A stretch of 64,000 nt of DNA. Origin: a virus. This document shows positions 1 to 64,000 of the stretch, one piece after another. The DNA lies in the IMG/VR virus record IMGVR_UViG_3300034375_010798; one strand, 5' to 3'. Below the pieces are notes generated by a model. That model had not been told where the DNA came from. It was given only the letters and a program-made list of their open reading frames with translations, and searched no databases. A program made the translations under genes and the position numbers. Every line of letters begins with the position of its first letter. Position 1 is the stretch's first letter.

Positions 1-133
1 TGTATTTTCATATGAACAAACAAAAATAGGTGTGATAGTGAAATGCATTTCCGTCCGTGAAGATGTATTTAATGGTAATAACTCTTCTGAACATGGTGAA
101 TCAAAAGAATCTGATTCTCAATATCCTTATTAG
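1..133 (+). CDS. 3' end of upstream gene (partial; possibly neck/head-closure protein)
   Basis: Open frame from nt 2 (VFSYEQTKIGVIVKCISVRED...YPY) ending TAG at 131-133, 9 nt before the next gene; function inferred from position only. Confidence 0.45.
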   Translation, partial: VFSYEQTKIGVIVKCISVREDVFNGNNSSEHGESKESDSQYPY

Positions 134-142
134 AGATTTTAA

Positions 143-964
143 ATGGCAGATAGAAAAAGTATAAGATCAGAATCAATAGAGGTGGATGAGGTTAATATTT
201 TATCAATAGATAAAGCTGTGTTTGATTGGTTTGATAAAAAACACCCAACTATGATAAAAGGTCGTAAAGTGCCTGTTTTATTTGGTGGTTGGGAAAGATT
301 TGTTCAGATGCAAGGTAATAAGGAAGATGAAAATCTTAACAACCTTAGAGATCATAAGGGTATGTTAAAACTACCTATTATATCTATTCGTAGAGGTGAT
401 ATAGAACCCAACAATGATAGATATAGAAAACTAACAACAGATGGTGAACCAAGTATAGTAATAAAAAAAGAAATTGCAAAGAGTAAGTTTGATAATAGAA
501 GAGTTCCTTTTAATACACCATATGTTGATGATAATGGTATACCGAGAGAAGAAGCTCCTGTTTATGAAGTTCATAGAATGCCTTTTCCAGATTTTATAAA
601 TGTTCCTTATACGATAACTTTTTGGTCATCTTATATAAAAGATGCTAATTTATTTAGTGATAAAATATGGGGTCAATATTTTATTGAAGATATGGAATAT
701 AAGGGTTTTTATTTTTATGCTAAATTTAATACTTCAAGCAATGATAGTAATACACAGGATTTTTCTGGTGAGGAAAGAATTATTAGAACCACTTATGAAC
801 TGCAATTAGAAGCATATTTATTGAATAAGGCAGAAATAAAGATTGATAGAACACCTGCAAAGATTGTTATGGAAGAAAATGTTGTTAATTCAGACGAAAT
901 TGACCTTCAAGGAAAAACATTAGATGATATAATAGGGAGTATAAAAAAAGTTTATACTGCATAA
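143..964 (+). CDS. Putative tail terminator / tail completion protein (T4 gp15-like position)
   Basis: 273 aa; LPIISIRRGDI, PDFINVPYTITFW and ERIIRTTYELQLEAYL segments resemble the tail-completion family of large myoviruses; position before fibres and sheath. Confidence 0.5.
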   Translation: MADRKSIRSESIEVDEVNILSIDKAVFDWFDKKHPTMIKGRKVPVLFGGWERFVQMQGNKEDENLNNLRDHKGMLKLPIISIRRGDIEPNNDRYRKLTTDGEPSIVIKKEIAKSKFDNRRVPFNTPYVDDNGIPREEAPVYEVHRMPFPDFINVPYTITFWSSYIKDANLFSDKIWGQYFIEDMEYKGFYFYAKFNTSSNDSNTQDFSGEERIIRTTYELQLEAYLLNKAEIKIDRTPAKIVMEENVVNSDEIDLQGKTLDDIIGSIKKVYTA

Positions 965-980
965 TTTGGGGAAGTTATAA

Positions 981-3536
981 ATGGCGTTAGTAAGTGAAAT
1001 TCAACTTCAGAATGGCGTAGTAGTTCCAGAAAAAATAAATGATACTAGGGTTTTTACAATGGCTGGCCTTAGTGCTACTCAAGCAATAGCTATTGGGGAA
1101 ACACTACCTATAGATACAACTGTTAATCAGTTTGTAATAAAGAGCGGTAATAACATTGGGGTTTCTTTAGATTCATCAAACCTAGATGGGTCTGTTGATT
1201 TTACTATGAATAATGATAGTAATATAGCGTGGAATATCAATGTTTCTAATGATAATAACGATTCTTTTATATTAAGAGGTAAAGATATAACAGACTCTTA
1301 TTTTACCCATCTCTCAATTACTAAAACTGGTAATTTTGGAATAGGAACATCAACTCCTTCAACAAACACTATTGGCGACTTCATAGCCAACAATTCTGCA
1401 TCAGCCAACATAACCTTAAGAAACACAACAGATGGAACAATATTAAAGTTAGGTGCTGAAACAAATAAAATAACTCTAGGCTCAGAGAGTAACAACAATG
1501 TAGATTTAAAAGTCAATGACCTCACTGTTGGAACATTTTCTAGTGGTGGTTTAGATTTAGCTGAAGGAACTCAATTTACAGTAAATGGCGTTCAAGTTTT
1601 AGGTGGGTTTGCTGAAACATTGAAAGGTTGGCCTTCTTTAACTGTTACTGGTTATGATGCATATAAGATTTATTTCTTAGATTTAGATGAACAAAAATAT
1701 GTTTGGGATATTCAGTATGCTAAAAGAGTTATGAGAAAAACAAGTTGGTATAATGAGTTAGGTTGGCCTACACAATATGGCTTTTTAACAGTTAGTGAAA
1801 ACAGAGATGAAGTTAGATGGATTGATAGAAGTGACACAGGAACACAAACTTATATATCTTTTGAAAGAGCTTCGGGTAATGTTTTAGGTAACTCCATTGT
1901 TAACGATATATTCTTTTTAGATTTTATACTTTATATAGCTACAAACGAAGGTCTTATAATAGTTGATTTTATAAAAGACCAAATGACAAGGATAGACGGC
2001 ACACCACAAACTTATAAGTGGGACCAACCAATATCTGATAGAAACTCTGGTAATGGTAATTGGGTTGTTACTAATAATGCGTCTGGTTTGCCAGATTCAA
2101 ATGTAAACGATTTAAGTGTTGTTAGAGATCTGTTAGGTGAAGAAGATCTGTTTGGACGACCTTACCACTATTCAGCAATTTCTACGGGATCTGGAACTGA
2201 TGGCACCTCAACTGGTGATATAGTTCTAATGAAACCTTCGGAACAAACAGAAAATTATATGTGGATAAGTCAGTTGTCTAAAAACATTAAGGGTGGTAAA
2301 ATATTAAGAACAGATAATATGTGGTGGATAGTTGATGGAACAACAGAAGACCAATTATATTTTTCAGATGAAGTTAATGAAATAAAAACTAATGGTTATG
2401 GAGAATATTATTTCTCACCATCTCAAACATTGGGTAGAAAATTAATAGCAAATTCAACAGATCATCTTAATTTATTAGAAGGATTTCCTCAAGGTTTTCT
2501 TGATGGAAGTGTAGCTATTTTTTCATATGCTGAAAGTAATGGATTATATATTATACATAATGACTTAAAAAAACCAAATGAGTCTGCTCACATAATTGTT
2601 CGGAGCGATTATATAACTCCTTATATGAAAGCTGATAGAGTTGCTGCATGGCCTTTGGGTGATTTAAATGATGTTAGTGGAAATAGTTTAAATCTAACAA
2701 ACAATAATACAGTAACATTTAGTAATTCATCTGCTGTTTATAATAACAAAGCTACATTTGATGGTATTAATAAATATTTATCTGCTAATAGTTCTAGTTT
2801 TTCATCTGGAACTGATCCTTTTATGTTAAGTTTATGGGTTAAATCAAATACAACATCTAATCCGGGGTTGAAAGTATATCCAATTCAATTTTATGACACA
2901 GCAGATAATTTTATTTCTTTATATTTTACTCAATCTACAGGATATATGGGTATAGAAGTTCAAGATGGTAGTGGCTCTATAACAACATTAGAAACACCAT
3001 ACGACGCATATGACGCAGAATGGCATCATGTTGTTTTACAAAGAAATACAGATGATGAATTAGTAGAGTTTTGGGTTGATGGTATTTTAATAGGATCTTC
3101 TGCTTTTGTAGCATCTGCAGTGTCTAATCCTACAAACATATCTATTGGTGGCAATTATGATCAAACCGCAATGTTTAACGGAGAAGTTTCAAGTGTTTAT
3201 TTCGGAAAACAATCTTATATGAAGAGAAGAGAAATACAAGGTGATTATTATAGAGGTAAAAAATTCTTAGATGGAATGAACACAATGTTAACCTCTAATG
3301 ATATTGACTCAATAAAAGTAGATATAGATAGTGGTTTTTGTGCAGTTGTTGTTGATAATATAGTCAACTTTGTTGATGTTAAAACTGGTTTGGTTTATTT
3401 TGTAGATAATACAACTGGTATAGGAAGTGTATTAGACGCAGATATAAGAACATTAAATGGAGCTTTTGATCCTCACTATCTTGTAGGAGCCACAGACGCT
3501 GTTAAAATATTTGCAGTAAACACCATTGTTTCATAG
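981..3536 (+). CDS. Tail fibre / receptor-binding protein with LamG (concanavalin-like) domain
   Basis: 851 aa; N-terminal about 200 aa paralogous to 8491 (MALVSEIQLQN vs MALISEIQLQN); GNFGIGT fibre motif; LamG signature FMLSLWVK...WHHVVLQR...FWVDG...FNGEVSSV. Confidence 0.75.
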   Translation: MALVSEIQLQNGVVVPEKINDTRVFTMAGLSATQAIAIGETLPIDTTVNQFVIKSGNNIGVSLDSSNLDGSVDFTMNNDSNIAWNINVSNDNNDSFILRGKDITDSYFTHLSITKTGNFGIGTSTPSTNTIGDFIANNSASANITLRNTTDGTILKLGAETNKITLGSESNNNVDLKVNDLTVGTFSSGGLDLAEGTQFTVNGVQVLGGFAETLKGWPSLTVTGYDAYKIYFLDLDEQKYVWDIQYAKRVMRKTSWYNELGWPTQYGFLTVSENRDEVRWIDRSDTGTQTYISFERASGNVLGNSIVNDIFFLDFILYIATNEGLIIVDFIKDQMTRIDGTPQTYKWDQPISDRNSGNGNWVVTNNASGLPDSNVNDLSVVRDLLGEEDLFGRPYHYSAISTGSGTDGTSTGDIVLMKPSEQTENYMWISQLSKNIKGGKILRTDNMWWIVDGTTEDQLYFSDEVNEIKTNGYGEYYFSPSQTLGRKLIANSTDHLNLLEGFPQGFLDGSVAIFSYAESNGLYIIHNDLKKPNESAHIIVRSDYITPYMKADRVAAWPLGDLNDVSGNSLNLTNNNTVTFSNSSAVYNNKATFDGINKYLSANSSSFSSGTDPFMLSLWVKSNTTSNPGLKVYPIQFYDTADNFISLYFTQSTGYMGIEVQDGSGSITTLETPYDAYDAEWHHVVLQRNTDDELVEFWVDGILIGSSAFVASAVSNPTNISIGGNYDQTAMFNGEVSSVYFGKQSYMKRREIQGDYYRGKKFLDGMNTMLTSNDIDSIKVDIDSGFCAVVVDNIVNFVDVKTGLVYFVDNTTGIGSVLDADIRTLNGAFDPHYLVGATDAVKIFAVNTIVS

Positions 3537-3545
3537 GAAAATCAA

Positions 3546-3809
3546 ATGTTAACATATTCAGAAAGATTAAACTTAAAAAGAGTTTTAAACGCCACTGGTG
3601 TTAGCACTGGTGGTAGAGATAATATTAATGTTGCTAATCCTTTAAAGTGGGAAGTAGCAGAGGATGTTATATGGTCAGTTGGTTGGTGGCAAGCCGCCGA
3701 TGGTAGTTGGTGGTTACTTGTTAAAGCAACCGATGTTGATAGTTTCACTAGAGCAGACGCCGATTTCTATATCCCAGCTGGCGATATTGCGGATGTTCCC
3801 CAATCATAG
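3546..3809 (+). CDS. Small hypothetical protein (Trp-rich)
   Basis: 87 aa; AGGA RBS upstream; fills the gap between two large genes exactly. Confidence 0.6.
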   Translation: MLTYSERLNLKRVLNATGVSTGGRDNINVANPLKWEVAEDVIWSVGWWQAADGSWWLLVKATDVDSFTRADADFYIPAGDIADVPQS

Positions 3810-3820
3810 GAGATAAAATA

Positions 3821-6800
3821 ATGTATAAAGTTCTAACTTTTTTGTTTCTTTTTCTTGCCACCTCTGCAGAAGCTCAGTTTGGTGGAGTAAGAACAGTTAT
3901 AGATACACAAAGAGTAGTAAATAAATTTAGCGTCTTTAAGCTCTCAGAAGGTCAAAGATTAGTTGCACCTAAAGCTCTTATTGATAGTATAGGATATAAT
4001 ATAGAGTTAATTGGACCATTAGCTAATATTGATAGTTTAAACGCTACTGATATAGTTTTAACTAACTTATTTTCAGCGAATGCAGAAATAGGTATTATAA
4101 CAAACACAACAAGTATATCTTCACCAAGTGCAGATATTGAAAACGCAGATATTAATGTTTTAACTAATGAAACAAGTATGTCTTCTCCAAGTGCAGATAT
4201 TGAAAACGCAGACATTAATGTTTTAACTAATGAGACAAGTATGAGTTCACCTTCTGCAGATATTGAAAATGCAGATATTAATGTGTTAACTAATGAAACA
4301 AGTATGAGTTCACCATCCGCGGATATTGAAACAGCTATTATTAGAACATTAGATAATGATGAAGTTGGTGCAACTGCAAACATACTTAAGGCTGTGATAA
4401 CCAACTCTACTACTACTGGAAGTAATACTACAAATGATACAATAACAAACGCTAGGATAACAACTTTAACTAATGTTACTTCTATGAGTTCACCTTCTGC
4501 AGATATAGAGAATGCGGATATTAATGTTTTAACTAATGAAACTTCTATGTCATCTCCTTCTGCAGATATTGAAAACGCAGATATTAATGTGTTAACTAAT
4601 GAAACCTCTATGTCTTCACCAAGCGCAGATATTGAAACAGCTATTATTAGAACATTAGATAATGATGAAGTTGGCGCGACAGCAAACATACTTAAGGCTG
4701 TAATAACAAATTCTACTACTACTGGAAGTAATACTACAAATGACACAATAACAAATGCAAGAATAACAACTTTAACTAATGTTACTTCTATGTCTTCTCC
4801 AAGCGCAGATATTGAAAACGCAGACATTAATGTGTTAACTAACGAAACAAGTATGAGTTCTCCTTCTGCAGATATTGAAACAGCTATTATTAGAACATTA
4901 GATAATGATGAGGCTGGTGCAACCGCAAACATACTTAAAGCTGTAATAACAAATTCTACTACTACTGGAAGTAAAACCACAAACGACACAATAACAAATT
5001 TAAATGTAGAAACAAAGTTGGTAACACCTAATATTAATGGTAGTTTAAATGGAACCGCTTGTAGTAATAAAGGTGAAATAAAAACAGATACAGCAGATAA
5101 TAGATTGTATTTCTGCAATGGCTCAACTTGGAATGTTATTGCTTATGATTATGATAAAGATGGGTTAACTGATTTTTTGGATCAGAATGATAATGTGGAT
5201 TTTACAGCAGGGTCAGCCGTTGCTACGGATGTTTTGAGTGGAAAAACATTCTATACAGGAAGTGGAATGATAGAGACAACGGGGAGTATCCCAACTTATA
5301 ATGGAAGTATTTCTAATGGTGGTAGTATATCAAGTGGTTCATATACACCAGCTAATTTTCCATTTACATTACAAACTGATGATGATTATGTAGATAAAAA
5401 CTTAACTATTAACAACCCAACAAACTTATCTGCAACTAATATAAAAAACGGCGTTACAATAGCTGGTGTCACGGGTAATTTTATGAATGGTTCAACAAAT
5501 GGTTTAGCTGATTTATATTTGGCGCCCGGGCAGCCGGATTCGGGTGTGGGTAGATTAGAAAACATATATGTTAACCAAGTTCCAGAATATTGGGGTTTTT
5601 ATGATCGTTTTGGCACTGTTAGACTTGGCCAAATGCCAAAGTTTTTTGGGCCAATGTATAGTGGAGCCTCTAACTTAGGTTTATCTGGAATAGATAATGA
5701 TAAATATAGAGATGGAACTTATGAGCCTGATTTCTCCGGCGGTAATGTTACTATTAACACAAGATTTATTCCCGTAACTCACTCTATTGGAGGCCAAACT
5801 GACACATCAACATATAATCGTGGATCTTTGGTTGAGCATGATATAATACTAAAAGATGATCCAGATTTAATAGGTTCTAATATAGCCAAACAAGCAACTA
5901 TTTTTGGAGTAACAGGAACTATACCTACTTATAATCTATTTGCAACAAACACTCCAGATGGTTATGATGGTATTGTTAGTGGAACTTCTGGAAGTGTTAT
6001 AGCTACTGGAACTATTACGGCATATCAATTACCTTTTTATCTTAATACTGATGAGAAATTTGTTGATCAAAATTATACAATAGGGGCTTTGACAGGAACC
6101 GGAGATATTGACGCTACTGGGGCTTTTATTCGTCAAGGTTATGAAGCTTGGGCTTCTAATGGAACACTTGTAGATGGAACATTAGAATCTTATGAAATTA
6201 GTGATGAGGGAACTTCAGTAGGTGCAGGAGGTGGGTCTTTTTCTGTTACGCCGGGTGGATCAAATACCCTACCTTTACACTTTAACACAGGTAACAGGTA
6301 TGTGGGTTCAGAATTAACAGTTAATGCAATATCTGGAGCTAATGAAACTATTGCCGGTAGTTCTCAAATATTAAATGGTTATGACGCTTACGCCGCTAAT
6401 GCATCTGTTATTGATGGTAATATGACCAATCATGGAGCACAAAGCTTTACTCCAACCGCCGCAGCCCAATCAATAACTGAAGGTTATTATAACGGAGCTG
6501 GAAGTGTAGAGGGGGATGCTGATTTTATTGCTGCTAATATTATAAGCGGGGTTAATATATGGGGTGTGGCAGGATCAGCTGTGGTAGAATCTCACACAGA
6601 AGCCACAGCTGCTGAAAAAGAATTTACCCAAGCTGAGATTAGTTTTTGGAATGGGGGCACATCTCAAGTTCAAGATTTTTCTTCGGCGGTTTTTAATGGT
6701 AAATCAATAACTGGCAATATAACACTGAGGAGAGACACAGATCTTCAACCATCAAATTTTTTAAGTGGTGTTACTATTTATGATATTCCGGGCAGTATAC

Positions 6801-7996
6801 CTACTTGGAGTATTACTGATCTTGATGGTGGGTCCGGAAGTTTAGGAACGGTTGCAACCTATCAATCTGGAGCCACCACCTTTCACTTAAACACTAATGA
6901 CAAATATGTTGATGGTGAAATAACTATAACTGGTGATGCTGATCTAGCAGCTGGTAATATAAAGAGTGGTGTTAATATTTTAGGAGTTACTGGCGCTTAC
7001 CCAAGTGGAAGTTATCCCTTACCGGGCTCTTCGCAGATGACTGACATATCTGCAGGAGTTGTTTTAGATGACTATGAGGGTTGGACACAAACTGGGGCGA
7101 GAGTTGAGGGAACTATGCCTAATAATGGCTCTCAAACTTTCAATAGTGATGGAACTAAAAGCCCAGGATACTACAGCAGTCTAGTTGTCAATGTAATAGC
7201 AGCGGGCACTGGTGATGCCAATGCTGGTGGTGCTCAAATTCTTAGTGGTTATGAAGCTTGGAACGAGTCTGGATCTTTGGTTGACGGCACCATGCCTGAT
7301 CGTGGCAATACAAGTTTTACTCCTTCTACAAGTTCTCAAACTATTGCCGCAGGATACTATAATGGAAGTGGAAGTGTTGGAGCTGTTAACACAACTATTA
7401 ATATGTCAAATAATGGCCAAACTGGTAACTATCAAACAAACATAACTTTAAATAGTGGTAATATGACTACTGTAACTGCGTCTGGAGCATATAGTAATCA
7501 AAGCACTTACAAAGTTGGTTGTGCAAGTTGTAACTCTGAGATTCACACCATAACTGGAAGCGATAATGTGGGAGATATTAATGGAAGCGTTCTAAATGGA
7601 ACAAAATATTATAGAAGGAATGGTAATTCCTTTTCCATCGCGACTGGATCAATGCCTGACCGTGGCAATACAAGCTTTACTCCTTCTACAAGTTCTCAAA
7701 CTATTGATGCAGGATACTATAGTGGCTCTGGTAATGTAGGAGCTGTTAATACAACTATTAATATGTCAAATAATGGTCAAACTAGTAGCTTTCAACCAAG
7801 CATAACTTTAAATAGTGGTAATATGACTACTGTAACTGCATCTGGAGCATATAGTAATCAAAGCAATTACAAAGTTGGTTGTGCAACTTGTAACGAAGGG
7901 TTGACTTCGACATCACCGGCGCAGATATTTGTTGGTCAGACTTTTACGGTGACGGCAAATAACGGAGAAACTAGGGACGTTTCTTGCACACCGTAA
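3821..7996 (+). CDS. Fibre/adhesin-like repetitive protein with N-terminal Sec signal peptide
   Basis: 1391 aa; AGGAG RBS; MYK + hydrophobic VLTFLFLFLA + AEA/Q cleavage site; SSPSADIE repeats; C...LYFCNGSTW knuckle; DxDxDG Ca-binding-like motif; repeated DVLSGKTF / NIKxGVxIxGVTG / GYYxGSG fibre motifs. Confidence 0.7.
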   Translation: MYKVLTFLFLFLATSAEAQFGGVRTVIDTQRVVNKFSVFKLSEGQRLVAPKALIDSIGYNIELIGPLANIDSLNATDIVLTNLFSANAEIGIITNTTSISSPSADIENADINVLTNETSMSSPSADIENADINVLTNETSMSSPSADIENADINVLTNETSMSSPSADIETAIIRTLDNDEVGATANILKAVITNSTTTGSNTTNDTITNARITTLTNVTSMSSPSADIENADINVLTNETSMSSPSADIENADINVLTNETSMSSPSADIETAIIRTLDNDEVGATANILKAVITNSTTTGSNTTNDTITNARITTLTNVTSMSSPSADIENADINVLTNETSMSSPSADIETAIIRTLDNDEAGATANILKAVITNSTTTGSKTTNDTITNLNVETKLVTPNINGSLNGTACSNKGEIKTDTADNRLYFCNGSTWNVIAYDYDKDGLTDFLDQNDNVDFTAGSAVATDVLSGKTFYTGSGMIETTGSIPTYNGSISNGGSISSGSYTPANFPFTLQTDDDYVDKNLTINNPTNLSATNIKNGVTIAGVTGNFMNGSTNGLADLYLAPGQPDSGVGRLENIYVNQVPEYWGFYDRFGTVRLGQMPKFFGPMYSGASNLGLSGIDNDKYRDGTYEPDFSGGNVTINTRFIPVTHSIGGQTDTSTYNRGSLVEHDIILKDDPDLIGSNIAKQATIFGVTGTIPTYNLFATNTPDGYDGIVSGTSGSVIATGTITAYQLPFYLNTDEKFVDQNYTIGALTGTGDIDATGAFIRQGYEAWASNGTLVDGTLESYEISDEGTSVGAGGGSFSVTPGGSNTLPLHFNTGNRYVGSELTVNAISGANETIAGSSQILNGYDAYAANASVIDGNMTNHGAQSFTPTAAAQSITEGYYNGAGSVEGDADFIAANIISGVNIWGVAGSAVVESHTEATAAEKEFTQAEISFWNGGTSQVQDFSSAVFNGKSITGNITLRRDTDLQPSNFLSGVTIYDIPGSIPTWSITDLDGGSGSLGTVATYQSGATTFHLNTNDKYVDGEITITGDADLAAGNIKSGVNILGVTGAYPSGSYPLPGSSQMTDISAGVVLDDYEGWTQTGARVEGTMPNNGSQTFNSDGTKSPGYYSSLVVNVIAAGTGDANAGGAQILSGYEAWNESGSLVDGTMPDRGNTSFTPSTSSQTIAAGYYNGSGSVGAVNTTINMSNNGQTGNYQTNITLNSGNMTTVTASGAYSNQSTYKVGCASCNSEIHTITGSDNVGDINGSVLNGTKYYRRNGNSFSIATGSMPDRGNTSFTPSTSSQTIDAGYYSGSGNVGAVNTTINMSNNGQTSSFQPSITLNSGNMTTVTASGAYSNQSNYKVGCATCNEGLTSTSPAQIFVGQTFTVTANNGETRDVSCTP
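4118..4999 (+). repeat. Intragenic tandem repeat array: 63-bp unit A and 180-bp unit B arranged A3-B-A2-B-A-B'
   Basis: Nine SSPSADIE starts; A = SSPSADIENADINVLTNETSM (21 aa), B = 60 aa; B copies 306 nt apart (4322 vs 4628). Confidence 0.95.
7292..7894 (+). repeat. Intragenic direct repeat, about 243 bp x2 (7292-7534 and 7652-7894)
   Basis: MPDRGNTSFTPSTSSQTI...YKVGCAxCN occurs twice, offset 360 nt, with high DNA identity. Confidence 0.9.
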
Positions 7997-8068
7997 CATA
8001 AATAAATATTTTATATATAATGGTGGTTTTTCTGTAAGATGTGATCCTTAAATTAATGGAGAAAAATA

Positions 8069-8425
8069 ATGGAAGCAGAAAGTTTCGGATTTTTATTAAT
8101 CCAAATAGTAATGATTTCAGCTTTAATAGAGAGAGCAGTTGCTCAAGTTAAAGCTATAATATCAAATAGTTTTTTTAATAAACCATGGCCTGTAATAGCT
8201 TTTATTTTTACAGGTGCTTTAGTATGGGCTTATGATTTAAAGATTGTTGAAAGTATTGTTATGTTAAAACCATCTGATGTTTTATTTATACCCGGTCAAT
8301 TTTTTGATTACATTATAACTACACTCACAATGGCTGGAGGATCTTCTGGTATTGTGGATCTAATGAAATCAATTCAAAAGAAAAGACAGGAGTTGCATGA
8401 AGTAACAATCAAAAAAAATGGGTAA
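8069..8425 (+). CDS. Small membrane protein, holin-like
   Basis: 118 aa; GGAG RBS; 2-3 hydrophobic segments, AGGSSGIVDL motif, basic C-terminus. Confidence 0.55.
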   Translation: MEAESFGFLLIQIVMISALIERAVAQVKAIISNSFFNKPWPVIAFIFTGALVWAYDLKIVESIVMLKPSDVLFIPGQFFDYIITTLTMAGGSSGIVDLMKSIQKKRQELHEVTIKKNG

Positions 8426-8453
8426 ACACTATTTTTATTGGGGAGTGTAGAAG

Positions 8454-8464
8454 TATTTATTATA
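8454..8464 (+). promoter_or_regulatory. Candidate late promoter (TATTTAT motif)
   Basis: TATTTATTATA 37 nt upstream of the 8491 ATG; the same motif lies 27-36 nt upstream of the genes at 26961, 40781 and 42510. Confidence 0.45.
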
Positions 8465-8490
8465 TATAAAATCTTTGGAGAATACTACAA

Positions 8491-11400
8491 ATGGCCTTAA
8501 TTAGTGAAATACAATTACAAAATAAGTCTATACTCCCAGTAAAATTAGATGATACACAGAAATTTACCGCTGCTGGACTAACAGCAACGGAAACATTAGC
8601 TGTTTCAGACATTGTTCCTGTTTCAGCTAGTGGTATGTTAACACTAAAAAATAGTGGAAATGTTTCTTCTTATTTTCAAACAACAGCTGTTGATGGTGAT
8701 GTAGATTTATTTTTAAATAATGACAGCGATATATATTGGAATATAAAATTATCTGGTAGTAATAATGATGCATTTTTAATTAACGCACTAAATTCAGATA
8801 CAAACCCCACAACATACTTTTCCATAAATAAAACAGGTAATGTTGGATTTGGAACAACTAATGCAGCATCTGATACAGTTGCTGAATTTGTTTCTAATAA
8901 CTCTTCCTCTGCAGCAATTCAATTAACTAATAGTAATGACTCTACTTCAGTTAGAATGGTTTCTGACTCTTCAAGTGGTTCTATTGGAACTAAAACTAAT
9001 AACAAATTTGGTATTAAGGTTAATGATATAGATCAAATTTTTATAGATAATTCCGGTAATTTGGGCTTAAGTAATCCCACACCATATGGAGATAACACTT
9101 ATGGAACTATTACTTTTGGCGGAAACTCATGGGTTGGTTCACAAATTTCAGAAGCTGTTAATAATGATCTTTTTATTATCCAGAATGCTTATTTGGACAC
9201 ATCAACTTGGACTAGAATCACTGATTTAAGTTTAGCTACAAAATTAACACAGAATGCTTCTGGATGGAGTTTTCAAAACTCCACAACAAATACTGGAGCT
9301 ATTACGTGGCAAGACTTATTAACATTAGATAATACAGGGAACTTAACAGTTTCATTAGGTAATTTTGAAGTTACCACAGGAACTGCTACAATTACTGGAA
9401 ATACGGGTATTGGTGGGGCTTCTACTGGTGATAAGTTATATGTTGTTGGAACAACAAAATTAACTTCAACTCTAGATGTTGGTGGTAACACAACAATAAC
9501 AGGTAATATATCGCCCGAGGCTGATGGAACAAGAAATATAGGTTCTGATTTAGTTAGATGGGCTAATCTATATGCGGACAACATCAGCGTCACAAATGGT
9601 ATTAATGGATTAATAACTAATGATGCGGCAAATAAAGTTTTAACCTCTAACAATGATGGAACCGCTAATGCAGAAGCTAATTTAGGGTTTGATGGTTCAA
9701 CTCTATGTGTTGTTGGAGATATAGATGTATCTACTACATTAATAACAGGTGGAAGTATAACAAGCGGAGGAAGTGTTACACCATCAGTTGATGGAACAAA
9801 CAATCTTGGAACATCTTTATTAAGGTGGGGAACATTATATGTAGATAATATTGGAGATAATGGTCAAGCACTAGGTGTTGCTGCTACTACACTTTCTTTT
9901 GATACAGCCGCAACAATAGATACTAGTGGGGCAAATCAATTAGATATTAACACCGGAACAGCTAATCTAGCAATTACTTCTGGTGATGTTACTATGTCTG
10001 GTGGATTGACAGTTGACACTAACACTCTTGTAGTTGATTCAACTAATAATAATGTTGGTATAGCAACAACACCAAATGCGGCATATTCATTAGATGTTAA
10101 CGGTAATATAAACTTAAGTGGTGATCTTTATGTTGGTGGTTCATTGGCTGTTTTTAGTAATTGGTCAACTAATGCAACAACCATATACAGAAATTCTAAT
10201 GTTGGTATAGGTGATTTTAGTTCATCAGCTCCAGCATATAAGTTGGATGTGGATGGGCATATTAATATATCAACTGGCAATACTCTAAAAATAGGCGGCG
10301 TTGATGCGGTATTTAGCAACTGGACGGAAGATGGTAGTGGTGACATATATAGGGGTTCAAAAGTTGGTATTGGAGATAATCAATCGGGGTATTTTAGCAA
10401 TCAAGGACTTGATGTTAGTTTAGAAGTTGTTGGTTTCGCTAATGGGGATGCTGATTTATTGAGATTAACGAACTGGGAATTTTCCGCATTAACCACTGCA
10501 GCAGCCGTGCTTCAATGGGAGTTAAATTCAACTACTAATACTAAATCCATAGCTGGTGAAATGAAAGTTGGTAGAACAGGAGATTGGAATAATTCATCAA
10601 CCGGCACTATGGATGCCTACATGAGTTTTGAAACAAGGGTTGATGATGTCTTAGCTGAAAGAATGAGAATACATACAGATGGCAATGTTGGCATAGGTGT
10701 AAGTAGCCCAACTGAAGCTTTGGATGTTGATGGAAACATTAATATATCCTCTGGTAATACTCTAAAAATAGGTGGAGTTGATGCTGTTTTTAGCAACTGG
10801 ACGGAAAATGGTAGTGGTGATATATATAGGATTTCAAAAGTTGGCATAGGTGATGCTGGATCAGCGGGTTATATTAATAGTCAAGGAATTGATACTAATT
10901 TAGAAATTATTAGTAATTCCAATGGAGATGCTAATTTATTAAAATTAACAAACTGGAAGGCCGATAATCTCACCGTTGCATCAGCTGTGATTCAATGGGA
11001 GTTAGCCACTACCTCATTTACCTATTTAATAGGTGGTGAAATGAAAGTTGGTAGGTCGGCTGATTGGTCCGCTGGAACACCTAGCACTATTGACTCCTAT
11101 ATGAGTTTTGATACAAGGGTTGATAATACTTTAGCTGAAAGAATGAGAATACATACTAATGGTTTTGTTGGTATAAATCAAAACACTCCAGCATATACAC
11201 TAGATGTTGATGGTGATATAAATATATCTGCAGGTAATACACTAAAAATAAATGGAGCAGATGCTGTATTCAGTAATTGGACAGTTAATGGCTCAGACAT
11301 ATATAGAGATTCCAAAGTAGGTATTGGTTCAACAATAAGAGGTAATGTTTTTTATAATGGAACACATTCTGCTGTTCTTCAGTTAGAAGGAACTGATTTT

Positions 11401-12417
11401 AACTCAACTATTTTATCACAAATAGTTAACTCAACATCTAATTATCCATCTCATGTTTTAGCCAGATCCAGAGGAACATCTGTTAACTCTAATGTTATTG
11501 TCGCAGATAATGACATATTGGGTGAAGTTACTGGTCAAGGGAACGATGGAACAGATTTTATACATGCATCCAGTATACAATTTAATGTGGATGGATCACC
11601 AGCAGCAAATGTAATGCCGGGTCGTATAACCTTTCACACAAATAATGGAGGAACCGGCGTAGCTGAAAGAATGAGAATAGATAGCGTTGGCTCAATATTT
11701 ATGGGAGGAAATCATTTATCATCAACACCCGGAAATGCAATTGTAGCTGCTCCTTATGGATCTGGAACTGATATTGATGGTGGGGATTTTAATATATACG
11801 CTGGTCGTTCTACAGGAACAGGAACTGGTGGTGATATAATCTTATACACATCTCCTGCAGGTGTCTCAACAGGAAGCGGTGTAAACTCTCATATTGAAAG
11901 AATGAGAATAACTAGTGATGGTGATGTTACAGTTTCTGGAAATATTGAATCTTCATCAATGATGGCCAGTTCTTTTACATCTCCAACAAACGCAGTTAAT
12001 GCTTCAAGTTGTGTTGATATGGATACTATTTCTATTACAGCCAATCACACAGGTGTGTTTGAGATATATGTATCACTAAACCCACAACCATCTGTAAATA
12101 CATCATTATCTGATTTTTATTATGGTAGAGTTATAGTTGGTAATGGATTAAATGCATCAAATGTATTAACACAATATATTAACTATATAGAAGAGTCACC
12201 AAACCCAAGAGATTTGTATGATTTTGATGCATCAAATAATACGACCTTAATAACAAACGCAGATATTGGAGTATTCATGCTTAATGGGGGAGTTGAATAT
12301 GAAGAGTTAACCGCGGGAACTGATTATACTATTCGTGTAAAAGTTGATAATTTAGAATCTGGTCAGGAAGCTTCTTCGGATGTTAAAGTAAGAATTAAAA
12401 GAGTTGCAGACATATAG
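8491..12417 (+). CDS. Long tail fibre protein (GNVGIG-repeat type)
   Basis: 1308 aa; GGAG RBS; N-terminus paralogous to 981; multiple GNVGIG / LDVxG / ERMRI motifs; two NxGxxLxRWxxLY knuckles. Confidence 0.8.
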   Translation: MALISEIQLQNKSILPVKLDDTQKFTAAGLTATETLAVSDIVPVSASGMLTLKNSGNVSSYFQTTAVDGDVDLFLNNDSDIYWNIKLSGSNNDAFLINALNSDTNPTTYFSINKTGNVGFGTTNAASDTVAEFVSNNSSSAAIQLTNSNDSTSVRMVSDSSSGSIGTKTNNKFGIKVNDIDQIFIDNSGNLGLSNPTPYGDNTYGTITFGGNSWVGSQISEAVNNDLFIIQNAYLDTSTWTRITDLSLATKLTQNASGWSFQNSTTNTGAITWQDLLTLDNTGNLTVSLGNFEVTTGTATITGNTGIGGASTGDKLYVVGTTKLTSTLDVGGNTTITGNISPEADGTRNIGSDLVRWANLYADNISVTNGINGLITNDAANKVLTSNNDGTANAEANLGFDGSTLCVVGDIDVSTTLITGGSITSGGSVTPSVDGTNNLGTSLLRWGTLYVDNIGDNGQALGVAATTLSFDTAATIDTSGANQLDINTGTANLAITSGDVTMSGGLTVDTNTLVVDSTNNNVGIATTPNAAYSLDVNGNINLSGDLYVGGSLAVFSNWSTNATTIYRNSNVGIGDFSSSAPAYKLDVDGHINISTGNTLKIGGVDAVFSNWTEDGSGDIYRGSKVGIGDNQSGYFSNQGLDVSLEVVGFANGDADLLRLTNWEFSALTTAAAVLQWELNSTTNTKSIAGEMKVGRTGDWNNSSTGTMDAYMSFETRVDDVLAERMRIHTDGNVGIGVSSPTEALDVDGNINISSGNTLKIGGVDAVFSNWTENGSGDIYRISKVGIGDAGSAGYINSQGIDTNLEIISNSNGDANLLKLTNWKADNLTVASAVIQWELATTSFTYLIGGEMKVGRSADWSAGTPSTIDSYMSFDTRVDNTLAERMRIHTNGFVGINQNTPAYTLDVDGDINISAGNTLKINGADAVFSNWTVNGSDIYRDSKVGIGSTIRGNVFYNGTHSAVLQLEGTDFNSTILSQIVNSTSNYPSHVLARSRGTSVNSNVIVADNDILGEVTGQGNDGTDFIHASSIQFNVDGSPAANVMPGRITFHTNNGGTGVAERMRIDSVGSIFMGGNHLSSTPGNAIVAAPYGSGTDIDGGDFNIYAGRSTGTGTGGDIILYTSPAGVSTGSGVNSHIERMRITSDGDVTVSGNIESSSMMASSFTSPTNAVNASSCVDMDTISITANHTGVFEIYVSLNPQPSVNTSLSDFYYGRVIVGNGLNASNVLTQYINYIEESPNPRDLYDFDASNNTTLITNADIGVFMLNGGVEYEELTAGTDYTIRVKVDNLESGQEASSDVKVRIKRVADI
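10243..11199 (+). repeat. Tandem intragenic duplication of an approximately 480-bp fibre module
   Basis: LDVDGxINISxGNTLKIGGVDAVFSNWTE...LAERMRIHT occurs twice (offset 477-480 nt); a partial third copy follows at about 11200. Confidence 0.9.
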
Positions 12418-12428
12418 GAAAATAAAAT

Positions 12429-12881
12429 ATGGCTAAATATAAAAATCTTATTGATGTTGGTAACTTAAACATTGATACTAACACATTAACTATTGATTGT
12501 GTTAACAATAGAGTGGGTGTCGGTGTTGTTGATCCTTCATACAACTTTACTGTAAAATCTCCAGCAACAGGTGATGCAACAATTGCCGCTTTTGTTAATA
12601 ATAATGATGGATTAAATCATGTTTTCGGAAAAGATGCTAGTAATAACGGTTATCAACGAATCTATAACTCAGCTGGCAACGCTTGTGTTCAAATAAACTC
12701 TAGTGGGGATTCTTATATTAATGGAGGTAATTTGGGCATTGGTATATCAAACCCATCATATAATTTAGATGTTACAGGTGATATAAACTTTACAGGAACC
12801 TTAAATCAAAATGGAGTTTCTTTTAATAATGTTGATGATGTCGCATCAATATCAACGGTATTTTTTTTAATGGGAGTATAG
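12429..12881 (+). CDS. Short tail fibre / stalk protein
   Basis: 150 aa; N-terminal MAKYKNLIDVGNLNIDTNTLTIDCVNN shared with 21100 and 27220; one fibre module; hydrophobic C-terminus VFFLMGV. Confidence 0.7.
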   Translation: MAKYKNLIDVGNLNIDTNTLTIDCVNNRVGVGVVDPSYNFTVKSPATGDATIAAFVNNNDGLNHVFGKDASNNGYQRIYNSAGNACVQINSSGDSYINGGNLGIGISNPSYNLDVTGDINFTGTLNQNGVSFNNVDDVASISTVFFLMGV

Positions 12882-12884
12882 ATA

Positions 12885-13223
12885 ATGCCAACAGCATATA
12901 AACCTTTTCACACACAAGGAACTACAGCAGTAACAACTTACGCTACACTTTATAATGTTCCAGCTTCTACTGAATCTGTCATATCAAGTATTGTTGTTTG
13001 TAACACAAACACATCAGCTGCTACATTTAGAGTAGGTATAGATGATACAGCTGGCGATCCGTTAATTACCAATGGTGAGTTTTTAGTATATGATGCTACA
13101 ATTGCGGCGAATGACACAATAACACTTACATTAGGTGTTGCATTAGATGCTGGTAAATATATTAGGGTTTCATCTTCTGAAAATACTGTTTTATTTTCTG
13201 TCTTTGTTTCGGAGATTTCTTAA
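12885..13223 (+). CDS. Small beta-sandwich virion protein, putative fibre adaptor
   Basis: 112 aa; GGAG RBS; TLYNVPAST...ISSIVVCN...YDATIAANDTITLTLG pattern recalled from small structural proteins lying between fibre genes in aquatic phages; TAATG overlap with the next gene. Confidence 0.55.
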   Translation: MPTAYKPFHTQGTTAVTTYATLYNVPASTESVISSIVVCNTNTSAATFRVGIDDTAGDPLITNGEFLVYDATIAANDTITLTLGVALDAGKYIRVSSSENTVLFSVFVSEIS

Positions 13224-16200
13224 TGGGTATAAGTTCTATAAGAAGTAAATATACACCTGCGGGTTCAAATAGAGAAATACAAATTAACGATAACGGTGTT
13301 TTGGGTTCTTCAAGTGGTTTTGTTTTAAATAGTTCTGGTAATGTTGGCATAGGAACGGACATGCCAACAGCACCTTTGCACTTAATTGCAGGAACGCCAA
13401 GTGCATCAGCTGATGCGTTTCATATTAGCGATGGCACTTACACCAACATTGCTATGTATTCTGGTGCTGCTGATGGTGAAATCCGCATTGGCGCGGCTGG
13501 CCAGCTTCGCGGTCGTTATGCTGCGCAATATGCAGGCACTCGCACAGGCCATAATTTTTCATTAGGCACCAACGACACCACGGCAATCACGATTGATAAC
13601 TCACAGCGCGTCGGCATTGGCACGACCGACCCATCTTTCCCTCTTGAAGTTGAGGCAGGCAGTGGTGTTAGTGGTTTGATGGTGGGTGGAACTGCAGGAC
13701 AAGTTGAATTACAGGGTGATGGGCAGGTATACGGTTATCAAAAATTAGACGTAGCATCAGCAGGTTTGCAGATCAAAGGATATTCGGATGGCGGTGGGGC
13801 AAAAACAGAACAAGCCAAAATGTTTTTGACTCAAGAAACCGCAGGTTCAGCAGGTGGTGAGATTAGGTTTTATACAAATGACGGCAGTGCAGTAACTGAA
13901 CGCGCACGCATATATAAGAATGGCGATATACGGTTTATCGGCACAGCTACAGATGCTTTCTACTGGGATGCATCGTCCTCGCGACTCGGCATAGGCACAG
14001 CCTCGCCAGATGGCACTCTGCACATACATACTGGCTCGGCTGGGTCAGTTACTGCCCATGGCTCGGCAGACGATTTAGTTATCGAGCACGCGAGCGATGC
14101 AGGACTGTCAATTCTAACTCCAGCAGCAAATAATGGTCGAATTTATTTCGGATCGCCCACCAATAATGCATACGGCCAGATTGATTACGATCACGCAACG
14201 AACGACATGGTGTTTGCTACCGCTGGAGCTGGTAGGCTAACGCTCAACGCATCTGGCAACATGGGGTTGAACGTAACGCCCAGTGCGTGGCGATCGACCG
14301 AGAGAGCATTACAGATAGATCGTCGTGCGGCTCTTTATGCCGATTCGCACGTTACAACTGCTCTCGCAAATAACTTATTTATTAATAGCTCTGGATACGC
14401 TCTAATAGAGGCAGATGCGGCATCTCAGTATATCCAGTATCAAGGTGAACATATCTGGCAGACAGTGGGTAGTGGATCAGCAGGTGCTAATGTTTCGCCC
14501 TCAACACTCATGACGCTGACTAGTGCAGGCAACCTTTCGATTGATACAGACACTTTATATGTTGACGCAGTTAATGACCGTCTTGGCGTAAACCAAGCTT
14601 TACCTACAGCGTCACTTACAGTGCAAGCGGCACATAACTCATTACACACAATGAAGATTGAAAATGCAGCTGGTAATGTTGTCCAAGAGACTTATATAAA
14701 TGGCGATGGGGATGGAGCTTTAAATATTAGAAACGCAGGTGGTCTTCATAAAATGCAGTTTAGCACCTATGAAGACTCGTTTATTAACGCAGGTTTTAAT
14801 TTAGGCATAGGCACGAACTCGCCAACGACTCTTCTTGAGTTGAATTCATCCTCTGGCCCAGAGATAACAATACAGCGTGATGATACACTGATTGCCGTGG
14901 ATGATTTAGTAGGCGGCATCCGTTTTAGTAGCAATGATGAAAGCATTGCGTTAGGGACACCACCCCATTATGGAGCAGGTATAAAAGTTAAGTCTCAAGG
15001 CACTGTTGGTTATCAAAATATGCTTCTCTACGCAGGACAGAACAATTTGGGATATGAAAACGACACGCCCTCACTGCGGTTAGTGTATAACGGCGATGTG
15101 AATTTTTACGATAACTCGGGTGCCGTTGCCATGAATTGGGATGCGCCAACAACGTCGCTCGGTATACGAACGGCCTCTCCAAACTTTCCTTTACAGGTGA
15201 TGGGAGAGGTTTTTGCAGGAGTGATGCCCGGTTTTGAACAATCTGGTAAATTTTATCTGGGCAGGGGTGACGGAACTGGCACGGATGTTCGTTATCACTA
15301 TATAGAGGCAAATAATTCTACGACAAAAGCAAGTAACTACCTCTCGTTTAACCTCCATACAGGCGCAACCACGACAAGCACTTCTGAACTTTTTCGATTG
15401 GAAGCGGGTCCGGGGTCTGGTGCGGTAAAAACAGTTAACATAGCTTTTAGGGGAAATTCAATTGAAAACTACACTACAGCTACCGACACCGGAAACTTGT
15501 GGGTAAACTATGAAGGATACCAAGGCGGCACAACTTATTTCCGTGATTTTAAAGTCGGCAACGGTAAACAATCGGTTATTGCTTTCTTTGACGGTTCAAG
15601 TGGCAATGTTGGCATTGGAACGGATGTGCCAGATACTTCACTTCATATTTCTGGAAGTGGCACTATTGTAGGTAAGACTGTTTCTACGAATGGATCGGCT
15701 GTTTGGCAAGCTGATTCTATATCTACCGAAGCTTCAATATTATATTTTACTACAGCCGGATCTCAAGCTTGGAAATTTCAAAAAGCTGCTGTTACTGGTA
15801 ATTTAGAAATAAGAAACTCAACTGACTTAACAAAATTTACTATGTTGGATAATGGTAATGTTGGTATAGGTGTAACTTCTCCTCCGTCATTACTAACACT
15901 TAAGGATGGTAATATTCTTTTAGCGCATAGCTCTACAGATGTTGATGGTGGTCACGGAATATTTTTTCACACTACAACTAATAATTGGTCTGAAGCTGCA
16001 GCACACGCTGCAATATATGGTAAAAGAGTAGATGGTAGCAATGGTTATCTTAGATTTGACACAAGAAGTGGTGGAACAACTGCTGAAAGAATGCGTCTTG
16101 ACTCGTCTGGCAATCTTTTAATCGGCTATACATCGTCGAATGGCAGTTACAAGTTACAAGTCAATTCTCAGATTTTTGCTACCAACGCAACTATTGCTAC

Positions 16201-16537
16201 GTCAGACGGACGATACAAAGAGGATGTGCAGACGCTATCCAACGCTACTGATTTAGTTTCGCGCCTCAATCCTGTTCAGTTCAAGTGGAAGGCCCATGAA
16301 ATACACAATTTAGACGTTGGTAAAACGGACGTTGGTTTTATCGCGCAAGAAGTGCAAGAGGTGTTGTCCGATACTGACTACAGTGATTCCGTGGTTGTTA
16401 CTAACAAAACAGACGATGAGGAATATTTGGGATTAGGTGAGACAAAGCTAATCCCGTTGCTGACAGCTGCACTGCAAGAAGCAATCACAAAAATAGAAAC
16501 CCTTGAAACCAAAGTAGCCGCACTGGAATCGGTATGA
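13223..16537 (+). CDS. Tail fibre protein with C-terminal intramolecular chaperone (peptidase S74)
   Basis: 1104 aa; GNVGIGT repeats; TSDGRYKEDV...LNPVQFKWK...GFIAQEV...LTAALQE coiled-coil tail; visibly higher GC than its flanks. Confidence 0.85.
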   Translation: MGISSIRSKYTPAGSNREIQINDNGVLGSSSGFVLNSSGNVGIGTDMPTAPLHLIAGTPSASADAFHISDGTYTNIAMYSGAADGEIRIGAAGQLRGRYAAQYAGTRTGHNFSLGTNDTTAITIDNSQRVGIGTTDPSFPLEVEAGSGVSGLMVGGTAGQVELQGDGQVYGYQKLDVASAGLQIKGYSDGGGAKTEQAKMFLTQETAGSAGGEIRFYTNDGSAVTERARIYKNGDIRFIGTATDAFYWDASSSRLGIGTASPDGTLHIHTGSAGSVTAHGSADDLVIEHASDAGLSILTPAANNGRIYFGSPTNNAYGQIDYDHATNDMVFATAGAGRLTLNASGNMGLNVTPSAWRSTERALQIDRRAALYADSHVTTALANNLFINSSGYALIEADAASQYIQYQGEHIWQTVGSGSAGANVSPSTLMTLTSAGNLSIDTDTLYVDAVNDRLGVNQALPTASLTVQAAHNSLHTMKIENAAGNVVQETYINGDGDGALNIRNAGGLHKMQFSTYEDSFINAGFNLGIGTNSPTTLLELNSSSGPEITIQRDDTLIAVDDLVGGIRFSSNDESIALGTPPHYGAGIKVKSQGTVGYQNMLLYAGQNNLGYENDTPSLRLVYNGDVNFYDNSGAVAMNWDAPTTSLGIRTASPNFPLQVMGEVFAGVMPGFEQSGKFYLGRGDGTGTDVRYHYIEANNSTTKASNYLSFNLHTGATTTSTSELFRLEAGPGSGAVKTVNIAFRGNSIENYTTATDTGNLWVNYEGYQGGTTYFRDFKVGNGKQSVIAFFDGSSGNVGIGTDVPDTSLHISGSGTIVGKTVSTNGSAVWQADSISTEASILYFTTAGSQAWKFQKAAVTGNLEIRNSTDLTKFTMLDNGNVGIGVTSPPSLLTLKDGNILLAHSSTDVDGGHGIFFHTTTNNWSEAAAHAAIYGKRVDGSNGYLRFDTRSGGTTAERMRLDSSGNLLIGYTSSNGSYKLQVNSQIFATNATIATSDGRYKEDVQTLSNATDLVSRLNPVQFKWKAHEIHNLDVGKTDVGFIAQEVQEVLSDTDYSDSVVVTNKTDDEEYLGLGETKLIPLLTAALQEAITKIETLETKVAALESV

Positions 16538-16549
16538 GGAGAATAGACA

Positions 16550-16612
16550 ATGGCTTACCAAGGCAATGCCGAAACTAGTGATGTTCATACCCAAGTATTA
16601 AGATTAATGTAA
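16550..16612 (+). pseudogene. Vestigial 20-codon gene start (MAYQGNAETSDVHTQVLRLM)
   Basis: Strong GAGGAG RBS overlapping the previous stop codon; MAYxGN resembles a common phage fibre N-terminus; the frame closes where the sequence returns to AT-rich composition. Confidence 0.45.
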
Positions 16613-16629
16613 ATAAAAGGATATAAAAA

Positions 16630-19600
16630 ATGGCAATAAATAGCTTATCAACATTAACAGAGTTTCCTTCTTTATGGTCTCAAAATGGAACTTCAATTTA
16701 TTATAATTCTGGAAATTTGGGAATAGGGTTAAGTAATCCGGGATTTAACTTAGATGTTGTTGGGGATATAAATTTTAGTGGTGATTTGTTGCAAAATGGT
16801 GTTGTTATGACCTTTGGTCAGTTTGACACAGATGGTGACGGAACTAGTATTGTTTATAATAATGGTGGTGAGGTTGTATTAGATAAAATAAGAAGTAATA
16901 CTTTAGGTGATGGTGTTTTTACTATAAGAGATTGCACAAACTCTACAGGAAAGTGGCAAAATAGAATAGGAACTGATGATTCGTATAATTTAGATTATTA
17001 TAATGGTTCATCTTGGTCAAACTGTGTTTTTGTTGACACTATTGGATTAAATGTAAACGCAACATCTGGGGAAAGATTATCTATAAGAAATGCTAGTGGC
17101 ATATCAAATAATGAAGATTTAGGTGGTGTTTCTTGGATGCAAGAAGGTAGCACTGGAACTGTTGTTGGTAATATTTTTATGTTGGGTGATTCCGATGGAG
17201 GAACAACAGGAAGAGGTAAAATGTTTTTTGGAGTTAGAGGTAATGACTCTAATCAAAGTGCAATATGTCAAATGTCATTAGATAGTTTTGGTAATGTAAA
17301 TATAGGTGGTAATTTTAATTCTTCTAGTAAACTTTATGTTGGTAAAACATCTTGGGGTATAAATGAAGCAAATCCTCTTGTAAACTTTGCTGTAACTGCC
17401 TCTGGAACGAACGGAAGTGGGTCTTATACAAGTAGAATAATGAAACTATATAGTGATGGATCATTCACTTCAGAGGTAGACAATGATGATAATATAATAG
17501 GTTTAGAAATAGAGATGGATGTTACTGGGCCTGTTAATAAAATACCGTTACGAATTACTGGTGATAACAATTATAATTATGATTTTACCTCTCAAAGCAA
17601 TGGGGTTACACCCGGAACAAGATTAGATATGTTTGTTGGTTCAAGTGCTGGTGATTTTTCTTTTAGTAATTCTGGTGGAGAGTTATTAAGAATAAAGGGA
17701 AGTGGTAATGTTGGCATAGGCACGGACTCGCCAGAGCATACTCTGCATGTAAGAGGTTCGGGCAACGGTGCAGTTATTGAAGTTGAAGATACGGCAGCTA
17801 ACGGAAACCCTGTGTTCCGATTGAAAAACGATGCACAAGAATGGCAGTGGCAGTTGAGAGGTGCAGAGTCTGATTCGCTTGTAGCGTGGGACGTTACGGG
17901 GGTTACAGGTCGGCTTTATTTAACCACAGCGGGCAATTTGGGATTGGGTGCGTCCTCGCCAGTTAATTTTTCAAACCAGACTTCTCTTACAGTAAATGGA
18001 ACATCAGTAGGACGAGTAGACGTAAAAGCTAGTGGGAGCGGTGGCGGTGCAATGTTTGGAACATCGTCAGCATTAACAATGCAAGCTAATTCTGGCGTAG
18101 CATTAAATTTAGACTCCGCATCTGGACAGCCTATTACGTTTCAAGTTGGTAGTAGTGAGAAGGCACGCATCACGAGCGCAGGCGTTATGCAAGTGGGTGG
18201 TCAAACAGGCACATTGAAGTTGGGCAACGATGGAACGTATCATGGGACGATTGAATGGGAATACGCAAACAACGAATTAGCGCACACCATCAACAATGTT
18301 GGAGTTCATACGTTTAATACAAACGGTAAAGAAGTGGCGCGATTTACTCAATCTACTTCTAATTCGGGTGGATTAATTCTTAAAAGCAATGCAGGGAATG
18401 ATCTCATCGCTATGGGGGCAGAGGGTTCTGGTGGTAATGAGGAAAATGGTTTCATTGCAGGTTATCAGAATGGGACACAAAAATTTTCAATCGGTGCAAC
18501 AACAGGTCCGACATGGTTTAATACAGGCCAAAATTTTGGCATAGGCACGGACTCGCCTTCATATCCCTTACATATAGCTAGATCGGCTGGATCGACCTGC
18601 ACACTATTAAATCTCCAATCTTGCACAAACAGTTCAGAGGGAAATAGAGTTCAACTGGCTTTTTCAAGCCAAGTCGCACTTGATAGTCAAACACGGATTA
18701 ATGCAGCTATTGATTCTATAACCCACAGTGTCGCCTATTCCCATTACGGTGATTTAGCATTTCTTACTATGAATGCAGCAGTCCTTACTGAAAAAATGAG
18801 AATAACTAGTGATGGTAAGGTTGGCCTTGGTAGTAATGCACCAGTTTACTTATTTGATATGGGAAGTGGGAACGCAAGAAATATTAGAGTTGGAACTAGA
18901 ACATTTATTGGAAGTGGATATTCCGGATCATCAACTATACTAGGTTATAATGTAATAGCGGATGAGTCAACAACAGCGACTAATAGAATGATTATTACAG
19001 AAACATCAACTGGCAATGGTTTGCCAGCCGCTATTAATATGTTTGCTGGAAATATGGAGTTTCATACAGCTCCTTCGGGAACAATAAATGATGAAATGTC
19101 ATGTCTTAGGCTTAGAATTATTAATGCTGGAACTGTGGAGATTTATAATGCAGCAGATCCAGATGGAACAGAAGATTCTTTAAGAATATATGCACAAGAT
19201 GGAGATAGTAGATTTACAGTAGGTAATAATGGAGCAAACCATAGTGCTGTAATGAAACTTTCAAACAGCACCGGAGCTATTACTCATTGTCTAAACTCTC
19301 ATGGTGGTATTGCTTGTCATAATGGATGTGTAATATCACCTACAGTTTGTGGATCAACTATAGTGAAAACAAAAACTCTTTGTGTTTGCGAAGGAACGTT
19401 GGCGGCGAGCCACCCAAGAGTTTTACTTAATATGGATGCTTGCAAAACTGATGTGGGAAGTGAAACTGCAACTTGTTTTAGAGTATCGGTTAATGCAGAT
19501 AATAATTGTTCTATAATATACACCGGTGATACTGCTAATAATCCAGCAGTTTTATGCACAACTGCGGCACACTTTAGAGCATGTGGACCTATTGGAACTC

Positions 19601-21084
19601 AATCTTGTTTTTGTGGAAAACAAATTGTTTTATGTCAAGAAGGCACAGGCAATGAAATGTTAGCATGTTTTACAAGACACAATAGTGGGAATGCTGATAA
19701 TCACTTCCATAAAATAGATGTAAATCCGGATAATAATTTAGTTACGTTAACCTCTAGTGGAACTAATGCTGGTGGTTATTGTATGTTTTGTTATGTAAAC
19801 TCTAATTGTTTTACTGCAAGTGTTATTGTTAAAGGCCCGATTTTATGTGCAACTACACAGGTTACAGCGCCTCAAGGTTTCTTTTCATCAGCTACTATAC
19901 CTCTTGCTATCCAAGATCCCGGTGTAGCTACGTATTACTGGTGTTTCCCTAACAATGATACTGTATCTTTTCATCCTAACACTACATCTACAAAAACTCT
20001 TTATTTCTGTAACGCTGGAACTGGATCTATGAACGTTTGTGTTGAAGGGTGTGTAAAAACTCCTGTTTTTTGTGCAACTAGTTGTTCTTATATTGGCGAA
20101 TCACGTATGGGTGCAGGTTTCTCTACATACACAAACGATGGTTTGTTTAGTAGTGATGCAAGACCTTCTTCTATGGGTCTTCCTAATGGATCAGAAATGA
20201 TATTTGGTTATTACTCTGCCGGGAATGGCTTTTATTGGGGTCGTGTGGCTCATAGATCGCATGTTGACAGTCTGGGTGTATATGGGTCGTCTGGTTCTAT
20301 ATATTGTCAATCATGGGGCGCACGCAGTGCCAACGTTTTTACTGTAGAAATAGCAGGAACTGATAGATTAAAGGTTGATGCTAATGGTGTGTGTATTATT
20401 GGTCATTTAAATTCTAATCCAACGGGATTGTATAATGTTGTATTAGGGCCAAATAATTTTGGTAACTCAACAACAGGTTCAACTAGTAATGTTGTTGTTG
20501 CGGATGGTGCGGCGTTGGGTGTTACAGATACAGACAATAGTGTTTTTATTGGGAAAGGATCTGGTGGCGTAAGTGGGATAAATACAGAATTGCAAACAGG
20601 AACTGGTAATGTTTTTATTGGTTACGGCGCAGGCCCAGATGCGGCTGCATCTAATTATCAAGTTGTTATTGGTGGTGATTATGCTGTTGGTAAAGGCAGC
20701 CAGACCTCTTTCTTGGCCCCTAGCTCCGGAGCTTATCAAGGAAACAATTCTGCATCTTGGTCAACTACATCTGATGAAAGATTAAAAAAGAATATTGTTG
20801 ATAATTATCAAGGGATAGAGTTAATAAGTCAAATTAGAGTAAGAAATTTTGAGTATAGATTAGAAGATGAAATAGATGATGAGTTTAAACAACAAAAGAT
20901 ACAAAGAGAAGGTATTCAAATAGGTGTTATAGCTCAAGAGTTACAAGAAATATTCCCAGACGCAGTAACAGAAAAATCAAGTGGTTTGTTGTCTGTAGAT
21001 AATGATGAGTTGTTTTGGTATATGATAAATGCAATAAAAGAACTTAACGATAGAGTAGAACAATTAGAAAACCAAACACAATAG
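16630..21084 (+). CDS. Tail fibre protein with Cys-rich segment and C-terminal peptidase S74 chaperone
   Basis: 1484 aa; GNxGIG repeats; TSDERLKKNI...GVIAQEL...INAIKELN C-terminus; 25 Cys in 266 codons at 19288-20085. Confidence 0.85.
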   Translation: MAINSLSTLTEFPSLWSQNGTSIYYNSGNLGIGLSNPGFNLDVVGDINFSGDLLQNGVVMTFGQFDTDGDGTSIVYNNGGEVVLDKIRSNTLGDGVFTIRDCTNSTGKWQNRIGTDDSYNLDYYNGSSWSNCVFVDTIGLNVNATSGERLSIRNASGISNNEDLGGVSWMQEGSTGTVVGNIFMLGDSDGGTTGRGKMFFGVRGNDSNQSAICQMSLDSFGNVNIGGNFNSSSKLYVGKTSWGINEANPLVNFAVTASGTNGSGSYTSRIMKLYSDGSFTSEVDNDDNIIGLEIEMDVTGPVNKIPLRITGDNNYNYDFTSQSNGVTPGTRLDMFVGSSAGDFSFSNSGGELLRIKGSGNVGIGTDSPEHTLHVRGSGNGAVIEVEDTAANGNPVFRLKNDAQEWQWQLRGAESDSLVAWDVTGVTGRLYLTTAGNLGLGASSPVNFSNQTSLTVNGTSVGRVDVKASGSGGGAMFGTSSALTMQANSGVALNLDSASGQPITFQVGSSEKARITSAGVMQVGGQTGTLKLGNDGTYHGTIEWEYANNELAHTINNVGVHTFNTNGKEVARFTQSTSNSGGLILKSNAGNDLIAMGAEGSGGNEENGFIAGYQNGTQKFSIGATTGPTWFNTGQNFGIGTDSPSYPLHIARSAGSTCTLLNLQSCTNSSEGNRVQLAFSSQVALDSQTRINAAIDSITHSVAYSHYGDLAFLTMNAAVLTEKMRITSDGKVGLGSNAPVYLFDMGSGNARNIRVGTRTFIGSGYSGSSTILGYNVIADESTTATNRMIITETSTGNGLPAAINMFAGNMEFHTAPSGTINDEMSCLRLRIINAGTVEIYNAADPDGTEDSLRIYAQDGDSRFTVGNNGANHSAVMKLSNSTGAITHCLNSHGGIACHNGCVISPTVCGSTIVKTKTLCVCEGTLAASHPRVLLNMDACKTDVGSETATCFRVSVNADNNCSIIYTGDTANNPAVLCTTAAHFRACGPIGTQSCFCGKQIVLCQEGTGNEMLACFTRHNSGNADNHFHKIDVNPDNNLVTLTSSGTNAGGYCMFCYVNSNCFTASVIVKGPILCATTQVTAPQGFFSSATIPLAIQDPGVATYYWCFPNNDTVSFHPNTTSTKTLYFCNAGTGSMNVCVEGCVKTPVFCATSCSYIGESRMGAGFSTYTNDGLFSSDARPSSMGLPNGSEMIFGYYSAGNGFYWGRVAHRSHVDSLGVYGSSGSIYCQSWGARSANVFTVEIAGTDRLKVDANGVCIIGHLNSNPTGLYNVVLGPNNFGNSTTGSTSNVVVADGAALGVTDTDNSVFIGKGSGGVSGINTELQTGTGNVFIGYGAGPDAAASNYQVVIGGDYAVGKGSQTSFLAPSSGAYQGNNSASWSTTSDERLKKNIVDNYQGIELISQIRVRNFEYRLEDEIDDEFKQQKIQREGIQIGVIAQELQEIFPDAVTEKSSGLLSVDNDELFWYMINAIKELNDRVEQLENQTQ
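17711..18557 (+). repeat. 22-bp exact direct repeat TTGGCATAGGCACGGACTCGCC flanking an 825-bp in-frame cassette
   Basis: Copies at 17711-17732 and 18536-18557; the enclosed DNA uses more GC-ending codons than its flanks. Confidence 0.9.
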
Positions 21085-21099
21085 AATAAGAGTAATAAT

Positions 21100-24000
21100 A
21101 TGGCCAAGTATAAAAATTTAATAGATATTGGTAATTTAAATATTGATAACAACACACTAACTATTGATTGTGTTAATAACAAAGTTGGCATAGGCACGTC
21201 CGAGCCAACAGCCACTTTAACAGTGGCTGGCCCAAACACTCAAACAAGTCTGGGCGGACCAAATGCACTCAATATTATGGATGGCAATGCTGACAACGAG
21301 TTTGTCACCTTGAATTTTCAAACGGGTGCAGGTGGCCCCTTAGCCGCTATAGGCGCAAAAGCTATTACTACTGGCGTGTATCCCAACACCGTTGGTGAGT
21401 TGCATTTTGCCGTCCAAAAAGGCGCCGCACGATTCACCGCTATGGTTATCGACGAGGATCGACAAGTCGGCATAGGCACGTCAGTTCCCGAAACAAGATT
21501 ACACATCGGTGGGACATCACAATTTATAAAAATGGATTCTGGAGCAACTACTCATTTGTATTTGGGTGGTGAAAATGATTTTTTTGCTCTATCTCACAAC
21601 AGACACCCATCGACTGGAGTGATTGATAACGCTGCTTGTGGTGTAGGTGTAATACAATACGAAAACGCAGTTGGGTGGTCATTTTCCGCAAATACAGGTG
21701 GAGCATTTACTAATCGTATGGTTATACTTAATGATGGCAATGTCGGCATAGGAACGACCTCGCCATCTTCATATTCTGCAGACGCTCGCAATTTAGTCGT
21801 TGCTTCAAGTGGTAATGGTGGGGTGACGATAAAATCTGGAACAACTTCTACGGGTAATATCTTTTTTGCGAACGCTGAAGCATCTGCCTCAAACAATGGC
21901 ATAATCCAGTATAACCACAACACTAAAGAGTTTAGATTTGACAATTACGGAACCAATCAGTTTTACAGTTTTAATATACAGAACAGTGAAAAAATGAGAA
22001 TAACTTGTGCTGGTGATGTTGGCATAGGTAGATTTACCAACTTGCAAGGTAAGTTAGATGTTGATGGTGATTTAAGAGTAACAAGGGAAATCGCAGCTAA
22101 CACCGCTTGGGAAATGATTTCTTTGGGTAGTGATAGAGGTATAGATGATTATGGTGGTTTATATAAAGATTATTGGAGAATAAATGTTGTAACTCCCGGA
22201 CCCACAACCACTGGGGAATCTGATGATCATAGATTTGGTGACTTGCGTTTTTCTGGTGTTACGGGAGCTAACACCACTTACGCAGACAGAATGACGATAA
22301 GATACAATGGCAGGGTTGGTGTAGGTGTTAAGGTTCCAGAAGCTACTTTTCATGTTGAAAGATCGTCCGGAACTACGGAGTATATAGCTAAATTTAAAAA
22401 CTCAACAACAGCTACTCCATATACTGTGTATATTCAAGAACCATCTGGTGCAGCCACTGGATATCCATTATTAAATGTGGCAAGCGGTGATGGATTAACA
22501 TCCTTTCTTCGTATAAATTCTGGCAATGGTCATGTTGGTATAGGTAAATCTCCATCACTAACATATGGAACAGATATAGTTGGTGATGTTAATATAACTG
22601 GAACTTATTATATTAACGGATCACCTTTTGCTGGAGGAGCCAGTCAATGGAGCACTACTGGATCTGATATATATTTTTGGAATCAAGTTGGAATAGGGAC
22701 TGACACAATAGACTCTCAAAATATACTACACTTAAAAGACGCAACAAATGGATATGTAGGTATAAGAATGGAGGGTAGTGGCTCTTATAATCACAATTGG
22801 TCTATATATGCTAGTGGCGATGGATCAGGTAATGAATTCTTAGGTATTTATGATGCAACTCAAAACTTATATAGATTTCAAGTTAATGAACTCGGCAATA
22901 TTGCAATAGGAGTTACTCCTAATGAAAATTGGCTTACCTCATGGCGAGTAATTGAGATAGGGGCAGGTAGTGGATTAGGTGGAACTATTTTTACCAACAA
23001 CGGAGGAGTTTCTGGTCAGATAGGTATAGGTCAAAACTGGTATTATAATCAGAGTGATGGAAATAACAAGTATGTTTATACTGCTCCAGCAAGCGATTAT
23101 ATTCAATATAATGGAACTCACCAATGGAGATCAGCTCCCTCTGGAACATCGGGTAACAATGTAACCTTAACACAAAAAATGTTTATAAATTCTGATGGAT
23201 ATGTTGCAATAGGTAATCATAGCCCATTAGCTCTTCTTCATCTATTGGGATCTTCTGAAGCTTCTAACACCGAAATCAGAATTGAACATAGTCCTTCTTC
23301 AGGCTCCGCCACTTCGAATATTCGTTTTAAGCGCGATGGCGCAGATTTTGCATATGTTGGAGGCGCTGCAGCTAGTATTAGCGGAGCCAGTTTAACGGAT
23401 TTAGGGTTATCTGTTCCGAGTGGAAAGAATATTATTTTTGGAACGAACACGACGGAAAGAATGAGAATAACTAGTTCTGGTCTTGTTGGCATTGGCACTG
23501 ATGATCCAAAAGCTTTATTAAATATTAGAAAAGGAACTGGTGGAACTGACCCTTCTTACGCAGCAGATGATTTGCTTATATTAAGAAATAACACAGCCTC
23601 TGGAGATGGGGCACGCATTAGTATAATAGCAGGTCTTATATCTGATGCCACTATAGGGTTTGGTGATGAAGATTTAAGAGATGCAGGCAGAATAGTTTAT
23701 AATAATATTAATAATTGTTTGAGATTTGGAACAGCAGGTGTTGATGATCGCATGACAATAGATAACACTGGTAAGGTTTATATTAGAACTGGTGGTTTAT
23801 ATCTTGATGGTTCAAATAATTTATATTTAGGTGACACCTCTGTGAATGGAGCTGCTGCTATTAACCTTCAATCAACAAACAGCAATACTAACTGGCAAAT
23901 AAGACAAAACAATGTTGTTGCTGGTGATTTAACTATTACACCATCAACAGCTGTTGGCGGAACTACATTTACAACGCCAACAATGTCTTTTGTTGATAAT

Positions 24001-26913
24001 AGAGTAGGTATTGGTGTTAATAATCCAAACTCTTCATATAAATTAGATATATCCGGCGATGTCAATATAACCGGAACTTATTATGCTAACGGATCACCAA
24101 TTGCTGGCGGCGGTAACCCTTGGTCTACTAGCGGCTCTGATATATATTATCTTAATAATATATCTGTTGGAACATCGGCCGCGAGTGAGGGTATAAGATT
24201 ATGTGGTAGAATAGTTGCAGGAAGATCTAGTAACAGTTCCGTGGCCACTCTTTGGCAATCAATTACATCAGATAACTCTGCATCAATAACAAATAAATCT
24301 TGTCAAGGATCACTTCTTGTTGCATCGCAGAACGACGCCGTTTCAACTGATTTGCAAGGGTTAACACAAGACCAATGGACGAGCATCGACTTTGCTGGTC
24401 TTTGTTCTGTGGCTGGATCACATGGTGGCGGATTTACAGGCGCGAGAATAGCTGTTCAATATCCTTGTATGGCTCAAGACGGATCGGCTGTTTTAAATAG
24501 TGATTTTGTTTTCTTACCAACAGATACATCTAACAACTTTTTTGAAGCTATGAGAATTGTTGGAAGAAATGGCAGCGTTGGCATTGGCCAAGATTCTCCG
24601 GAAGTTCGTCTTGATGTTAGAAAAGATGAAACTGTAAATTTTGCACCTAATAATGACCAAAGAATAAGAGCACAAATTGTTGCTAGAAACAATAATGAAA
24701 CTGCGGAGGATTTTTCTAGTATTAGTCTTGTTACAGGAGCTGGCCTTCAAGCTGAATGGTCTATCAATAATATTTATAAATCTGCTTATAATGGTGATTT
24801 ATCTTTTAAAACAAGAGCTGGTGGTGGCAACGCTGATTGGCGTGAAAGAATGAGAATAACTAATAGCGGAAATATTGGTATAGGTATTGATTCACCAACA
24901 ACAGAAAATGGAAAAGTTTTACATGTAAACGCAGATGTTGCTGATACTCAATCTAGACTACATATGACAAATATAGCAACTGGAACTGCAGACACGGATG
25001 GATTTTATATAACTGTTTTAGGTAATGAAAGTGGCTCGGCCTCTGGTCAAGTTCATTTTCAAAACCATGAAAGTAATGATATGAAATTTGTTTTTGGTAG
25101 TGGTGGTTCTGCTAAATGTAGGTTTACTATTAATTGTGATGGTCATGTGGGTATAGGAACTCCGCATGTTCCAAATTATATGTTTTCAGTATATAATGAT
25201 CGCGATCAAACAATAACAAAAACAGCAGAAATATGCACTTATTTTGGAGAACCAGCTGGTGCCGGAACTGGCGCTGTTACGGCTTATTGTAAAACTCTTG
25301 AACTATATTCAACATATGTTTGTATGCCAACGGGTGTTATTGATGATGGATACAGAGTTGGATTAGGGGTTCAAAGTTATATTAACAATAGTCAGTTTGT
25401 TGGAACTTTAAAAGATGTTTGGGGTGTTTGGGCAAGAGCTGGTTCTAATACAACTAATCCCACAGGAACTATATGTTGTGCGGTATCAGTAAAAATTGAC
25501 ACATTAAAAGGAGCTAACACAACTATAAATCATCAGTATGGAATATATCAAAGCGGTGATAATAGTGAAGCTAAAAACTATTTTGATAATCGTGTAGGTA
25601 TTGGTAACACTGAACCGTGTTGTGTTTGTTTGGCAGTATCTAAATCAAACTCAAATACAAATTTTACATCTGGTGGGCATAATGTATTACAAGTAGCAAA
25701 CCCAGACACAACAGCATGTAATATGGCATCTATTTCTTTTTGGGATGGCGATGCAACTAACCCCTTTGGAAGTGCTACTATTACAGCTAGATTTTGTAGA
25801 GACAATATGGCTACTGATCTTATGTTTTCTACAAGAGATAATACTGGAAGTTCTCAGATAAGAATGAGGTTAGATAAGTTTGGTTCACTTCTTGTGGGAA
25901 CTAATGCGGTTGGATTATGCACTGGGAGCCTTGTTACTAAATGCTGTGCAGCATTACAAATTATGAACACATCAACTAGTAATGCGACTCCGGGAATTTC
26001 TGTAACCAGATTTTGCGCAGACGCCGTTGGGGCTTATATATCTTTATCTAAATCTAGAAGTAATACAATAGGAACATTATCATATCCTTTATCTGGAGAC
26101 ACTATTGGGGTTGTGTCTTTTGACGCAGCATGTCCAACTGGTAATATAATAGCTCCAGTAGCTCAAATACAATCCCACGCCGCGGCAAATCACTCTGACG
26201 GTGCTGGCGGAGGGAGTTTGGAGTTTTATACTGATCAACGAGGTAATGGAACTGGAAATCTCTTACAAAGAATGTGTATACATGATCAAGGAGCTGTGTA
26301 TTTTAGAGATGGAGGTGTGGCTTCAACACACAAAGTTATTATTGCAGGCGATCAAGATTTATCAACAATAGCGGATACTCCATCACCTACGGGTCAACCA
26401 TTGGTTGTAGCTAGAGATACTGGAACTGATGTATCTATTGCTACTGGTGGAAATATATGTATTAATAGTGGTTATGGTGTTGTTTTTGGAGCAAATGGGG
26501 AAGTATTAGATTCATACGAAGAGGGATCATGGACACCAACAATAAATGGAACGATAACTAACCCAACTGTAAATTATACAACAGCGTGTGGTAGATATAC
26601 AAAAATTGGTGATACTGTTTTTCTTGCTGGTTATGTTTTTGTAACAGCTGGTAATTTAAGTGGTGGTGCGGGAAATATATTAATTGGGAACTTACCCTTT
26701 AATATAAAAACTCTTCACGATGGGGCATACCAAGCACTACCGTTGGGTTATGCAAGAGCTAATGGCGCTGCTATTTTAGCTGACACATCCGAAACTCACC
26801 CAAGACTACAAGCAAACCTCGCAACACAATTAGAATTATATGGAACAAATAAAACTAATTGGGGAGGTGGATTATACGAAATAAGTTTTTTTGGAACATT
26901 GAAAACGGCTTAG
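21100..26913 (+). CDS. Long tail fibre protein
   Basis: 1937 aa; MAKYKNLID anchor; more than a dozen GxVGIG / E(R/K)MRI modules; C-terminal YEEGSWTP...GRYTKIG...NLPF tip domain. Confidence 0.85.
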   Translation: MAKYKNLIDIGNLNIDNNTLTIDCVNNKVGIGTSEPTATLTVAGPNTQTSLGGPNALNIMDGNADNEFVTLNFQTGAGGPLAAIGAKAITTGVYPNTVGELHFAVQKGAARFTAMVIDEDRQVGIGTSVPETRLHIGGTSQFIKMDSGATTHLYLGGENDFFALSHNRHPSTGVIDNAACGVGVIQYENAVGWSFSANTGGAFTNRMVILNDGNVGIGTTSPSSYSADARNLVVASSGNGGVTIKSGTTSTGNIFFANAEASASNNGIIQYNHNTKEFRFDNYGTNQFYSFNIQNSEKMRITCAGDVGIGRFTNLQGKLDVDGDLRVTREIAANTAWEMISLGSDRGIDDYGGLYKDYWRINVVTPGPTTTGESDDHRFGDLRFSGVTGANTTYADRMTIRYNGRVGVGVKVPEATFHVERSSGTTEYIAKFKNSTTATPYTVYIQEPSGAATGYPLLNVASGDGLTSFLRINSGNGHVGIGKSPSLTYGTDIVGDVNITGTYYINGSPFAGGASQWSTTGSDIYFWNQVGIGTDTIDSQNILHLKDATNGYVGIRMEGSGSYNHNWSIYASGDGSGNEFLGIYDATQNLYRFQVNELGNIAIGVTPNENWLTSWRVIEIGAGSGLGGTIFTNNGGVSGQIGIGQNWYYNQSDGNNKYVYTAPASDYIQYNGTHQWRSAPSGTSGNNVTLTQKMFINSDGYVAIGNHSPLALLHLLGSSEASNTEIRIEHSPSSGSATSNIRFKRDGADFAYVGGAAASISGASLTDLGLSVPSGKNIIFGTNTTERMRITSSGLVGIGTDDPKALLNIRKGTGGTDPSYAADDLLILRNNTASGDGARISIIAGLISDATIGFGDEDLRDAGRIVYNNINNCLRFGTAGVDDRMTIDNTGKVYIRTGGLYLDGSNNLYLGDTSVNGAAAINLQSTNSNTNWQIRQNNVVAGDLTITPSTAVGGTTFTTPTMSFVDNRVGIGVNNPNSSYKLDISGDVNITGTYYANGSPIAGGGNPWSTSGSDIYYLNNISVGTSAASEGIRLCGRIVAGRSSNSSVATLWQSITSDNSASITNKSCQGSLLVASQNDAVSTDLQGLTQDQWTSIDFAGLCSVAGSHGGGFTGARIAVQYPCMAQDGSAVLNSDFVFLPTDTSNNFFEAMRIVGRNGSVGIGQDSPEVRLDVRKDETVNFAPNNDQRIRAQIVARNNNETAEDFSSISLVTGAGLQAEWSINNIYKSAYNGDLSFKTRAGGGNADWRERMRITNSGNIGIGIDSPTTENGKVLHVNADVADTQSRLHMTNIATGTADTDGFYITVLGNESGSASGQVHFQNHESNDMKFVFGSGGSAKCRFTINCDGHVGIGTPHVPNYMFSVYNDRDQTITKTAEICTYFGEPAGAGTGAVTAYCKTLELYSTYVCMPTGVIDDGYRVGLGVQSYINNSQFVGTLKDVWGVWARAGSNTTNPTGTICCAVSVKIDTLKGANTTINHQYGIYQSGDNSEAKNYFDNRVGIGNTEPCCVCLAVSKSNSNTNFTSGGHNVLQVANPDTTACNMASISFWDGDATNPFGSATITARFCRDNMATDLMFSTRDNTGSSQIRMRLDKFGSLLVGTNAVGLCTGSLVTKCCAALQIMNTSTSNATPGISVTRFCADAVGAYISLSKSRSNTIGTLSYPLSGDTIGVVSFDAACPTGNIIAPVAQIQSHAAANHSDGAGGGSLEFYTDQRGNGTGNLLQRMCIHDQGAVYFRDGGVASTHKVIIAGDQDLSTIADTPSPTGQPLVVARDTGTDVSIATGGNICINSGYGVVFGANGEVLDSYEEGSWTPTINGTITNPTVNYTTACGRYTKIGDTVFLAGYVFVTAGNLSGGAGNILIGNLPFNIKTLHDGAYQALPLGYARANGAAILADTSETHPRLQANLATQLELYGTNKTNWGGGLYEISFFGTLKTA

Positions 26914-26960
26914 CACATACTTTAATAGAGTTATATTTATTATAAAAGTGGAGAAAAAGT

Positions 26961-27218
26961 ATGTTTGAAAAAATAATTAAGGTTGATTCTATAGAAATTA
27001 TTGGTGATTATAAAATAATACAATACAGAATTGCAACTATAGTTTTAGAGGATAACAAACAAATATCAAAAACATTTCATAGAAATACTATTGCTCCAAA
27101 TCATGATTTACAAGAAATACCTAAAGAAGTAAAAGATATAGCTATGTTTGTTTGGACAGATGATATAAAATCATTATATAAATTACATTTAGAAGATGTA
27201 AATAATTCTAAGGTATAA
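26961..27218 (+). CDS. Putative tail fibre assembly chaperone / tip-associated protein
   Basis: 85 aa; GGAG RBS; VDSIEI...IQYRIATIVLED...SKTFHR...VWT pattern typical of small genes following YEEGxWTP-type fibres. Confidence 0.55.
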   Translation: MFEKIIKVDSIEIIGDYKIIQYRIATIVLEDNKQISKTFHRNTIAPNHDLQEIPKEVKDIAMFVWTDDIKSLYKLHLEDVNNSKV

Positions 27219-27219
27219 T

Positions 27220-30200
27220 ATGGCCAAGTATAAAAATTTAATAGATATTGGTAACCTAAACATTGATAACAATACATTAACTATTGATTGCGTTAACAAT
27301 AGAGTGGGTGTCGGTGAGGTTAACCCAACACTTAGTTTACACGTAAATTCTGGAGCAGGAAATCAAGTTGCAACATTTGAGTCATCTGATGTTGATGCTT
27401 ATATTAACATAAAAGATAGTGCTGGTAACGCTACTATTGGAACTCGTAGTGGTGATATGACATTTTATATTGATGATGCATTCACAGAAGCTATGAGGAT
27501 AAAAAATGATACTAGTGTTGGTATAGGAACCACCGCTGTTGCTTCTGGATACAAACTTACTACAAGCGGATCAGTTTTTGTAAACGCAGGTGGAGGGACC
27601 GGTATTACTATTAATGGTGCTGCAGGTGGCAATCGTATTCTTAGGTTTCACACCGGAGATATTTCCTCTAATAGTATTAGATGGGGGTTAGCGGCAAACG
27701 GCACCACCGAATCCGGGTTAGATGCAGGATCAGATTTTGGAATATATAGATATGATGACGCCGGATCTTATATATCAGAAGCGTTAACTATTAAAAGATC
27801 TACAGGTAATGTTGGGTTAAATTGTGCCACTCCACCAGCATCATTATCAATTAATGCAGGAAATAGACCAGATCAAGACGCAGTATATATTGTAGGAACG
27901 CCCGATGATGGAAAGTCAATTTTATGCATAAGATCTAATCACACTAGCGGAGCTACAAAAAGATTAATTCATGTTACAAGATCTGGAAAAGAAGGATTGT
28001 TTGTTGTTAACAATAGTGAGGCCGTAGGCATAGGAACTACAGAACCTTCAAAGAAGCTTGAAATCTCTAATGCTCGTTCAGAAACTAATTTTTCAACAAA
28101 CGCCAATGTATTTTTCTCTCTAGAAAACGATAACACCACAGTAAATAACTTTGCATCAATGCAATTTCACGATGGATCTGGGCTTGGTTCGGCTTATATT
28201 GGAACGAGATTTCTAAGAACAAATAAGGGTGGTGATTTATTTTTCGCAACAAGATATGATGCGACTGGAAGTGCCGCCATAAGAATGACAATTAATGATG
28301 CTGGTTTGGTTGGTATAGCTAATGAAAACCCATCATATACATTAGATGTAACAGGTAACATAAATTTTACCGGTAATTTAACTCTTAATGGTTCTGTTTA
28401 TGGCGGAGCTAGTGGTTTTTGGACATCTAATGTGAACGATATATACTATACAGCTGGTGGTATAGCGATTGGAACATCAACACCTACAGCGGCCAAACTT
28501 ACTATAGTAAATAACACTTCAACAGCATATGCAAATGTTGCTCCTAATATAAGTGATTTTGGGTTAGTAATTAGTAATAATGTAAATCATGTTTCAGGCG
28601 GGGTGTTTTCTGGATTACAGTTTAATCAAACTGGTAATAGCCAAAATAGAATCACATACATTGGAGCAATAACAGAAGATACCAATCAGCACAGTTCATT
28701 AGTTTTTGGAACAGATAGTGGTGGTTCGGGTAGAACTGAAAAAATGAGAATAAATAGTGCTGGTAATGTTGGTGTTGGAACAAATAATATTGTTGATCAC
28801 GCAAGTTTTAGTAGAGCGTTGGTTGTTAATGGACCTAGTGGTGGTGCTATATATGTTAAAGACAATGATAGTTCAACAGATGTTGGTGTATTTGGTCAAA
28901 CTAATACTTGCACATACATAGAGAATCTTGCAGTTGGGCCAATAAGGTTTTACATTTGTAATGGTTCTGATTTTAGCGAAAGGATGAGAATAACATCAAG
29001 TGGAACACTTGCTGTTGGAACAGAAACACCATCAGCACATGCCTTATTGAAAGCAGATTTTGCAGGAGACTTACTGTTATCTACTGGAACAACATCAACG
29101 CTTTATTTACAAGACACAACCAACTGGTTACAGTTAATATCTGGTGATATGAGATTTGGGTTATCATCTGATGAAAAGATGAGAATAACTAATGGTGGCA
29201 ATGTTGGTATAAATAACAGCTCACCTTCAACAAATGCTGTTATCCATGCAGTAGGCACAAGCTTTACTGGTGCTTCTGGAGCTATAATACTTGAAGATAA
29301 ACGTGCAGATGCGAACCCATACATCGCAATAGAGAACGACGCACGAGTCTATCAATTACAAACAGTAGGTGCGCGGGATGATAATTTTGAGATATTGGAT
29401 TCTACAGCAGGATCAGTGCGATTGGCTGTAACTTCGACTGGTGACGTTGGCATAGGTTCTACAAATCCCACATCTAAACTTTATGTGAGTGGAAATATAT
29501 ATGGTGAAAATCTATTATCAAGAAATACTTACATAAACAAATCTTACAGTAGTGATTATAATTTTTCTTTATATCCAGAATTAGCTGATGGTAATATTAG
29601 ACCGGAGGTTTTAGAATACTCAAGTGCTAATTCAGCGAATGTAACTTATGGAAATACAAATGAAAGTGATGCGCCCTATGCTGAATATTTTGCAACAGAC
29701 GGTAATCTTACTTTGTGTGGAGCTAAGATACCGGTTTGTGCTGGAGAAAGTGTTTATGGTGAAGTTTGGGTTAAGAGAGCTAGTGGAGCTACAGGAACAG
29801 CTGGGGATCTTTACTTTGGCGTTGTTAGAGAAGATAAAGATTGCAATCCTATTTCAACAAACGCTGGTATTATATATTTTGTATCTGCAGAAACAATACC
29901 TACAGATGGTGTTTGGCATAAATATTCTGGAAATTTGACACTACCCACATCACATACACCCTTTAATGGTAGTGATGGCGGGCCAGTAAGATATATAGAA
30001 CCACATTTATTAGTTAATTACTCAGCTGGCACAATACCTACTTGTGTTTCTAATATTATAGTAAGAAAAACAAATATTAATAGTGATTCTGGTCCGGCAA
30101 ATATTTTAGGTAATGTCGGCATAGGAACCGAATCACCCCTGCTTAAACTGCACATACAGGGTGATGTTGCTGGAGGTAGTTACAATCAGATCTCCGGGCA

Positions 30201-32907
30201 AGTTGTCATAAGTGGTGATACTAATACAAACAAACGCCTAAATATTGGTTTTGACACATCTACTGATAAGGGATTTTTGCAAGCGGGTATTAACGGAACT
30301 GGTTATAATGATTTATTATTAAACCCCAACGGTGGTAATGTTGGCATAGGTGTAACAGGACCTAGCCGCGCACTACATATTAAATCATCTAATGAAACAA
30401 CCTTTGCTGTTCCTTCAACAATTATGATAGAAGGAACAGATAGCTATAACTCTGGAACAGCTGGCGCTGGTATAATATTTCTTGGTAAGTATGATAGTCT
30501 TTCTAACGCAACTACCTTTGGTGTTATAGGAGCTGTAAAGGAAAACACAGTTGATGCTAACTATGGTGGTGCATTAGTTTTTCACACAAGAATAAATGGG
30601 GGTTTAGGCGATGAAAGATTACGTATTAATTCCGCCGGTAATGTTGGCATAAACGAAACCAATCCCGTTACTCAACTTCACGTTTCTTCTTATGCTGGAA
30701 TAGGTAAAATACGATTAGAAGATGATGCTGGTAGAACGGTAGAAATACAAAGCCCAAGTAGTGGTGCGGATAATGGTAGAATAGGAACTATAACAAACCA
30801 CGATTTTGAAATACACGCCGGTAATGGTAATGGAACAAACTTTATACGTTTCCTTACTGACAACGATGAAAAAATGAGAATAACTAATGCTGGTTTTGTT
30901 GGCATTAATATGGTGGAACCACCCCGTCAATTATCAGTTTTGGGTGAGGGAAATGCTACTGTCGCAACTATTATAACTCCATCTACAAATGGAGGTAATT
31001 TCGGCATATTAGATTTAAAAAGACAAGACAATGCAGTTAATTCTTCTATAGGTGTTCGTTTTAGTCACGGAAACAGCGCAGATGTAACTAATGATATAGA
31101 ATATGGTTTCATAGGTGGTGGTATAGAAGTTTGCACTGCCGGTTCAGAAAAGGGGTTTTTAAATTTTGCAGTTGGGCCAGCGCGAACAGAATATATGAGA
31201 ATAACTGGTGATGGTGACGTTAGTATAGGTGGTAACACTACACCATTAGCCAGACTTCATGTTGCTGATGAATACAGCTCCGATAGTGATATTGCTTATT
31301 TTGAAAACACACACAGCGATGGCGGAGCATTTCTTACAATAAAGCAATATGAAACAACTGCACAGCCTGTGCGCTCAGCAGCGATAAGATTAGGGACAAA
31401 AGGAAGTATAATCTGGTATCAAGGTATATTGCGTAGAGGTGGTAGCGATCACTTCAACACATGGTCTTTGAATACAACAAACGATAATAATACATCAGAA
31501 GCAAAATTTGCTGTAACAACAGGTGGTAATGTTGGCATAGGTGAAACTAGGCCTCCATCATTACTAACACTTAAGGGTGGTAATATTCTTTTAGAGCATA
31601 ACTCTACAGGAGCTGATGATGGTCACGGAATATTTTTTCACACTACAACTAATAGTTGGTCTGAAGCTGCTGCACACGCTGCAATATATGGTAAAAGAGT
31701 AGATGCTAGTAATGGTTATCTTAGATTTGACACAAGAAGTGGTGGAACAACTGCTGAAAAAATGAGAGTAACTAGTGCTGGCAATCTTTCTGTAAATGAA
31801 GCATACAACACCGCTTTTACGAATACTTCGGGCACTGCAAGATATATTGGTGTAGCATCTAATAATAATGACGCTTTATTTATAGCTCACTCTTCTGGTC
31901 AAGGTGTTGGTTATTTTGGTTATGATTATAGTGCTGATAGATTGATTATAGCTACTGATAACGGAGCTGGAGGAAACTCTATACAATTTTCAGTTAATGC
32001 AGGCACTACAAGTAATGGAACTGGTGATAACCTTGCCGCAGCGACTGCCGCTATGATCATTCTCGCTAATGAAAATGTCGGCATAGGAACGGACGCGCCA
32101 AGCTTTCGTCTTACCGTTCACGGTTCTTCTGGTTCTGATGGGGATTTTAACGGATATAATGGCACCACTACTGGCACTTTCCGACCAAATGGTTTCCTCC
32201 CAGATTTGATGGTATGTAGACCTTATACTGGATTCAGTGGTGGTGGAAATACATTAAGAGGACATATGGCATTCGGCGACGGTGTTGGTATTTATTCCGT
32301 CAACCCTAATACGGGAGGAAGTTCTCTTTATGGTGATATAAGGTTTTATACTTCGGTTTATGGATCAGGAAGTAGTTATTGCGCTATAGATAGAATGACT
32401 ATAACCTGTGATGGTGAGGTTTGTGCTCATAAAACTATAGTAACACCAAAATTGGAGGTTAATGGTGATATATATCAAAACGGTGACACTTTTTATGAAA
32501 CAAACAGTTTTACACCAACAATTGTCGCGAGCACTAGTAACCCAACAGTAGGATATTCAGTTCAATATGGTAGATATACTAGAATAGGTAATTTAGTAAC
32601 AGTGCAAATAAAAATTGATATATCAAGTATCTCTGGTGGCAGCGGTCAATTGAGAATTGGGGGTCTGCCATTTACATCAAATACTGATGCCAACTACCGA
32701 TCCGCGGGTATATCTTCTTTCACAAGAGGGTTTAATAACGGTGGGGGGGCAATTACTCTAAACATAGGGCCAAATACAACAGAAGCTGGTTTGTATAGAT
32801 GGACTGATAGCAGTAATTTTGACACAGAACTAGCTCCTGCAGATATTTCTTCTGTTCCAGCTACAATCCATGCAAGTCTTACATATGAGGCTAATTCTTG
32901 GACATAA
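27220..32907 (+). CDS. Long tail fibre protein
   Basis: 1895 aa; MAKYKNLID anchor; many GNVGIG / EKMRI modules; a carbohydrate-binding-like insert around 29520-30090; C-terminal FTP...GRYTRIGN...GLPF tip domain. Confidence 0.85.
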   Translation: MAKYKNLIDIGNLNIDNNTLTIDCVNNRVGVGEVNPTLSLHVNSGAGNQVATFESSDVDAYINIKDSAGNATIGTRSGDMTFYIDDAFTEAMRIKNDTSVGIGTTAVASGYKLTTSGSVFVNAGGGTGITINGAAGGNRILRFHTGDISSNSIRWGLAANGTTESGLDAGSDFGIYRYDDAGSYISEALTIKRSTGNVGLNCATPPASLSINAGNRPDQDAVYIVGTPDDGKSILCIRSNHTSGATKRLIHVTRSGKEGLFVVNNSEAVGIGTTEPSKKLEISNARSETNFSTNANVFFSLENDNTTVNNFASMQFHDGSGLGSAYIGTRFLRTNKGGDLFFATRYDATGSAAIRMTINDAGLVGIANENPSYTLDVTGNINFTGNLTLNGSVYGGASGFWTSNVNDIYYTAGGIAIGTSTPTAAKLTIVNNTSTAYANVAPNISDFGLVISNNVNHVSGGVFSGLQFNQTGNSQNRITYIGAITEDTNQHSSLVFGTDSGGSGRTEKMRINSAGNVGVGTNNIVDHASFSRALVVNGPSGGAIYVKDNDSSTDVGVFGQTNTCTYIENLAVGPIRFYICNGSDFSERMRITSSGTLAVGTETPSAHALLKADFAGDLLLSTGTTSTLYLQDTTNWLQLISGDMRFGLSSDEKMRITNGGNVGINNSSPSTNAVIHAVGTSFTGASGAIILEDKRADANPYIAIENDARVYQLQTVGARDDNFEILDSTAGSVRLAVTSTGDVGIGSTNPTSKLYVSGNIYGENLLSRNTYINKSYSSDYNFSLYPELADGNIRPEVLEYSSANSANVTYGNTNESDAPYAEYFATDGNLTLCGAKIPVCAGESVYGEVWVKRASGATGTAGDLYFGVVREDKDCNPISTNAGIIYFVSAETIPTDGVWHKYSGNLTLPTSHTPFNGSDGGPVRYIEPHLLVNYSAGTIPTCVSNIIVRKTNINSDSGPANILGNVGIGTESPLLKLHIQGDVAGGSYNQISGQVVISGDTNTNKRLNIGFDTSTDKGFLQAGINGTGYNDLLLNPNGGNVGIGVTGPSRALHIKSSNETTFAVPSTIMIEGTDSYNSGTAGAGIIFLGKYDSLSNATTFGVIGAVKENTVDANYGGALVFHTRINGGLGDERLRINSAGNVGINETNPVTQLHVSSYAGIGKIRLEDDAGRTVEIQSPSSGADNGRIGTITNHDFEIHAGNGNGTNFIRFLTDNDEKMRITNAGFVGINMVEPPRQLSVLGEGNATVATIITPSTNGGNFGILDLKRQDNAVNSSIGVRFSHGNSADVTNDIEYGFIGGGIEVCTAGSEKGFLNFAVGPARTEYMRITGDGDVSIGGNTTPLARLHVADEYSSDSDIAYFENTHSDGGAFLTIKQYETTAQPVRSAAIRLGTKGSIIWYQGILRRGGSDHFNTWSLNTTNDNNTSEAKFAVTTGGNVGIGETRPPSLLTLKGGNILLEHNSTGADDGHGIFFHTTTNSWSEAAAHAAIYGKRVDASNGYLRFDTRSGGTTAEKMRVTSAGNLSVNEAYNTAFTNTSGTARYIGVASNNNDALFIAHSSGQGVGYFGYDYSADRLIIATDNGAGGNSIQFSVNAGTTSNGTGDNLAAATAAMIILANENVGIGTDAPSFRLTVHGSSGSDGDFNGYNGTTTGTFRPNGFLPDLMVCRPYTGFSGGGNTLRGHMAFGDGVGIYSVNPNTGGSSLYGDIRFYTSVYGSGSSYCAIDRMTITCDGEVCAHKTIVTPKLEVNGDIYQNGDTFYETNSFTPTIVASTSNPTVGYSVQYGRYTRIGNLVTVQIKIDISSISGGSGQLRIGGLPFTSNTDANYRSAGISSFTRGFNNGGGAITLNIGPNTTEAGLYRWTDSSNFDTELAPADISSVPATIHASLTYEANSWT

Positions 32908-33008
32908 AAAAATAAAGTTTATAAAGTAAAATTAATTTATTAATATATATTAAGAGCAACCTAGTTAAAACAAAATAAAAGAATAATATACTATATATTA
33001 ATAAGTTT

Positions 33009-34172
33009 ATGAACCAGAATAAACAAATACAAATAACTGAAAAAGATAAAGTATATATATTAATACTAGCTGGAGGTATGGGAGCTAGAATAATACAAAC
33101 ATGCTTTATAAGATCTCTTATAAGAATAAGAAAACAAGAAAGAAATACATATCCTATACTAGTAATAGATAATAGTATAATAGGTCATATGGTTTCTTCT
33201 GCAATGTCTGGGCAGAACGTATATGGAGTTCAAGTTCCAGAATCTCCCAATCAATGGCCACATGATCCGGGTGTTATACCTATAGAAAATGGTTTTGAAC
33301 ATGGTATATATTTAGATAGTTGGCGTGCACAAAATCAATTTTTTAATCGTGATGAAAATATAATACCTAAACTTATAAAAAACAATATAGATAGAGTTTA
33401 TTCTATAGAATATGGCTTTAGTTTAACCAAACTAATCACTCAGCACAGATATAAGGATGATCCTAAATCATTTATATGTAATCTATACTCTAAATCTATG
33501 GCTAGTCCACTGGAATATGATGGTGGCCACCCTATGCTTAAGATTAGTGGAAGTAATAATAAAGTTAATAGTTTTATTAATCAAAATAAAAAACCTATAG
33601 TATTAGTTCATTTAGGAGTTGATAGAAACCCACATGAATTAATGTCTGGTATAAACTACAGAACACATAAAGTATGGTCACTTCAGCAATGGGGTGAGTT
33701 AGCTGCAAAATTAAAAGATAGATATTCTTTTGTTCAAGTTTTTGCAAACGAATATAATCCAGAGATACCCGGTATAACATCATTAAAAGTAGATAATTTA
33801 AATCCAGTATTACAAATATTACAATCTCAAAAGTGTAGAATGTTTTTAAGTATTGATAACTATCTACCACATTTAGCAGCTGCATTATTTCCCTCTATAA
33901 AAAGAAGAGGTGTTGTTTTATGGGGTAGTGTTTCACCTTATGTTTGGGGTTGGAAACATAATATTAATATATGGAATAAAAACTCATGTGATCAAGATGA
34001 TTTAGGTTGTTGGAGACCAAATATGTTTGATCAAGATAGAAATGGAAAACTATGGGTTTGCCCTTCTTACAGCTGTATGAAATCAATAACAGTTCAGCAA
34101 GTTATTAAAGAGATGAATAATTTAGAGGATATAATTAAAAAAGATAAAAAAGAAAATACGGTGATGTTATAA
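33009..34172 (+). CDS. Glycosyltransferase family 9 (ADP-heptose heptosyltransferase-like)
   Basis: 387 aa; N-terminal AGGMG loop; KVWSLQQWGEL; FLSIDNYLPHLAAAL...GVVLWGSVSPYVWG GT9 signature; four-Cys C-terminal cluster C-x6-CW...CP-x3-CMKSI. Confidence 0.8.
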   Translation: MNQNKQIQITEKDKVYILILAGGMGARIIQTCFIRSLIRIRKQERNTYPILVIDNSIIGHMVSSAMSGQNVYGVQVPESPNQWPHDPGVIPIENGFEHGIYLDSWRAQNQFFNRDENIIPKLIKNNIDRVYSIEYGFSLTKLITQHRYKDDPKSFICNLYSKSMASPLEYDGGHPMLKISGSNNKVNSFINQNKKPIVLVHLGVDRNPHELMSGINYRTHKVWSLQQWGELAAKLKDRYSFVQVFANEYNPEIPGITSLKVDNLNPVLQILQSQKCRMFLSIDNYLPHLAAALFPSIKRRGVVLWGSVSPYVWGWKHNINIWNKNSCDQDDLGCWRPNMFDQDRNGKLWVCPSYSCMKSITVQQVIKEMNNLEDIIKKDKKENTVML

Positions 34173-35998
34173 TGAAAAATTCTTATGTATTAGGTTTAAA
34201 TTGTGGCCATGATGGCAGTGTTTCTCTTGTTAAAAATAGAAAGATGGTTGGTTATATTGCAACTGAAAGATTAACTAGAAACAAGAAGGAACGAGGGATA
34301 AATAAAAAAACAATTAAATACATTTTGGATAAAGAAGGAATTAAATTAAAAGATGTTGATTGTGCAGTTATAACGAATTGGTTTTGGGATAAAGATTTAG
34401 AAGGAACAGAACTTTGGGATAAAACAAAAGAAGATTTTTCTATTGTTGATGCTAATGGAGTTGAATACACACAAGAAGATTGGTTTAACTTTCATCAAAA
34501 CACTAATATGGTTGCACAAGGTGTTTATGAAATGCAAATAGGTGAACAAAACATTCCTGTTTTCTTTGTTGATCATCATTTTTCACATTGTGCAACATCG
34601 TATTACTTGTCTCCTTTTAGAGATGCAATTTGTTTATCTGTTGATTTTGCAGATAATATGGGAACATCACACTCAGTATATTATTTTAATGACGATTTAA
34701 AGTTTTATCGTCCAATCCGTAGAGGGGGTGATTTTGATATAGGTAGCTTTTATGGTTCTATGTGTGATTACTTAGGTTTTTTCCCATCTCTTACTGATGC
34801 TGGCAAAGTAATGGCTTTGTCAGCATACGGTAAAGTAAATGAAAATATAGTTAATGGATTAGAGTGGCCAACTGTAAAAAGAATAGGTCAATTATTTCAT
34901 GGAGATCAATATAATTCATTATTGTATAGACATGGTATGCCGAATATACCAGAACGAAGAGTTTTTTACCCACAACTTAAAGGAGAAGGTGGGGTTGAAG
35001 ATATATCTTGGTTAGATAAAAAAGATTGGAAAATAAAAATAAATAAAAACATTGCGGCAGACACACAACATATATTAGAAGCTTCAATGATTAATATGAT
35101 AAAAGAAATTTTGTCTAATGTAAAAAATACAAAAAATATATGTTTATCTGGTGGAACTGTTTTGAATTGTGTTGCTAATGGGAAATTACAAAAAGCTTTT
35201 CCAGATTATAATTTCTTCATACCACCAGCACCGGGAGATGATGGATTATCAATAGGTGCATCCATTTTTATTGCGGAACAAATTCGCAAAAATAAAAAAG
35301 GTGAGATGAGTATAGAAATGACAAATAAGAAAAAAGTAGGGTATACAATATCTGATACTTTTACTGGCGGTAAGATTTATGACGATCAAGAAATACAATC
35401 AACAATAAAGGAATATTTAAATATAAATAAACCTAAATTAAATTATGAAAAATTATCAAATGATGATATTATTAATAAAATAACAAAAGATATATCTGAA
35501 GGAAAGATTGTAGCTTATTTTGAAGGCGGATCTGAAATAGGCCCAAGAGCCTTAGGTAATAGAAGTATACTAGCAGATGCACGCAACAAAGATATGAAAG
35601 ATAAACTAAATAAGAATGTAAAACACAGAGAAGAGTTTAGACCTTTTGCTCCTATGGTATTAAAAGAGAAAGCTCATGAGTGGTTTGATGTAGAAGAAGG
35701 ATATGAGTCACCATTCATGTTATTTAGTCACAAATCAATTAGGGGTAGTGATATTCCCTCTGGTGTTCATATAGACGATTCTGGACGATTACAGACGATT
35801 TCAGAGGATAATGGAAGAATATATGATATCATAAAAAAGTTTGATGAATTAACTGGTGTTCCTGTAATCATAAATACATCATTTAATGATAAGGGAGAAC
35901 CCATTGTAGAAACTCCAGAAGATGCAATGAAATGCTTTATAAAAACAGAAATTGACACTCTTGTTATGGAAGGTTTTTATGTTACTAAACAATATTGA
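34172..35998 (+). CDS. O-carbamoyltransferase, NodU/CmcH/TobZ family
   Basis: 608 aa; HDGS, ERLTRNK, DHHFSH, GKVMALSAYG, SGGTVLNCVAN, PAPGDDG, EIGPRALGNRSILAD, KHREEFRPFAP, NTSFN..GEPIVETP motifs. Confidence 0.95.
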   Translation: MKNSYVLGLNCGHDGSVSLVKNRKMVGYIATERLTRNKKERGINKKTIKYILDKEGIKLKDVDCAVITNWFWDKDLEGTELWDKTKEDFSIVDANGVEYTQEDWFNFHQNTNMVAQGVYEMQIGEQNIPVFFVDHHFSHCATSYYLSPFRDAICLSVDFADNMGTSHSVYYFNDDLKFYRPIRRGGDFDIGSFYGSMCDYLGFFPSLTDAGKVMALSAYGKVNENIVNGLEWPTVKRIGQLFHGDQYNSLLYRHGMPNIPERRVFYPQLKGEGGVEDISWLDKKDWKIKINKNIAADTQHILEASMINMIKEILSNVKNTKNICLSGGTVLNCVANGKLQKAFPDYNFFIPPAPGDDGLSIGASIFIAEQIRKNKKGEMSIEMTNKKKVGYTISDTFTGGKIYDDQEIQSTIKEYLNINKPKLNYEKLSNDDIINKITKDISEGKIVAYFEGGSEIGPRALGNRSILADARNKDMKDKLNKNVKHREEFRPFAPMVLKEKAHEWFDVEEGYESPFMLFSHKSIRGSDIPSGVHIDDSGRLQTISEDNGRIYDIIKKFDELTGVPVIINTSFNDKGEPIVETPEDAMKCFIKTEIDTLVMEGFYVTKQY

Positions 35999-36773
35999 TC
36001 AATATGATACAATAATACTTGGTTTCGGCGCACACACAATAAAGAATAGATGTGTTGAACAGCTAAAACCATTATTTGAAACTGGTAAGATAGATGCTTT
36101 TGTAACTAATGGAGCTTCTATCTTACATGATACAGAGATTGCTTTGTATGACGATACCAGTGAGGATGTTGAAACTACAATCAAAGAGGGTAAGTTTGGT
36201 TGGAATAGAAGAGTATGTGGTGATATAAACAACTTTATCAGCCTTACAAGAACTGATTCATTAGGTAAGTTGATTTCTAACTTCATTGGTTGGCAAGGTA
36301 ATCATAGAGATAAATCAGTATTTTGGCAAGCCCATCAGAATCAAGTGCAACCTATTGTATCTATTGGTATAGGTCATGATATATTTCAAATGTATGGAAA
36401 CTTTGATCCCGCACAGTGGGCAAAAGCTTCTTATAATGATTTTTTAAGACTTTGTAAGTTAGTAGAAAATACAAAAAGAGGTTTGTTTGTTTGTGTTGGA
36501 AGTAAAGTCTTTGTTCCTATGGTTATTGAAAAGGCGTTTTCTGTTGCAAAAAAACGTGATAGTGAATGTGTTTTTGATAGTTTAGTTTGTGATTTGTTTG
36601 ATTTAGAATCAGTTGATGGATCAGAGTATGTTAACAAAGACACATCTAAGGCTGGTTATTATGAACGTCAATTAAAAACTTTTGGTAGAATATCAGAAAA
36701 TATTGAATATCTTAGAATAGATAACAGAAATATATATCAGAGGATGTATGAAGAAATTACACGTAATAGGTGA
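35979..36773 (+). CDS. Deoxyhypusine-synthase-fold protein of unknown function
   Basis: About 264 aa from the ATG at 35979 (GGAAGG RBS; preferred over the TTG at 35952); GAHTIK, TNGASILHDTEIAL, TSEDV...GKFG, IGHDI and VGSKVFVP motifs match a DHS-like uncharacterised family. Confidence 0.6.
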   Translation: MLLNNIDQYDTIILGFGAHTIKNRCVEQLKPLFETGKIDAFVTNGASILHDTEIALYDDTSEDVETTIKEGKFGWNRRVCGDINNFISLTRTDSLGKLISNFIGWQGNHRDKSVFWQAHQNQVQPIVSIGIGHDIFQMYGNFDPAQWAKASYNDFLRLCKLVENTKRGLFVCVGSKVFVPMVIEKAFSVAKKRDSECVFDSLVCDLFDLESVDGSEYVNKDTSKAGYYERQLKTFGRISENIEYLRIDNRNIYQRMYEEITRNR

Positions 36774-37536
36774 GTCATTTATAGATAGATATGTTTTTAT
36801 GCATTCTAATAGAATAGATCCTGCAACAAAAGTTCCAGTTATTTTATCTAATAAAGAAAAAGTTGACACTGATGGCGGTGCCGCTAATTTGATTAAACAT
36901 CTAAATTTTCTCTTTAAAGAAAACAAATACCATGAAATAGCTTTTTATACAAATGAAGATAAAATAATTAAAGAGAGATTTTATATAGACCATAACCCCA
37001 TATATAGGTTTGATCATGGAGATAGTGTAAAACATAACAAAGGAATGGTTCAAAATTTAATAAATGATTTAAATGAAGGTGATTTCCTTGTAATATCAAA
37101 CTATCATAAAGGATTAATAACAGATTATGAAATAAACTTACTAATAAAAGAAGCTAAAAATAAAAACATAACTTCTTTTATAGATACAAATATAGTAAAT
37201 AGTGAATATTATGGCGCTGATTATCTAAAAATAAATAATAAAACATTTTTAGAATATGAAAAAGATTATAGAGATGATATTAGCAAATATTTTCCTAATG
37301 TAATTGTTACATTAGGTATTGAAGGATACAAATATTATGGATATAGCCATATTTTACAAAACGGCGGTGGTCATACAAAATATGATTTTATAGATAGTAT
37401 TGGTGCGGGTGACTCTTTCTTTGCATCATTTATATATAATATTGTATGTGAAAAAAACATATATGATTCATTAAAAGAAGCAGATAATTATGCTGCTGAG
37501 AATTGTAAGAAACTTGGAACATTAAGTTTAAATTAG
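36748..37536 (+). CDS. PfkB-family sugar kinase, HldE/RfaE (heptose-7-phosphate kinase) domain-like
   Basis: 262 aa; IGESFIDRY...RIDP...VPVI...GGAANL, KERF, ISNYHKG and DSIGAGDSF follow the HldE kinase pattern; no adenylyltransferase domain. Confidence 0.8.
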   Translation: MKKLHVIGESFIDRYVFMHSNRIDPATKVPVILSNKEKVDTDGGAANLIKHLNFLFKENKYHEIAFYTNEDKIIKERFYIDHNPIYRFDHGDSVKHNKGMVQNLINDLNEGDFLVISNYHKGLITDYEINLLIKEAKNKNITSFIDTNIVNSEYYGADYLKINNKTFLEYEKDYRDDISKYFPNVIVTLGIEGYKYYGYSHILQNGGGHTKYDFIDSIGAGDSFFASFIYNIVCEKNIYDSLKEADNYAAENCKKLGTLSLN

Positions 37537-37591
37537 GTTTTTAATATATTAAAATATAATGTATACATAAACCTTTAAAGGAGATAATAAG

Positions 37592-37888
37592 ATGTCATTA
37601 AGTGTAGATGGAATTATTGAAAAGCGTCGAGGGCAGATGCAAGCAGTAGGTGAGATTCAAGAACAATTGAACGAAGCCCAAACAAGAGCTAATAATCTTC
37701 AACAGTCACTCATTCTAAATCAAGGAGCACTATTACAGTTAAACGCTCTATTAGAAGAATCTGGTGTTAACTTGGAAGAGTTGGATGCACAAGAACAACA
37801 AAGTGGTCAAGAGCCATTAGAAATGCAAGATGTTCAGACTATTGACACTACAGATGGTGATTCTGAAGAGGGTGATGAAAGTTTGTAA
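37592..37888 (+). CDS. Hypothetical coiled-coil protein with acidic tail
   Basis: 98 aa; AAGGAG RBS; Q/L/E-rich heptads. Confidence 0.7.
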   Translation: MSLSVDGIIEKRRGQMQAVGEIQEQLNEAQTRANNLQQSLILNQGALLQLNALLEESGVNLEELDAQEQQSGQEPLEMQDVQTIDTTDGDSEEGDESL

Positions 37889-37910
37889 TATTTATTAAAA
37901 AATATGTAGT

Positions 37911-37938
37911 TTGACAAAAAAAGAAGTATATTTATAGT
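37911..37938 (+). promoter_or_regulatory. Candidate promoter for the sheath operon (TTGACA-16-TATAGT overlapping TATTTAT)
   Basis: Perfect -35 TTGACA at 37911, TATAGT at 37933 and TATTTAT at 37929, within a 188-nt intergenic gap. Confidence 0.45.
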
Positions 37939-38076
37939 AGAAGTTTTCGGTTTTAAAGTATTGCTATAAGTAACTTCTTTTTTTTATTTTAGCTAAAACT
38001 TGTATATCTTACTTTTAGAAAAACTAAAATTATATACAATTATATATTAAACACATATATTTCTTGGAGAATATTA

Positions 38077-40716
38077 ATGGCTCAAGTATTTGTATCTCCC
38101 GGTGTGTATACTCAAGAAATCGACCAGACATTTAGACCAAATGTAGGTGGTGGTGGTGTTGGTGGTGCGGCTATTATAGGTCTTAGTGAAAAAGGACCAG
38201 CCTTTGTGCCAGTAAGTTTTACCAACGCAAACACTTTTGCCAACAGATTTGGTGTAAAAACTGACGGTGCAGAGGGTTATACATATCAGGCGGTTAACGC
38301 TTATATGAATGAAGGTAATAGAACTACCTTTGTTAGAGTTTTAGGTAAAGATTCTGCCACTATGGGAAAAGCTGGTTTATTGGCATTCCCAGCCGCTGGA
38401 TCGGCTACAGCTTTGGATGACGTTAATAATGTAATATTAGGTATCGTTAGACAAAGAACTGGAACAGACACTATATCTATTAAAGGAAAAGCTGAGAATT
38501 TTGAATTAGTGGTTGGTTCATCAACAGCAAGTGGTCTAAGTATGGACCCACAAGCTGATGGTTTTATAATTAATAGATTGGGAACAGATGCAGTTAATGC
38601 TGATTCATCTAGCCCTCTTCCAGATGTCTTTGTTGATACTGTTTATGGATATGGCGTATCTAGTGTTACAGGTGAGATAGCTAATGGCTCCTCCGCGGTA
38701 GATGTTTCAGTTGATTTTGATTCAATCGGGGGTGGTTTTTCAGAAGCAGGAACTCCTTGGGTGGTTTCTCAGAACTTAGGAAATTCAGTATCTAATCTTT
38801 TTAGATTTCATTCAATTGGTTCTGGTGACGCTGAAAACAAAAGCATGTATGTTCAAATATCAAATGTTGAAGAGAATGAGGCAGATGAATGGCCTACATT
38901 TGATGTAACTGTTGTTGGTATTACAGCAAATCAAGGAACAAATCCCGGATTTACAGATGCTGGTTGGTCAAAATCTTTTGGTAGTGTATCATTAAATCCC
39001 GAAGCATCTAATTACATAGCTAAAGTTGTTGGTGACGCTTATCCAGTGTATGATTTCAGTGAAACACCACCATTAGTAACATACAATGGTGAGTATCAAG
39101 TAACAAATAATTATGTTAGAGTTGAAGTAGCTAATAATATAACATCTTCACACAAGCCAGCTGGCGCTCGTGGAATATCTAGCATTGAGTATAATGTTGG
39201 TAATTCTGTTGCAATTGCTCCATTGTCATATACATTAAATCATAATTCAATTGGTGGTGGGCTAGAAGGATTAATTGGTATTGATTATTCAGACAACGGT
39301 ATGGTTGATAGACTTAAGAAAACATCAACAACTGTTGGTTCATCAACAGCTACAGACGCATTAGTTACAGAAAAGGGTTATTTGACAGTTTCTGGAACTG
39401 GCGAAGGTGGTGTGTTGAATCTTACTGAACAAACAGTGTCATATAACTTTGCGGCCACAGCTGCAAACACGCACACTATTACTCTTAGTGCAACATATGA
39501 TGTATCAGCTGATGATAAAATAACTATCTCAGGCGCAGATGCGCCGGGTGAACTCATCGGAACGTTTACTGTCTTTGGCCAGTTGGGCTCGAATGTAATT
39601 GCTATTGCGAATGATGAGGATGGATCGGCCCAAGCTAGCTCGACCGGCTCTAATATTGCTGGATTGAGTGTTACAATTGAATATTCTTCAAAAACAAATA
39701 ATATAACAGAGTTTGAAATAATTGATACAACACAGAATACAACTCAATTTAATCAAAATGATTTAATTAGGTTTAATGTTCCATTTACGGGTGGTTTTGA
39801 TGGTTTTGATTATAGAACTGATAAAGTCAAAGCTCTTAATGCATCAACAGATAGTTTAAGTGCCTCATATATTGACGCAATTAATATTCTAAGCAATCCA
39901 GATATTTATGATTTTGATATCTTGGCAACACCCGGTGTTCACAGTGCAAATGTTGGTGAAATTCCACAATTAGCCATTAATATGGTTAAGGGTAGAGGTG
40001 ATGCATTTTATCTATTAGATATTGGAACAGACGCTTCTGATATGGACGCTAATGGTAGAATGTCTATATCATCTGCTTTATCCGAGGTGGCAAAATATGA
40101 CAGCAGTTATGCTGCTACATATTATCCTTGGATTAGATTTCAAGGTAAAGTAATTCCTCCATCAATTCAAATGTTAGGTGTATATGCATTTAATGACAGA
40201 GCTGGTGGTCCTTGGTATGCACCTGCAGGGTTTAGAAGAGGATCTCTTCGTGGTGGTATTACTCCAACAAGACCTTTGACACAATCTCAGAGAGATGAAT
40301 TATACAAGGAAAATATCAATCCAATTTCTTCATTTACAAATCAAGGATCAGCTGTTTTCGGCCAGAAGACATTGCAGAGTAAGGCATCTGTTCTTGATAG
40401 AGTTAATGTTAGAAGAATGTTATTAAGTGTTAGAAAAGACATTTCAAGAATTGCTCGCACATTCTTGTTCGAGCAGAACTCAGCCACAGTTAGAGAACAA
40501 CTACTAAATAGAGTTAATAATGTTCTATCTAGTGTTCAATCAGCCAATGGTTTAACAGAGTTCAGAGCTATTCTTGATGAAACAACAACAACACCCGATT
40601 TGATTGATAGAAATATTATGATGGGTAAGATCTTCCTAAAGCCAACAAGTGCTGCAGAAGTTATTGTCTTTGATTTTACAGTATCTCCTCAAGGCGCGAG
40701 CTTTGATGAGGTTTAA
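38077..40716 (+). CDS. Contractile tail sheath protein
   Basis: 879 aa; SPGVYTQEID, AIIGLSEKGP, FVRV, YAATYYPW, WYAPAGFRRG, LYKENINPI, FGQKTL, LDRVNVRRML, KPTSAAEVI are canonical gp18-like motifs. Confidence 0.97.
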   Translation: MAQVFVSPGVYTQEIDQTFRPNVGGGGVGGAAIIGLSEKGPAFVPVSFTNANTFANRFGVKTDGAEGYTYQAVNAYMNEGNRTTFVRVLGKDSATMGKAGLLAFPAAGSATALDDVNNVILGIVRQRTGTDTISIKGKAENFELVVGSSTASGLSMDPQADGFIINRLGTDAVNADSSSPLPDVFVDTVYGYGVSSVTGEIANGSSAVDVSVDFDSIGGGFSEAGTPWVVSQNLGNSVSNLFRFHSIGSGDAENKSMYVQISNVEENEADEWPTFDVTVVGITANQGTNPGFTDAGWSKSFGSVSLNPEASNYIAKVVGDAYPVYDFSETPPLVTYNGEYQVTNNYVRVEVANNITSSHKPAGARGISSIEYNVGNSVAIAPLSYTLNHNSIGGGLEGLIGIDYSDNGMVDRLKKTSTTVGSSTATDALVTEKGYLTVSGTGEGGVLNLTEQTVSYNFAATAANTHTITLSATYDVSADDKITISGADAPGELIGTFTVFGQLGSNVIAIANDEDGSAQASSTGSNIAGLSVTIEYSSKTNNITEFEIIDTTQNTTQFNQNDLIRFNVPFTGGFDGFDYRTDKVKALNASTDSLSASYIDAINILSNPDIYDFDILATPGVHSANVGEIPQLAINMVKGRGDAFYLLDIGTDASDMDANGRMSISSALSEVAKYDSSYAATYYPWIRFQGKVIPPSIQMLGVYAFNDRAGGPWYAPAGFRRGSLRGGITPTRPLTQSQRDELYKENINPISSFTNQGSAVFGQKTLQSKASVLDRVNVRRMLLSVRKDISRIARTFLFEQNSATVREQLLNRVNNVLSSVQSANGLTEFRAILDETTTTPDLIDRNIMMGKIFLKPTSAAEVIVFDFTVSPQGASFDEV

Positions 40717-40780
40717 TAACTAGTCAAATTTTTACTTATGATTGTATTTATATTAAATGCAATACAAACGGAGATAAATA

Positions 40781-41275
40781 ATGGCAACACCATTTGAAGT
40801 AAATGTAATGTTGGCAGATACATTTGAACCCAAAAGGCAGAATAGATTTATCTTTCAGTTCGCTGATGATACAATCCCTGCTTTTGTGGCTCGCACAACA
40901 TCTAGACCTACTTACACTGCCGCTCCAATCACTATTGATTATTTAAATCAGAAGAGATATTTGGCTGGTAAGGGTGAGTGGGGAACAATTTCTATGTCAC
41001 TATATGATCCAATCGCTCCATCTTCAGCTCAGAAGGTTATGGAGTGGGTTAGACTTCAACATGAGACCATCTCTGGTCGTGACGGATATGCAGCCTTCTA
41101 TAAGAAGAACATTTCACTAAAGGCTCTAGATCCAGTAGGAGCTACAGTTGAAGAGTGGGATCTACGTGGGTGTTGGTGCACAGAGGTTAACTTTGGCGCA
41201 TATGATATGGCCAATGGCGAACCAATGAATGTCGATATCACAATTAGACCTGATGATTGTATATTAAGATTTTAA
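40781..41275 (+). CDS. Tail tube protein (T4 gp19-like)
   Basis: 164 aa directly after the sheath; FEPKRQNRF, YLAGKGEW, VMEW, YKKNI, EEWDLRGCW. Confidence 0.92.
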   Translation: MATPFEVNVMLADTFEPKRQNRFIFQFADDTIPAFVARTTSRPTYTAAPITIDYLNQKRYLAGKGEWGTISMSLYDPIAPSSAQKVMEWVRLQHETISGRDGYAAFYKKNISLKALDPVGATVEEWDLRGCWCTEVNFGAYDMANGEPMNVDITIRPDDCILRF

Positions 41276-41298
41276 TTCTTACTTACAATTAATTCTTA

Positions 41299-41337
41299 TA
41301 AAAACATCCCTTGAAAAATTCAAGGGATGTTTTTTTT
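41299..41337 (+). terminator. Rho-independent terminator after the tube gene
   Basis: AAAACATCCCTTGA / TCAAGGGATGTTTT perfect stem followed by a T run. Confidence 0.9.
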
Positions 41338-41388
41338 GTATAAAAGATAATTAAATTTTATTAAAATTAACTAAATAATTATTTTTAT

Positions 41389-42249
41389 ATGAAAGGAATT
41401 AATATTATGGCCGAAGATATTACAGCTGGGGTAGAATCTATATCTCCCCCGCAAGATAAAAAAACAGAAAAGCCAGATAGTGGTAATAAAGCTGGTTTTT
41501 CTGTTCCTACTGATTTTGTTCCGATACCATCTAAGGGAGTTATATATCCTCCAGAGTCATCATTGCATATGAAGGAACAACTTGAAGTAAGATTTCTAAC
41601 AGCTTCAGATGAGGATATTTTAACATCTCGTTCTTTACTTAGAAGTGGTAAGGCGTTAGATTACCTATTGTCAAGTTGTATTGTTGATAAAACAATTAAA
41701 GTAGATGAGATGATTTCTGGTGATAAAAACGCAATCTTAACCTTTTTAAGAATTACTGGTTACGGTCCAGAATACAAAACAGAAATAAGGTGTTCTTCAT
41801 GCTCTAATGATGTGGAGTATGATTTTGATTTAGGTAATGTAGGTGTAAAAGATTTAGAAATACAACCAGAACAAAAGGGAGATAACAGATTTAAGTTTGA
41901 TACTCCTTCTGGTGTTTCTATTGAGTTTAAGTTTTTAAACACTGCAGAAGAAAGACAAATCTCTGAACTTCAAGAAAAAATGAAGAAAGCTACAAACTCT
42001 CCATTAGATCAAAACATAACAATAAGATTGAAGAATCATATTATAAGTGTTAATGGTGATGCTGACAAAGAGATTATTAATAAGTATGTTGAAAATATGC
42101 CGGTAAGAGATTCAAGATCTATTAGAAAATATATTGAAGATCACGAACCAGATCTGGATATGAAGCAGGATTTTTCTTGTCCGCACTGTGGTAATTCTGA
42201 GGAGGTAGAGATGCCCATCTCTGTTTCGTTTTTTTGGCCTGACAGCTAA
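41389..42249 (+). CDS. Tail/baseplate-hub assembly chaperone (gp26-like, two CxxC)
   Basis: 286 aa (start may be the ATG at 41407); IPSKG..YP, LTASDEDILTS, GDKNAIL...RITGYGPEY, CSSC and CPHC; ends FFWP; lies between tube and tape measure. Confidence 0.8.
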   Translation: MKGINIMAEDITAGVESISPPQDKKTEKPDSGNKAGFSVPTDFVPIPSKGVIYPPESSLHMKEQLEVRFLTASDEDILTSRSLLRSGKALDYLLSSCIVDKTIKVDEMISGDKNAILTFLRITGYGPEYKTEIRCSSCSNDVEYDFDLGNVGVKDLEIQPEQKGDNRFKFDTPSGVSIEFKFLNTAEERQISELQEKMKKATNSPLDQNITIRLKNHIISVNGDADKEIINKYVENMPVRDSRSIRKYIEDHEPDLDMKQDFSCPHCGNSEEVEMPISVSFFWPDS

Positions 42250-42436
42250 TACACCACAAAAACATTTTCAGATAATAAAAGAAAATATATTAAATGATAT
42301 TTTTGTTTGTGTTCATTATGGCAATATGACTTTTTCAGATTGTTATAATTTACCAGTTTATTTAAGAAGATGGTGGGTTAAGAAAATAGTTGATATAAAA
42401 GAAGCTGAAAACAAAGCTAATCAACAATCTCAATAA
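42236..42436 (+). CDS. Frameshift-accessed extension of the tail assembly chaperone (G/GT-like; missing from the ORF track)
   Basis: 66-codon open +1 frame (GLTANTPQ...HYGNMTFSDCYNLPVYLRRWWVKK...Q) starting right after a T7 run at 42229-42235, with no ATG or RBS of its own at the 5' end. Confidence 0.7.
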   Translation, partial: GLTANTPQKHFQIIKENILNDIFVCVHYGNMTFSDCYNLPVYLRRWWVKKIVDIKEAENKANQQSQ

Positions 42437-42479
42437 AAATACCCCTTAGTATTCTATTTTTCTATACTAAGGGGTATTT
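42437..42479. terminator. 16-bp perfect hairpin (terminator-like) overlapping a TATTTAT motif
   Basis: AAATACCCCTTAGTAT (42437-42452) / ATACTAAGGGGTATTT (42464-42479), 11-nt loop, immediately after the stop of the frameshift ORF. Confidence 0.7.
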
Positions 42480-42509
42480 ATTATATGTTATGTATGCAAT
42501 GGAGATACA

Positions 42510-42719
42510 ATGATGGGAAAATTAGGAATTCTAGCTAGAATAATGAAAAAACTTAGTGGTTTATCAGATAAAGAATTTGAAGCTCTTCGTAAAGCTTATC
42601 AAGAGGGCGACAGAATTGAAAGAGAAATGAGAAAAACACCACAAGGTAGAATGAAGTTAAAAACATTAATGCGTCAAATCAAGAATAAAAAGATAGATAG
42701 ATTATCTCAAAACAGATAA
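42510..42719 (+). CDS. Small basic hypothetical protein
   Basis: 69 aa; GGAG RBS; upstream TATTTAT motif. Confidence 0.65.
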   Translation: MMGKLGILARIMKKLSGLSDKEFEALRKAYQEGDRIEREMRKTPQGRMKLKTLMRQIKNKKIDRLSQNR

Positions 42720-42725
42720 TTAATA

Positions 42726-45700
42726 ATGGCTGATATTTCATTAACATTATCAAATCTTCAAGATACTGTAGAGAAAACTTCTTTCTCTATAAAAACGTTA
42801 GACTCTGCCTTTTCAGAAATGTCAGAAGTTTTGAAAGGTCATGTTGATAATGTTGATAAATCAACAAAAAAACAAGAAGACGCAATAAAGAGACAGCAAC
42901 AAGCTGTAGATAAACTAACCAGAAGTATACAAAACAATCTAAGTTCTATAACAAATGAATTTACAAAACAAATACCAATTATAGGTAAGTCATTACAAAA
43001 TGGTATAGACTCTATTCTAAAAGGTATGCAAAGACCTCTTGAAGCATTAAGTAGATTTGTTTTAGGTAATAAAAATTTAAGTGGTGTTTTAACAGCCGCA
43101 GGAGGTGGTCTTTTAGCTTCTGCGGCTCTTATTTTTAAAGAGTTTCAAAAGATAGAAAATGCTGTTGTTAGTATCTCTAAACAAACTGGGTTTTATGGTC
43201 AACAGTTAAAAAATGTTAGAGATATGACAATAGAAGCCTATAAGGGTAATTTACAGTTTGGCATAAGTATGGAAAAAAATGCCAAGGCAGCTGTGGGATT
43301 AGTAACTGCTCTTGGTTCCCAAAGAAGACTAACTCAAGATCTCATAAAATTTAATGCGCAGTTGGCTGATTATACTGGTTTGTCAGCAGATCAAACTGGT
43401 AAACTGATGTCCACTATGATTAAAGGTTTTGGTATGACAACTAATCAAGTCAAAAACTTTATTGGACAATTAGCTACAGCCACCGCAGGTGGTCAAGCTA
43501 CTGCTACTATAATAAGAGATATGGCAGCTAATTCAAATCTTGTAGCAATGCATGCGGCAAAGGGAGCACAATACCTATTAGATATGTCGGCTTATTCAAG
43601 ACTAACAAATGTCAATATGAATAAGATGCAGAGTATGACAGATGTTTTTCTAAACTTTGATAGCGGAACAGAATTAATTAATAAATTAAATGTTGCATTT
43701 GGTGGAAGCTTAAACTCTATGGAAATGTTTAGTAAAGCTATGAAAGGCGATGTTGTCGGCGTAATGAATGATCTTCATGGGTTATTATCTTCCCCTCAAG
43801 GATTAAGGACGCTTCAGATGTATCCGGGTTATGCTAGACAATTAGGTCAACAACTTGGTATGAATTATGATGAAATGCTAAAAATAGCTAGAATGACTAA
43901 ATCTGATTTAGAATTAGCTAAACAACAACAAGGTGAACAAGCCAAAATAAATGATATACTAAGAGAACAAAGAACCACTTTTGAGAACATGAAAAACACA
44001 CTAATATCTGAGTTTTTACCCGGATTTACTAATTTAGCTCAAAGAGCTATGACTATGATTAAACCTCTTAAACAAGGTATGTTATATGTTAGAGATATGT
44101 ATAGAGGTCTTAGAAGTGTTATGGGTGGCAGTGATGTTGCAGCTATTAGCACTATAGCTGTTGCTATTCCTACTCTCGTTACAGTAGTTAAAGCATTAGT
44201 TGGAAGAGGAGTATCTAGATTAGCGCCAATGTATGTAAGTGTGGTTAATGGTGGTGGTGTTGGTGGTGGTGTTGGTGGTGGTGTTGGTGGTGGAAGAATA
44301 GGAAAAGCAGGTATGGGTGTTGCGGCTGTAGGCACAGCTGCCGCAGCAACATCTTTCCTTGGTGGTGACGTTATTGATCAAACTTTGAGTTTATTAACTA
44401 TGGTTGCTCCATTTTTTGGACCAAAGGGTATGGCTATTGCTGCAGCAGCTGCCGGTTTGGGTATGTTAAAGAATATGTATATTGATAAGGCTGCTACGGG
44501 CCGGGTTGTTGGTAGTCCTTCATTATTTATGGTTGGTGAAGAGAACAGAAGAGAGGTTATAATTCCCACAGAAAGAATAAGAAATGGTATGCCAGTATCT
44601 TCAGATGTTGCCAACGAACTTGCCTCTATTGGTGTTCCCGGTTTCTTTGATGGAGGCTTTGTAAGCTCCGGTAATAGAACTATATACGGAAACAGAAATC
44701 GTGGAGTTGTTAGTGATGCCGGTAGTTTTGCGGAACAAACAAGAAGAGAACAAGAGGCGATGGCCATAAATAGAGCTTATAGAAGAGATTTAAAAGCTCA
44801 ACATGATGAAAGATTGTCAGTGTTAATGGATATTGAAAGAAACACTGGTGATGGTGGTGTATTAGGTGGCGGTCGTGGAGCTGGTAGTAGTTTAGGAGGG
44901 TTAAGATTACCCGGAGCTTATAGAGGAACAGATTTTAGTCCACTTACAGATCCTATTAAAGATCTACCTAAGAATTTTATGGAAGGTTTTAAAGATGGTT
45001 TTGTAAGAGAATATCAAGAGTGGCGAAAAAGCTTAACAGGTGATTATCGTCAAACTGTTGAGTTACTACATAATATGTATGATATGTGGGGTGAATATAA
45101 AAGAGATGGTTGGAATGCTGTAGGTAGATATATAGCAACAAATAAAGGTATGGAACAAAGATTAGACTGGATTGTTAGTAATATAGGTAATGAGGGTTCA
45201 TTCTTGGATAGGAACTCTATGGCTATTACACAAGGTATAAGAGCCATGTCAATGTCTAGAGTGTTGGATAACAATTGGAAAAAGTCTATTGGAATAGGTC
45301 TTAGCACAGCTTTATTATCGGCTGGAAGATATGGAACACAAAAAATATTCAACAATAGACAGGCAGCTCGTGCACGCCAAGCAAATAGAAATGAGTTAAA
45401 TGATCCAAGTGCAATGCTTATGAACAATACAACTCGAAGAGGGTTAGCGGCATATGGTAGAGGAAGATATGGCGATCCATATAGTTTTACAGATTATAGA
45501 AACCAATTACTCGGAGCAGGTATGTTTGGTCTTGGTGGTTCTGGCCTCGAGCTACTAAGCTCAAGGCCCGATGAGATTCGTCGTATAGCAGACCGAGAAC
45601 AAACTGGTAGTGGGAAAGGTTGGTTAGATCGACCTTGGGGTGCGTTTACCGAAAAGGTGGGATCTGACGCGCGCGGTGTATCAAATTATCTTAAAAACAG

Positions 45701-46898
45701 TAGAGGTGGTAAACTGGCTAGTGGAATTTACAATTGGGCTGGAGATGGTATTGGAAGTGGTATGGATAAACTTAGAGGCACCGGTGTTTATAAAGGTGCT
45801 TCTGATTTTATAAAAGGGTTAGGTGAATCCAAAGTCGGCCGGTTTGTTGGTGGCCAGTTGGGAAAAGCAAAATCCGCTATTTTTGGTGAGGCAGAAACCG
45901 GTGGAGGTTTTTGGTCTTCCGCAGCAGGTGCAGCCACATTACAAGGTTTAGGAACAGCTGGGTTACAATTAGCAACAGGTGGTTTTGGTAAAAGAAATGT
46001 TGCAGCTGCTGTTCAATCTGGAACATCCGCGGCAGGAACTGCATTAATGGCTGCAGGCCCATATGGGATGATAGCTGGGTTAGGTTTGCAAATAGGAGGT
46101 GCGTTATTAGGTGATAAAATAGCTGGTAGTTCTAGGGCTGTTAAGAGAGGAGATGCGCTGGCTGATCTCCAAAGAGCTATTGAAAATCAAGATTTAAAAA
46201 CATTTAGTGCAGCCTCAAGAAAAAAATTACGTCAAGCTAGTAAAAAACCAAGTTCAAGAGGTAGAACTCTTGTAGCTATACAAACAATGTTTGCAAATGC
46301 TGGATTAAATAACAATGAGATAGGTAATATTTTTTCATATTTAACTGATCAAGATATAGATGAGTCAACTACAGCCTTTTGGAATAAGAGACTTTTTAAC
46401 AAAGAATCAGATACACTTAAAGAAACTGATTACCAAAAAATGCAAACCAGTATGGCTGGTAAAAGCACAAATTTAAGTGATCTTCAATCTTCAGCTGATA
46501 ATATATTAGAAAGATGGAGAAAAGATAGAGGTTATCAAACGAAAGAAGAAGCTGCAGAGGCATTAGGTCTTACCCCAGAAGATGCAAAAGACATAACTAA
46601 GTTAACAGAAAGTATTGGATCAGCTGCTGGTGGTTCTGAATTTTTAGAACGACATATGATGAGCATGAGTAAGAAAGAATATGCACAATCCAAAGACGGT
46701 GGCGGTGGAGGTGGCGGAGTAATTCAAATGCCACCAGAGTTGACACAAATGTTTATGGAATTAAATCAAAATGTAAGAAATATGGGTGAAGCTATGGGTC
46801 AAGAAAGTTTTAATATTGTTGTTGAACTTAGTGGTGAAAGAATAGGTCAATATATACGTGAAAGACAAGCCGAGGAACAGTCAACTACGGTAGTTTAG
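42726..46898 (+). CDS. Tail tape measure protein
   Basis: 1390 aa; helical, A/G/M/K-rich; hydrophobic Gly/Ala segments; AATGRVVGSPSLFMVGE...EVIIP motif; follows the chaperones. Confidence 0.88.
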   Translation: MADISLTLSNLQDTVEKTSFSIKTLDSAFSEMSEVLKGHVDNVDKSTKKQEDAIKRQQQAVDKLTRSIQNNLSSITNEFTKQIPIIGKSLQNGIDSILKGMQRPLEALSRFVLGNKNLSGVLTAAGGGLLASAALIFKEFQKIENAVVSISKQTGFYGQQLKNVRDMTIEAYKGNLQFGISMEKNAKAAVGLVTALGSQRRLTQDLIKFNAQLADYTGLSADQTGKLMSTMIKGFGMTTNQVKNFIGQLATATAGGQATATIIRDMAANSNLVAMHAAKGAQYLLDMSAYSRLTNVNMNKMQSMTDVFLNFDSGTELINKLNVAFGGSLNSMEMFSKAMKGDVVGVMNDLHGLLSSPQGLRTLQMYPGYARQLGQQLGMNYDEMLKIARMTKSDLELAKQQQGEQAKINDILREQRTTFENMKNTLISEFLPGFTNLAQRAMTMIKPLKQGMLYVRDMYRGLRSVMGGSDVAAISTIAVAIPTLVTVVKALVGRGVSRLAPMYVSVVNGGGVGGGVGGGVGGGRIGKAGMGVAAVGTAAAATSFLGGDVIDQTLSLLTMVAPFFGPKGMAIAAAAAGLGMLKNMYIDKAATGRVVGSPSLFMVGEENRREVIIPTERIRNGMPVSSDVANELASIGVPGFFDGGFVSSGNRTIYGNRNRGVVSDAGSFAEQTRREQEAMAINRAYRRDLKAQHDERLSVLMDIERNTGDGGVLGGGRGAGSSLGGLRLPGAYRGTDFSPLTDPIKDLPKNFMEGFKDGFVREYQEWRKSLTGDYRQTVELLHNMYDMWGEYKRDGWNAVGRYIATNKGMEQRLDWIVSNIGNEGSFLDRNSMAITQGIRAMSMSRVLDNNWKKSIGIGLSTALLSAGRYGTQKIFNNRQAARARQANRNELNDPSAMLMNNTTRRGLAAYGRGRYGDPYSFTDYRNQLLGAGMFGLGGSGLELLSSRPDEIRRIADREQTGSGKGWLDRPWGAFTEKVGSDARGVSNYLKNSRGGKLASGIYNWAGDGIGSGMDKLRGTGVYKGASDFIKGLGESKVGRFVGGQLGKAKSAIFGEAETGGGFWSSAAGAATLQGLGTAGLQLATGGFGKRNVAAAVQSGTSAAGTALMAAGPYGMIAGLGLQIGGALLGDKIAGSSRAVKRGDALADLQRAIENQDLKTFSAASRKKLRQASKKPSSRGRTLVAIQTMFANAGLNNNEIGNIFSYLTDQDIDESTTAFWNKRLFNKESDTLKETDYQKMQTSMAGKSTNLSDLQSSADNILERWRKDRGYQTKEEAAEALGLTPEDAKDITKLTESIGSAAGGSEFLERHMMSMSKKEYAQSKDGGGGGGGVIQMPPELTQMFMELNQNVRNMGEAMGQESFNIVVELSGERIGQYIRERQAEEQSTTVV

Positions 46899-46919
46899 TT
46901 GAGTTAATAGAGAATAATT

Positions 46920-49070
46920 ATGGCATTAATAAGAAAATTTAGAGATATAATTAGAAACACACAGCCAAACGATCAGACAACTATCTTAGCTGATAGATTG
47001 GATTCGGAGAATCTTGGTGGTGTTAATTATCATGTTAACAATGGCCCTAATGGATCTAATACACCCAGTAGCTTAAATGTTTCAAATAGTTATCATGGTG
47101 GTAGTGATAGACCACTAATACCAGCTGATGTTACTTTTTTGGGCGAAAATATTAATGTTTCTTTTTTAGATAATGAAATAAAAGGAACAGAAGAAATATA
47201 TAAAAGATATTTAAAAAATGAAGTTATGGAAAACTCAACTATGAACGAGGAAGAGTTTGAAAAACTATTAGATAAACATCAAAATCAATCTGTATACGAA
47301 AGAGTTGATGGTGGTCTAAAAGTTTATACTATTAATAATGAGTTTTTTAATGGATATGTTGATAGTAATATATTTAAGAACTCAAGTTCTTATTATGCAA
47401 GATTTTATAACGCCATAACAGCTGCGGGAACAAAACTAACAGAGCCGGTTGGATACGTCGGCGCCCTGAGACTGGGGAGTCAAGGATTTAATGTAGCTCA
47501 ATATTGGGGTTCATCATTTTTTAAGCCAAGAATAAAATTAGATAACACAGAAGATCCATATAATCCATCTGGATCTTATAGGGCACCAACTGATACTGAA
47601 GATCTGGTCAATAGTATATTAACGGGTGAGTTTTTAAATCCAGACTCAAGAAGATTAGAAGAAATTGATATACCAGATGATTTAGATGAGTTAGAAGCCG
47701 CATCTCAAAGAATAGTTAAATCTTATGTTCCCGGATTAACAAGAGAACCTCAGCCATTTTATGCTAAGAATGGTTTGAAGGATTTTCTTAAACAAAATAT
47801 TTTAACAAGATATGGATATTTTGATCAATACAGTGCACGCGTGACAAAGGGCGGTCAGATAAATTATATTGTTGGCGTTGGCGAATCGGGAAGAATTGAT
47901 AGTATAGATAAAGTTTTTAAACAACTATACACCAACAACAACTCTGCTCCATATTATGAATATTATGCTAACCAAGAAGAAATTAATGGTGAAGAGCAAT
48001 GGAATAAAGGAGCTATTGCTCAAGTAGCTATAAGTGAAATAGAAAGAAGTGGTGGAAAGAAAGGAGAAGAAGTTTTTAGTTTTGAAAAAGACGCAGATTT
48101 ATTAAATTATGCAGCAAAGGTTCAAGGTTTTTCAAACAATATTGCAGATTCTGTTCCACAAAAATCTGATGAATTGGCTAAAGGTGATGAACTACCAGCA
48201 GTTGAAGAGATAAATATTAGCACGAACGCGGAGGATTCATACACTAAATTACAAAAGTATGATGAATATATTACTCAGTTAGGTGATAGACAGTATTTTC
48301 CCTTTTTGTTTGAGACAGAAAACAGAAGCAAGGTTGAAGAAACAAAAAAAGAGCAAGTTTGTCAATTTCAAGCAACGATAGATAATATTAATGAAACATT
48401 TAATCCTAATTGGGTTTCTAAATCATTTTTCGGTAGAACAGAACAAGTAAATACATATATGCAAACTGATCGTTCTTTATCTATGAGTTTTACTATATTT
48501 GCAAATACTATAAGGCAACTACAAAATGTTTATGAAAGAGTAAACTGGTTGGCACAACAAACATACGGTCAAAAACAAAATAGAGATAATGGTAGTTTTA
48601 AAATGATTGGTGGCCCTATTATAAGAATGACCATAGGTGATATGTTTTTTAGAATGGGTGGATACATACAATCTTTGGCTTATGATTGGAATATATTAGG
48701 TGCTGGTGGTAAGTGGGAGATGACACAAGGATTAAGGATGCCAGTAGCTTGTAGAGTTAATATAACATTTAGAGTATTACATGATGAAATGCCAAATAGA
48801 GATTATAACTTTTATAGAGGGCTAATGACAAACGAAAGAATATTAAATAACCAAGGGTTAATAGAAGGCGGTGGAAGCAAAATGCAAGGATTTACGGTTA
48901 AGGGCAGAGGAAACCCAGCCAAGCCATTGATACCAGTCCGACCAGATAGCAAAGACAGCCGCGTTATAAGTGAAAACGAGAGTTTCATCACTGGCAATCC
49001 GAACGCGAATTATAGCCCAGACTTTGATTATTACTTAAAAGATTTATTTTATGGAAGAACAAGTGGTTAA
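46920..49070 (+). CDS. Baseplate / tail-tube initiator protein (tube-like C-terminal domain)
   Basis: 716 aa; FQATIDNINETFNPNW...FFGRTEQVNTY...RSLSMSFTI...PIIRMTIGDMF...P.AC.VNITF; follows the tape measure. Confidence 0.7.
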   Translation: MALIRKFRDIIRNTQPNDQTTILADRLDSENLGGVNYHVNNGPNGSNTPSSLNVSNSYHGGSDRPLIPADVTFLGENINVSFLDNEIKGTEEIYKRYLKNEVMENSTMNEEEFEKLLDKHQNQSVYERVDGGLKVYTINNEFFNGYVDSNIFKNSSSYYARFYNAITAAGTKLTEPVGYVGALRLGSQGFNVAQYWGSSFFKPRIKLDNTEDPYNPSGSYRAPTDTEDLVNSILTGEFLNPDSRRLEEIDIPDDLDELEAASQRIVKSYVPGLTREPQPFYAKNGLKDFLKQNILTRYGYFDQYSARVTKGGQINYIVGVGESGRIDSIDKVFKQLYTNNNSAPYYEYYANQEEINGEEQWNKGAIAQVAISEIERSGGKKGEEVFSFEKDADLLNYAAKVQGFSNNIADSVPQKSDELAKGDELPAVEEINISTNAEDSYTKLQKYDEYITQLGDRQYFPFLFETENRSKVEETKKEQVCQFQATIDNINETFNPNWVSKSFFGRTEQVNTYMQTDRSLSMSFTIFANTIRQLQNVYERVNWLAQQTYGQKQNRDNGSFKMIGGPIIRMTIGDMFFRMGGYIQSLAYDWNILGAGGKWEMTQGLRMPVACRVNITFRVLHDEMPNRDYNFYRGLMTNERILNNQGLIEGGGSKMQGFTVKGRGNPAKPLIPVRPDSKDSRVISENESFITGNPNANYSPDFDYYLKDLFYGRTSG

Positions 49071-49080
49071 GGAGTAAGTT

Positions 49081-49389
49081 ATGTATTCTAGATATGATTT
49101 TTTAGAAAATGTGTATGATGTAAAATACAATGAATTTAGAAAAGAAACTTTTCCACCGATTAAAGCTGAAGATATAATTAGTGATAGGGATATTATTGTT
49201 TCTTGGAATTCTGCAGAAAGAATTGATAAAATAGCTGCTAAATATTATGGTGATGGTAGTTATTGGTGGATTATATGTTTAGCTAATGATCTTATATCTC
49301 CCCTACAAAAAATAGAAGATGGAACATCTATAAGGATACCTTCATCTGTAGAATTGGTTATTGAAAAAATAAAATTAAAAAGAGGTTAA
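49081..49389 (+). CDS. LysM-like baseplate protein (P2 gpX / T4 gp53-like)
   Basis: 102 aa; ERIDKIAAKYYGDGSYWWIICLAN...GTSIRIP. Confidence 0.85.
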   Translation: MYSRYDFLENVYDVKYNEFRKETFPPIKAEDIISDRDIIVSWNSAERIDKIAAKYYGDGSYWWIICLANDLISPLQKIEDGTSIRIPSSVELVIEKIKLKRG

Positions 49390-49392
49390 TGT

Positions 49393-52300
49393 ATGAGTGA
49401 TGCAGACACAATAGATAGTTCTTATGAAAATCATTTAGTTAAGTTAGCTAGTGGCTGGAACGATAAAAAATTATACAATAATATAGAGTTATCTTCACTT
49501 AATACATTTGTGAGATTATATCTTATTGTTAATGACGAAGAACAGAATTTATTAAATAATTTATCTAATAACAATATTGATGTATTAACGCTTATAAGTG
49601 ATGATGACGGATTAAATAATAAAAAAATAGTTGAAATTTCTAGTTATCTACCTCAAATAAATTCTGACATGGGTAATGCTAATCTTCGCAATGCTGGAGG
49701 TATTGGTATAAACAACTTGAAAGTGGAAAGATCAAATAGAGAAGCATTTACAATAAGGTATAGATTATCATTAACAATAACAGATCCTAAATTAATAGAT
49801 CAAAGAACAGATCTTTCAAAATTAATTCAATTAAGTAGTGATTGGATTATTGCATATGGTTGGGATGGTTTTAGAGCAAGTAATATTGCACCTGCGGTTC
49901 CAAATGTAGTTAATAACCAAAATCAAAAAACAATAACCTATAATTTATCTGATAAAAATAATGGATATTGGGATTGGAATTATGCTAAATTATATAAGTT
50001 CAATTTTAATATAACTAATGAGGGTCATCTTCAAGGAAGTCTTGAGTTTTCTAACGCTGATAGTATTAATATAAGCAGTATGAAAATTAATGAAATATCA
50101 ACAGCTGTTTTAAATGATTTAAAAAAACCAGATTCATCTATTGATTTAATTACAGATATATCTACAATTGGTCATATACCCGGATATGAAGAGTTATTAT
50201 TAACTTACCCACAAGAAAATGTAAACTGGGCATTTACACCAGATGGCGTTAAACCAGAAGACTATTATGGAATTTATAACGGTGATGCCAGTTACAATTT
50301 TGTTTGGGAAAAAGATTCAAAAGCCTTTGATCAGTGGTATAATGATTATACAGCTGATATTCGTGAGAGTGTTCCCGACACATCCCAAAATAGAAAATCT
50401 AAAAAATACATTTTTGGGAGTGAGATAAAATACTTATTAAATGAAGAGGGTGTTATTGTAGAGGATACACAATCTTCTCCAAACCCACTTATAAAAAATG
50501 TTTATGATTTTAGAGAAACTGGGGATCTATATTTACTGCAATATAGAGATAGAACAGATAAAGTTTCATCTACACAAGCTTTAAATGAATGGATTAATAC
50601 ATTGTATGACACATGGAATAGCTTGCCTGCGTTTGACAAAAACAGAGCCATATATAGTTTTATGAATTTGAGAATACAAATTCCAACGCAGGCAGAAATA
50701 AACGGCATACAAGCTGATTATATAAGTGGTTGGACAGAATTATTTCAAAGAACAGGTGAAACATCCTTAAGAAGAGAAAACGCTAACGAATATTTAAGAT
50801 ATAGTCAACAATATTTAGAGCGTCTTTTAAATGATGCAAACGGTTCTAATGGTATTAGTTTTTCTGTCTTGCGATCTTTATTTACTTCGTTTTCAAACCA
50901 AGTTCTGAGATCTGTTGAGACTTCTCAAACAAAATGGAATGGAGTTAATATAAAAAACAGTGGTGTTGTTTTGAGACCACCGCCACCTTTTGTGTGTAAT
51001 CAACAAGGACTTCCAATAATTTATCGAGCAGGTCAAATTGATGGTTGTTTTTTATATAATTTAAAAGTAGATTTAAGTAACACTAGGTTGGTTTCTAATG
51101 ATGATTTATCTTATTTTTATAATAAAAAAATAAGAGAAGAAGGCACTTTTTTCTTTCTCGGAGATGAAATAGAAGGTGATTTTGGAAGAGTTATTGGTGA
51201 TAGCGGAAAATATAACTATTCTGATAAAACAAAACCTTTTAACTATGGTAACAAAGCTTACAAACCTTTTTATAATGAAAAAGATGTCACAGTATTTAAT
51301 CAAACAACTGGTGAAAATGTAAATGTTCAAGATGATTTTATAAATTTTAAACCTTCTTTTATATCTATGAGGCAATATAATTTATTTTTAAAAGAATTCA
51401 AACAAAAAATTAATTATGGAAAAGAATTTTTAAGTCAGATATGTGTAGCGGATTCTGATTTTGTAAAAAATAACAGTAAAACTATTTTTGATAATAACTC
51501 AGATAATGACCAATTATTACAAGAAACATTAGACATTATAAAAGAAAGAGGTGTTGTTGCCTATCTATCATCTCCAGAGGAATATTTTACTGTGGTGTCA
51601 CAAGAGGATTTGGATAAAATAAGTAATATATCTTATACACTTCCACCTTTTAATTTATTAAAAAAGTATGCTCGGAAAAATAAAAACTACATTAGGGATT
51701 TACATTCTTTACAATTAGATGGAGTAGCTCCATATGGAGATATTGTAGAAAATAATGGATTTAGGGTTCCGTTAGCTTGGGTTTTAGATAATATTAATTT
51801 ATTTAAAGAAAGTTTTGAAGAAAGTGTTAAAGATAAATTTTTATTTAAAAAAAGAATGAATGAATTAATAGAATATGGTAATAGGTTTTATAAAATACAA
51901 CTACCTCTTTCTTCAACTCATACAACGAAATGGTTTGAAAATGATGAGAGCGGTAGTGGTGGTTATGCACCAAGTTATGAAGAAAAAGAAGAAAAATCTT
52001 TTACTTATTATTACTCAAACATAGATAATACACCAGCGAATGAAATCCACTTTGAATCGCCGGAAGATTTATATGGAGAATTATTTGGTGTTTTAGGGAC
52101 TATAATCCGTGATCTTGTTGACGTTTTTATTGCTGAAAAGGGTCTTTACTATAAAAATTTATCTGGTATTAATACAGATATAAATTTTATTGTTAAGAAT
52201 TTTGATGGAGATATTTATGACTCCTTGACTAATAACAGATATAAAGAAAGTTATGCGTTTTCTATAGAACAACAAGATTCTTTTCTAGCTAGAAATTTTT

Positions 52301-54810
52301 TTAACACAACACCAGTTTTGTTAATAGAAAAAGATGAAAATGAACAAAACACAAGTGTATATAAAATAAGGGAGTTTGAAATTTTATATGATTCTATTAT
52401 TGAAGCAATAGAAAATTGCCCATTTAATATTAATAAAGATGGAGGATATAAAAATACTAGTGGGGATATTATAAATAGAAATATATTAAAAAACTATATA
52501 GAGTATATAACAAAACAAAAGGAAGAAACTGATGGTGTTGAAGTAGAAAATATAAATTATTCTTTACAGCATCCACTATATCCTTCTTTTTATGAACCAA
52601 GTATATTAATTAGAAAAACAGATATGACTGATGAAGCGCTATTGGGATTTTATAATAACGCGACCGCGGGTCGAGGTTCTAAATTATTATATGGAGAAGT
52701 GGATAATACTTCAGAAGCAAATTTGTCTGGTCATCAAGTGTTATGTAATCTATCAACAAGAGCTTTTATGAATTTTTGGAAATATGAAGATGAAGACATA
52801 TATAAATGGTATAAAGAATTGTTAGAAAAAAGAGGAATTCAAGAAGAAAAAATAACAGATCCAAATTATAGATCTTCAACAACTGTTGAATATGATAATG
52901 AGTCTTATAGTCAAAATGATATAAAAATAGCTATGGCTGGTTTTGATAATACAGTGGAAGAAGATAAAGAAGAGGGCGGAACAAACGACGACCCACCAGA
53001 TAATACAAATCAATCAGATCAAGGTGTTATAAATGATGTTGACATACAATTTGGTTATGTTAATGATAATAATAGCGATAGTAATTATCCCATAGCTTAT
53101 TTTTTAGGCCCAGTTTTAGAATCAATAGCTAAGAATGTTAATGAAAGAAATGCCAAACTTCAGGATGATGGCGAATTTACAGCAGATGAGTTTGCAAAAA
53201 AGAGAAATATAAAATTTAAATATAATAAAATACCTCTATCAGTAAGAAATGATATCACAAAAGCTTTTAGTGCCAACGCCTTATATATATCTTCTGCAGA
53301 AGGCCAAGCAAAAAATTATGCTACTTTAGTAAAAACAACATTTGATTTATTAGTTGATTATCAATCTGTAGACACAATATTAAATAACCATAATGTTTCA
53401 AACAAATCTGTTATATATCTTCTAAAAAATATTCTTAATTATATTAATGCAGGCGTATTATCTAATATGAAAAACCCTATTCAATTGGCTTTTAGAAAAA
53501 CTCAAAACAATGATGAAGATGTTGTAGAGATCTATGTTGAATCTCAAAATAGAGGTGGTATAAATAAACAACTTAAAGAAACATATGAGTTTGAAAAATA
53601 TATAGAATCAGAAAATAAAAATCAAAAAGTAATTACGTTAAATCACGGAGATAGTCAATCCTTAGTTGAATCATTTAATATATCTAGTAAAATAGATCCT
53701 TTAGCTTATGCAACATTTCAATTACCTTTTAAATCTGGAATAACATCTTTGGATATAAGCCAAGTTATAATGGAATCTTTTACTGATGAGGAAACAGGCG
53801 CGCAACAAGGTCAACTAAAACAACACTTAAGACAACAAATTAATAACGCGTTGGCTGGTCGTGGATTTTTATTTCAATCATTAATATCATCAACCGGAAA
53901 TATAACGAAAAGATTGGAAGATTTAACTAATTTATTAAACAACAATAATCCGGATAGAATAACTCAAACAACTTTTGATGACTTAAACAGATTAATATTT
54001 TCAGATCCAACTGGCAAAACTATGGATTTACTGCTGCAAGATTTTAAAACAATTGATAGTAATGTCGTATCAGATTTATTATTAAATTTTCTTTTTAATG
54101 TTGACGCAACTATACATGGAACAACAGGAATATATTTATTAGATCCCATAATTGTTAATGATTTTGTTAATGCTGCAGAGGGTATATATATTGTTAACTC
54201 TGTTGTGGAAACCTTAACTCCTAATTCATTTAATACTGTTCTAAATTTAAAATTATATTCCCCAATTCAAAACCTTAACACAATTGAATCTCTCGGAGAT
54301 ATGAGGCCAGCTATTGGAACACTTAATGGTAGGCGTATTGATGGATTTTTACCAGCATCAACAAGCCCAGAAAGATTAAGAACTCTTGGATATATCTATC
54401 AAAGAACAGATAAAGGTTATAATAAAGTTAAAGGAGTTATTAACATATCATTTTTTGAAAACCCACTTGAAAGAATGTCTCCGATATTGGCTGACCGCTG
54501 GCTGGGTGAAATATCTTTCTTTCAAGGAGAAAGTGATGGTGGTGAAAATGATGAACCTATCACATCAGAAGATCAATTTGATACCCCTCCACCTGTAATT
54601 GATTCTTCAAACCCTAAAAACGATGGGCTAGAGCTTGATGGTGAATTTGTCGCGGTAACTGAAAGTGGTAAAACAGTTGTTGTTAATCGAACCCCAACTG
54701 CAGCGACATCTAATACTGATACGGCAAGGAGGAGAAGAACAAGTGGTGGTAATACTGATAATGACACTGGAACATCTACAAGAGCTGGTGGGACTGGGGC
54801 GGTGCAATAA
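49393..54810 (+). CDS. Large baseplate hub protein (gp27/gpD-like termini, long unassigned middle)
   Basis: 1805 aa; follows the LysM gene; N-terminal GIGINNL...IAYGW and C-terminal TIHGTTGI...GIYIVNSVVETLTPNSFNTVL resemble hub proteins. Confidence 0.55.
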   Translation: MSDADTIDSSYENHLVKLASGWNDKKLYNNIELSSLNTFVRLYLIVNDEEQNLLNNLSNNNIDVLTLISDDDGLNNKKIVEISSYLPQINSDMGNANLRNAGGIGINNLKVERSNREAFTIRYRLSLTITDPKLIDQRTDLSKLIQLSSDWIIAYGWDGFRASNIAPAVPNVVNNQNQKTITYNLSDKNNGYWDWNYAKLYKFNFNITNEGHLQGSLEFSNADSINISSMKINEISTAVLNDLKKPDSSIDLITDISTIGHIPGYEELLLTYPQENVNWAFTPDGVKPEDYYGIYNGDASYNFVWEKDSKAFDQWYNDYTADIRESVPDTSQNRKSKKYIFGSEIKYLLNEEGVIVEDTQSSPNPLIKNVYDFRETGDLYLLQYRDRTDKVSSTQALNEWINTLYDTWNSLPAFDKNRAIYSFMNLRIQIPTQAEINGIQADYISGWTELFQRTGETSLRRENANEYLRYSQQYLERLLNDANGSNGISFSVLRSLFTSFSNQVLRSVETSQTKWNGVNIKNSGVVLRPPPPFVCNQQGLPIIYRAGQIDGCFLYNLKVDLSNTRLVSNDDLSYFYNKKIREEGTFFFLGDEIEGDFGRVIGDSGKYNYSDKTKPFNYGNKAYKPFYNEKDVTVFNQTTGENVNVQDDFINFKPSFISMRQYNLFLKEFKQKINYGKEFLSQICVADSDFVKNNSKTIFDNNSDNDQLLQETLDIIKERGVVAYLSSPEEYFTVVSQEDLDKISNISYTLPPFNLLKKYARKNKNYIRDLHSLQLDGVAPYGDIVENNGFRVPLAWVLDNINLFKESFEESVKDKFLFKKRMNELIEYGNRFYKIQLPLSSTHTTKWFENDESGSGGYAPSYEEKEEKSFTYYYSNIDNTPANEIHFESPEDLYGELFGVLGTIIRDLVDVFIAEKGLYYKNLSGINTDINFIVKNFDGDIYDSLTNNRYKESYAFSIEQQDSFLARNFFNTTPVLLIEKDENEQNTSVYKIREFEILYDSIIEAIENCPFNINKDGGYKNTSGDIINRNILKNYIEYITKQKEETDGVEVENINYSLQHPLYPSFYEPSILIRKTDMTDEALLGFYNNATAGRGSKLLYGEVDNTSEANLSGHQVLCNLSTRAFMNFWKYEDEDIYKWYKELLEKRGIQEEKITDPNYRSSTTVEYDNESYSQNDIKIAMAGFDNTVEEDKEEGGTNDDPPDNTNQSDQGVINDVDIQFGYVNDNNSDSNYPIAYFLGPVLESIAKNVNERNAKLQDDGEFTADEFAKKRNIKFKYNKIPLSVRNDITKAFSANALYISSAEGQAKNYATLVKTTFDLLVDYQSVDTILNNHNVSNKSVIYLLKNILNYINAGVLSNMKNPIQLAFRKTQNNDEDVVEIYVESQNRGGINKQLKETYEFEKYIESENKNQKVITLNHGDSQSLVESFNISSKIDPLAYATFQLPFKSGITSLDISQVIMESFTDEETGAQQGQLKQHLRQQINNALAGRGFLFQSLISSTGNITKRLEDLTNLLNNNNPDRITQTTFDDLNRLIFSDPTGKTMDLLLQDFKTIDSNVVSDLLLNFLFNVDATIHGTTGIYLLDPIIVNDFVNAAEGIYIVNSVVETLTPNSFNTVLNLKLYSPIQNLNTIESLGDMRPAIGTLNGRRIDGFLPASTSPERLRTLGYIYQRTDKGYNKVKGVINISFFENPLERMSPILADRWLGEISFFQGESDGGENDEPITSEDQFDTPPPVIDSSNPKNDGLELDGEFVAVTESGKTVVVNRTPTAATSNTDTARRRRTSGGNTDNDTGTSTRAGGTGAVQ

Positions 54811-54877
54811 TATAGAAGAATATAATTTTTTTTGATTTTTTATTAAATTAATAAAACATTTAATTGAGAGAATTTAT

Positions 54878-55537
54878 ATGAAGTATTGGGGCGAAAAAGA
54901 AGAAGAAGCTATAGTTTCTTTTAATCAGATAGATGATGTAGAGTTTAAAAATCAGATATATTCTTCTGTAATAGAACCGGCATTTAAAAATTTAATAGAA
55001 AATATATATTACACATTCAATTTTAATAGAACATTATATGATTTTGATACAATAAAACACGAAGCTACAACTCATCTTTATGAAAAATTGTCAAAATATG
55101 ATGCAAGTCGTAATAAAAAATCATATTCTTATTTTGGCACAATAGTTAAAAATTGGTTAATACAGCAATCCAATTCTTATAAGAAAAGGGTATTTATAGA
55201 TGAGAACGAAAATGAAGTTGTTGTTTCTGATTTGAGTGTTGATTTTTATGAAGAAAAAGAATTAGAAAGAGATAATATAAATTTTATAAATGATTTAGAG
55301 AGGAAGTTTAGTAGTATAATAGAAGATAATAATAAATTTACCGATGACGATATACTTGTCTTAGGTGTTATTAAAGATATATTAACAAGTTATGATAAGT
55401 TATATATTACAAATAAAAAGCAATTATATCTTTACATAAAAGAAGCTACTGATTTACCAAGTAGAAAAATAACAAAATCATTAAATAAAATAAAGTTATT
55501 ATATAAAGAAGTAAGATTTAATTTTATAGAGGATTGA
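54878..55537 (+). CDS. Phage RNA polymerase sigma factor, gp55-like (late transcription)
   Basis: 219 aa; sigma region-2-like HLYEKLSKYDASRNKKSYSYFGTIVKNWLI; C-terminal helix-turn-helix-like IKEATDLPSRKITKSLNKIK. Confidence 0.65.
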   Translation: MKYWGEKEEEAIVSFNQIDDVEFKNQIYSSVIEPAFKNLIENIYYTFNFNRTLYDFDTIKHEATTHLYEKLSKYDASRNKKSYSYFGTIVKNWLIQQSNSYKKRVFIDENENEVVVSDLSVDFYEEKELERDNINFINDLERKFSSIIEDNNKFTDDDILVLGVIKDILTSYDKLYITNKKQLYLYIKEATDLPSRKITKSLNKIKLLYKEVRFNFIED

Positions 55538-55755
55538 TGGAACAGAAACTACCAGATATAAACAACATATCAGATGAAGAGTTAAAACTTATTTATGCTG
55601 ATATGATATTGGCTTATAGGGATTGTTTAAGTGTTATAAAAAGCTTATTAAATGTTAGATCTTATAAGTTGAATGAAATTGCTGTTATGAATGAAGAACT
55701 AAAAAAAAGAGGTTTTGAAAAATTAATAGAAGATTTAGAGAAAAAAGATGAGTAA
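55534..55755 (+). CDS. Small hypothetical helical protein
   Basis: 73 aa; overlaps both neighbours; GAGG RBS. Confidence 0.55.
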   Translation: MMEQKLPDINNISDEELKLIYADMILAYRDCLSVIKSLLNVRSYKLNEIAVMNEELKKRGFEKLIEDLEKKDE

Positions 55756-57280
55756 ATCTATAGTAAATACATTAAACTCAGATGCCGAATTTAATTCTAG
55801 AATATTAGATAAATCCGATTATATAGGCGAAAAAATTATAAAAAGAGGTATTGTTATAGATGTAAACACATTTAATTCTAAAAATAGTATTAATATCAAT
55901 AAAGTTCCTATGTATAGTGTAAAGGCTTCTATTATAGGTGAAGACATAGATGTTAACTCAAGTTTTTTCAATAATGAAATAAAAAATTTAACTCAAATAA
56001 ACATTAATGATTATAAGTGGTATCCTCCGTTAACTTCATTACATAACATAAGTATACCAGAACTTGGAGAAGAAATATTACTAATAAATGAACCATTTAC
56101 AGATAAAACATATTGGATATCAAGAGTTCCAGAAACAAACTATGTTAGTAGATATTTAGCCAGAGAAGATTATAATACTAATAACAAAAGTAAATATGGG
56201 TTTAGTTTTGATGTTGAGGAAGTTTCAAGATTTAGATCAGATCTTCAGCCATCTATAGATGAAAAAAGAATAAAAAACAAAGCAAAGGCAAGATATTTTA
56301 CAATCCCCGCGAAATTTGGGGATGTTATAAATCAAGGAAGAAGTGGTAGTTTTATAAGACACTCCTTTAATAGTGAAACAGAAGAAAAAACAGCTTTTTT
56401 AGAAATAGGAATATTAAACTCTAATAACATAAGCTATCATAATAAAAATTTTATTAACACTATTGGGGAAACAAGAACTAAAACTGTTCATTATAGGGGT
56501 AATATAAACTCTGTTTATCCCAATATTAAGAAAAAAACAAACTTTAACAAAAAAATTATTGGCCCTTTTCAAGACGGATCTTATCAGTTAGTTCCTGTTA
56601 GAAGTGATTTTAAAGCTAAAAATATAATACTAAATAAAGCTGATGAAATTTATAATATATCTTTTTTTGATAATGATGGCGATAATTACATATATAGAAA
56701 TGTTTTAGGGGAAAAGTTAGAAGATTATCAACAAGGAGTTAATAATCAAATAATAGATATGTTAGAAGTTGTGAGAAATATGAATGAAACATTGCAAGAT
56801 ATTATGGAAATGTTTTTAAATCACACACATGACTTACCCGAAATAAACATACAAATACCAGACAAGGAAGTATCATTTAAAGAAAAGGTTAGATTACCCG
56901 GTAAGTTAGTAACTGGTAGACCAAGACAGGTAAAGATTGACGGCGTTCCGGTAAAGAAAACCATTAACACTCCAGTCGGCCCAAAAGAAGTTACAGAGAT
57001 AGTTGGTGGTAAAACTATAACTGTTCCCGGACCTTCAAGGTTGTTAGCTGGTAGAATTAAAACGGTCACTAGAAAGAAAACTATTTCTTATGATAAGATA
57101 GTTATTGGTGGAGAGAAAAACAGAAGAGTTACTACTTCACCAGAAACAAACGAAGAAACAGATAATATATATAAAGATATTTTTAAATATTATGATGATA
57201 TAAAAGAACAAAATGATAAGTTCAATTTATTATCAAGAAAAACTTTTGAATTCTTAAGCAAACATAATTTTATAAATTAA
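55748..57280 (+). CDS. Baseplate central spike protein (gp5/gpV-like)
   Basis: 510 aa; OB-fold motif PPL...SIPELGEEILLI; GDVINQGRSGSFIR; VLGEKL; apex HxH (NHTH); directly before the gp25-like gene. Confidence 0.7.
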   Translation: MSKSIVNTLNSDAEFNSRILDKSDYIGEKIIKRGIVIDVNTFNSKNSININKVPMYSVKASIIGEDIDVNSSFFNNEIKNLTQININDYKWYPPLTSLHNISIPELGEEILLINEPFTDKTYWISRVPETNYVSRYLAREDYNTNNKSKYGFSFDVEEVSRFRSDLQPSIDEKRIKNKAKARYFTIPAKFGDVINQGRSGSFIRHSFNSETEEKTAFLEIGILNSNNISYHNKNFINTIGETRTKTVHYRGNINSVYPNIKKKTNFNKKIIGPFQDGSYQLVPVRSDFKAKNIILNKADEIYNISFFDNDGDNYIYRNVLGEKLEDYQQGVNNQIIDMLEVVRNMNETLQDIMEMFLNHTHDLPEINIQIPDKEVSFKEKVRLPGKLVTGRPRQVKIDGVPVKKTINTPVGPKEVTEIVGGKTITVPGPSRLLAGRIKTVTRKKTISYDKIVIGGEKNRRVTTSPETNEETDNIYKDIFKYYDDIKEQNDKFNLLSRKTFEFLSKHNFIN

Positions 57281-57289
57281 GGAAAATAA

Positions 57290-57889
57290 ATGAATATTAT
57301 AAAATTTCCTATTAAAGATTTAAAGTGGGATACTCATAAAGAAACAAAGTTTGCTGCAAGAGAACTTATGAGAGCCATATTGTTAACATCTCCTTATGAA
57401 AGACTTATGATGGCAGAAGGTGATATACCAGCAGTTAATTTGCTAAGTATAGGTGAAAATTATTTATTTGAACCTATGACGATAGAGCAATTGCAATTAA
57501 GAATAAAAAGTGATATTGATAAAGCTGTGACTATTAACAACCAAGATAATCAAGCAGCTTTCTTTTATGTTATTGACGATTTTCAAATTTACAATAAAGA
57601 AAGAACAATAAATGAAAGTTTAGGTTTTGTAATTGAAGATGAAAACCAAATATTGTTAAAGATTAACTATTCTTTTTCAACAACTCAGTTTTATGATGAA
57701 GGTATAATTAAGGATTTAAATGATAACAATCAGAGAACAGAGTATATTGGAGACTCACTTGTTGAAAGAAATAAAAAATTAGAAGATAAATTTAAGAATA
57801 GCTTAACAAATAGAAATGGTATAAACAATTCTGGTTCTTTGGTTATACAGGATGAAATTAACTTTACAATAAATGATATTACAATTTAA
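57290..57889 (+). CDS. Baseplate wedge protein, gp25-like (sheath initiator)
   Basis: 199 aa; IKFPI, ILLTSPYERLM and YLFEP match the gp25/GPW pattern; lies between spike and gp6-like gene. Confidence 0.75.
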   Translation: MNIIKFPIKDLKWDTHKETKFAARELMRAILLTSPYERLMMAEGDIPAVNLLSIGENYLFEPMTIEQLQLRIKSDIDKAVTINNQDNQAAFFYVIDDFQIYNKERTINESLGFVIEDENQILLKINYSFSTTQFYDEGIIKDLNDNNQRTEYIGDSLVERNKKLEDKFKNSLTNRNGINNSGSLVIQDEINFTINDITI

Positions 57890-57903
57890 TATAGAGAAAA
57901 AAG

Positions 57904-59706
57904 ATGACAGAAGCGGTTGATAAAGAGATAAGAGATATTGATTATATCTCCAAAGATTTTAATGGATATAAAACAGATCTTATTGATTTCTTAAAAAAAT
58001 ATTTTCCAGATACATGGCAAGATTTTAGTCAAGTTTCTGGAGGTATGGCTTTATTAGAGATGGTTGCCTATGTTGGTGACAGTTTATCTTTTTTGATGGA
58101 TAGACAAATTAATGAAGGGTTTATAGATAGAGCTATTGAACCAGCTAATGTATACAGTTTAGCACAAAATATGGGATATAAACCAAAGTTTTCTACCCCA
58201 GCTACAACCATAATATCTTTGTCAGCAACATTTTTTGATAGTTCATCTGCAGACTCAATGTTTAAGTTAAACAAACAATCTGTAGTATCATCAGAAAACT
58301 TTATTGACTTTGAGTTAACACAAGATGTGGATTTTTCTGATGACACAAATAGATTAACTATAAGAAACGAGGCTGAAAGTAAAACAACATATGTAAAAAA
58401 TGTTGTAGTAGTTGCTGGTAAAACTAAATCTTTTCAATATACTGTTGGTAGCCCAAGTCCGTTTTTAAAAATAAAATTACCAGATGTTGATATATCAGAA
58501 ATTTTGAGTGTTGTTGATTCTGATGGTGGCGAATGGATTGAGGTTGATAGTTTAGCCAGACAAAGCGTTTTTTATGGAGATGTTAATAGTGATGCATCAA
58601 CATCTGCAGAAACTGAATTTGTTTTAAAACAAAAAAAAGTATATAACAAGTATATAACTGAAAAATCATCTGATGGTAGTATTTATTTGATTTTTGGCAA
58701 TGGTTTTAATTCAAGTGAAGATTCAGAAATTATACCAAACCCAGAGAATTTTGTTTTACCAATTAATTTAAGAGGGTCTGTTTCTGCCTTTACCCCTACC
58801 GCAATTAACTCTGCTAGTTTTTTAAATACTACAACACTAGGTTCTGCCCCCAAAAATACTGTTTTAAATATTTCATATAGGGTGGGTGGAGGATCTAACA
58901 CTAATGTTCCTGTTAATACCATTAATAGAATAAATAATAAAAATATAACTTTTAATGATCAAGTATTTGAGTCAAACAATCCTTCTATAGCTAGTTATGT
59001 TGTTAATAGTTTATTGGTTAAAAACTCAATAGATGCTAGTGGTGGTGCAGATCCTGAAAGTTTGGAAGATATTAAACACAACTCTATAAACAATATTAAT
59101 TCACAATATAGGTGTGTTACATTAAATGACTATATAGCTAGGGTTTTATCTTTACCATCACAGTATGGAAATATATTTAGAACAACTGCAAGAAAAAATC
59201 CAAACAACAATAATGGAGTTCAATTATATGTTGTTGGGTTGGATGAAAATCAAAACTTGAAGAATGTAAATAATATAGTTAAAAACAACATAGAGACATA
59301 TTTAAAAGAGTTTAAAACATTTTCTGACAACATATTGATAACTAATGGTAGTATAGTAAATATAAGAGTTTCATTCAGTATTATAAAAAATGGAACATAT
59401 GGTATTAATGAAACATTATTAGAAGCTTTTGAAATATTGAAAGATAGATTTTTTTATAAGAATATAAGATTTGGTGACACTATTGTAGTAAGTGATATTA
59501 TATCCGTTTTACAAAATTCACCTAAGATATTGTCTGTTTCTAATATTAATATATACTCTGTTAATGGTAATATCTCTGGAAATGATTATGTTTCTAGTGG
59601 TATTAATATAGAACAATATAACAACAATGGCGTAATAACACTACCACAAAATGTGGTTTGGGAGGTAAAATATCCAAATAAAGACATAATAGGAACGGTT
59701 GTTTAA
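57904..59706 (+). CDS. Baseplate wedge subunit, T4 gp6 / baseplate-J-like
   Basis: 600 aa; DYISKDF...LIDFLK, LLEMVAYVGD, LAQNMGYKP, FGNG, YRVGGG, GGADPES, Q.RCVTLNDY. Confidence 0.92.
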   Translation: MTEAVDKEIRDIDYISKDFNGYKTDLIDFLKKYFPDTWQDFSQVSGGMALLEMVAYVGDSLSFLMDRQINEGFIDRAIEPANVYSLAQNMGYKPKFSTPATTIISLSATFFDSSSADSMFKLNKQSVVSSENFIDFELTQDVDFSDDTNRLTIRNEAESKTTYVKNVVVVAGKTKSFQYTVGSPSPFLKIKLPDVDISEILSVVDSDGGEWIEVDSLARQSVFYGDVNSDASTSAETEFVLKQKKVYNKYITEKSSDGSIYLIFGNGFNSSEDSEIIPNPENFVLPINLRGSVSAFTPTAINSASFLNTTTLGSAPKNTVLNISYRVGGGSNTNVPVNTINRINNKNITFNDQVFESNNPSIASYVVNSLLVKNSIDASGGADPESLEDIKHNSINNINSQYRCVTLNDYIARVLSLPSQYGNIFRTTARKNPNNNNGVQLYVVGLDENQNLKNVNNIVKNNIETYLKEFKTFSDNILITNGSIVNIRVSFSIIKNGTYGINETLLEAFEILKDRFFYKNIRFGDTIVVSDIISVLQNSPKILSVSNINIYSVNGNISGNDYVSSGINIEQYNNNGVITLPQNVVWEVKYPNKDIIGTVV

Positions 59707-59972
59707 TGAATAGAAGAAAAAGAATACCAAGAAATCAAAAGTTTTCTAAAGCTAGTAAAAGATGTGAAATATGTGGTGAGTCAAAAGCTGTGGATAATCA
59801 CCATATAACACATAAGTCAGAGGGTGGATCTGATTATGGATTAAATAGAGTGTGGTTATGCCCTAATCATCACAGAATGGCCCATAATGGATATTTATTA
59901 ATAAAAGGTTGGGATGACTACGGATATAAATTAAAACTTAATTATGAAATTAGAGAAAATAAATGTCAATAG
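59706..59972 (+). CDS. Free-standing HNH endonuclease
   Basis: 88 aa; CEIC...HHI..KSEGG...N...LCPNHH...H. Confidence 0.85.
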   Translation: MNRRKRIPRNQKFSKASKRCEICGESKAVDNHHITHKSEGGSDYGLNRVWLCPNHHRMAHNGYLLIKGWDDYGYKLKLNYEIRENKCQ

Positions 59973-61426
59973 TAAGAGCATATGCAGACAAAGACACTTG
60001 GATTACCGACTCTGCCGTTAGTGCTAATTTTGGTTTATCTCCAATATTAGAGGTTTGGAACAAGTATAGCAATGAAAAAGAAAAAAAGGAATATGCAAGA
60101 ATATTAATAAAATTTGATTTAGATGAGTTAAAAGAAGAAATATCAGTTAATAAGAATTATCCAGATCCAAGAGACTCTTCTACTGTTTCAGCATTTATAA
60201 GAATGAATAATGTTACTCACGGAGAAGAACAAGCTAGTGATTTTGACATATATGCCTTTCCACTAAGCGCCACATGGATTGAAGGTAAGGGTCTTGATAA
60301 TGATCTTAAAACAAACACTGGTTATGCAAATGCTCTTTATGCTGATAACATCAATCTTTGGACAGATTTAGGTGCTTTAAGTGGGGGTGAAGCTTATAAG
60401 GGGGCTTTTGATGCAATATATGACTCTAACTCAGCTATTCAATCATTTGTTCATGGTGAAGAAGATTTAAAATTAGATGTTACTGAGTGGTTTAAAGATT
60501 ATTTGGATGGATTAAGTTCTAATTATGGGTTTATGATTAGAATGGGTGATAAAGAAGAAGCTCAAACTGATGCTGAGGCAGCAGCTGCTGGAGTTAATAC
60601 TTCTGTAACGGGTGTTAGTTATTTTACTAAAAAGTTTTATGGAAGAGAGACAAACACAAATAGAAGACCATATTTAGAACTTACATGGCCAGAGACAATA
60701 AAAGACGATAGAAAAACATTATACTTTTCTAGATCTGCAGATTTATTTTATTACAATATTGTTGACGGTGTTTTGGAAGATTTAGATGGAACAGGAAAGT
60801 TTCCCGGATTTGTTACATTACAAGCTGATGGTGTTAATATAGCTCCTATATCACTAACAGCAGGTAGATTTTCTAAGGGTATATATAAACTAAATATAGG
60901 AACAGCAACTGATGATTTGGGTAATGCGTTAACTGGTGTTAATATATCTTTAAGCTCCGCTACTAATTTTACTGACACATGGAGTGTAACATCGGCTGGA
61001 TATGAGTCATCTTATACTTTTAATTTTGAGCCTAAACTACCCTCTATAGGTAATGATAATTTTACTACATCAAACTTGATTGTCAACTTGGTTAATCAAA
61101 AAAGCGAATATGATTATGGAAGTGTAGCTAATATAAGAGTTTTTATTAAAGACAAAACACAAGTTTTACAATCCACAACAGCTACAAAAACATTTATTGA
61201 TAGTTTTATTGTTAAAAATGGAATGTATGAGATAAGAGAAAAATCCACTGATTATGTGGAGATTTCAGAAGATAGCTTATCATATGATAAAGATGGAAAC
61301 TTCTTTGAGATAAACACTAACAATCTTTATCCTAATGTAGAATATAAGATTGTTTTAAAACTAAAAGTTAGAAATGAAACTATTATAATAGACAAACCAG
61401 ATTTGTGGAACTTTACTGTTTTATAA
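59963..61426 (+). CDS. Baseplate-associated structural protein (DNRLRE-like N-terminal domain)
   Basis: 487 aa; ADKDTWI...NFG...LEV...RILIKFD...WIEG.G...LDVT...NYGFMI...FYGRET...PYLELTW; Ig-like C-terminus; follows the gp6-like gene. Confidence 0.6.
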   Translation: MSIVRAYADKDTWITDSAVSANFGLSPILEVWNKYSNEKEKKEYARILIKFDLDELKEEISVNKNYPDPRDSSTVSAFIRMNNVTHGEEQASDFDIYAFPLSATWIEGKGLDNDLKTNTGYANALYADNINLWTDLGALSGGEAYKGAFDAIYDSNSAIQSFVHGEEDLKLDVTEWFKDYLDGLSSNYGFMIRMGDKEEAQTDAEAAAAGVNTSVTGVSYFTKKFYGRETNTNRRPYLELTWPETIKDDRKTLYFSRSADLFYYNIVDGVLEDLDGTGKFPGFVTLQADGVNIAPISLTAGRFSKGIYKLNIGTATDDLGNALTGVNISLSSATNFTDTWSVTSAGYESSYTFNFEPKLPSIGNDNFTTSNLIVNLVNQKSEYDYGSVANIRVFIKDKTQVLQSTTATKTFIDSFIVKNGMYEIREKSTDYVEISEDSLSYDKDGNFFEINTNNLYPNVEYKIVLKLKVRNETIIIDKPDLWNFTVL

Positions 61427-61436
61427 GGGGTAAAAA

Positions 61437-64000
61437 ATGGCTGACGGCTATACATACGAAAGTTTATTATCTTCTTTAGAGAGTGCTGGAAGTATTTCTG
61501 GTGATTTACTAGAAACTTCATTTACAGCAGATACAAACAGAGCTATTCCTCTTATAGATTATGGTAGATTCTCAAAACATACTTTCTTTGGTGATATAAG
61601 AAGAAAGACAGAAAGAAACTTTAATAAAATAATAACTGAATACCCTATTGGTTTGAGTGGGGCTTCAGTGGCTGCATTAACAGAATCAGATATATTGGCT
61701 GTTGATAAGTTTTACAAAGAAGCTGATGGTTACACTAGATGGTTATTGAATGAGTTGGGTAAAGATGTAGCCTTTACTGGAACAGAAAAATCAATAACTG
61801 CAAATGCTGTTAATAATAATCAAGAAAATGTTACATTAATTCATTTACATAGAGATTCTGATAATTCTGTAACTGGTGATCAGTTAGATAATATAAATGC
61901 AATATATGAAAGAATAGAATTATACGAAGATTTTAATAAAGAAATAGAATATTTAGATGCTGGAACTTTATCATATTTTGGAGTCACTGGTGGTGAAGGT
62001 AATTATGCTAATTATTCTACTCGTATAACCGAAGAAGTTCCAGCCTCTGCAGAGGTTGATGTTATTCAAAACTTCAAGTTGGAAAATCTTATACCAAGAT
62101 ATTTGTTTTTAGGTGATGATACAGAATTCTTAAAAAGTTTTCTTACAGCATTGTCTGAATCTTTTGATGAATATAAATTATATATAGAAAACATACCAAA
62201 CTTAAAAAAGATTTCATACGATAGCGTTGATAGAGTTCCAGATAGATTCATACCTGTTTTAGCTAAAGATTATGGTGTTAATTTATATGAAACATCTGCA
62301 GATATTGATATAAAACAAGAACTATTTAATTCTTCATCTGCTGGATATACTAGTAAAGAGGTAACAAGTAAGGTATGGAATAGAATATTAAACAATATCC
62401 CACACTTATTAAAATCAAAAGGTGCAAGAGAAAGTTTAGAAGCTATTTGTAGAATATATGGAATTAAAAACAATTTCTTAAAAATTAATGAACACTCAAT
62501 TTTTAGAACAAAAGTTAAAAAAACAGAACAAGAGTTAGTAGATTTTATAGCTTTATATTCTGATGGAACGAATTATGTTCAAACATCAGTTGGAGCTACA
62601 GAAACTAGTTCTTTGGCTTTTGATTTTGCGGCTGGGCAAGACTTTACCATACAAACTGTTGTATCTGCAACAGCGGCACAATCTCACACATTGGTTGAAC
62701 ACCCACTATATAATATAACATTAAGTGATGTAGGTGTTTTAACATTTAATTCAGTAACAACACCAACTGTAACAGTATCCACCCCAGAGGGGTCTATTTC
62801 ATCCCATATACAAGCCTTAGATAATTTTACTAATATAACTGTATCAAGAAGTGGTGATACCTTAAACGCTTATTTAACCACCCTCTCAGCTAGTCCTACT
62901 GGTGGTAATGATATTGTAGAGGTTGTTAGTGGTTCTTACAGTGATGTATCGGTTGGAACTGAAAGTTATGACTCAACAGGTGGAACTGTTGGTGGCTCTA
63001 CAAAATTTCCTTCTCCAAATAACTTTATTGGTTATATGCATGAAGTAAGAACATGGGATATAGCATTAGAAGAAGAAGACATAAAAGAACATACGAGAAA
63101 CTTTCAATCAATATCAATTGAAAATACAAAAATAAACAATCAAAGTGCCACATATAATAATTTGAAGTCTCACTTCAAACTAAGAGAAGATATAATTCTT
63201 GGTGGTGATTATAATTTTATTGTAAACTCTGCAAAAAGTAATTATCATGCTGAACCTGTGGGGTTTGGAACAACAGAGAAAAAATATAGACACTTTTCCG
63301 ATAGAAAAAGAATTGTTAGTAGTTATCCATTAGGTTTCTCTATTAACAATGATAAAATAAGAACATCAGAAGAAAATATTGAAGAAGAAGATGTTGGTTA
63401 TATTAGCTTCTCTATGAGTCCAACAAACGCAGTAAATAGAGAAATATACAATAGTATACAAGATTTTAATGTGTTTGATCTTTTAGGAGATCCTTCTGTA
63501 TTAACAAAGAACTCATATTTTGGAACAGACATAAATAATAAATGGAATGAAATTTCAGAACAATGGAATTTATCTAAAAACGAAACATTTGATCCAGATC
63601 CATTAAACAATGCATTACTTAAAAGTGGTGGATCTGTTTTGACGGTAACTGGTGTTAGTGGGTCTAGCGTTGGATTAATGAACAATAACGCATTTGTTAA
63701 ATCAATGAATAATTTCAATGATACATTTGGAAGTATATTTCCATTCTCAGAACAATTTATACCAGCAAAAACAAATGTTATTTCAAAAGGTTTATTTATT
63801 GAATCACCTTTATTAGAGAGACATAAAACAAAAAGAGTGTTTGGTAGAAGATGGAATTCTTTGGCTGAGGTCTTGGCTGAGAACGAACAATATCAATTAA
63901 CAGCAGATGGAAATATTATATCATATGATAATGATAAGCAAACTAACAATGCTGTTCCTACGGTGTTATCGTTAAATGAACTTGAATTTGTTTTAAATAA
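61437..64000 (+). CDS. Large baseplate wedge/tail protein (partial, runs off the window; not in the ORF track)
   Basis: ATG at 61437 with upstream AAGGGG; the same frame is open at the window end; WNRILNNIPHLLKSKGARESLEAICRIYGI motif of gp7/tail-protein-I-like wedges; LamG-like FIGYMHEVRTW further on. Confidence 0.7.
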   Translation, partial: MADGYTYESLLSSLESAGSISGDLLETSFTADTNRAIPLIDYGRFSKHTFFGDIRRKTERNFNKIITEYPIGLSGASVAALTESDILAVDKFYKEADGYTRWLLNELGKDVAFTGTEKSITANAVNNNQENVTLIHLHRDSDNSVTGDQLDNINAIYERIELYEDFNKEIEYLDAGTLSYFGVTGGEGNYANYSTRITEEVPASAEVDVIQNFKLENLIPRYLFLGDDTEFLKSFLTALSESFDEYKLYIENIPNLKKISYDSVDRVPDRFIPVLAKDYGVNLYETSADIDIKQELFNSSSAGYTSKEVTSKVWNRILNNIPHLLKSKGARESLEAICRIYGIKNNFLKINEHSIFRTKVKKTEQELVDFIALYSDGTNYVQTSVGATETSSLAFDFAAGQDFTIQTVVSATAAQSHTLVEHPLYNITLSDVGVLTFNSVTTPTVTVSTPEGSISSHIQALDNFTNITVSRSGDTLNAYLTTLSASPTGGNDIVEVVSGSYSDVSVGTESYDSTGGTVGGSTKFPSPNNFIGYMHEVRTWDIALEEEDIKEHTRNFQSISIENTKINNQSATYNNLKSHFKLREDIILGGDYNFIVNSAKSNYHAEPVGFGTTEKKYRHFSDRKRIVSSYPLGFSINNDKIRTSEENIEEEDVGYISFSMSPTNAVNREIYNSIQDFNVFDLLGDPSVLTKNSYFGTDINNKWNEISEQWNLSKNETFDPDPLNNALLKSGGSVLTVTGVSGSSVGLMNNNAFVKSMNNFNDTFGSIFPFSEQFIPAKTNVISKGLFIESPLLERHKTKRVFGRRWNSLAEVLAENEQYQLTADGNIISYDNDKQTNNAVPTVLSLNELEFVLN

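Follow-up and report, generated by a model that had tools for sequence, protein, structure and literature searches.

In an uncultured T4-like aquatic phage, giant tail-fibre genes are chains of modules exchanged at a conserved capping-loop joint

The fibre locus and its modules

The DNA analysed here (the window) is a stretch of 64,000 nt from a public record of 109 kb, which is about 40% complete and in which 79 out of 79 ORFs lie on one strand. Its source is a T4-like phage, uncultured and aquatic, which is present in freshwater, estuary and salt-marsh runs. No cultured phage has a sheath protein more than 33% identical to the one encoded here, so that no annotated close relative is available, and a nucleotide search against cultured phages gave as sole match 66 nt in a cyanophage structural gene. 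The locus consists of five giant tail-fibre genes, which are strings of small structural modules, and a short fibre-like ORF. Their positions, with those of the octamer GGCATAGG and the approximate number of copies of the peptide motif described below, are as follows:

8491-12417, + strand: fibre gene 1, ORF of 1308 aa; ~11 motif copies; GGCATAGG at 10690 and 10843
12429-12881, + strand: short fibre-like ORF, 150 aa, with the shared N-terminal adapter; 2-3 motif copies (12516, 12735)
13223-16537, + strand: fibre gene 2, 1104 aa, 44.6% GC, C-terminal S74 chaperone; GGCATAGG at 13346, 13988 and 14804
16630-21084, + strand: fibre gene 3, 1484 aa, C-terminal S74 chaperone (Peptidase_S74, E=3e-12); GGCATAGG at 17713 and 18538
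21100-26913, + strand: fibre gene 4, 1937 aa; ~17 motif copies; GGCATAGG at 21187, 21469, 21745 and 22021, with a spacing of 92-94 codons
27220-32907, + strand: fibre gene 5, 1895 aa; ~22 motif copies; GGCATAGG at 28027, 29449, 30118, 30343, 31534 and 32080

A motif scan located around 60 copies over these six ORFs. The only domain named by Pfam in the fibre genes was S74, limited to the ORFs at 13223-16537 (Peptidase_S74 at the C-terminus, E=7e-15) and 16630-21084; the other three fibre genes are of a non-S74 type. Fibre gene 1 matched the PHROG tail fibre families 18345 and 9942.

The identity of the motif was established through structural comparisons. A profile built from 18 window modules matched the fibre domains of Bdellovibrio MAT proteins 8ond (E=7e-26), 8oml (E=6e-15) and 8ojn (E=2e-12), all of which contain the same ERMRI..GN.G.GT..P...LHV motif as the window modules. 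The predicted monomer was all-beta (pLDDT 73.6), and MAT domains ranked at the top when this model was used in Foldseek, as a weak match (E=3e-3, TM 0.3-0.5). In the passages of Caulton 2024 (PMC10769870) dealing with this element, the motif is a capping loop found at beta-helix edges; alignment and motif scan placed a V-G-(I)-G/N-x-x-x-P-x-x-x-L capping-loop motif at the edges of the window modules, in agreement with the consensus given in those passages. The peptide around G-I-G is thus the "capping loop" known from fibre domains with a trimeric beta-helix, and each cassette would therefore be one beta-helix module. A full-text literature search with capping-loop peptide strings (VGIGT, NVGIG and others) returned nothing on fibres.

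The preliminary description of this DNA had reported 17 exact copies of GGCATAGG, all coding for G-I-G. A recount gave exactly 17, at the positions listed, on the + strand only (none on the - strand), where dinucleotide-shuffled sequences averaged 1.05 copies and never exceeded 5. Each of the 17 is read in frame 0 as G-I-G within one of the five fibre ORFs. The public record holds an eighteenth copy at window position 3417, at which the window itself has GGT.

Exchange of modules and location of the breakpoints

The data available for comparison were exclusively assembled metagenomic contigs. Related phages among them carry single modules with 83-98% nucleotide identity to those of the window, in a different order and in different genes. 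One ORF (L252, 101-5314) is a chain of modules 84-97% identical to pieces of four window genes, and another (L259, 9830-14359) likewise chains modules matching three of them. In L252 and L253 the modules are 88-97% identical and the backbone (33006-38133) only 77%, while L250 shows the opposite pattern, with 94% in the backbone and 72-84% in the fibre modules. Blocks with well-defined ends, within the window or with relatives, are the following:

21736-22028, + strand: single module, 95% identical in L252/L253 (backbone 77%), from motif to motif (-9 to +7)
24568-24889, + strand: single module, 88-94% identical in L246, L251, L252, L258 and L259, from motif to motif (-12 to +12, junction alignments)
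30865-31774, + strand: three-module block, 97% identical in L246/L251, starting in one ERMRIT box and stopping in the next
15853-16118, + strand: module copied between two fibre genes, 90.6% identical to 31524-31789, from motif to motif
31524-31789, + strand: its paralogous copy in fibre gene 5, with the same ends (-10 and 0 from the motif in both copies)
21095-21188, + strand: N-terminal adapter common to fibre genes 4 and 5 and the ORF at 12429 (84-89% nucleotide identity), identity ending at the first motif copy (+1 to +9)

In addition, positions 12423-12525, at the short fibre-like ORF, are 88% identical to 27214-27316, and self-comparison by BLAST revealed an internal tandem duplication in fibre gene 1 (10243-10851 and 10720-11328, 74% identity) that ends at motif +8.

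The ends of homology blocks were concentrated at the motif. Among 48 unique ends, 35 fell inside a 66-nt motif block (G1-40..+25) that makes up 17.9% of the fibre sequence (p=1.2e-16); BLAST extension may draw ends up to ~15 nt outside into the block, which would raise the expected share to ~26% and still leave a very large excess. Within -12..+8, 19 ends were observed vs 2.8 expected, and the paralogous blocks of the window likewise end at the motif. Three-way alignments showed clean chimeric junctions, where the sequence switches from one parent to the other, within ERMRIT..GNVGIG, in a stretch in which the parents share 8-14 nt. Crossovers were also located in the ERMRIT box, which lies ~30 nt upstream, as well as at copies spelled with GGT (15863, 24877) and at degenerate copies devoid of G-I-G (16118, 31789, 11929). 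The proposal that the fibres are chains of cassettes with the motif as a point of in-frame exchange, insertion and deletion is borne out by these ends and junctions. It had been set against two outcomes, a spelling explained by local codon bias and breakpoints not enriched at the motif between related phages; given the enrichment and the chimeric junctions, the result favours exchange at the motif. Breakpoint enrichment is no proof that nucleotide identity drives the exchange, because protein-level selection alone also concentrates surviving breakpoints at domain boundaries.

In contigs from other samples, one joint (22311->15443) corresponds to an alternative order, and the segment between the motif copies at 27309 and 27516 is replaced, these two joints having sides of 202 and 255 nt in contigs from four runs. 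An in-frame skip (23489->24591) with a motif copy at both ends was also found, its shorter side being 35 nt. Most contig joints were disregarded, as their short side of 21-38 nt amounts to one motif copy matching another.

The GC shifts noticed earlier at several joints were confirmed: the variance of GC3 between motif-bounded segments was 37.5, compared with 24.4 +/- 3.1 for shifted boundaries (p=0.0004), and GC3 per module ranged from 0.12 to 0.44 in fibre gene 2. The following elements illustrate the joints:

13313-13378, + strand: joint block (G1-33 to G1+32) with the single exact 9-bp dyad; it codes for the final strand of one module, followed by the G-N-V-G-I-G-T-x-x-P-x-x-x-L capping loop and the beginning of the module after it
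17711-17732, + strand: left copy of an exact 22-nt direct repeat (joint core); the copies are 275 codons apart
18536-18557, + strand: right copy, exact repeat of 17711-17732
17733-18535, + strand: GC-richer cassette between the two 22-nt joints

The GC3 of this cassette is 0.45 and 0.33, compared with 0.16 upstream and 0.19-0.29 downstream, and relatives match inside the cassette only, homology with L130 starting at 17702 and that with L129 (80.5%) stopping at 18557. The GGC...GCC dyad described for the motif holds in part: its 9-bp arms are exact at 13342-13369, but it does not extend over the copies, since the hairpin energy over all of them (-5.3 kcal/mol) was close to that of synonymous resampling (-4.8 kcal/mol, p=0.11). 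The dyad is thus not a general feature of the joints.

Codon spelling of the joint

The first Gly of the motif departs from the Gly codon usage of the genes, as had been suspected. GGC was used in 22 of 37 strict [VLFIA]GIG copies vs 13.8% of the other fibre-gene Gly codons (p=1.3e-10), and in 26 of the 52 copies of a wider motif vs ~14% for Gly elsewhere in the fibre genes (p=4e-10). The Ile codon was ATA in 28/37 strict copies vs 54% (p=0.005), and ATC was never used at the motif Ile (0/41). Over the 52 wider copies, ACG was found at Thr+3 (10/18 vs 8%, p=4e-7), TCG at Ser+5 (6/14 vs 7%, p=2e-4) and AAT at Asn-2 (21/21 vs 68%, p=3e-4); all these p-values are optimistic because motif copies are not independent, modules being common to relatives. 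The third Gly showed no clear codon bias. With respect to the codon before Pro, which had been described as ending in G in many copies whatever the residue, there was a modest enrichment, relative both to all codons (11/37 vs 10%, p=8e-4) and to the codons before other Pro residues (15%, p=0.018). The locking runs counter to the codon bias of the genome.

Several causes of this spelling were ruled out. Neighbouring-codon context does not explain GGC, which was found in 17/146 of the other Gly codons preceding Ile; nor does regional GC, since GGC copies are present in modules with a GC3 of 0.13-0.20, GC3 around GGC copies being slightly higher (0.25 vs 0.21, p=0.03). GC-biased gene conversion is incompatible with the retention of AAT and ATA and the lack of ATC. 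No tested mechanism accounts for the choice of the locked bases, C at Gly, A at Ile and T at Asn. The GGC-type copies had a flank nucleotide identity of 0.30, which is the random level, vs 0.64 in the core, and recent shared descent of whole modules therefore does not explain the locked synonymous sites.

Relatives of the same clade share the locking to GGC (17/23 in L259, 8/11 in L253 and 7/10 in L251, vs a background of 14-23%), and a relative with 51% GC (L130) spells GGC-ACG-GCC-TCG-CCA. Unrelated phages favour other codons at the same Gly, such as GGG in L078 (6/7 vs 9%) and L091 (4/6) or GGT in L120 (8/8), and one of them, L015, uses GGC (7/10); the module flanks of these unrelated codon-locking phages show random-level identity. 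Across 120 unrelated viral loci, GGC-ATA was found at 4/225 G-N-V-G-I-G-T sites, and GGC at 5/87 sites in unrelated viral loci below 38% GC, which rules out a universal nucleotide signal. GGCATAGG is the joint spelling of this lineage and not a required signal.

Origin of the joints and comparison with known systems

The explanation that we consider probable from these sequence comparisons is ordinary homologous recombination at a conserved joint, whose lineage-specific spelling would be kept alike by repeated exchange. The five genes would encode trimeric beta-helix tail fibres made of autonomous modules of ~50-330 codons, mostly 70-110. Each module ends with the strand E-R-M-R-I-T and the next begins with the G-N-V-G-I-G-T-x-x-P-x-x-x-L capping loop; the ~45-65 nt of joint DNA are common to all modules, in one frame and one orientation. 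General homologous (homeologous) recombination would then pair one copy with any other over 8-22 identical nt, during co-infection or replication. As to which enzyme performs this exchange and why the codons are locked, we infer that strand exchange is probably carried out by the phage's own RecA/UvsX-type protein, a RecA-family (UvsX-like) gene being present at G000:C1:9652-10455 (E=1.9e-51), and that AAT-GTY-GGC-ATA-GGN-ACG-NNN-TCG-CC is the house version of the joint in this gene pool and no recognition site of a dedicated recombinase. This spelling would be kept alike by concerted evolution, because every exchange passes through the joint, and possibly also by identity favouring further exchange. 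Whole modules would be swapped, inserted, deleted or duplicated in frame, both between paralogous genes and between related phages, and selection would retain those chimeras that still fold and bind a useful receptor.

It is unlikely that protein constraint suffices, that is, that the capping loop is conserved for structural reasons, that recombination is random or illegitimate with only domain-boundary chimeras surviving, and that GGC, ACG and TCG are founder or hitch-hiking bases with no role in exchange. The motif is indeed a known structural element, breakpoints at domain boundaries are also a prediction of this alternative, and GGC copies track the GIGT..P...LH sub-type and the slightly higher GC3 mentioned above, GGC-ACG-GCC-TCG-CCA being likewise the spelling of the 51%-GC relative. 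Against it stand the random-level flanks around a conserved core, the AAT and ATC counts, which indicate a specific spelling and not donor composition, the location of junctions where parents have 8-14 identical nt, and the fact that several unrelated lineages have locked a different codon each.

We regard as quite unlikely that the core with locked codons, AAT-GTY-GGC-ATA-GGN-ACG-N3-TCG-CC, evolved as a recombination signal instead of arising as a by-product, with its spelling under second-order selection. In-frame exchange of modules within the phage gene pool would then be more frequent with identical joints, a phage nuclease such as an HNH protein might nick at or near the core, and the joint 'dialect' of each lineage would set which phages trade fibre modules.

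The idea put forward in the preliminary description, here taken to mean that a dedicated recombinase or nuclease has GGCATAGG(A/C)ACG-N5-GCC as its core site and shuffles modules in frame as in a shufflon or integron, is very unlikely. The conserved nucleotide core, the one perfect 9-bp dyad, the cassette flanked by the exact 22-nt direct repeat, the two HNH-domain genes in the record and the incompleteness of the latter (~40%) can be cited for it. As noted at the outset, the window lacks a recombinase, and Tyr/Ser recombinase profiles (PF00589, PF00239) were also without match across the 109-kb record, ~40% complete, with positive controls; neither a GIY-YIG nuclease nor a reverse transcriptase (PF00078) was found in these 109 kb. 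Invertible segments are absent, as every copy is direct and lies on the same strand, and the 8-mer is rare in other phages with the same peptide motif (4/225). The dyad cannot be upheld as the site either, not being general, and there are breakpoints in the ERMRIT box as well as at copies that are degenerate or spelled with GGT. Selection of GGC, ACG and TCG for decoding accuracy or for a ribosome pause while the previous module folds is highly improbable: the locked codons do coincide with a domain boundary and with the residues that are conserved best, but the sheath gene, presumably highly expressed, prefers GGT (54/87 Gly, vs 10/87 for GGC), which rules out translational optimisation, the third Gly is equally conserved yet unlocked, other lineages lock GGG or GGT, and no tRNA gene was found in the 64-kb window.

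Tail fibres determine the bacterial hosts of a phage, and this locus is an unusually clean natural record of how they are rebuilt, with seams that can be mapped to ~20 nt and single beta-helix modules travelling among five genes of one phage and phages with backbones 77% identical. It connects an element defined by structure, the MAT/S74 capping loop, with a genetic function as exchange joint, and reveals a lineage-specific choice at the synonymous sites of this joint. If spelling limits the choice of recombination partners, it would delimit groups of uncultured aquatic phages that exchange modules, and offer a simple design rule for chimeric laboratory phage fibres, with the capping loop as the place for cutting and joining.

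The locus is a further well-documented example of known phage fibre evolution, and not a new recombination system or mechanism. Shufflons and invertible fibre segments (Rci; Gin/Cin/Min) rely on a dedicated recombinase and inverted repeat sites for reversible switching within one genome. As in these systems, an adhesin or fibre is diversified by DNA rearrangement; in contrast to them, there is no Tyr/Ser recombinase in the 109-kb record, and there are no inverted sites or opposite-strand gene ends. In integrons, an IntI integrase acts on attC palindromes and the cassettes are whole promoterless genes, whereas here, with no Tyr recombinase in the record, the dyad is not general and the cassettes form in-frame portions of a single ORF. 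The proposed likeness to shufflons or integrons thus does not hold. The locus also differs from diversity-generating retroelements, with their reverse transcriptase and template/variable repeat pair, there being no match to PF00078 in the record.

The same repeated domain, capping loop and mosaic architecture are found in the MAT fibres of Bdellovibrio bacteriovorus and in S74-type phage fibres, as described in the passages of PMC10769870 on these proteins, and two of the five window fibre genes carry the S74 chaperone. The relevant passages of Caulton et al. 2024 (PMC10769870) deal with proteins and structural mosaicism and leave DNA-level joints and breakpoints unaddressed; unlike the Bdellovibrio MAT fibres, those studied here come from a phage, whose fibre genes hold as many as ~22 modules. 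Mobile regulatory cassettes (PeSLs) have been presented, in the part of Arbiol et al. 2010 (PMC2839356) concerned with them, as mini-homologies for modular shuffling in T4-type genomes. Here too short repeats could act as homology patches for recombination; unlike PeSLs, which by that account are regulatory and shuffle whole genes, the repeat is coding, lies in frame and moves gene parts.

Motif-mediated exchange is known for the His boxes of T-even gp37 and the glycine-rich motifs of gp38 (Tetart et al. 1996, 1998; Trojet et al. 2011, PMC3157838). In common with these, short conserved motifs lie among variable segments of T4-type host-recognition genes and exchange between phages takes place in or near them, in the T-even case through the general recombination machinery of the phage. 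T-even exchange has been seen in genetic crosses, while the present case is known from assembled contigs of an uncultured phage. Unlike in gp37 and gp38, the motif of this locus is the capping loop of a trimeric beta-helix and a whole structural module is exchanged, at least five paralogous genes of one genome draw on one pool of modules, and the joint has locked synonymous sites that run counter to the codon bias of the genome.

The capping-loop motif and its copies

The fibres of this phage are chains of cassettes, and the DNA encoding the motif at their joints stands as the place of in-frame exchange, insertion, deletion and duplication. An exact count over the whole window gave 17 copies of GGCATAGG, on the + strand only, while dinucleotide-preserving shuffles of the window contained 1.05 on average and never more than 5. 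Each of the 17 is read in frame 0 as G-I-G, in agreement, coordinates included, with the preliminary description, which had placed them in five fibre genes.

Large ORFs holding GGCATAGG, from ORF reading
8491-12417, + strand, fibre gene 1
13223-16537, + strand, fibre gene 2
16630-21084, + strand, fibre gene 3
21100-26913, + strand, fibre gene 4
27220-32907, + strand, fibre gene 5

The window corresponds to the reverse strand of an IMG/VR virus record of 109 kb, with an estimated completeness of 40%, whose ORFs (79/79) lie on one strand. The two differ at 17 single bases (0-based positions 411, 447, 1606, 1624, 2451, 3151, 3166, 3418, 4122, 22325, 36097, 38394, 40046, 50144, 50355, 62276 and 63979), one of which accounts for the absence from the window, at 3417, of an 18th copy of GGCATAGG present in the record; in this ORF (981-3536) GGC-ATA-GG (G-I-G) in the record reads GGT-ATA-GG in the window. 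The 17 differences may come from a strain variant or from an edit.

GGCATAGG is the middle of a longer repeated peptide, E-R-M-R-I-T-x-x-G-N-V-G-I-G-T-x-x-P-x-x-x-L-x-V, with around 60 recognisable copies across six fibre ORFs, spaced by 50-330 codons (mostly 70-110). Tail fibre assignments were obtained with PHROGs for 5/5 proteins, two of which end in a C-terminal S74 intramolecular chaperone. A profile built from 18 window modules matched the solved Bdellovibrio bacteriovorus fibre domain Bd2133 (8ond; E=7e-26), with Bd1334 and Bd3182 of the same bacterium as further matches, and the profile alignments had ERMRI..GN.G.GT..P...LHV strings common to both sides. The AlphaFold model of one module was all-beta (pLDDT 74), and Foldseek ranked the same Bdellovibrio structures at the top, as weak matches. 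These domains are described as an intertwined trimeric beta-helix with the capping-loop consensus V-G-G/N-pi-x-x-P-x-x-x-L (Caulton et al., 2024, PMC10769870). The window motif is this capping loop and, given the profile match and the consensus, each cassette probably corresponds to a single beta-helix module, with the motif as the structural seam where two of them meet. In addition, the short ORF 12429-12881 (150 aa) carries the N-terminal adapter of the two largest fibre genes, then 2-3 motif copies and a stop; it could be a stub fibre or what a module deletion left behind.

Breakpoints and mosaic relatives

Relatives were gathered by fibre-protein searches of viral and metagenome contigs, and homology blocks were delimited with minima of 100 nt and 80% identity, excluding ends at contig or gene ends. 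After merging shared events, the distance to the nearest motif copy was measured for 48 unique ends. The cassette exchange claimed for the motif was borne out by these breakpoints: 35/48 fell in the interval from -40 to +25 nt around the first Gly, which takes in 17.9% of the fibre-gene sequence (binomial p=1.2e-16), and 19 lay at -12 to +8, versus 2.8 expected. Allowing for BLAST bridging of ~15 nt of unlike sequence raised the expected share to ~26% and did not materially change the enrichment. Left ends gathered around -11 and right ends around +5, which would follow from a true switch inside G-N-V-G-I-G. In junction alignments identity began or ended at GGCATAGG (13986, 15870, 32087) or within the ERMRIT box some 30 nt upstream (24864, 30865, 31774), and three-way alignments gave clean parent switches at spots with 8-14 nt common to both parents.

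Within the window, the paralogous module 15853-16118 equals 31524-31789 at 90.6% identity from motif to motif, and ORFs 12429, 21100 and 27220 have N-terminal adapters with 84-89% identity, which stops at the first motif copy. Motif-bounded segments ranged from 0.10 to 0.46 in GC3, and their between-segment variance was larger than with circularly shifted boundaries, both in three individual genes and over all genes together (p=0.0004), which agrees with the composition change previously claimed at the joints. The two copies of an exact 22-nt repeat at 17711 and 18536, separated by 275 codons, enclose a cassette that is GC-richer than its flanks and is the sole part matched by relatives, whose homology runs from 17702 to 18557.

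Single modules are common to the window and its relatives at 83-98% nucleotide identity, in a different order and within different genes. ORF 101-5314 of the related contig L252 contains, in sequence, counterparts of window 21736-22028, 11664-11928, 30867-31229, 15600-15882, 24568-24889 and 31750-32056, which trace to four window genes; ORF 9830-14359 of L259 joins pieces of three. Assembly chimeras are an unlikely source of such mosaics, because arrangements recur across contigs of different samples (L246 and L257-L260; L252/L253; L251/L254) and the window's own is present in runs of many studies. Contigs from four metagenome runs, which give no view of events within one population, confirmed the alternative arrangement 22311->15443 and also contained a segment replaced between motif copies 27309 and 27516, as well as an in-frame skip whose ends are the copies at 23489 and 24591. 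Horizontal module exchange is required by the opposite patterns of L252/L253 (modules 88-97% identical to the window, syntenic backbone 33006-38133 just 77%) and L250 (backbone 94%, fibre modules 72-84%).

Other variation was also recorded. Seawater-run and freshwater-run contigs both skip 1422 nt at 30425-31848 with 15 other letters inserted (net 469 codons lost, in frame; shorter joint side just 21 nt), the ends being at +82 and +59, off any recognised motif copy. Directly downstream of the fibres, at 33006-38133, a glycosyltransferase/carbamoyltransferase cluster keeps its synteny in L250 (94%), L252/L253 (77%) and L258 (64%) and, unlike the fibres, is part of the stable backbone. A ~190-220-nt segment of the 1391-aa protein (ORF 3821-7996), single-copy in the window (7073-7324), forms a long tandem run of overlapping copies (69-91% identity) in L251 (5760-10153) and L254 (1450-5843), which is repeat-domain copy-number variation in another structural protein.

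Codon usage at the joint

The GGC preference noted at G-I-G was upheld against other Gly codons of the same genes: in a strict set of 37 [VLFIA]GIG copies the first Gly was GGC in 22, versus 13.8% elsewhere in the fibre genes (p=1.3e-10), and Ile was ATA in 28 (versus 54%; p=0.005), with no clear codon bias at the third Gly. With the wider motif (52 copies) four columns had a locked codon, namely Gly (GGC, 26/52), Thr+3 (ACG, 10/18 versus 8%), Ser+5 (TCG, 6/14 versus 7%) and Asn-2 (AAT, 21/21 versus 68%), and ATC was never used for the motif Ile, which defines a specific string of ~24 nt, AAT-GTY-GGC-ATA-GGN-ACG-NNN-TCG-CC, rather than merely a GC-rich patch. The tendency of the codon before Pro to end in G was modest (11/37; p=8e-4 versus all codons, p=0.018 versus codons before other Pro). 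The dyad at 13342-13369 has exact 9-bp arms; across the full set of copies, synonymous resampling gave the same hairpin energy (p=0.11), so a role of the dyad in exchange is not supported.

Codon context was rejected as the cause of GGC, since outside the motif just 17/146 of the genome's Gly codons that precede Ile are GGC, as was regional GC3, which rises slightly (0.25 around GGC copies, 0.21 around others). A universal DNA spelling was ruled out with a degenerate G-N-V-G-I-G-T pattern in 120 unrelated viral loci, where GGC-ATA occurred in 4/225 sites and the first Gly was GGC in 5/87 sites of loci below 38% GC. Relatives do use GGC at the first Gly (L259 17/23, L258 9/12, L253 8/11, L251 7/10, L129 3/3; background 14-26%), and unrelated loci lock codons of their own (L078 GGG 6/7 versus 9%, L091 GGG 4/6, L120 GGT 8/8, L015 GGC 7/10). 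Across the window and such loci, module flanks have ~0.30 nucleotide identity (random level), versus 0.6-0.85 in the core, so the locked spelling is a lineage-specific house style, as expected from homogenisation in a recombining gene pool and not from a universal signal. Another unrelated locus, L105, is locked as GGC with flanks at random-level identity.

Codon locking is real, and composition, context and expression do not explain it; the reading favoured here is concerted evolution of the joint within the gene pool, perhaps strengthened by selection for exchangeability. A serious rival, to which we give a rather low probability, is that breakpoints are explained purely at the protein level and the spelling is a founder effect. 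All three types of copy carry breakpoints: GGC-spelled, GGT-spelled (15863, 24877, 11320) and degenerate ones (16118, 31789, 11929, 31222).

Mode of exchange and known systems

All results fit ordinary homologous recombination between short identity patches at a structurally tolerant seam. The 109-kb record holds a RecA-family gene (E=1.9e-51), comparable to the UvsX of T4-type phages, and two genes with HNH domains.

HNH-domain genes in the 109-kb record (G000:C1)
59706-59972 of the window, small ORF with HNH nuclease domain, between baseplate genes (E=3e-6)
G000:C1:103117-103263, second HNH protein, 219 aa, upstream of the window (E=4e-14)

The suggested analogy with a shufflon or integron is not supported, given that no tyrosine or serine recombinase (nor GIY-YIG nuclease or reverse transcriptase) was found in this record, estimated to be 40% complete, and that the motif copies, all on a single strand, are direct repeats and leave no invertible segments.

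Recombination at short patches has been described as the way in which T-even phages exchange DNA at their gp37 and gp38 motifs (Trojet, 2011, PMC3157838, citing Tetart, 1996 and 1998). A further feature here is that synonymous sites of the joint are locked in a manner specific to the lineage. As in T-even gp37/gp38, exchange in the window fibres is motif-mediated, here at the capping-loop seam, and these fibres are a well-supported and richly documented further case of modular exchange of an already-known kind in phage fibres.

Follow-up and report, generated by a model that had tools for sequence, protein, structure and literature searches.

Apparent module exchange at conserved linkers in a mosaic tail-fibre gene of an uncultured myovirus

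The GC-rich centre of tail-fibre gene C, which lies in a 64,000-nt window of the viral record IMGVR_UViG_3300034375_010798, is best explained (with a probability of about 85%) by modules that were swapped in at conserved linkers by ordinary recombination, in a modular fibre of the S74 type. This is tail-fibre mosaicism of an ordinary kind, seen here with unusually sharp breakpoints and a series of alleles, and it involves no new mechanism. The features are collected in Table 1.

Gene C and its neighbourhood

The source record, an uncultured IMG/VR contig of 109 kb, comes from a myovirus without a close relative in culture. The fibre ORFs match the PHROG tail-fibre families 9942 and 18345, and the tail sheath, baseplate hub and baseplate wedge are encoded downstream of them. 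The Pfam search of gene C showed the Peptidase_S74 chaperone domain and nothing beyond S74, and the S74 region of MyRF was matched weakly in addition; the same chaperone also ends the upstream gene B (13223-16537). Between alleles, gene C is conserved over its N-terminal 357 aa and again from about aa 729, with a hypervariable centre. No match to the gene was obtained by megablast among 50,697 phage records, and tblastn of the central cassette against the same records gave weak partial matches only. The ESM Atlas search returned only unnamed clusters.

The identical 1484-aa protein (P0001) was found on eight contigs from three sources (JGI, ENA and Logan), and a one-substitution variant is present on another contig. 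These copies bear on whether the gene might be a metagenome assembly chimera, with contigs misjoined at the repeated linker. Such an artefact could be suspected in an uncultured IMG/VR contig with repeated linkers; however, the recurrence of the same protein and a reading frame that is intact throughout leave it with hardly any credibility. Moreover, 22 bp is shorter than the k-mers or reads that assemblers normally use across repeats. In the cluster of P0002, one 26-kb contig has the gene split into two predicted proteins, P0007 and P0008 (662 and 818 aa), which suggests a frameshift or a stop in that copy.

Table 1. Coordinates of the features in and around the centre of gene C (positions counted from the first base of the window).
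Feature	Position	Strand	Basis
Tail-fibre gene C	16630..21084	+	ORF, 1484 aa (P0001); PHROG tail-fibre families; allele alignment
Linker copy 1 (VGIGTDSP), holding the first 22-mer (17711-17732)	17710..17733	+	Motif scan; comparison with L062
Replacement segment, allele-specific, GC-rich, 1055 nt, M1-M4	17733..18787	+	Homology gap against L062; GC3
M1, about aa 369-436	17734..17937	+	75.5% DNA identity to L006; protein relatives
Internal linker (LGLGASSP) between M1 and M2, start of the L005-like patch	17938..17961	+	Motif scan; ungapped displays
M2	17951..18171	+	221 nt, 95.5% DNA identity to L005
Linker half (EKARITSAG), L005-like/L004-like junction in the shared CGCATC ("ARI")	18157..18183	+	Ungapped displays
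M3	18163..18557	+	80.5% DNA identity to L004 (IMGVR_UViG_3300025889_018766)
Linker copy 3 (FGIGTDSP), holding the second 22-mer (18536-18557), M3/M4 junction	18535..18558	+	Motif scan
M4, predicted β-helix unit, about aa 644-719, 2 Cys, GC3 0.31	18559..18786	+	Protein relatives; structure model
Linker copy 4 (TEKMRITSDGKVGLGSNAP)	18787..18843	+	Homology to every sister allele restarts; alignments
Peptidase_S74 intramolecular chaperone domain, C-terminus of gene C, aa 1381-1447	20770..20970	+	Pfam PF13884, E 2.9e-12

Several other observations concern the same fibre region. The part of gene C at about aa 880-1150 (19300-20100) is very Cys-rich and is conserved in all alleles. It contains a second in-frame indel of 75 codons (19837-20061), which is flanked by TGTGCAACTA (PILCAT... 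and PVFCAT...); the indel sequence is present in the window and in the sister allele L062, and is absent from P0004 and P0005. P0003 is without a larger stretch of the Cys region (about aa 997-1147). Genes B and E have a 241-nt module in common (15853-16093 and 31524-31764, 93% identity). Positions 1-187 of L062 are 100% identical to the window at 15907-16093 and then diverge exactly at 16093, at an ERMR linker; therefore the end of gene B is also allele-specific. Further GC-rich patches are found in genes B and D (13300-15500 and 21150-21900), each of which starts at a GIGT linker, with GC3 values up to 0.42, the maximum of the window. These patches probably share their origin with the patch in gene C. 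A 144-nt stretch occurs at 12423-12566, 21094-21237 and 27214-27357 in copies that are 68-79% identical, and L062 has it too, after its copy of gene C. It spans the starts of the ORFs at 12429, 21100 and 27220, whose products begin with ...DCVNN-VG-G, and it is probably a shared attachment domain.

An exact repeat within a family of linkers

The 22-mer TTGGCATAGGCACGGACTCGCC occurs in two exact copies on the plus strand, both within gene C and 825 nt (275 codons) apart, as the first-pass annotation had reported; search and ORF translation gave the same result. Dinucleotide-preserving shuffles produced no chance match to it. Its codons GGC (Gly), ACG (Thr), GAC (Asp) and TCG (Ser) are rare in the window, where they account for 13.7%, 6.8%, 17% and 4.4%, respectively, of the codons for their amino acids, so that this part of the annotation was also borne out by the codon counts. 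Translated in frame, the copies give VGIGTDSP and FGIGTDSP.

The pair belongs to a much larger family. A protein-level scan with [VILF]G[VIL][GN] found 50 in-frame copies in six tandem ORFs (8491-32907), usually in the context E-x-MRITS-x-GNVGIGT-x-x-P-x-x-x-LHV. When the 50 coding copies are compared in pairs, the numbers of mismatches are distributed continuously, with one pair at 0, two at 2 and twelve at 3. When up to three mismatches were allowed, copies of the 22-mer with 2-3 mismatches were found at 13344, 13986, 14802 and 32078. Under a column-independent model, 0.05 exact pairs are expected among the 14 GIGTxxP copies. The exact 22-mer pair is the extreme of a motif family and not a unique site, and its identity is mildly unusual. 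Given the expected number of pairs, these two copies may be more closely related to each other.

Outside the window, the pattern GTTGGCATAGGCACNNNNTCNCC gave 59 sites on 55 IMG/VR contigs, all in frame as VGIGTxSP, and the exact 20-mer core was absent from IMG/VR outside the window's own record. Paired linkers were also observed elsewhere. For example, L083 (5476-6017) has an exact 23-mer linker pair with 519 nt between the copies, L068 and L072 have 23-mer pairs with one mismatch at 666 nt, and L082 has a linker-DNA pair at an in-frame spacing of 507 nt. A literature search on the motif string found nothing relevant.

Codon usage within the motif is biased in the window, where GGC encodes its first Gly in 26 of the 50 copies against a background of 13.7% (p 1e-10); 12 of these 26 sit in AT-rich surroundings. 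Among 45 independent loci the bias was weak (25 observed, 18 expected, z 1.9); GGC as a universal DNA signal was rejected, and the bias is specific to the lineage of the window. The bias is read here as a product of shared ancestry or of gene conversion within the module pool.

Limits and alleles of the replacement segment

The DNA enclosed by the repeats has a GC content of 0.46 and a GC3 of 0.36, compared with 0.164 in the upstream flank, 0.193 in the downstream flank and 0.203 (sd 0.057) as the background of the window; similar GC3 values are reached only in parts of genes B and D. The interior has no Cys, whereas 3 Cys are encoded upstream and 28 downstream (beyond aa 720). The first-pass annotation had described the interior as GC-richer than its flanks and Cys-free, and compositional foreignness is supported from the first 22-mer onward. 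The repeats were also taken as the bounds of the foreign DNA, which does not agree with the data on the right side. Between 18535 and 18786 the GC3 is still 0.31, and the foreign composition passes the second 22-mer and continues to about the next linker. The whole replacement segment has GC3 values of 0.31-0.43 against 0.16-0.19 in the flanks.

Comparison with L062 gave the same limits. The window and L062 are 96.2% identical in nucleotides over 16599-17732 and 98.3% identical from 18788; in between, the replacement segment corresponds to an unrelated stretch of 530 nt in L062, which is GC-rich too. On the left, the homology ends with the final base of the first 22-mer, and linker copy 1 itself is part of the conserved backbone, present in L062 with one synonymous difference. 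On the right, the homology resumes at the following EKMRITSDGKVGLG linker (18788), not at the second 22-mer. Since both the foreign composition and the gap against L062 extend past 18557, the foreign segment is not delimited by the repeats and includes the second 22-mer.

A search with the AT-rich N-terminal part against 5.8 billion proteins revealed four allele clusters (1484, 1180, 1377 and 1556 aa) that are 96-100% identical in this part, and a metagenome scan added one further allele, L062 (1308 aa). The alleles are alike as far as ELLRIKG (aa 357) and once more beginning at the GLGS-AP-YLFDMG linker (about aa 729); in between, each of them is different. The flanks of all five are 96-98% identical, and the central modules differ. 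Some of the differences are blocks that run from linker to linker, as determined at the protein level for P0003, P0004 and P0005. A module of about 85-100 aa that lies between two DGNVGI copies in P0004 and P0005 is absent from P0003, whose junction reads ...IKGDGNVGI-NQNNP...; P0005 has 179 extra aa between two VGIG copies at the place where P0004 reads ...SSGKVGIG-VNPQARLHV.... These comparisons support the view that blocks are gained or lost in frame by linker-to-linker events in the gene family.

The exact, in-frame direct repeats around compositionally foreign DNA had led the first-pass annotation to propose that an 825-bp circular module had entered by one crossover at an att-like site of 22 bp, with attL/attR copies left behind and an excisable fibre switch as the result. 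This is now very improbable. The repeat is a protein linker with about 50 copies and near-copies at four further sites, and the foreign segment ends at 18787 rather than 18535. Within the 825 bp there are three modules whose nearest relatives differ and which occur together only in the window's own 90% cluster. An allele with a single 22-mer would be 1209 aa long; it was found neither among the five types nor in the near-length and shorter-protein searches of the 5.8 billion proteins, and the sister alleles all have other modules at this place. Tyrosine and serine recombinases (PF00589 and PF00239) were not found in the 109-kb record, which is estimated to cover about 40% of the genome. The window allele is identical on its eight contigs, and nothing points to a switch. 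Recombination between the two copies had also been suggested; in-frame linker-to-linker indels do occur in the sister alleles, but no deletion from 22-mer to 22-mer was found. Two other known systems were rejected as well. An invertase switch does not agree with repeats that are direct and a record in which no recombinase was found. A diversity-generating retroelement does not agree with an identical 22-bp repeat without adenine-specific differences, and no reverse transcriptase (RVT_1, PF00078) was found in the same 109-kb record (about 40% of the genome).

Mosaic origin of the modules

The centre of gene C has no single relative: in the search of the large protein database, it was covered in full only by the window's own 90% cluster. 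Separate relatives were found for M1 (aa 347-445), M2 (423-535), M3 (502-649) and M4 (635-738). The protein relatives of M1 (P0015, P0016 and P0023-P0027) are 64-82% identical to it. M1 and M2 occur together in P0016, and in P0015 M1 and M3 are separated by about 255 aa. The M4 protein is 80% identical to P0019 and about 60% identical to P0030, and it is absent from all sister alleles. At the DNA level, L006 matches the window over 17702-17889, and M2 has its close match in L005, an unrelated phage contig (IMGVR_UViG_3300006802_001000). The homology between M3 and L004 stops exactly where the second 22-mer ends. The first-pass annotation had treated the insert as one cassette; in other phages, separate contigs match separate parts of it, and the 825 bp is never one unit outside its own cluster. 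The contigs with related modules have GC3 values of 0.25-0.58, in keeping with the base composition of the patch.

Ungapped displays against L006, L005 and L004 placed the breakpoints at 17702, 17951, about 18167 and 18557, all inside linkers. Together with the two limits against L062 (17732 and 18788), all six DNA breakpoints are in linkers, as are the protein junctions of P0003, P0004 and P0005; breakpoints taken from alignment ends tend to move toward the far edge of any conserved motif.

Two other origins of the repeat pair were considered. The first is that a fibre repeat was recently duplicated in tandem within the gene, with the 22-mers as the remaining identical ends; in its favour, M1 and M4 are distant paralogues (30% identical over 100 aa). 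However, the modules show no DNA similarity to each other outside the linker, and each of them is closer to relatives in other phages than to anything within gene C, so that a duplication is practically excluded.

The second is a special case of module exchange at linkers, in which M1-M3 were inserted at one ancestral linker directly before M4 by two crossovers within linkers. Both junction linkers would then be templated from one recipient copy, which would explain their exact identity. The left copy is of the backbone type, with one difference in L062, whereas the right copy follows L004 up to GGCATAGGCAC and thereafter has the backbone version and not that of L004. An exact pair is also a rare outcome under the motif-family expectation (0.05), and the sister alleles show both filled and empty linker-to-linker states. 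On the other hand, no allele in the data joins the N-terminus directly to M4. M4 itself is foreign in composition, is missing in L062 and is not obviously ancestral, and GIGTDSP may simply have been present in the actual donor of M3. An insertion at a single linker is therefore unlikely, although it keeps some weight; if it took place, the 22-mer pair could mediate a rare, precise in-frame deletion.

Predicted fold and fibre class

A profile was built from 48 linker-to-linker units of the window and other viral contigs, and it matched four solved fibres of Bdellovibrio: Bd2133 (8OND, E 9e-27), Bd1334 (8OML, E 2e-16), Bd3182 (8OJN, E 2e-11) and Bd2439 (8OL4, E 5e-7). The linker was aligned in each of these matches, e.g. 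SERMRIDTSGNLGLGTAAPTSALHV, and VGIGTDSPxxxLH was aligned to loops of Bd2133, Bd1334 and Bd3182. A single-sequence AlphaFold prediction of aa 341-757 reached a pLDDT of 37 and was set aside, and the model from the 48-unit alignment was used. The AlphaFold monomer model of the M4 unit, which follows the second 22-mer, has a pLDDT of 79.5 and is similar to a β-helix domain of Bd3182 (8OJN; Z 8.6 over 104 of 116 residues; Foldseek E 1e-5). Residues 1-116 of the model align to Bd3182 655-771, a region that holds the capping loops 656-669 and 752-765.

The domains of the MAT fibres are intertwined trimeric β-helices with "capping loops" at their edges, which share a V-G-..-P-x-x-x-L consensus (Caulton et al. 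2024, PMC10769870). The consensus is printed there as V-G-G/N-pi-x-x-P-x-x-x-L, and the linker motif described here has one residue (I) more. Because the profile, the model and the published loops agree, the 22-mer is predicted to encode the core of the capping loop that starts each β-helix module. The profile and model matches indicate that the linker is the capping loop between trimeric β-helix domains of S74-type fibres, and by predicted structure the product of gene C belongs to the S74/MAT β-helix fibre class. In this class, the fibre is an intertwined homotrimer and its chaperone is released autoproteolytically.

Discussion

According to the preferred reading, in which modules are exchanged at linkers, the gene C fibre is built from predicted β-helix modules that are each bounded at both ends by a linker, and the 22-mer is a GC-rich codon version of the linker core that is common to several copies in this genome. 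Because the linker is conserved in the protein and partly in the DNA, it offers short stretches of homology in the same frame for recombination. Crossovers at the linkers, between phages infecting the same cell or between paralogues among the fibre genes, could swap, add or remove whole modules while the frame and the fold register are kept. The replacement segment probably arose in this way, with four linker-joined modules from GC-richer phages, and the two identical 22-mers are the first and the third of five linker sites in and around the patch. Homologous or short-homology recombination is the likely mechanism, and the modules would be expected to alter the length or the binding of the fibre. 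Loss of the DNA from one 22-mer to the other is plausible, and the resulting fibre would be well formed; there would be no route back after such a deletion, and therefore the pair would not be a switch.

It is more speculative, and improbable, that the linker DNA, with its GGC bias at the first Gly, is maintained as a dedicated in-frame splice site, that the tandem cluster is a programmed system for cassette shuffling, and that the pair marks a recent insertion guided by a linker and is still precisely excisable. If this is true, fibres of different lengths would occur within one population.

Module exchange at linkers gives the gene a wider interest. The breakpoints show, at base-pair resolution, where fibres of this widespread class (trimeric by predicted structure) are cut and rejoined, namely at the capping loop between β-helix domains. 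Moreover, the different module sets of five alleles on one backbone, together with the 221-nt patch with 95.5% identity to an unrelated phage, appear to be a clear natural example of a recent exchange of host-range modules among uncultured phages.

Integron cassettes (attC/attI) and the invertible tail-fibre segments of Mu and P1 (Gin/Cin/Hin) likewise have short repeats around an exchangeable coding segment of a host-range gene. In contrast to these systems, no recombinase was found in the record of gene C, the direct repeats encode a structural motif with about 50 copies, and the segment is a mosaic from several sources for which no alternative state was found.

The T-even phages are closer in the way the exchange would work. 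Passages of Trojet et al. (2011, PMC3157838), which refer to Tetart et al. (1996, 1998), describe, for the genes of the distal tail fibre and the adhesin, short conserved motifs between variable segments in gp37 and glycine-rich motifs in gp38, and natural and laboratory exchanges in or next to these motifs that gave chimeric fibres with new combinations. As in the gp37/gp38 system of these passages, conserved motifs alternate with variable segments in gene C, and the breakpoints are in or next to the motifs. The motif and the fold are unrelated, and there is no sequence homology (gene C matches S74 only in Pfam, and the PHROG families are other ones). Whole predicted β-helix domains of 75-140 aa are exchanged in gene C and the number of modules varies, whereas the exchanged parts in the T-even passages are loops. 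By this analogy, the likeness between gene C and T-even motif recombination appears to lie in how it works and not in homology.

The MAT/S74 fibres of Bdellovibrio (Bd3182, Bd2133, Bd1334 and Bd2439; PDB 8OJN, 8OND, 8OML and 8OL4) are the closest in architecture, and the stalks of the L-shaped fibre of phage T5 and of the K1F endosialidase are related to fibres of this type. Both the MAT fibres and gene C have a C-terminal Peptidase_S74 chaperone, repeated β-helix domains (predicted in gene C) with an ERMRIT..GNVGIGT..P..LHV linker or capping loop at the edges, and a chimeric domain make-up. Unlike the MAT fibres, those described here are tail fibres of an uncultured myovirus, encoded by five or six tandem paralogues with products of up to 1937 aa. 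The comparison ties a structural motif of the Bdellovibrio fibres to a putative recombination joint: the loop is treated in PMC10769870 as a structural motif and not as a joint of recombination, whereas the breakpoints and the allelic series are visible here at the DNA level.

What the first reader, a model, noticed from the sequence alone, without database searches (positions are those of the whole stretch)
19288..20085. Cysteine-painted fibre segment: Cys replaces ordinary surface residues
Seen: 25 Cys in 266 codons (about 9%) with no regular CxxC spacing, while the 1104-aa neighbouring fibre (13223) has none that I can find. Internal homologues show single-residue swaps: TIDCVNN vs YVDAVND and VVDSTNN; EKMRITCAG vs ITSAG/ITSSG; TTACNMASI vs TTVNNFASM; RFCRDN vs RFLRTN. 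The enzymes in the window use Cys normally, so codon reassignment is unlikely. Inference: exposed thiols were selected as acceptor sites (for example S-glycosylation or S-carbamoylation by the neighbouring cassette), for post-lysis inter-chain cross-linking, or for metal binding.
Basis: partly seen in the sequence, partly recalled or inferred. Interest (0 to 1): 0.75.

Follow-up and report, generated by a model that had tools for sequence, protein, structure and literature searches.

The report
Cysteine-dense modules in phage tail fibre
A tail-fibre gene of an uncultured marine phage has a 266-residue stretch with over ten times the phage's normal cysteine content; it belongs to a rare family of cysteine-laden fibres, not found in the literature searched, whose cysteines most likely form sulfur cross-links that brace the fibre.

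Summary
The count is right: 25 Cys in 266 codons (9.4%), against 0.83% across the phage's proteins and 0 in the 1104-aa neighbouring fibre. The quoted "single-residue swap" peptides are real, but they lie in other fibre genes, not in this segment.

The segment is the distal shaft of a 1484-aa fibre with a C-terminal S74 chaperone. It consists of three modules joined by short Cys-bearing linkers.

An exhaustive search of 1.84 billion representative proteins gave only 23 relatives, in two classes:
- **Cys-rich fibres** have 3-10% Cys, and some are from the Tara surface-ocean virus fraction. They keep 75% of the segment's Cys but only 42% of its other residues.
- **Cys-free modules** of similar identity keep almost none. 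They relate to the solved trimeric beta-helix fibres of Bdellovibrio.

Cys are gained and lost in pairs. Relatives carry 11-residue arrays that follow a strict "one of two positions is Cys" rule.

No radical-SAM enzyme was found, and no sulfhydryl oxidase was detected (that search had no working control). The carbamoyltransferase cassette does not track Cys-rich fibres beyond close kin.

Best reading (about 0.45): a conserved, cooperative disulfide network that braces the fibre in oxic seawater. Both structure predictions failed, so burial and S-S distances remain untested. The scan has noted Cys-rich S74 proteins on other DNA, there next to radical-SAM genes.

The parts
16630..21084 (+). Tail-fibre gene, 1484 aa (P0002). 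The N-terminal two thirds are Cys-poor; then come the Cys-dense distal shaft, a tip region and the self-cleaving S74 chaperone.
   Evidence: ORF list and translation. PHROG tail-fibre families. Pfam PF13884.
19288..20085 (+). Cys-dense segment, residues 887-1152: 25 Cys in 266 residues.
   Evidence: GC3 is 0.14-0.23, so the segment is compositionally native to this AT-rich phage.
19315..19350 (+). Joint 1, residues 896-907. A single copy of the 11-residue Cys motif (C-x3-C, hydrophobic, x, S, P, x, x, C) that forms long arrays in relatives.
   Evidence: It obeys the array rule: the upstream position is Cys and position -2 is Ile.
19351..19617 (+). Module A, about residues 908-996 (10 Cys).
   Evidence: Conserved at 36-44% identity in P0023, P0032 and P0037, with 9-10 of 11-13 Cys kept. 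C920 and C985 are exchanged for two other Cys positions in that group.
19618..19845 (+). Module B, about residues 997-1072 (5 Cys).
   Evidence: Cys-free counterparts in P0025, P0016 and P0017. C1054 and C1060 are lost together in P0010, P0033 and P0008. Modules B and C are both missing from the close relative P0006.
19846..20070 (+). Module C, residues 1073-1147. It is flanked by a 10-nt direct repeat at 19846-19855 and 20071-20080.
   Evidence: This module is missing from the 87-91% identical relatives P0004 and P0005. Repeat found. 17 Cys-free homologues are aligned.
20038..20085 (+). Joint 2, residues 1137-1152: two consecutive C-x3-C pairs around a T-P turn (a second copy of the 11-residue motif).
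   Evidence: All its Cys are kept in P0009, P0010, P0007, P0008 and P0033.
20086..20769 (+). Tip region, residues 1153-1380 (2 Cys). The receptor-binding role is presumed; it ends in a short beta-helix before the cleavage site.
   Evidence: Conserved only in the close relatives P0004-P0006. The function is inferred from its position.
20770..21084 (+). Peptidase_S74 intramolecular chaperone, residues 1381-1484, beginning with the S-D-x-R-x-K motif. It has 0 Cys here.
   Evidence: Pfam PF13884, E 2.9e-12, 47 bits against a cut-off of 22. The same domain in relatives carries 2-5 Cys.

Best explanation
The segment is a cysteine-rich version of ordinary trimeric beta-helix tail-fibre modules. It forms the distal shaft of a myovirus fibre, just before the tip and the self-cleaving S74 chaperone.

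I propose that its 25 cysteines per chain act together as a defined thiol/disulfide network. This would include local C-x3-C and C-x-C pairs at the module joints and bridges between strands and probably between chains. The network would close either cooperatively during trimer assembly or by air oxidation after lysis, and it would covalently brace the fibre during its long stay in oxic surface seawater.

Shown here:
- the enrichment in Cys;
- the modular anatomy;
- the existence of Cys-rich and Cys-free forms of the same modules;
- selective conservation of the Cys;
- pair-like turnover of Cys;
- the absence of a linked thiol-modifying enzyme in the DNA that is held.

Inferred, not shown:
- the trimeric beta-helix fold of this segment;
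- that the sulfurs are oxidised to disulfides;
- which Cys pairs with which.
For: 1. Enrichment is about 11-fold over the proteome, P = 1e-18.
2. Ten Cys-rich relatives at 29-64% identity keep 97 of 129 aligned Cys, but only 531 of 1250 other residues (Fisher 9e-13).
3. The pattern is all-or-none. Cys-free homologues of modules B and C at 27-45% identity keep 0 of 3-10 Cys. The one exception is P0013, at 56% identity, which keeps 1 of 3. Cys-rich homologues of similar identity keep 70-100%. That argues for a cooperative role rather than independent sites.
4. Turnover is pair-like. C920 and C985 are both present in the P0002 group and both replaced by two other Cys in P0023/P0032/P0037, leaving 12 Cys in the module either way. 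C1054 and C1060 are lost together in three relatives.
5. In relatives' 11-residue arrays, exactly one of two alternative positions is Cys in 98 of 109 adjacent units across 13 proteins, and both are Cys in only 2 (Fisher 3e-14). Both joints in the window obey this rule.
6. Relatives occur in the Tara station 22 surface <0.22 um fraction, which means free virions in oxic water. Established thiol chemistry says exposed thiols there will oxidise.
7. Disulfide networks in phage tails that assemble in the cytoplasm are documented: Pam3 (PMC9942802) and Milano (PMC10811340).
8. Cys-free homologues (P0011, P0017) and the window's neighbouring fibre match the solved trimeric beta-helix fibres of Bdellovibrio, 8OND/8OML/8OJN. 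In that fold neighbouring strands can belong to different chains.
Against: - No structure is available. Both AlphaFold runs were unusable (mean pLDDT 32 and 41) and no coordinates were accessible, so burial and S-S distances are untested.
- The number of Cys per mature chain is odd as often as even across 16 relatives, so not every Cys can sit in an intrachain pair.
- Fibres assemble in a reducing cytoplasm. No Erv1/ALR match turned up in the 109 kb held or in 12 related records, but that search never rang above the family's cut-off in any control genome, so it is uninformative. No glutaredoxin was found, and the one small thioredoxin sits beside a 736-aa ORF that I only guess is a ribonucleotide reductase.
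- Relatives also carry 2-5 Cys in the chaperone domain, which is cut off.
- In the 11-residue arrays Cys alternates with Ile/Leu/Val/Thr. That is also what a pure packing role would give.
- BLOSUM scoring favours Cys-Cys alignment, so the conservation figure is somewhat inflated.
Confidence: 0.45

Rival explanations
1. Metal-thiolate sites. The Cys, with some His, bind Zn, Cu(I), Fe or Cd along the trimer, in the way T4 gp37 binds Fe through H-x-H motifs and gp12 binds Zn (my own knowledge of those structures). The metals would stabilise the fibre or serve in host recognition.
For: - C-x-C, C-x2-C and C-x3-C motifs are present.
- His is enriched in the segment, 3.0% against 1.1%.
- An H-C-x3-H-x4-C-H-x2-C cluster sits at the start of the segment, and there is an H-x-H.
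- All-or-none presence and selective conservation of Cys fit metal sites as well as disulfides.
- The random parity of Cys counts is no problem for metal sites.
Against: - The His residues are not conserved in the more distant Cys-rich relatives.
- The arrays contain almost no His, Asp or Glu.
- Cys spacing is irregular, and there are many Cys for a trace-metal-poor habitat.
- Aromatic residues are common, unlike in metallothioneins.
Confidence: 0.17
2. Non-covalent packing. Cys serves only as a small, mildly hydrophobic residue that fills the narrow core or the interfaces of slender beta-helical modules. The thiols stay reduced and buried.
For: - In the 11-residue arrays two facing positions are complementary: one is Cys and the other Ile/Leu/Val/Thr.
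- Several Cys of the window replace hydrophobic residues of Cys-free homologues: C1127 for L/I/V, C1073 for I/V/A.
- Random parity of Cys counts.
Against: - The small partner is almost always Cys and hardly ever Ala, Ser or Gly, which points to sulfur chemistry rather than size.
- Other Cys replace polar, variable positions: C1137 for E/T/S/Q/D, C1141 for N/S/T, C1013 for R.
- In the segment, the residues next to Cys (+-1) are more hydrophobic than those at +-2 (difference 1.57 on the Kyte-Doolittle scale, p 0.005), which puts Cys on the polar face.
- Packing does not explain the all-or-none switch between the two forms.
Confidence: 0.12
3. Enzymatic thioether stapling. A radical-SAM/SPASM enzyme (ranthionine or sactionine type), encoded in the missing 60% of the genome, cross-links the Cys. 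This has been shown for CrpC/CrpA (PMC13692751) and was suggested by earlier notes of this scan for other Cys-rich S74 phage proteins.
For: - Earlier scan notes e1-5771078 and e1-5336185 report Cys-rich S74 proteins next to radical-SAM genes in other phages.
- The motifs are rich in Ser, Thr and Cys.
- Only about 40% of this genome is held.
Against: - No Radical_SAM or SPASM match in the 109-kb record.
- No Radical_SAM match in 12 related records with Cys-rich fibres, about 680 kb in all, although the controls rang in all 14 genomes.
- In the cases noted earlier the enzyme sits next to its substrate; here only fibre genes flank it.
Confidence: 0.07
4. One reading: exposed thiols are acceptor sites for S-glycosylation or S-carbamoylation by the neighbouring GT9-like/carbamoyltransferase/kinase cassette.
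For: - A carbamoyltransferase (PF02543 and PF16861, E 1e-45 to 1e-63) and a PfkB kinase lie 13-17 kb downstream.
- The cassette is also present in the syntenic relative that carries two Cys-rich fibres.
- The related enzyme HypF carbamoylates a Cys thiol (my own knowledge).
Against: - The cassette equally neighbours a fibre with no Cys at all.
- The GT9 match is below Pfam's cut-off, E 0.013 and 15 bits against 22.
- NodU/CmcH-type enzymes and GT9-like adhesin heptosyltransferases are known to act on hydroxyl groups (my own knowledge).
- The carbamoyltransferase is absent from 8 other records with Cys-rich fibres. All of those are fragments, so this point is weak.
- Independent acceptor sites would not be expected to switch all-or-none or in pairs.
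Confidence: 0.04

Closest known systems
Tail fibres and tailspikes with a C-terminal Peptidase_S74 intramolecular chaperone (K1F endosialidase, T5 L-shaped fibre type)
   Same: Pfam PF13884 lies at residues 1381-1447, above the cut-off, with the S-D-x-R-x-K start motif. PHROG tail-fibre families match the protein. It sits in a myovirus tail and baseplate gene block.
   Different: I know of no described member with a shaft containing 9% Cys. Relatives reach 7-10% over more than 1000 residues.
Mosaic adhesive trimer (MAT) fibres of Bdellovibrio bacteriovorus (Bd2133, Bd1334, Bd3182; PDB 8OND, 8OML, 8OJN; PMC10769870)
   Same: The same modular build, with beta-helix modules bounded by ERMRI-like and GNVGIGT-like joints and an exchangeable tip. 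Cys-free homologues of the segment's modules, and the window's neighbouring fibre, match these structures by sequence.
   Different: The solved fibres are essentially Cys-free in the shaft; the paper mentions a single disulphide, in one tip. The Cys-rich segment itself gives no direct PDB hit. In it the usual joint motif is replaced by a Cys-bearing 11-residue motif.
Disulfide networks in phage tails: cyanophage Pam3 (PMC9942802), Agrobacterium phage Milano (PMC10811340), siphovirus tail-tube rings (PMC13576161)
   Same: Virion parts assembled in the cytoplasm that end up covalently linked through Cys. Milano's authors regard 2.1% Cys in structural proteins as high.
   Different: Those cases use a few Cys per chain at subunit interfaces, for example one N-terminal fibre Cys bonded to the baseplate. 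Here there are 25 Cys within 266 residues inside the fibre shaft, at roughly five times that density.
P22 tailspike C-terminal 'cysteine annulus' (PMC3357383)
   Same: Cys in the distal part of a trimeric beta-helical adhesin take part in chain registration and assembly. This offers a way for Cys to matter even if the native state is reduced.
   Different: P22 has 8 Cys per 666-residue chain and no disulfides in the native state (my own knowledge plus the abstract seen). There is no sequence relationship.
Disulfide-filled beta-solenoids such as the Tenebrio antifreeze protein, and Cys/Pro-rich cross-linked materials such as keratin-associated proteins and spore-coat CotY/ExsY (my own knowledge)
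   Same: Short Thr/Ser/Cys-rich repeats in which regularly spaced Cys hold a thin beta structure together. The 11-residue arrays of relatives look like this.
   Different: The period is different (11 against 12 residues) and so is the Cys spacing. There is no homology. Those proteins are secreted monomers or lattices, not phage trimers. The window has only two isolated repeat copies.
CrpA/CrpC radical-SAM thioether-stapled Cys-rich proteins (PMC13692751)
   Same: A large Cys-rich protein rather than a short peptide.
   Different: No radical-SAM gene was found in this record or in 12 related records.

Membership tests
Peptidase_S74 intramolecular-chaperone tail fibres | C-terminal PF13884 domain scoring above Pfam's gathering cut-off | tested here: met
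   E 2.9e-12, 47.1 bits against a cut-off of 22, residues 1381-1447.
Peptidase_S74 intramolecular-chaperone tail fibres | Ser...Lys cleavage motif (S-D-x-R-x-K) at the start of the domain | tested here: met
   The motif is at residues 1381-1386 in the translation and is invariant in the alignment with relatives.
Peptidase_S74 intramolecular-chaperone tail fibres | Autoproteolytic release of the chaperone after trimerisation | not testable with these tools
   Needs expression of the protein and SDS-PAGE or mass spectrometry.
MAT-type trimeric beta-helix fibre modules (Bd2133 class) | Repeated modules bounded by ERMRI-like and GNVGIGT-like joints in the same protein | tested here: met
   Several such joints lie in residues 347-740 of P0002. 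PHROG 9942 and 18345 match there.
MAT-type trimeric beta-helix fibre modules (Bd2133 class) | Sequence similarity of the Cys-rich segment itself to a solved MAT fibre | tested here: inconclusive
   P0002 gives no MAT hit at E <= 0.1. The link is indirect: segment to P0011/P0017 (E 4e-11 and 1e-4), and those to 8OND (E 1.6e-11 and 4.6e-9), but through other modules of those proteins.
MAT-type trimeric beta-helix fibre modules (Bd2133 class) | Intertwined trimeric beta-helix fold | tested here: inconclusive
   AlphaFold monomer models had mean pLDDT 32.2 and 40.7. They showed only beta-strand propensity. No multimer tool was available.
Disulfide-bonded beta-solenoid antifreeze-type repeats | Regular 12-residue repeat with Cys every sixth residue | tested here: not met
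   Cys spacing in the segment is irregular. Relatives' arrays have period 11 with Cys at -4, -2 and +3.
Metallothionein-like metal-thiolate proteins | 15-30% Cys in C-x-C/C-x2-C clusters with almost no aromatic residues | tested here: not met
   9.4% Cys; Phe 4.9%, Tyr 2.3%, Trp 0.4% in the segment.
Radical-SAM-stapled Cys-rich proteins (CrpA, ranthipeptide, SCIFF type) | Adjacent or co-encoded radical-SAM/SPASM maturase | tested here: not met
   No PF04055 or PF13186 in the 109-kb record. No PF04055 in 12 related records. All these records are fragments, so absence from the whole genome is not proven.
Pam3/Milano-type fibre-to-baseplate disulfide anchors | A single Cys in the N-terminal attachment domain of the fibre | tested here: not met
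   The first 100 residues of P0002 have no Cys, and the segment lies at residues 887-1152. Three other fibres of the window do have such a Cys (see noticed in passing).
Substrate of the neighbouring sugar/carbamoyl cassette (S-linked modification) | Co-occurrence of Cys-rich fibres with the cassette beyond close relatives | tested here: inconclusive
   PF02543 is present in 2 syntenic relatives and absent from 8 other records with Cys-rich fibres, all of them fragments. The GT9 match is below cut-off.

The most novel reading that the evidence does not exclude
Hyper-cysteine tail fibres may be an undescribed class of virion fibre in large environmental phages. Their features are 3-10% Cys overall, up to 19 Cys per 100 residues, and an 11-residue T-C-x-C-S-P repeat that obeys a one-of-two Cys rule. 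The shaft would be laced layer by layer with inter-chain sulfur bridges or thiolate-bound metal. That would make it a self-curing, redox-switchable fibre with a new repeat fold, of which this window carries a three-module cassette.
Probability: 0.3. Interest if true: 0.8.

Novelty: new variant of a known kind. Interest (0 to 1): 0.6.

Why it matters
Disulfide cross-linking of phage tails has only recently been recognised (Pam3 in 2023, Milano in 2024, a siphovirus tail tube in 2026). In those cases it involves a handful of Cys per protein.

A fibre shaft with 9% Cys, in a family reaching 10% over more than 1000 residues, in free virions of the oxic surface ocean, would extend that principle to a different scale. 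It would point to fibres whose stiffness, protease and heat resistance, or even receptor engagement, depends on redox state.

The paired Cys-rich and Cys-free forms of the same module give a natural experiment for how a cooperative Cys network is installed on an existing fold. The 11-residue repeat is a candidate new fibrous fold that could be used as a cross-linkable scaffold. It also bears on virus decay and persistence in seawater.

Tried and rejected
- **Structure prediction.** AlphaFold2 on the segment with 10 sequences gave mean pLDDT 32. On the 408-aa relative P0009 with 15 sequences it gave 41. Both models were unusable and no coordinates could be read. The solvent-exposure and S-S distance test could therefore not be done, and I ran no fold search on such models.
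- **Cultured-phage database.** No match to the segment by tblastn and none to the gene by megablast.
- **IMG/VR scan with the segment.** Nothing was found.
- **Pfam on the Cys-rich relatives.** Only the S74 domain was recognised.
- **ESM Atlas.** It returned only generic viral tail-fibre neighbours.
- **Erv1/ALR sulfhydryl oxidase.** No hit, but this search never rang above the family's cut-off in any control genome (two weak rings, none), so it is uninformative.
- **Lanthionine idea.** Rejected for lack of any LanB/C/M-like or other enzyme gene beside the fibres. The extra genes in the syntenic relative are Gly_rich_2 proteins.
- **Diversity-generating retroelement.** Rejected because the Cys are conserved, not hypervariable.
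- **Codon reassignment and wrong frame.** Rejected.
- **Foreign origin of the segment.** Rejected, because its GC3 matches the native AT-rich parts of the gene.
- **Amphipathic-strand test.** It gives only modest support for Cys lying on the polar face, and the control residue classes show no alternation.

Full report
**Observation.**
window:19288-20085 (+) is residues 887-1152 of a 1484-aa ORF (16630-21084). It holds 25 Cys in 266 residues, 9.4%. The rest of the protein has 8 Cys (0.7%), and the adjacent 1104-aa fibre has none. Eighty ORFs of the 109-kb viral record average 0.83% Cys, so the probability of this density by chance is about 1e-18.

The frame is real. It runs into a Pfam Peptidase_S74 domain. 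22 of the 25 Cys codons are the AT-rich TGT, and the segment's GC3 of 0.14-0.23 matches the native parts of the gene, unlike the GC-richer block at residues 301-700.

The segment has no detectable paralogue in the window. Its Cys spacing is not CxxC, but it is not featureless either: three C-x3-C pairs, two C-x-C pairs and one C-x2-C pair.

**Setting.**
The window is the tail region of an uncultured myovirus, with sheath, gp19-like tube and T4-type baseplate genes. Its GC is 34% and about 40% of the genome is held. The sheath's best cultured match is only 33% identical, to Microcystis phage Mel-JY01. The window holds a run of very large fibre genes.

**Anatomy.**
Close relatives (87-91% identical in the segment) show that the segment is modular. 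P0004 and P0005 lack residues 1073-1147 (module C), and P0006 lacks modules B and C. In the window, module C is flanked by a 10-nt direct repeat. The modules are joined by short linkers at residues 896-907 and 1137-1152. These linkers share one motif: C-x3-C, hydrophobic, x, S/T, P, x, x, C.

After the segment come a tip region (1153-1380), conserved only in close relatives, and the S74 chaperone (1381-1484), which has no Cys here.

**Relatives.**
An exhaustive phmmer search of 1.84 billion representative proteins returned only 23 hits. Word-seeded searches added about 25 more Cys-rich fibres. They fall into two classes.

- **Cys-rich S74 fibres.** These have 3-10.5% Cys and up to 19 Cys per 100 residues. 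One syntenic IMG/VR relative (L002) has two such fibres side by side, with 33 and 47 Cys, between the same flanking genes as in the window. Members of one cluster come from the Tara station 22 surface <0.22 um fraction.
- **Ordinary Cys-free fibre modules.** These align with modules B and C at 27-45% identity, apart from P0013 at 56%. P0011 and P0017, and also the window's Cys-free neighbouring fibre, match the solved trimeric beta-helix fibres of Bdellovibrio (8OND, 8OML, 8OJN) by sequence (PMC10769870).

**What the Cys replace.**
In the Cys-free homologues the equivalent positions vary in character:

| Cys | Residues at that position in Cys-free homologues |
|---|---|
| C1105 | T/S/I |
| C1127 | L/I/V/T/N |
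| C1137 | E/T/S/Q/D/I |
| C1141 | N/S/T (the Asn of the usual joint motif) |
| C1013 | R/I/V |
| C1073 | I/V/A |

So Cys occupies both polar or variable positions and hydrophobic ones. Within the segment, residues next to Cys are more hydrophobic than those two positions away (p 0.005). This modestly favours the polar face of the strands, although the control residue classes show no alternation.

**Signs of a cooperative role.**
- Ten Cys-rich relatives keep 97 of 129 aligned Cys, against 531 of 1250 other residues (Fisher 9e-13). Cys-free homologues of similar identity keep none, apart from P0013 with 1 of 3. The substitution matrix rewards Cys-Cys alignment, so the first figure is somewhat inflated.
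- Turnover looks pairwise. C920 and C985 are both replaced by two other Cys in the P0023 group, with 12 Cys per module in both groups. C1054 and C1060 disappear together in three relatives.
- Against strict pairing, the number of Cys per mature chain is odd as often as even.

**The 11-residue arrays.**
Relatives P0036, P0038 and 13 others carry long tandem arrays of an 11-residue unit with Cys at three positions. Across 13 proteins, exactly one of two alternative positions is Cys in 98 of 109 adjacent units, and both are Cys in only 2 (Fisher 3e-14). The two positions are +3 of one unit and -2 of the next. The repeats are not independent, but the rule holds in every protein. The small partner is almost never Ala, Ser or Gly. 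Both joints in the window obey the rule.

**Linked enzymes.**

| Looked for | Where searched | Result |
|---|---|---|
| Radical-SAM and SPASM | the 109-kb record | none |
| Radical-SAM | 12 related records | none |
| Erv1/ALR sulfhydryl oxidase | the record and 12 related records | no hit, but no control genome rang above the cut-off, so uninformative |
| Glutaredoxin | the 109-kb record | none |
| Thioredoxin | the 109-kb record | one small gene, beside a 736-aa ORF that I only guess is a ribonucleotide reductase |
| GT9 assignment | the 387-aa cassette gene | below Pfam's cut-off |

All these records are fragments.

**Structure.**
The decisive exposure and S-S distance test therefore remains undone.

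**Interpretation.**
The best-supported reading (about 0.45) is a defined thiol/disulfide network that braces the distal beta-helical shaft. It would close during assembly or after release into oxic seawater. This fits several results:
- the selective, all-or-none and pair-like behaviour of the Cys;
- the habitat;
- the chemistry of thiols in oxygenated seawater;
- the precedents of Pam3 and Milano. Milano's 2.1% Cys in structural proteins is already considered high.

Rivals:
- metal-thiolate sites, 0.17;
- pure packing, 0.12;
- radical-SAM thioether stapling by an enzyme in the unseen part of the genome, 0.07 (PMC13692751, and earlier scan notes);
- S-linked modification by the neighbouring cassette, 0.04.

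**Novelty.**
Five literature searches found disulfide networks in phage tails but nothing on fibres with this Cys density or on the 11-residue repeat. Pfam has no model for it.

I class the finding as a new variant of a known kind: an S74, MAT-like tail fibre carrying a Cys-rich module cassette that is rare and is not described in the literature I searched. The wider hyper-cysteine fibre family, rather than this window alone, is the more interesting object.

Noticed in passing
window 12489, 21160 and 27280 (residue 24 of the ORFs starting at 12429, 21100 and 27220): Three fibre genes share an N-terminal anchor motif with a single conserved Cys at residue 24. Pam3 (Cys28) and Milano (Cys38) fibres use such a Cys to bond covalently to the baseplate. 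This may be the same device here.
   Followed up: no
window 19846-19855 and 20071-20080: A 10-nt direct repeat flanks module C. Relatives P0004 and P0005 lack this 75-residue module, which suggests module gain or loss by recombination between the Cys-bearing joints.
   Followed up: partly
window about 17530-18730 (residues 301-700 of the same ORF): This block is GC-richer (GC3 0.26-0.40 against 0.14-0.23 elsewhere) and Cys-free. It looks imported, unlike the Cys-dense segment.
   Followed up: partly
P0036 (residues 395-560 and 960-1170), P0038 (1400-1830), P0057-P0069: Long tandem arrays of an 11-residue Thr/Cys/Ser/Pro repeat in fibres from contigs of up to 372 kb, with a one-of-two Cys rule in 98 of 109 adjacent units. 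P0063 is 10.5% Cys over 1033 residues. No Pfam family covers the repeat.
   Followed up: partly
L002:7568-12801 and L002:18040-20069: A syntenic relative carries two adjacent hyper-Cys fibres (915 aa with 33 Cys, 827 aa with 47 Cys). It also has two Gly_rich_2 (PF21722) proteins with 2-3% Cys between the fibres and the GT9-like gene; the window lacks these.
   Followed up: partly
L028-L032, L035, L065, L073 (for example L065:20192-21901 and L031:3577-4722): Other low-GC (25-34%) viral contigs hold clusters of unrelated Cys-rich fibre-like ORFs (3-7% Cys). One is built of YadA-like NNIAIG-type repeats sprinkled with Cys. Cysteine loading of fibres is therefore not confined to one lineage.
   Followed up: partly
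window 21100-26913: The next fibre (1937 aa) has 28 Cys (1.45%, up to 6 per 100 residues), a milder enrichment in modules unrelated to this segment.
   Followed up: partly
relatives P0007, P0008, P0010, P0023, P0030-P0037 (C-terminal about 95 residues): Their S74 chaperone domains, which are cut off after folding, also carry 2-5 Cys, including one inside the cleavage motif in P0009 and P0023. The window's chaperone has none. This is unexplained. It could mean transient disulfides during folding.
   Followed up: no
G000:C1:4762-5010 (outside the window): A small thioredoxin gene (PF00085, E 1e-14) lies next to a 736-aa ORF that I guess, without testing, to be a ribonucleotide reductase.
   Followed up: no
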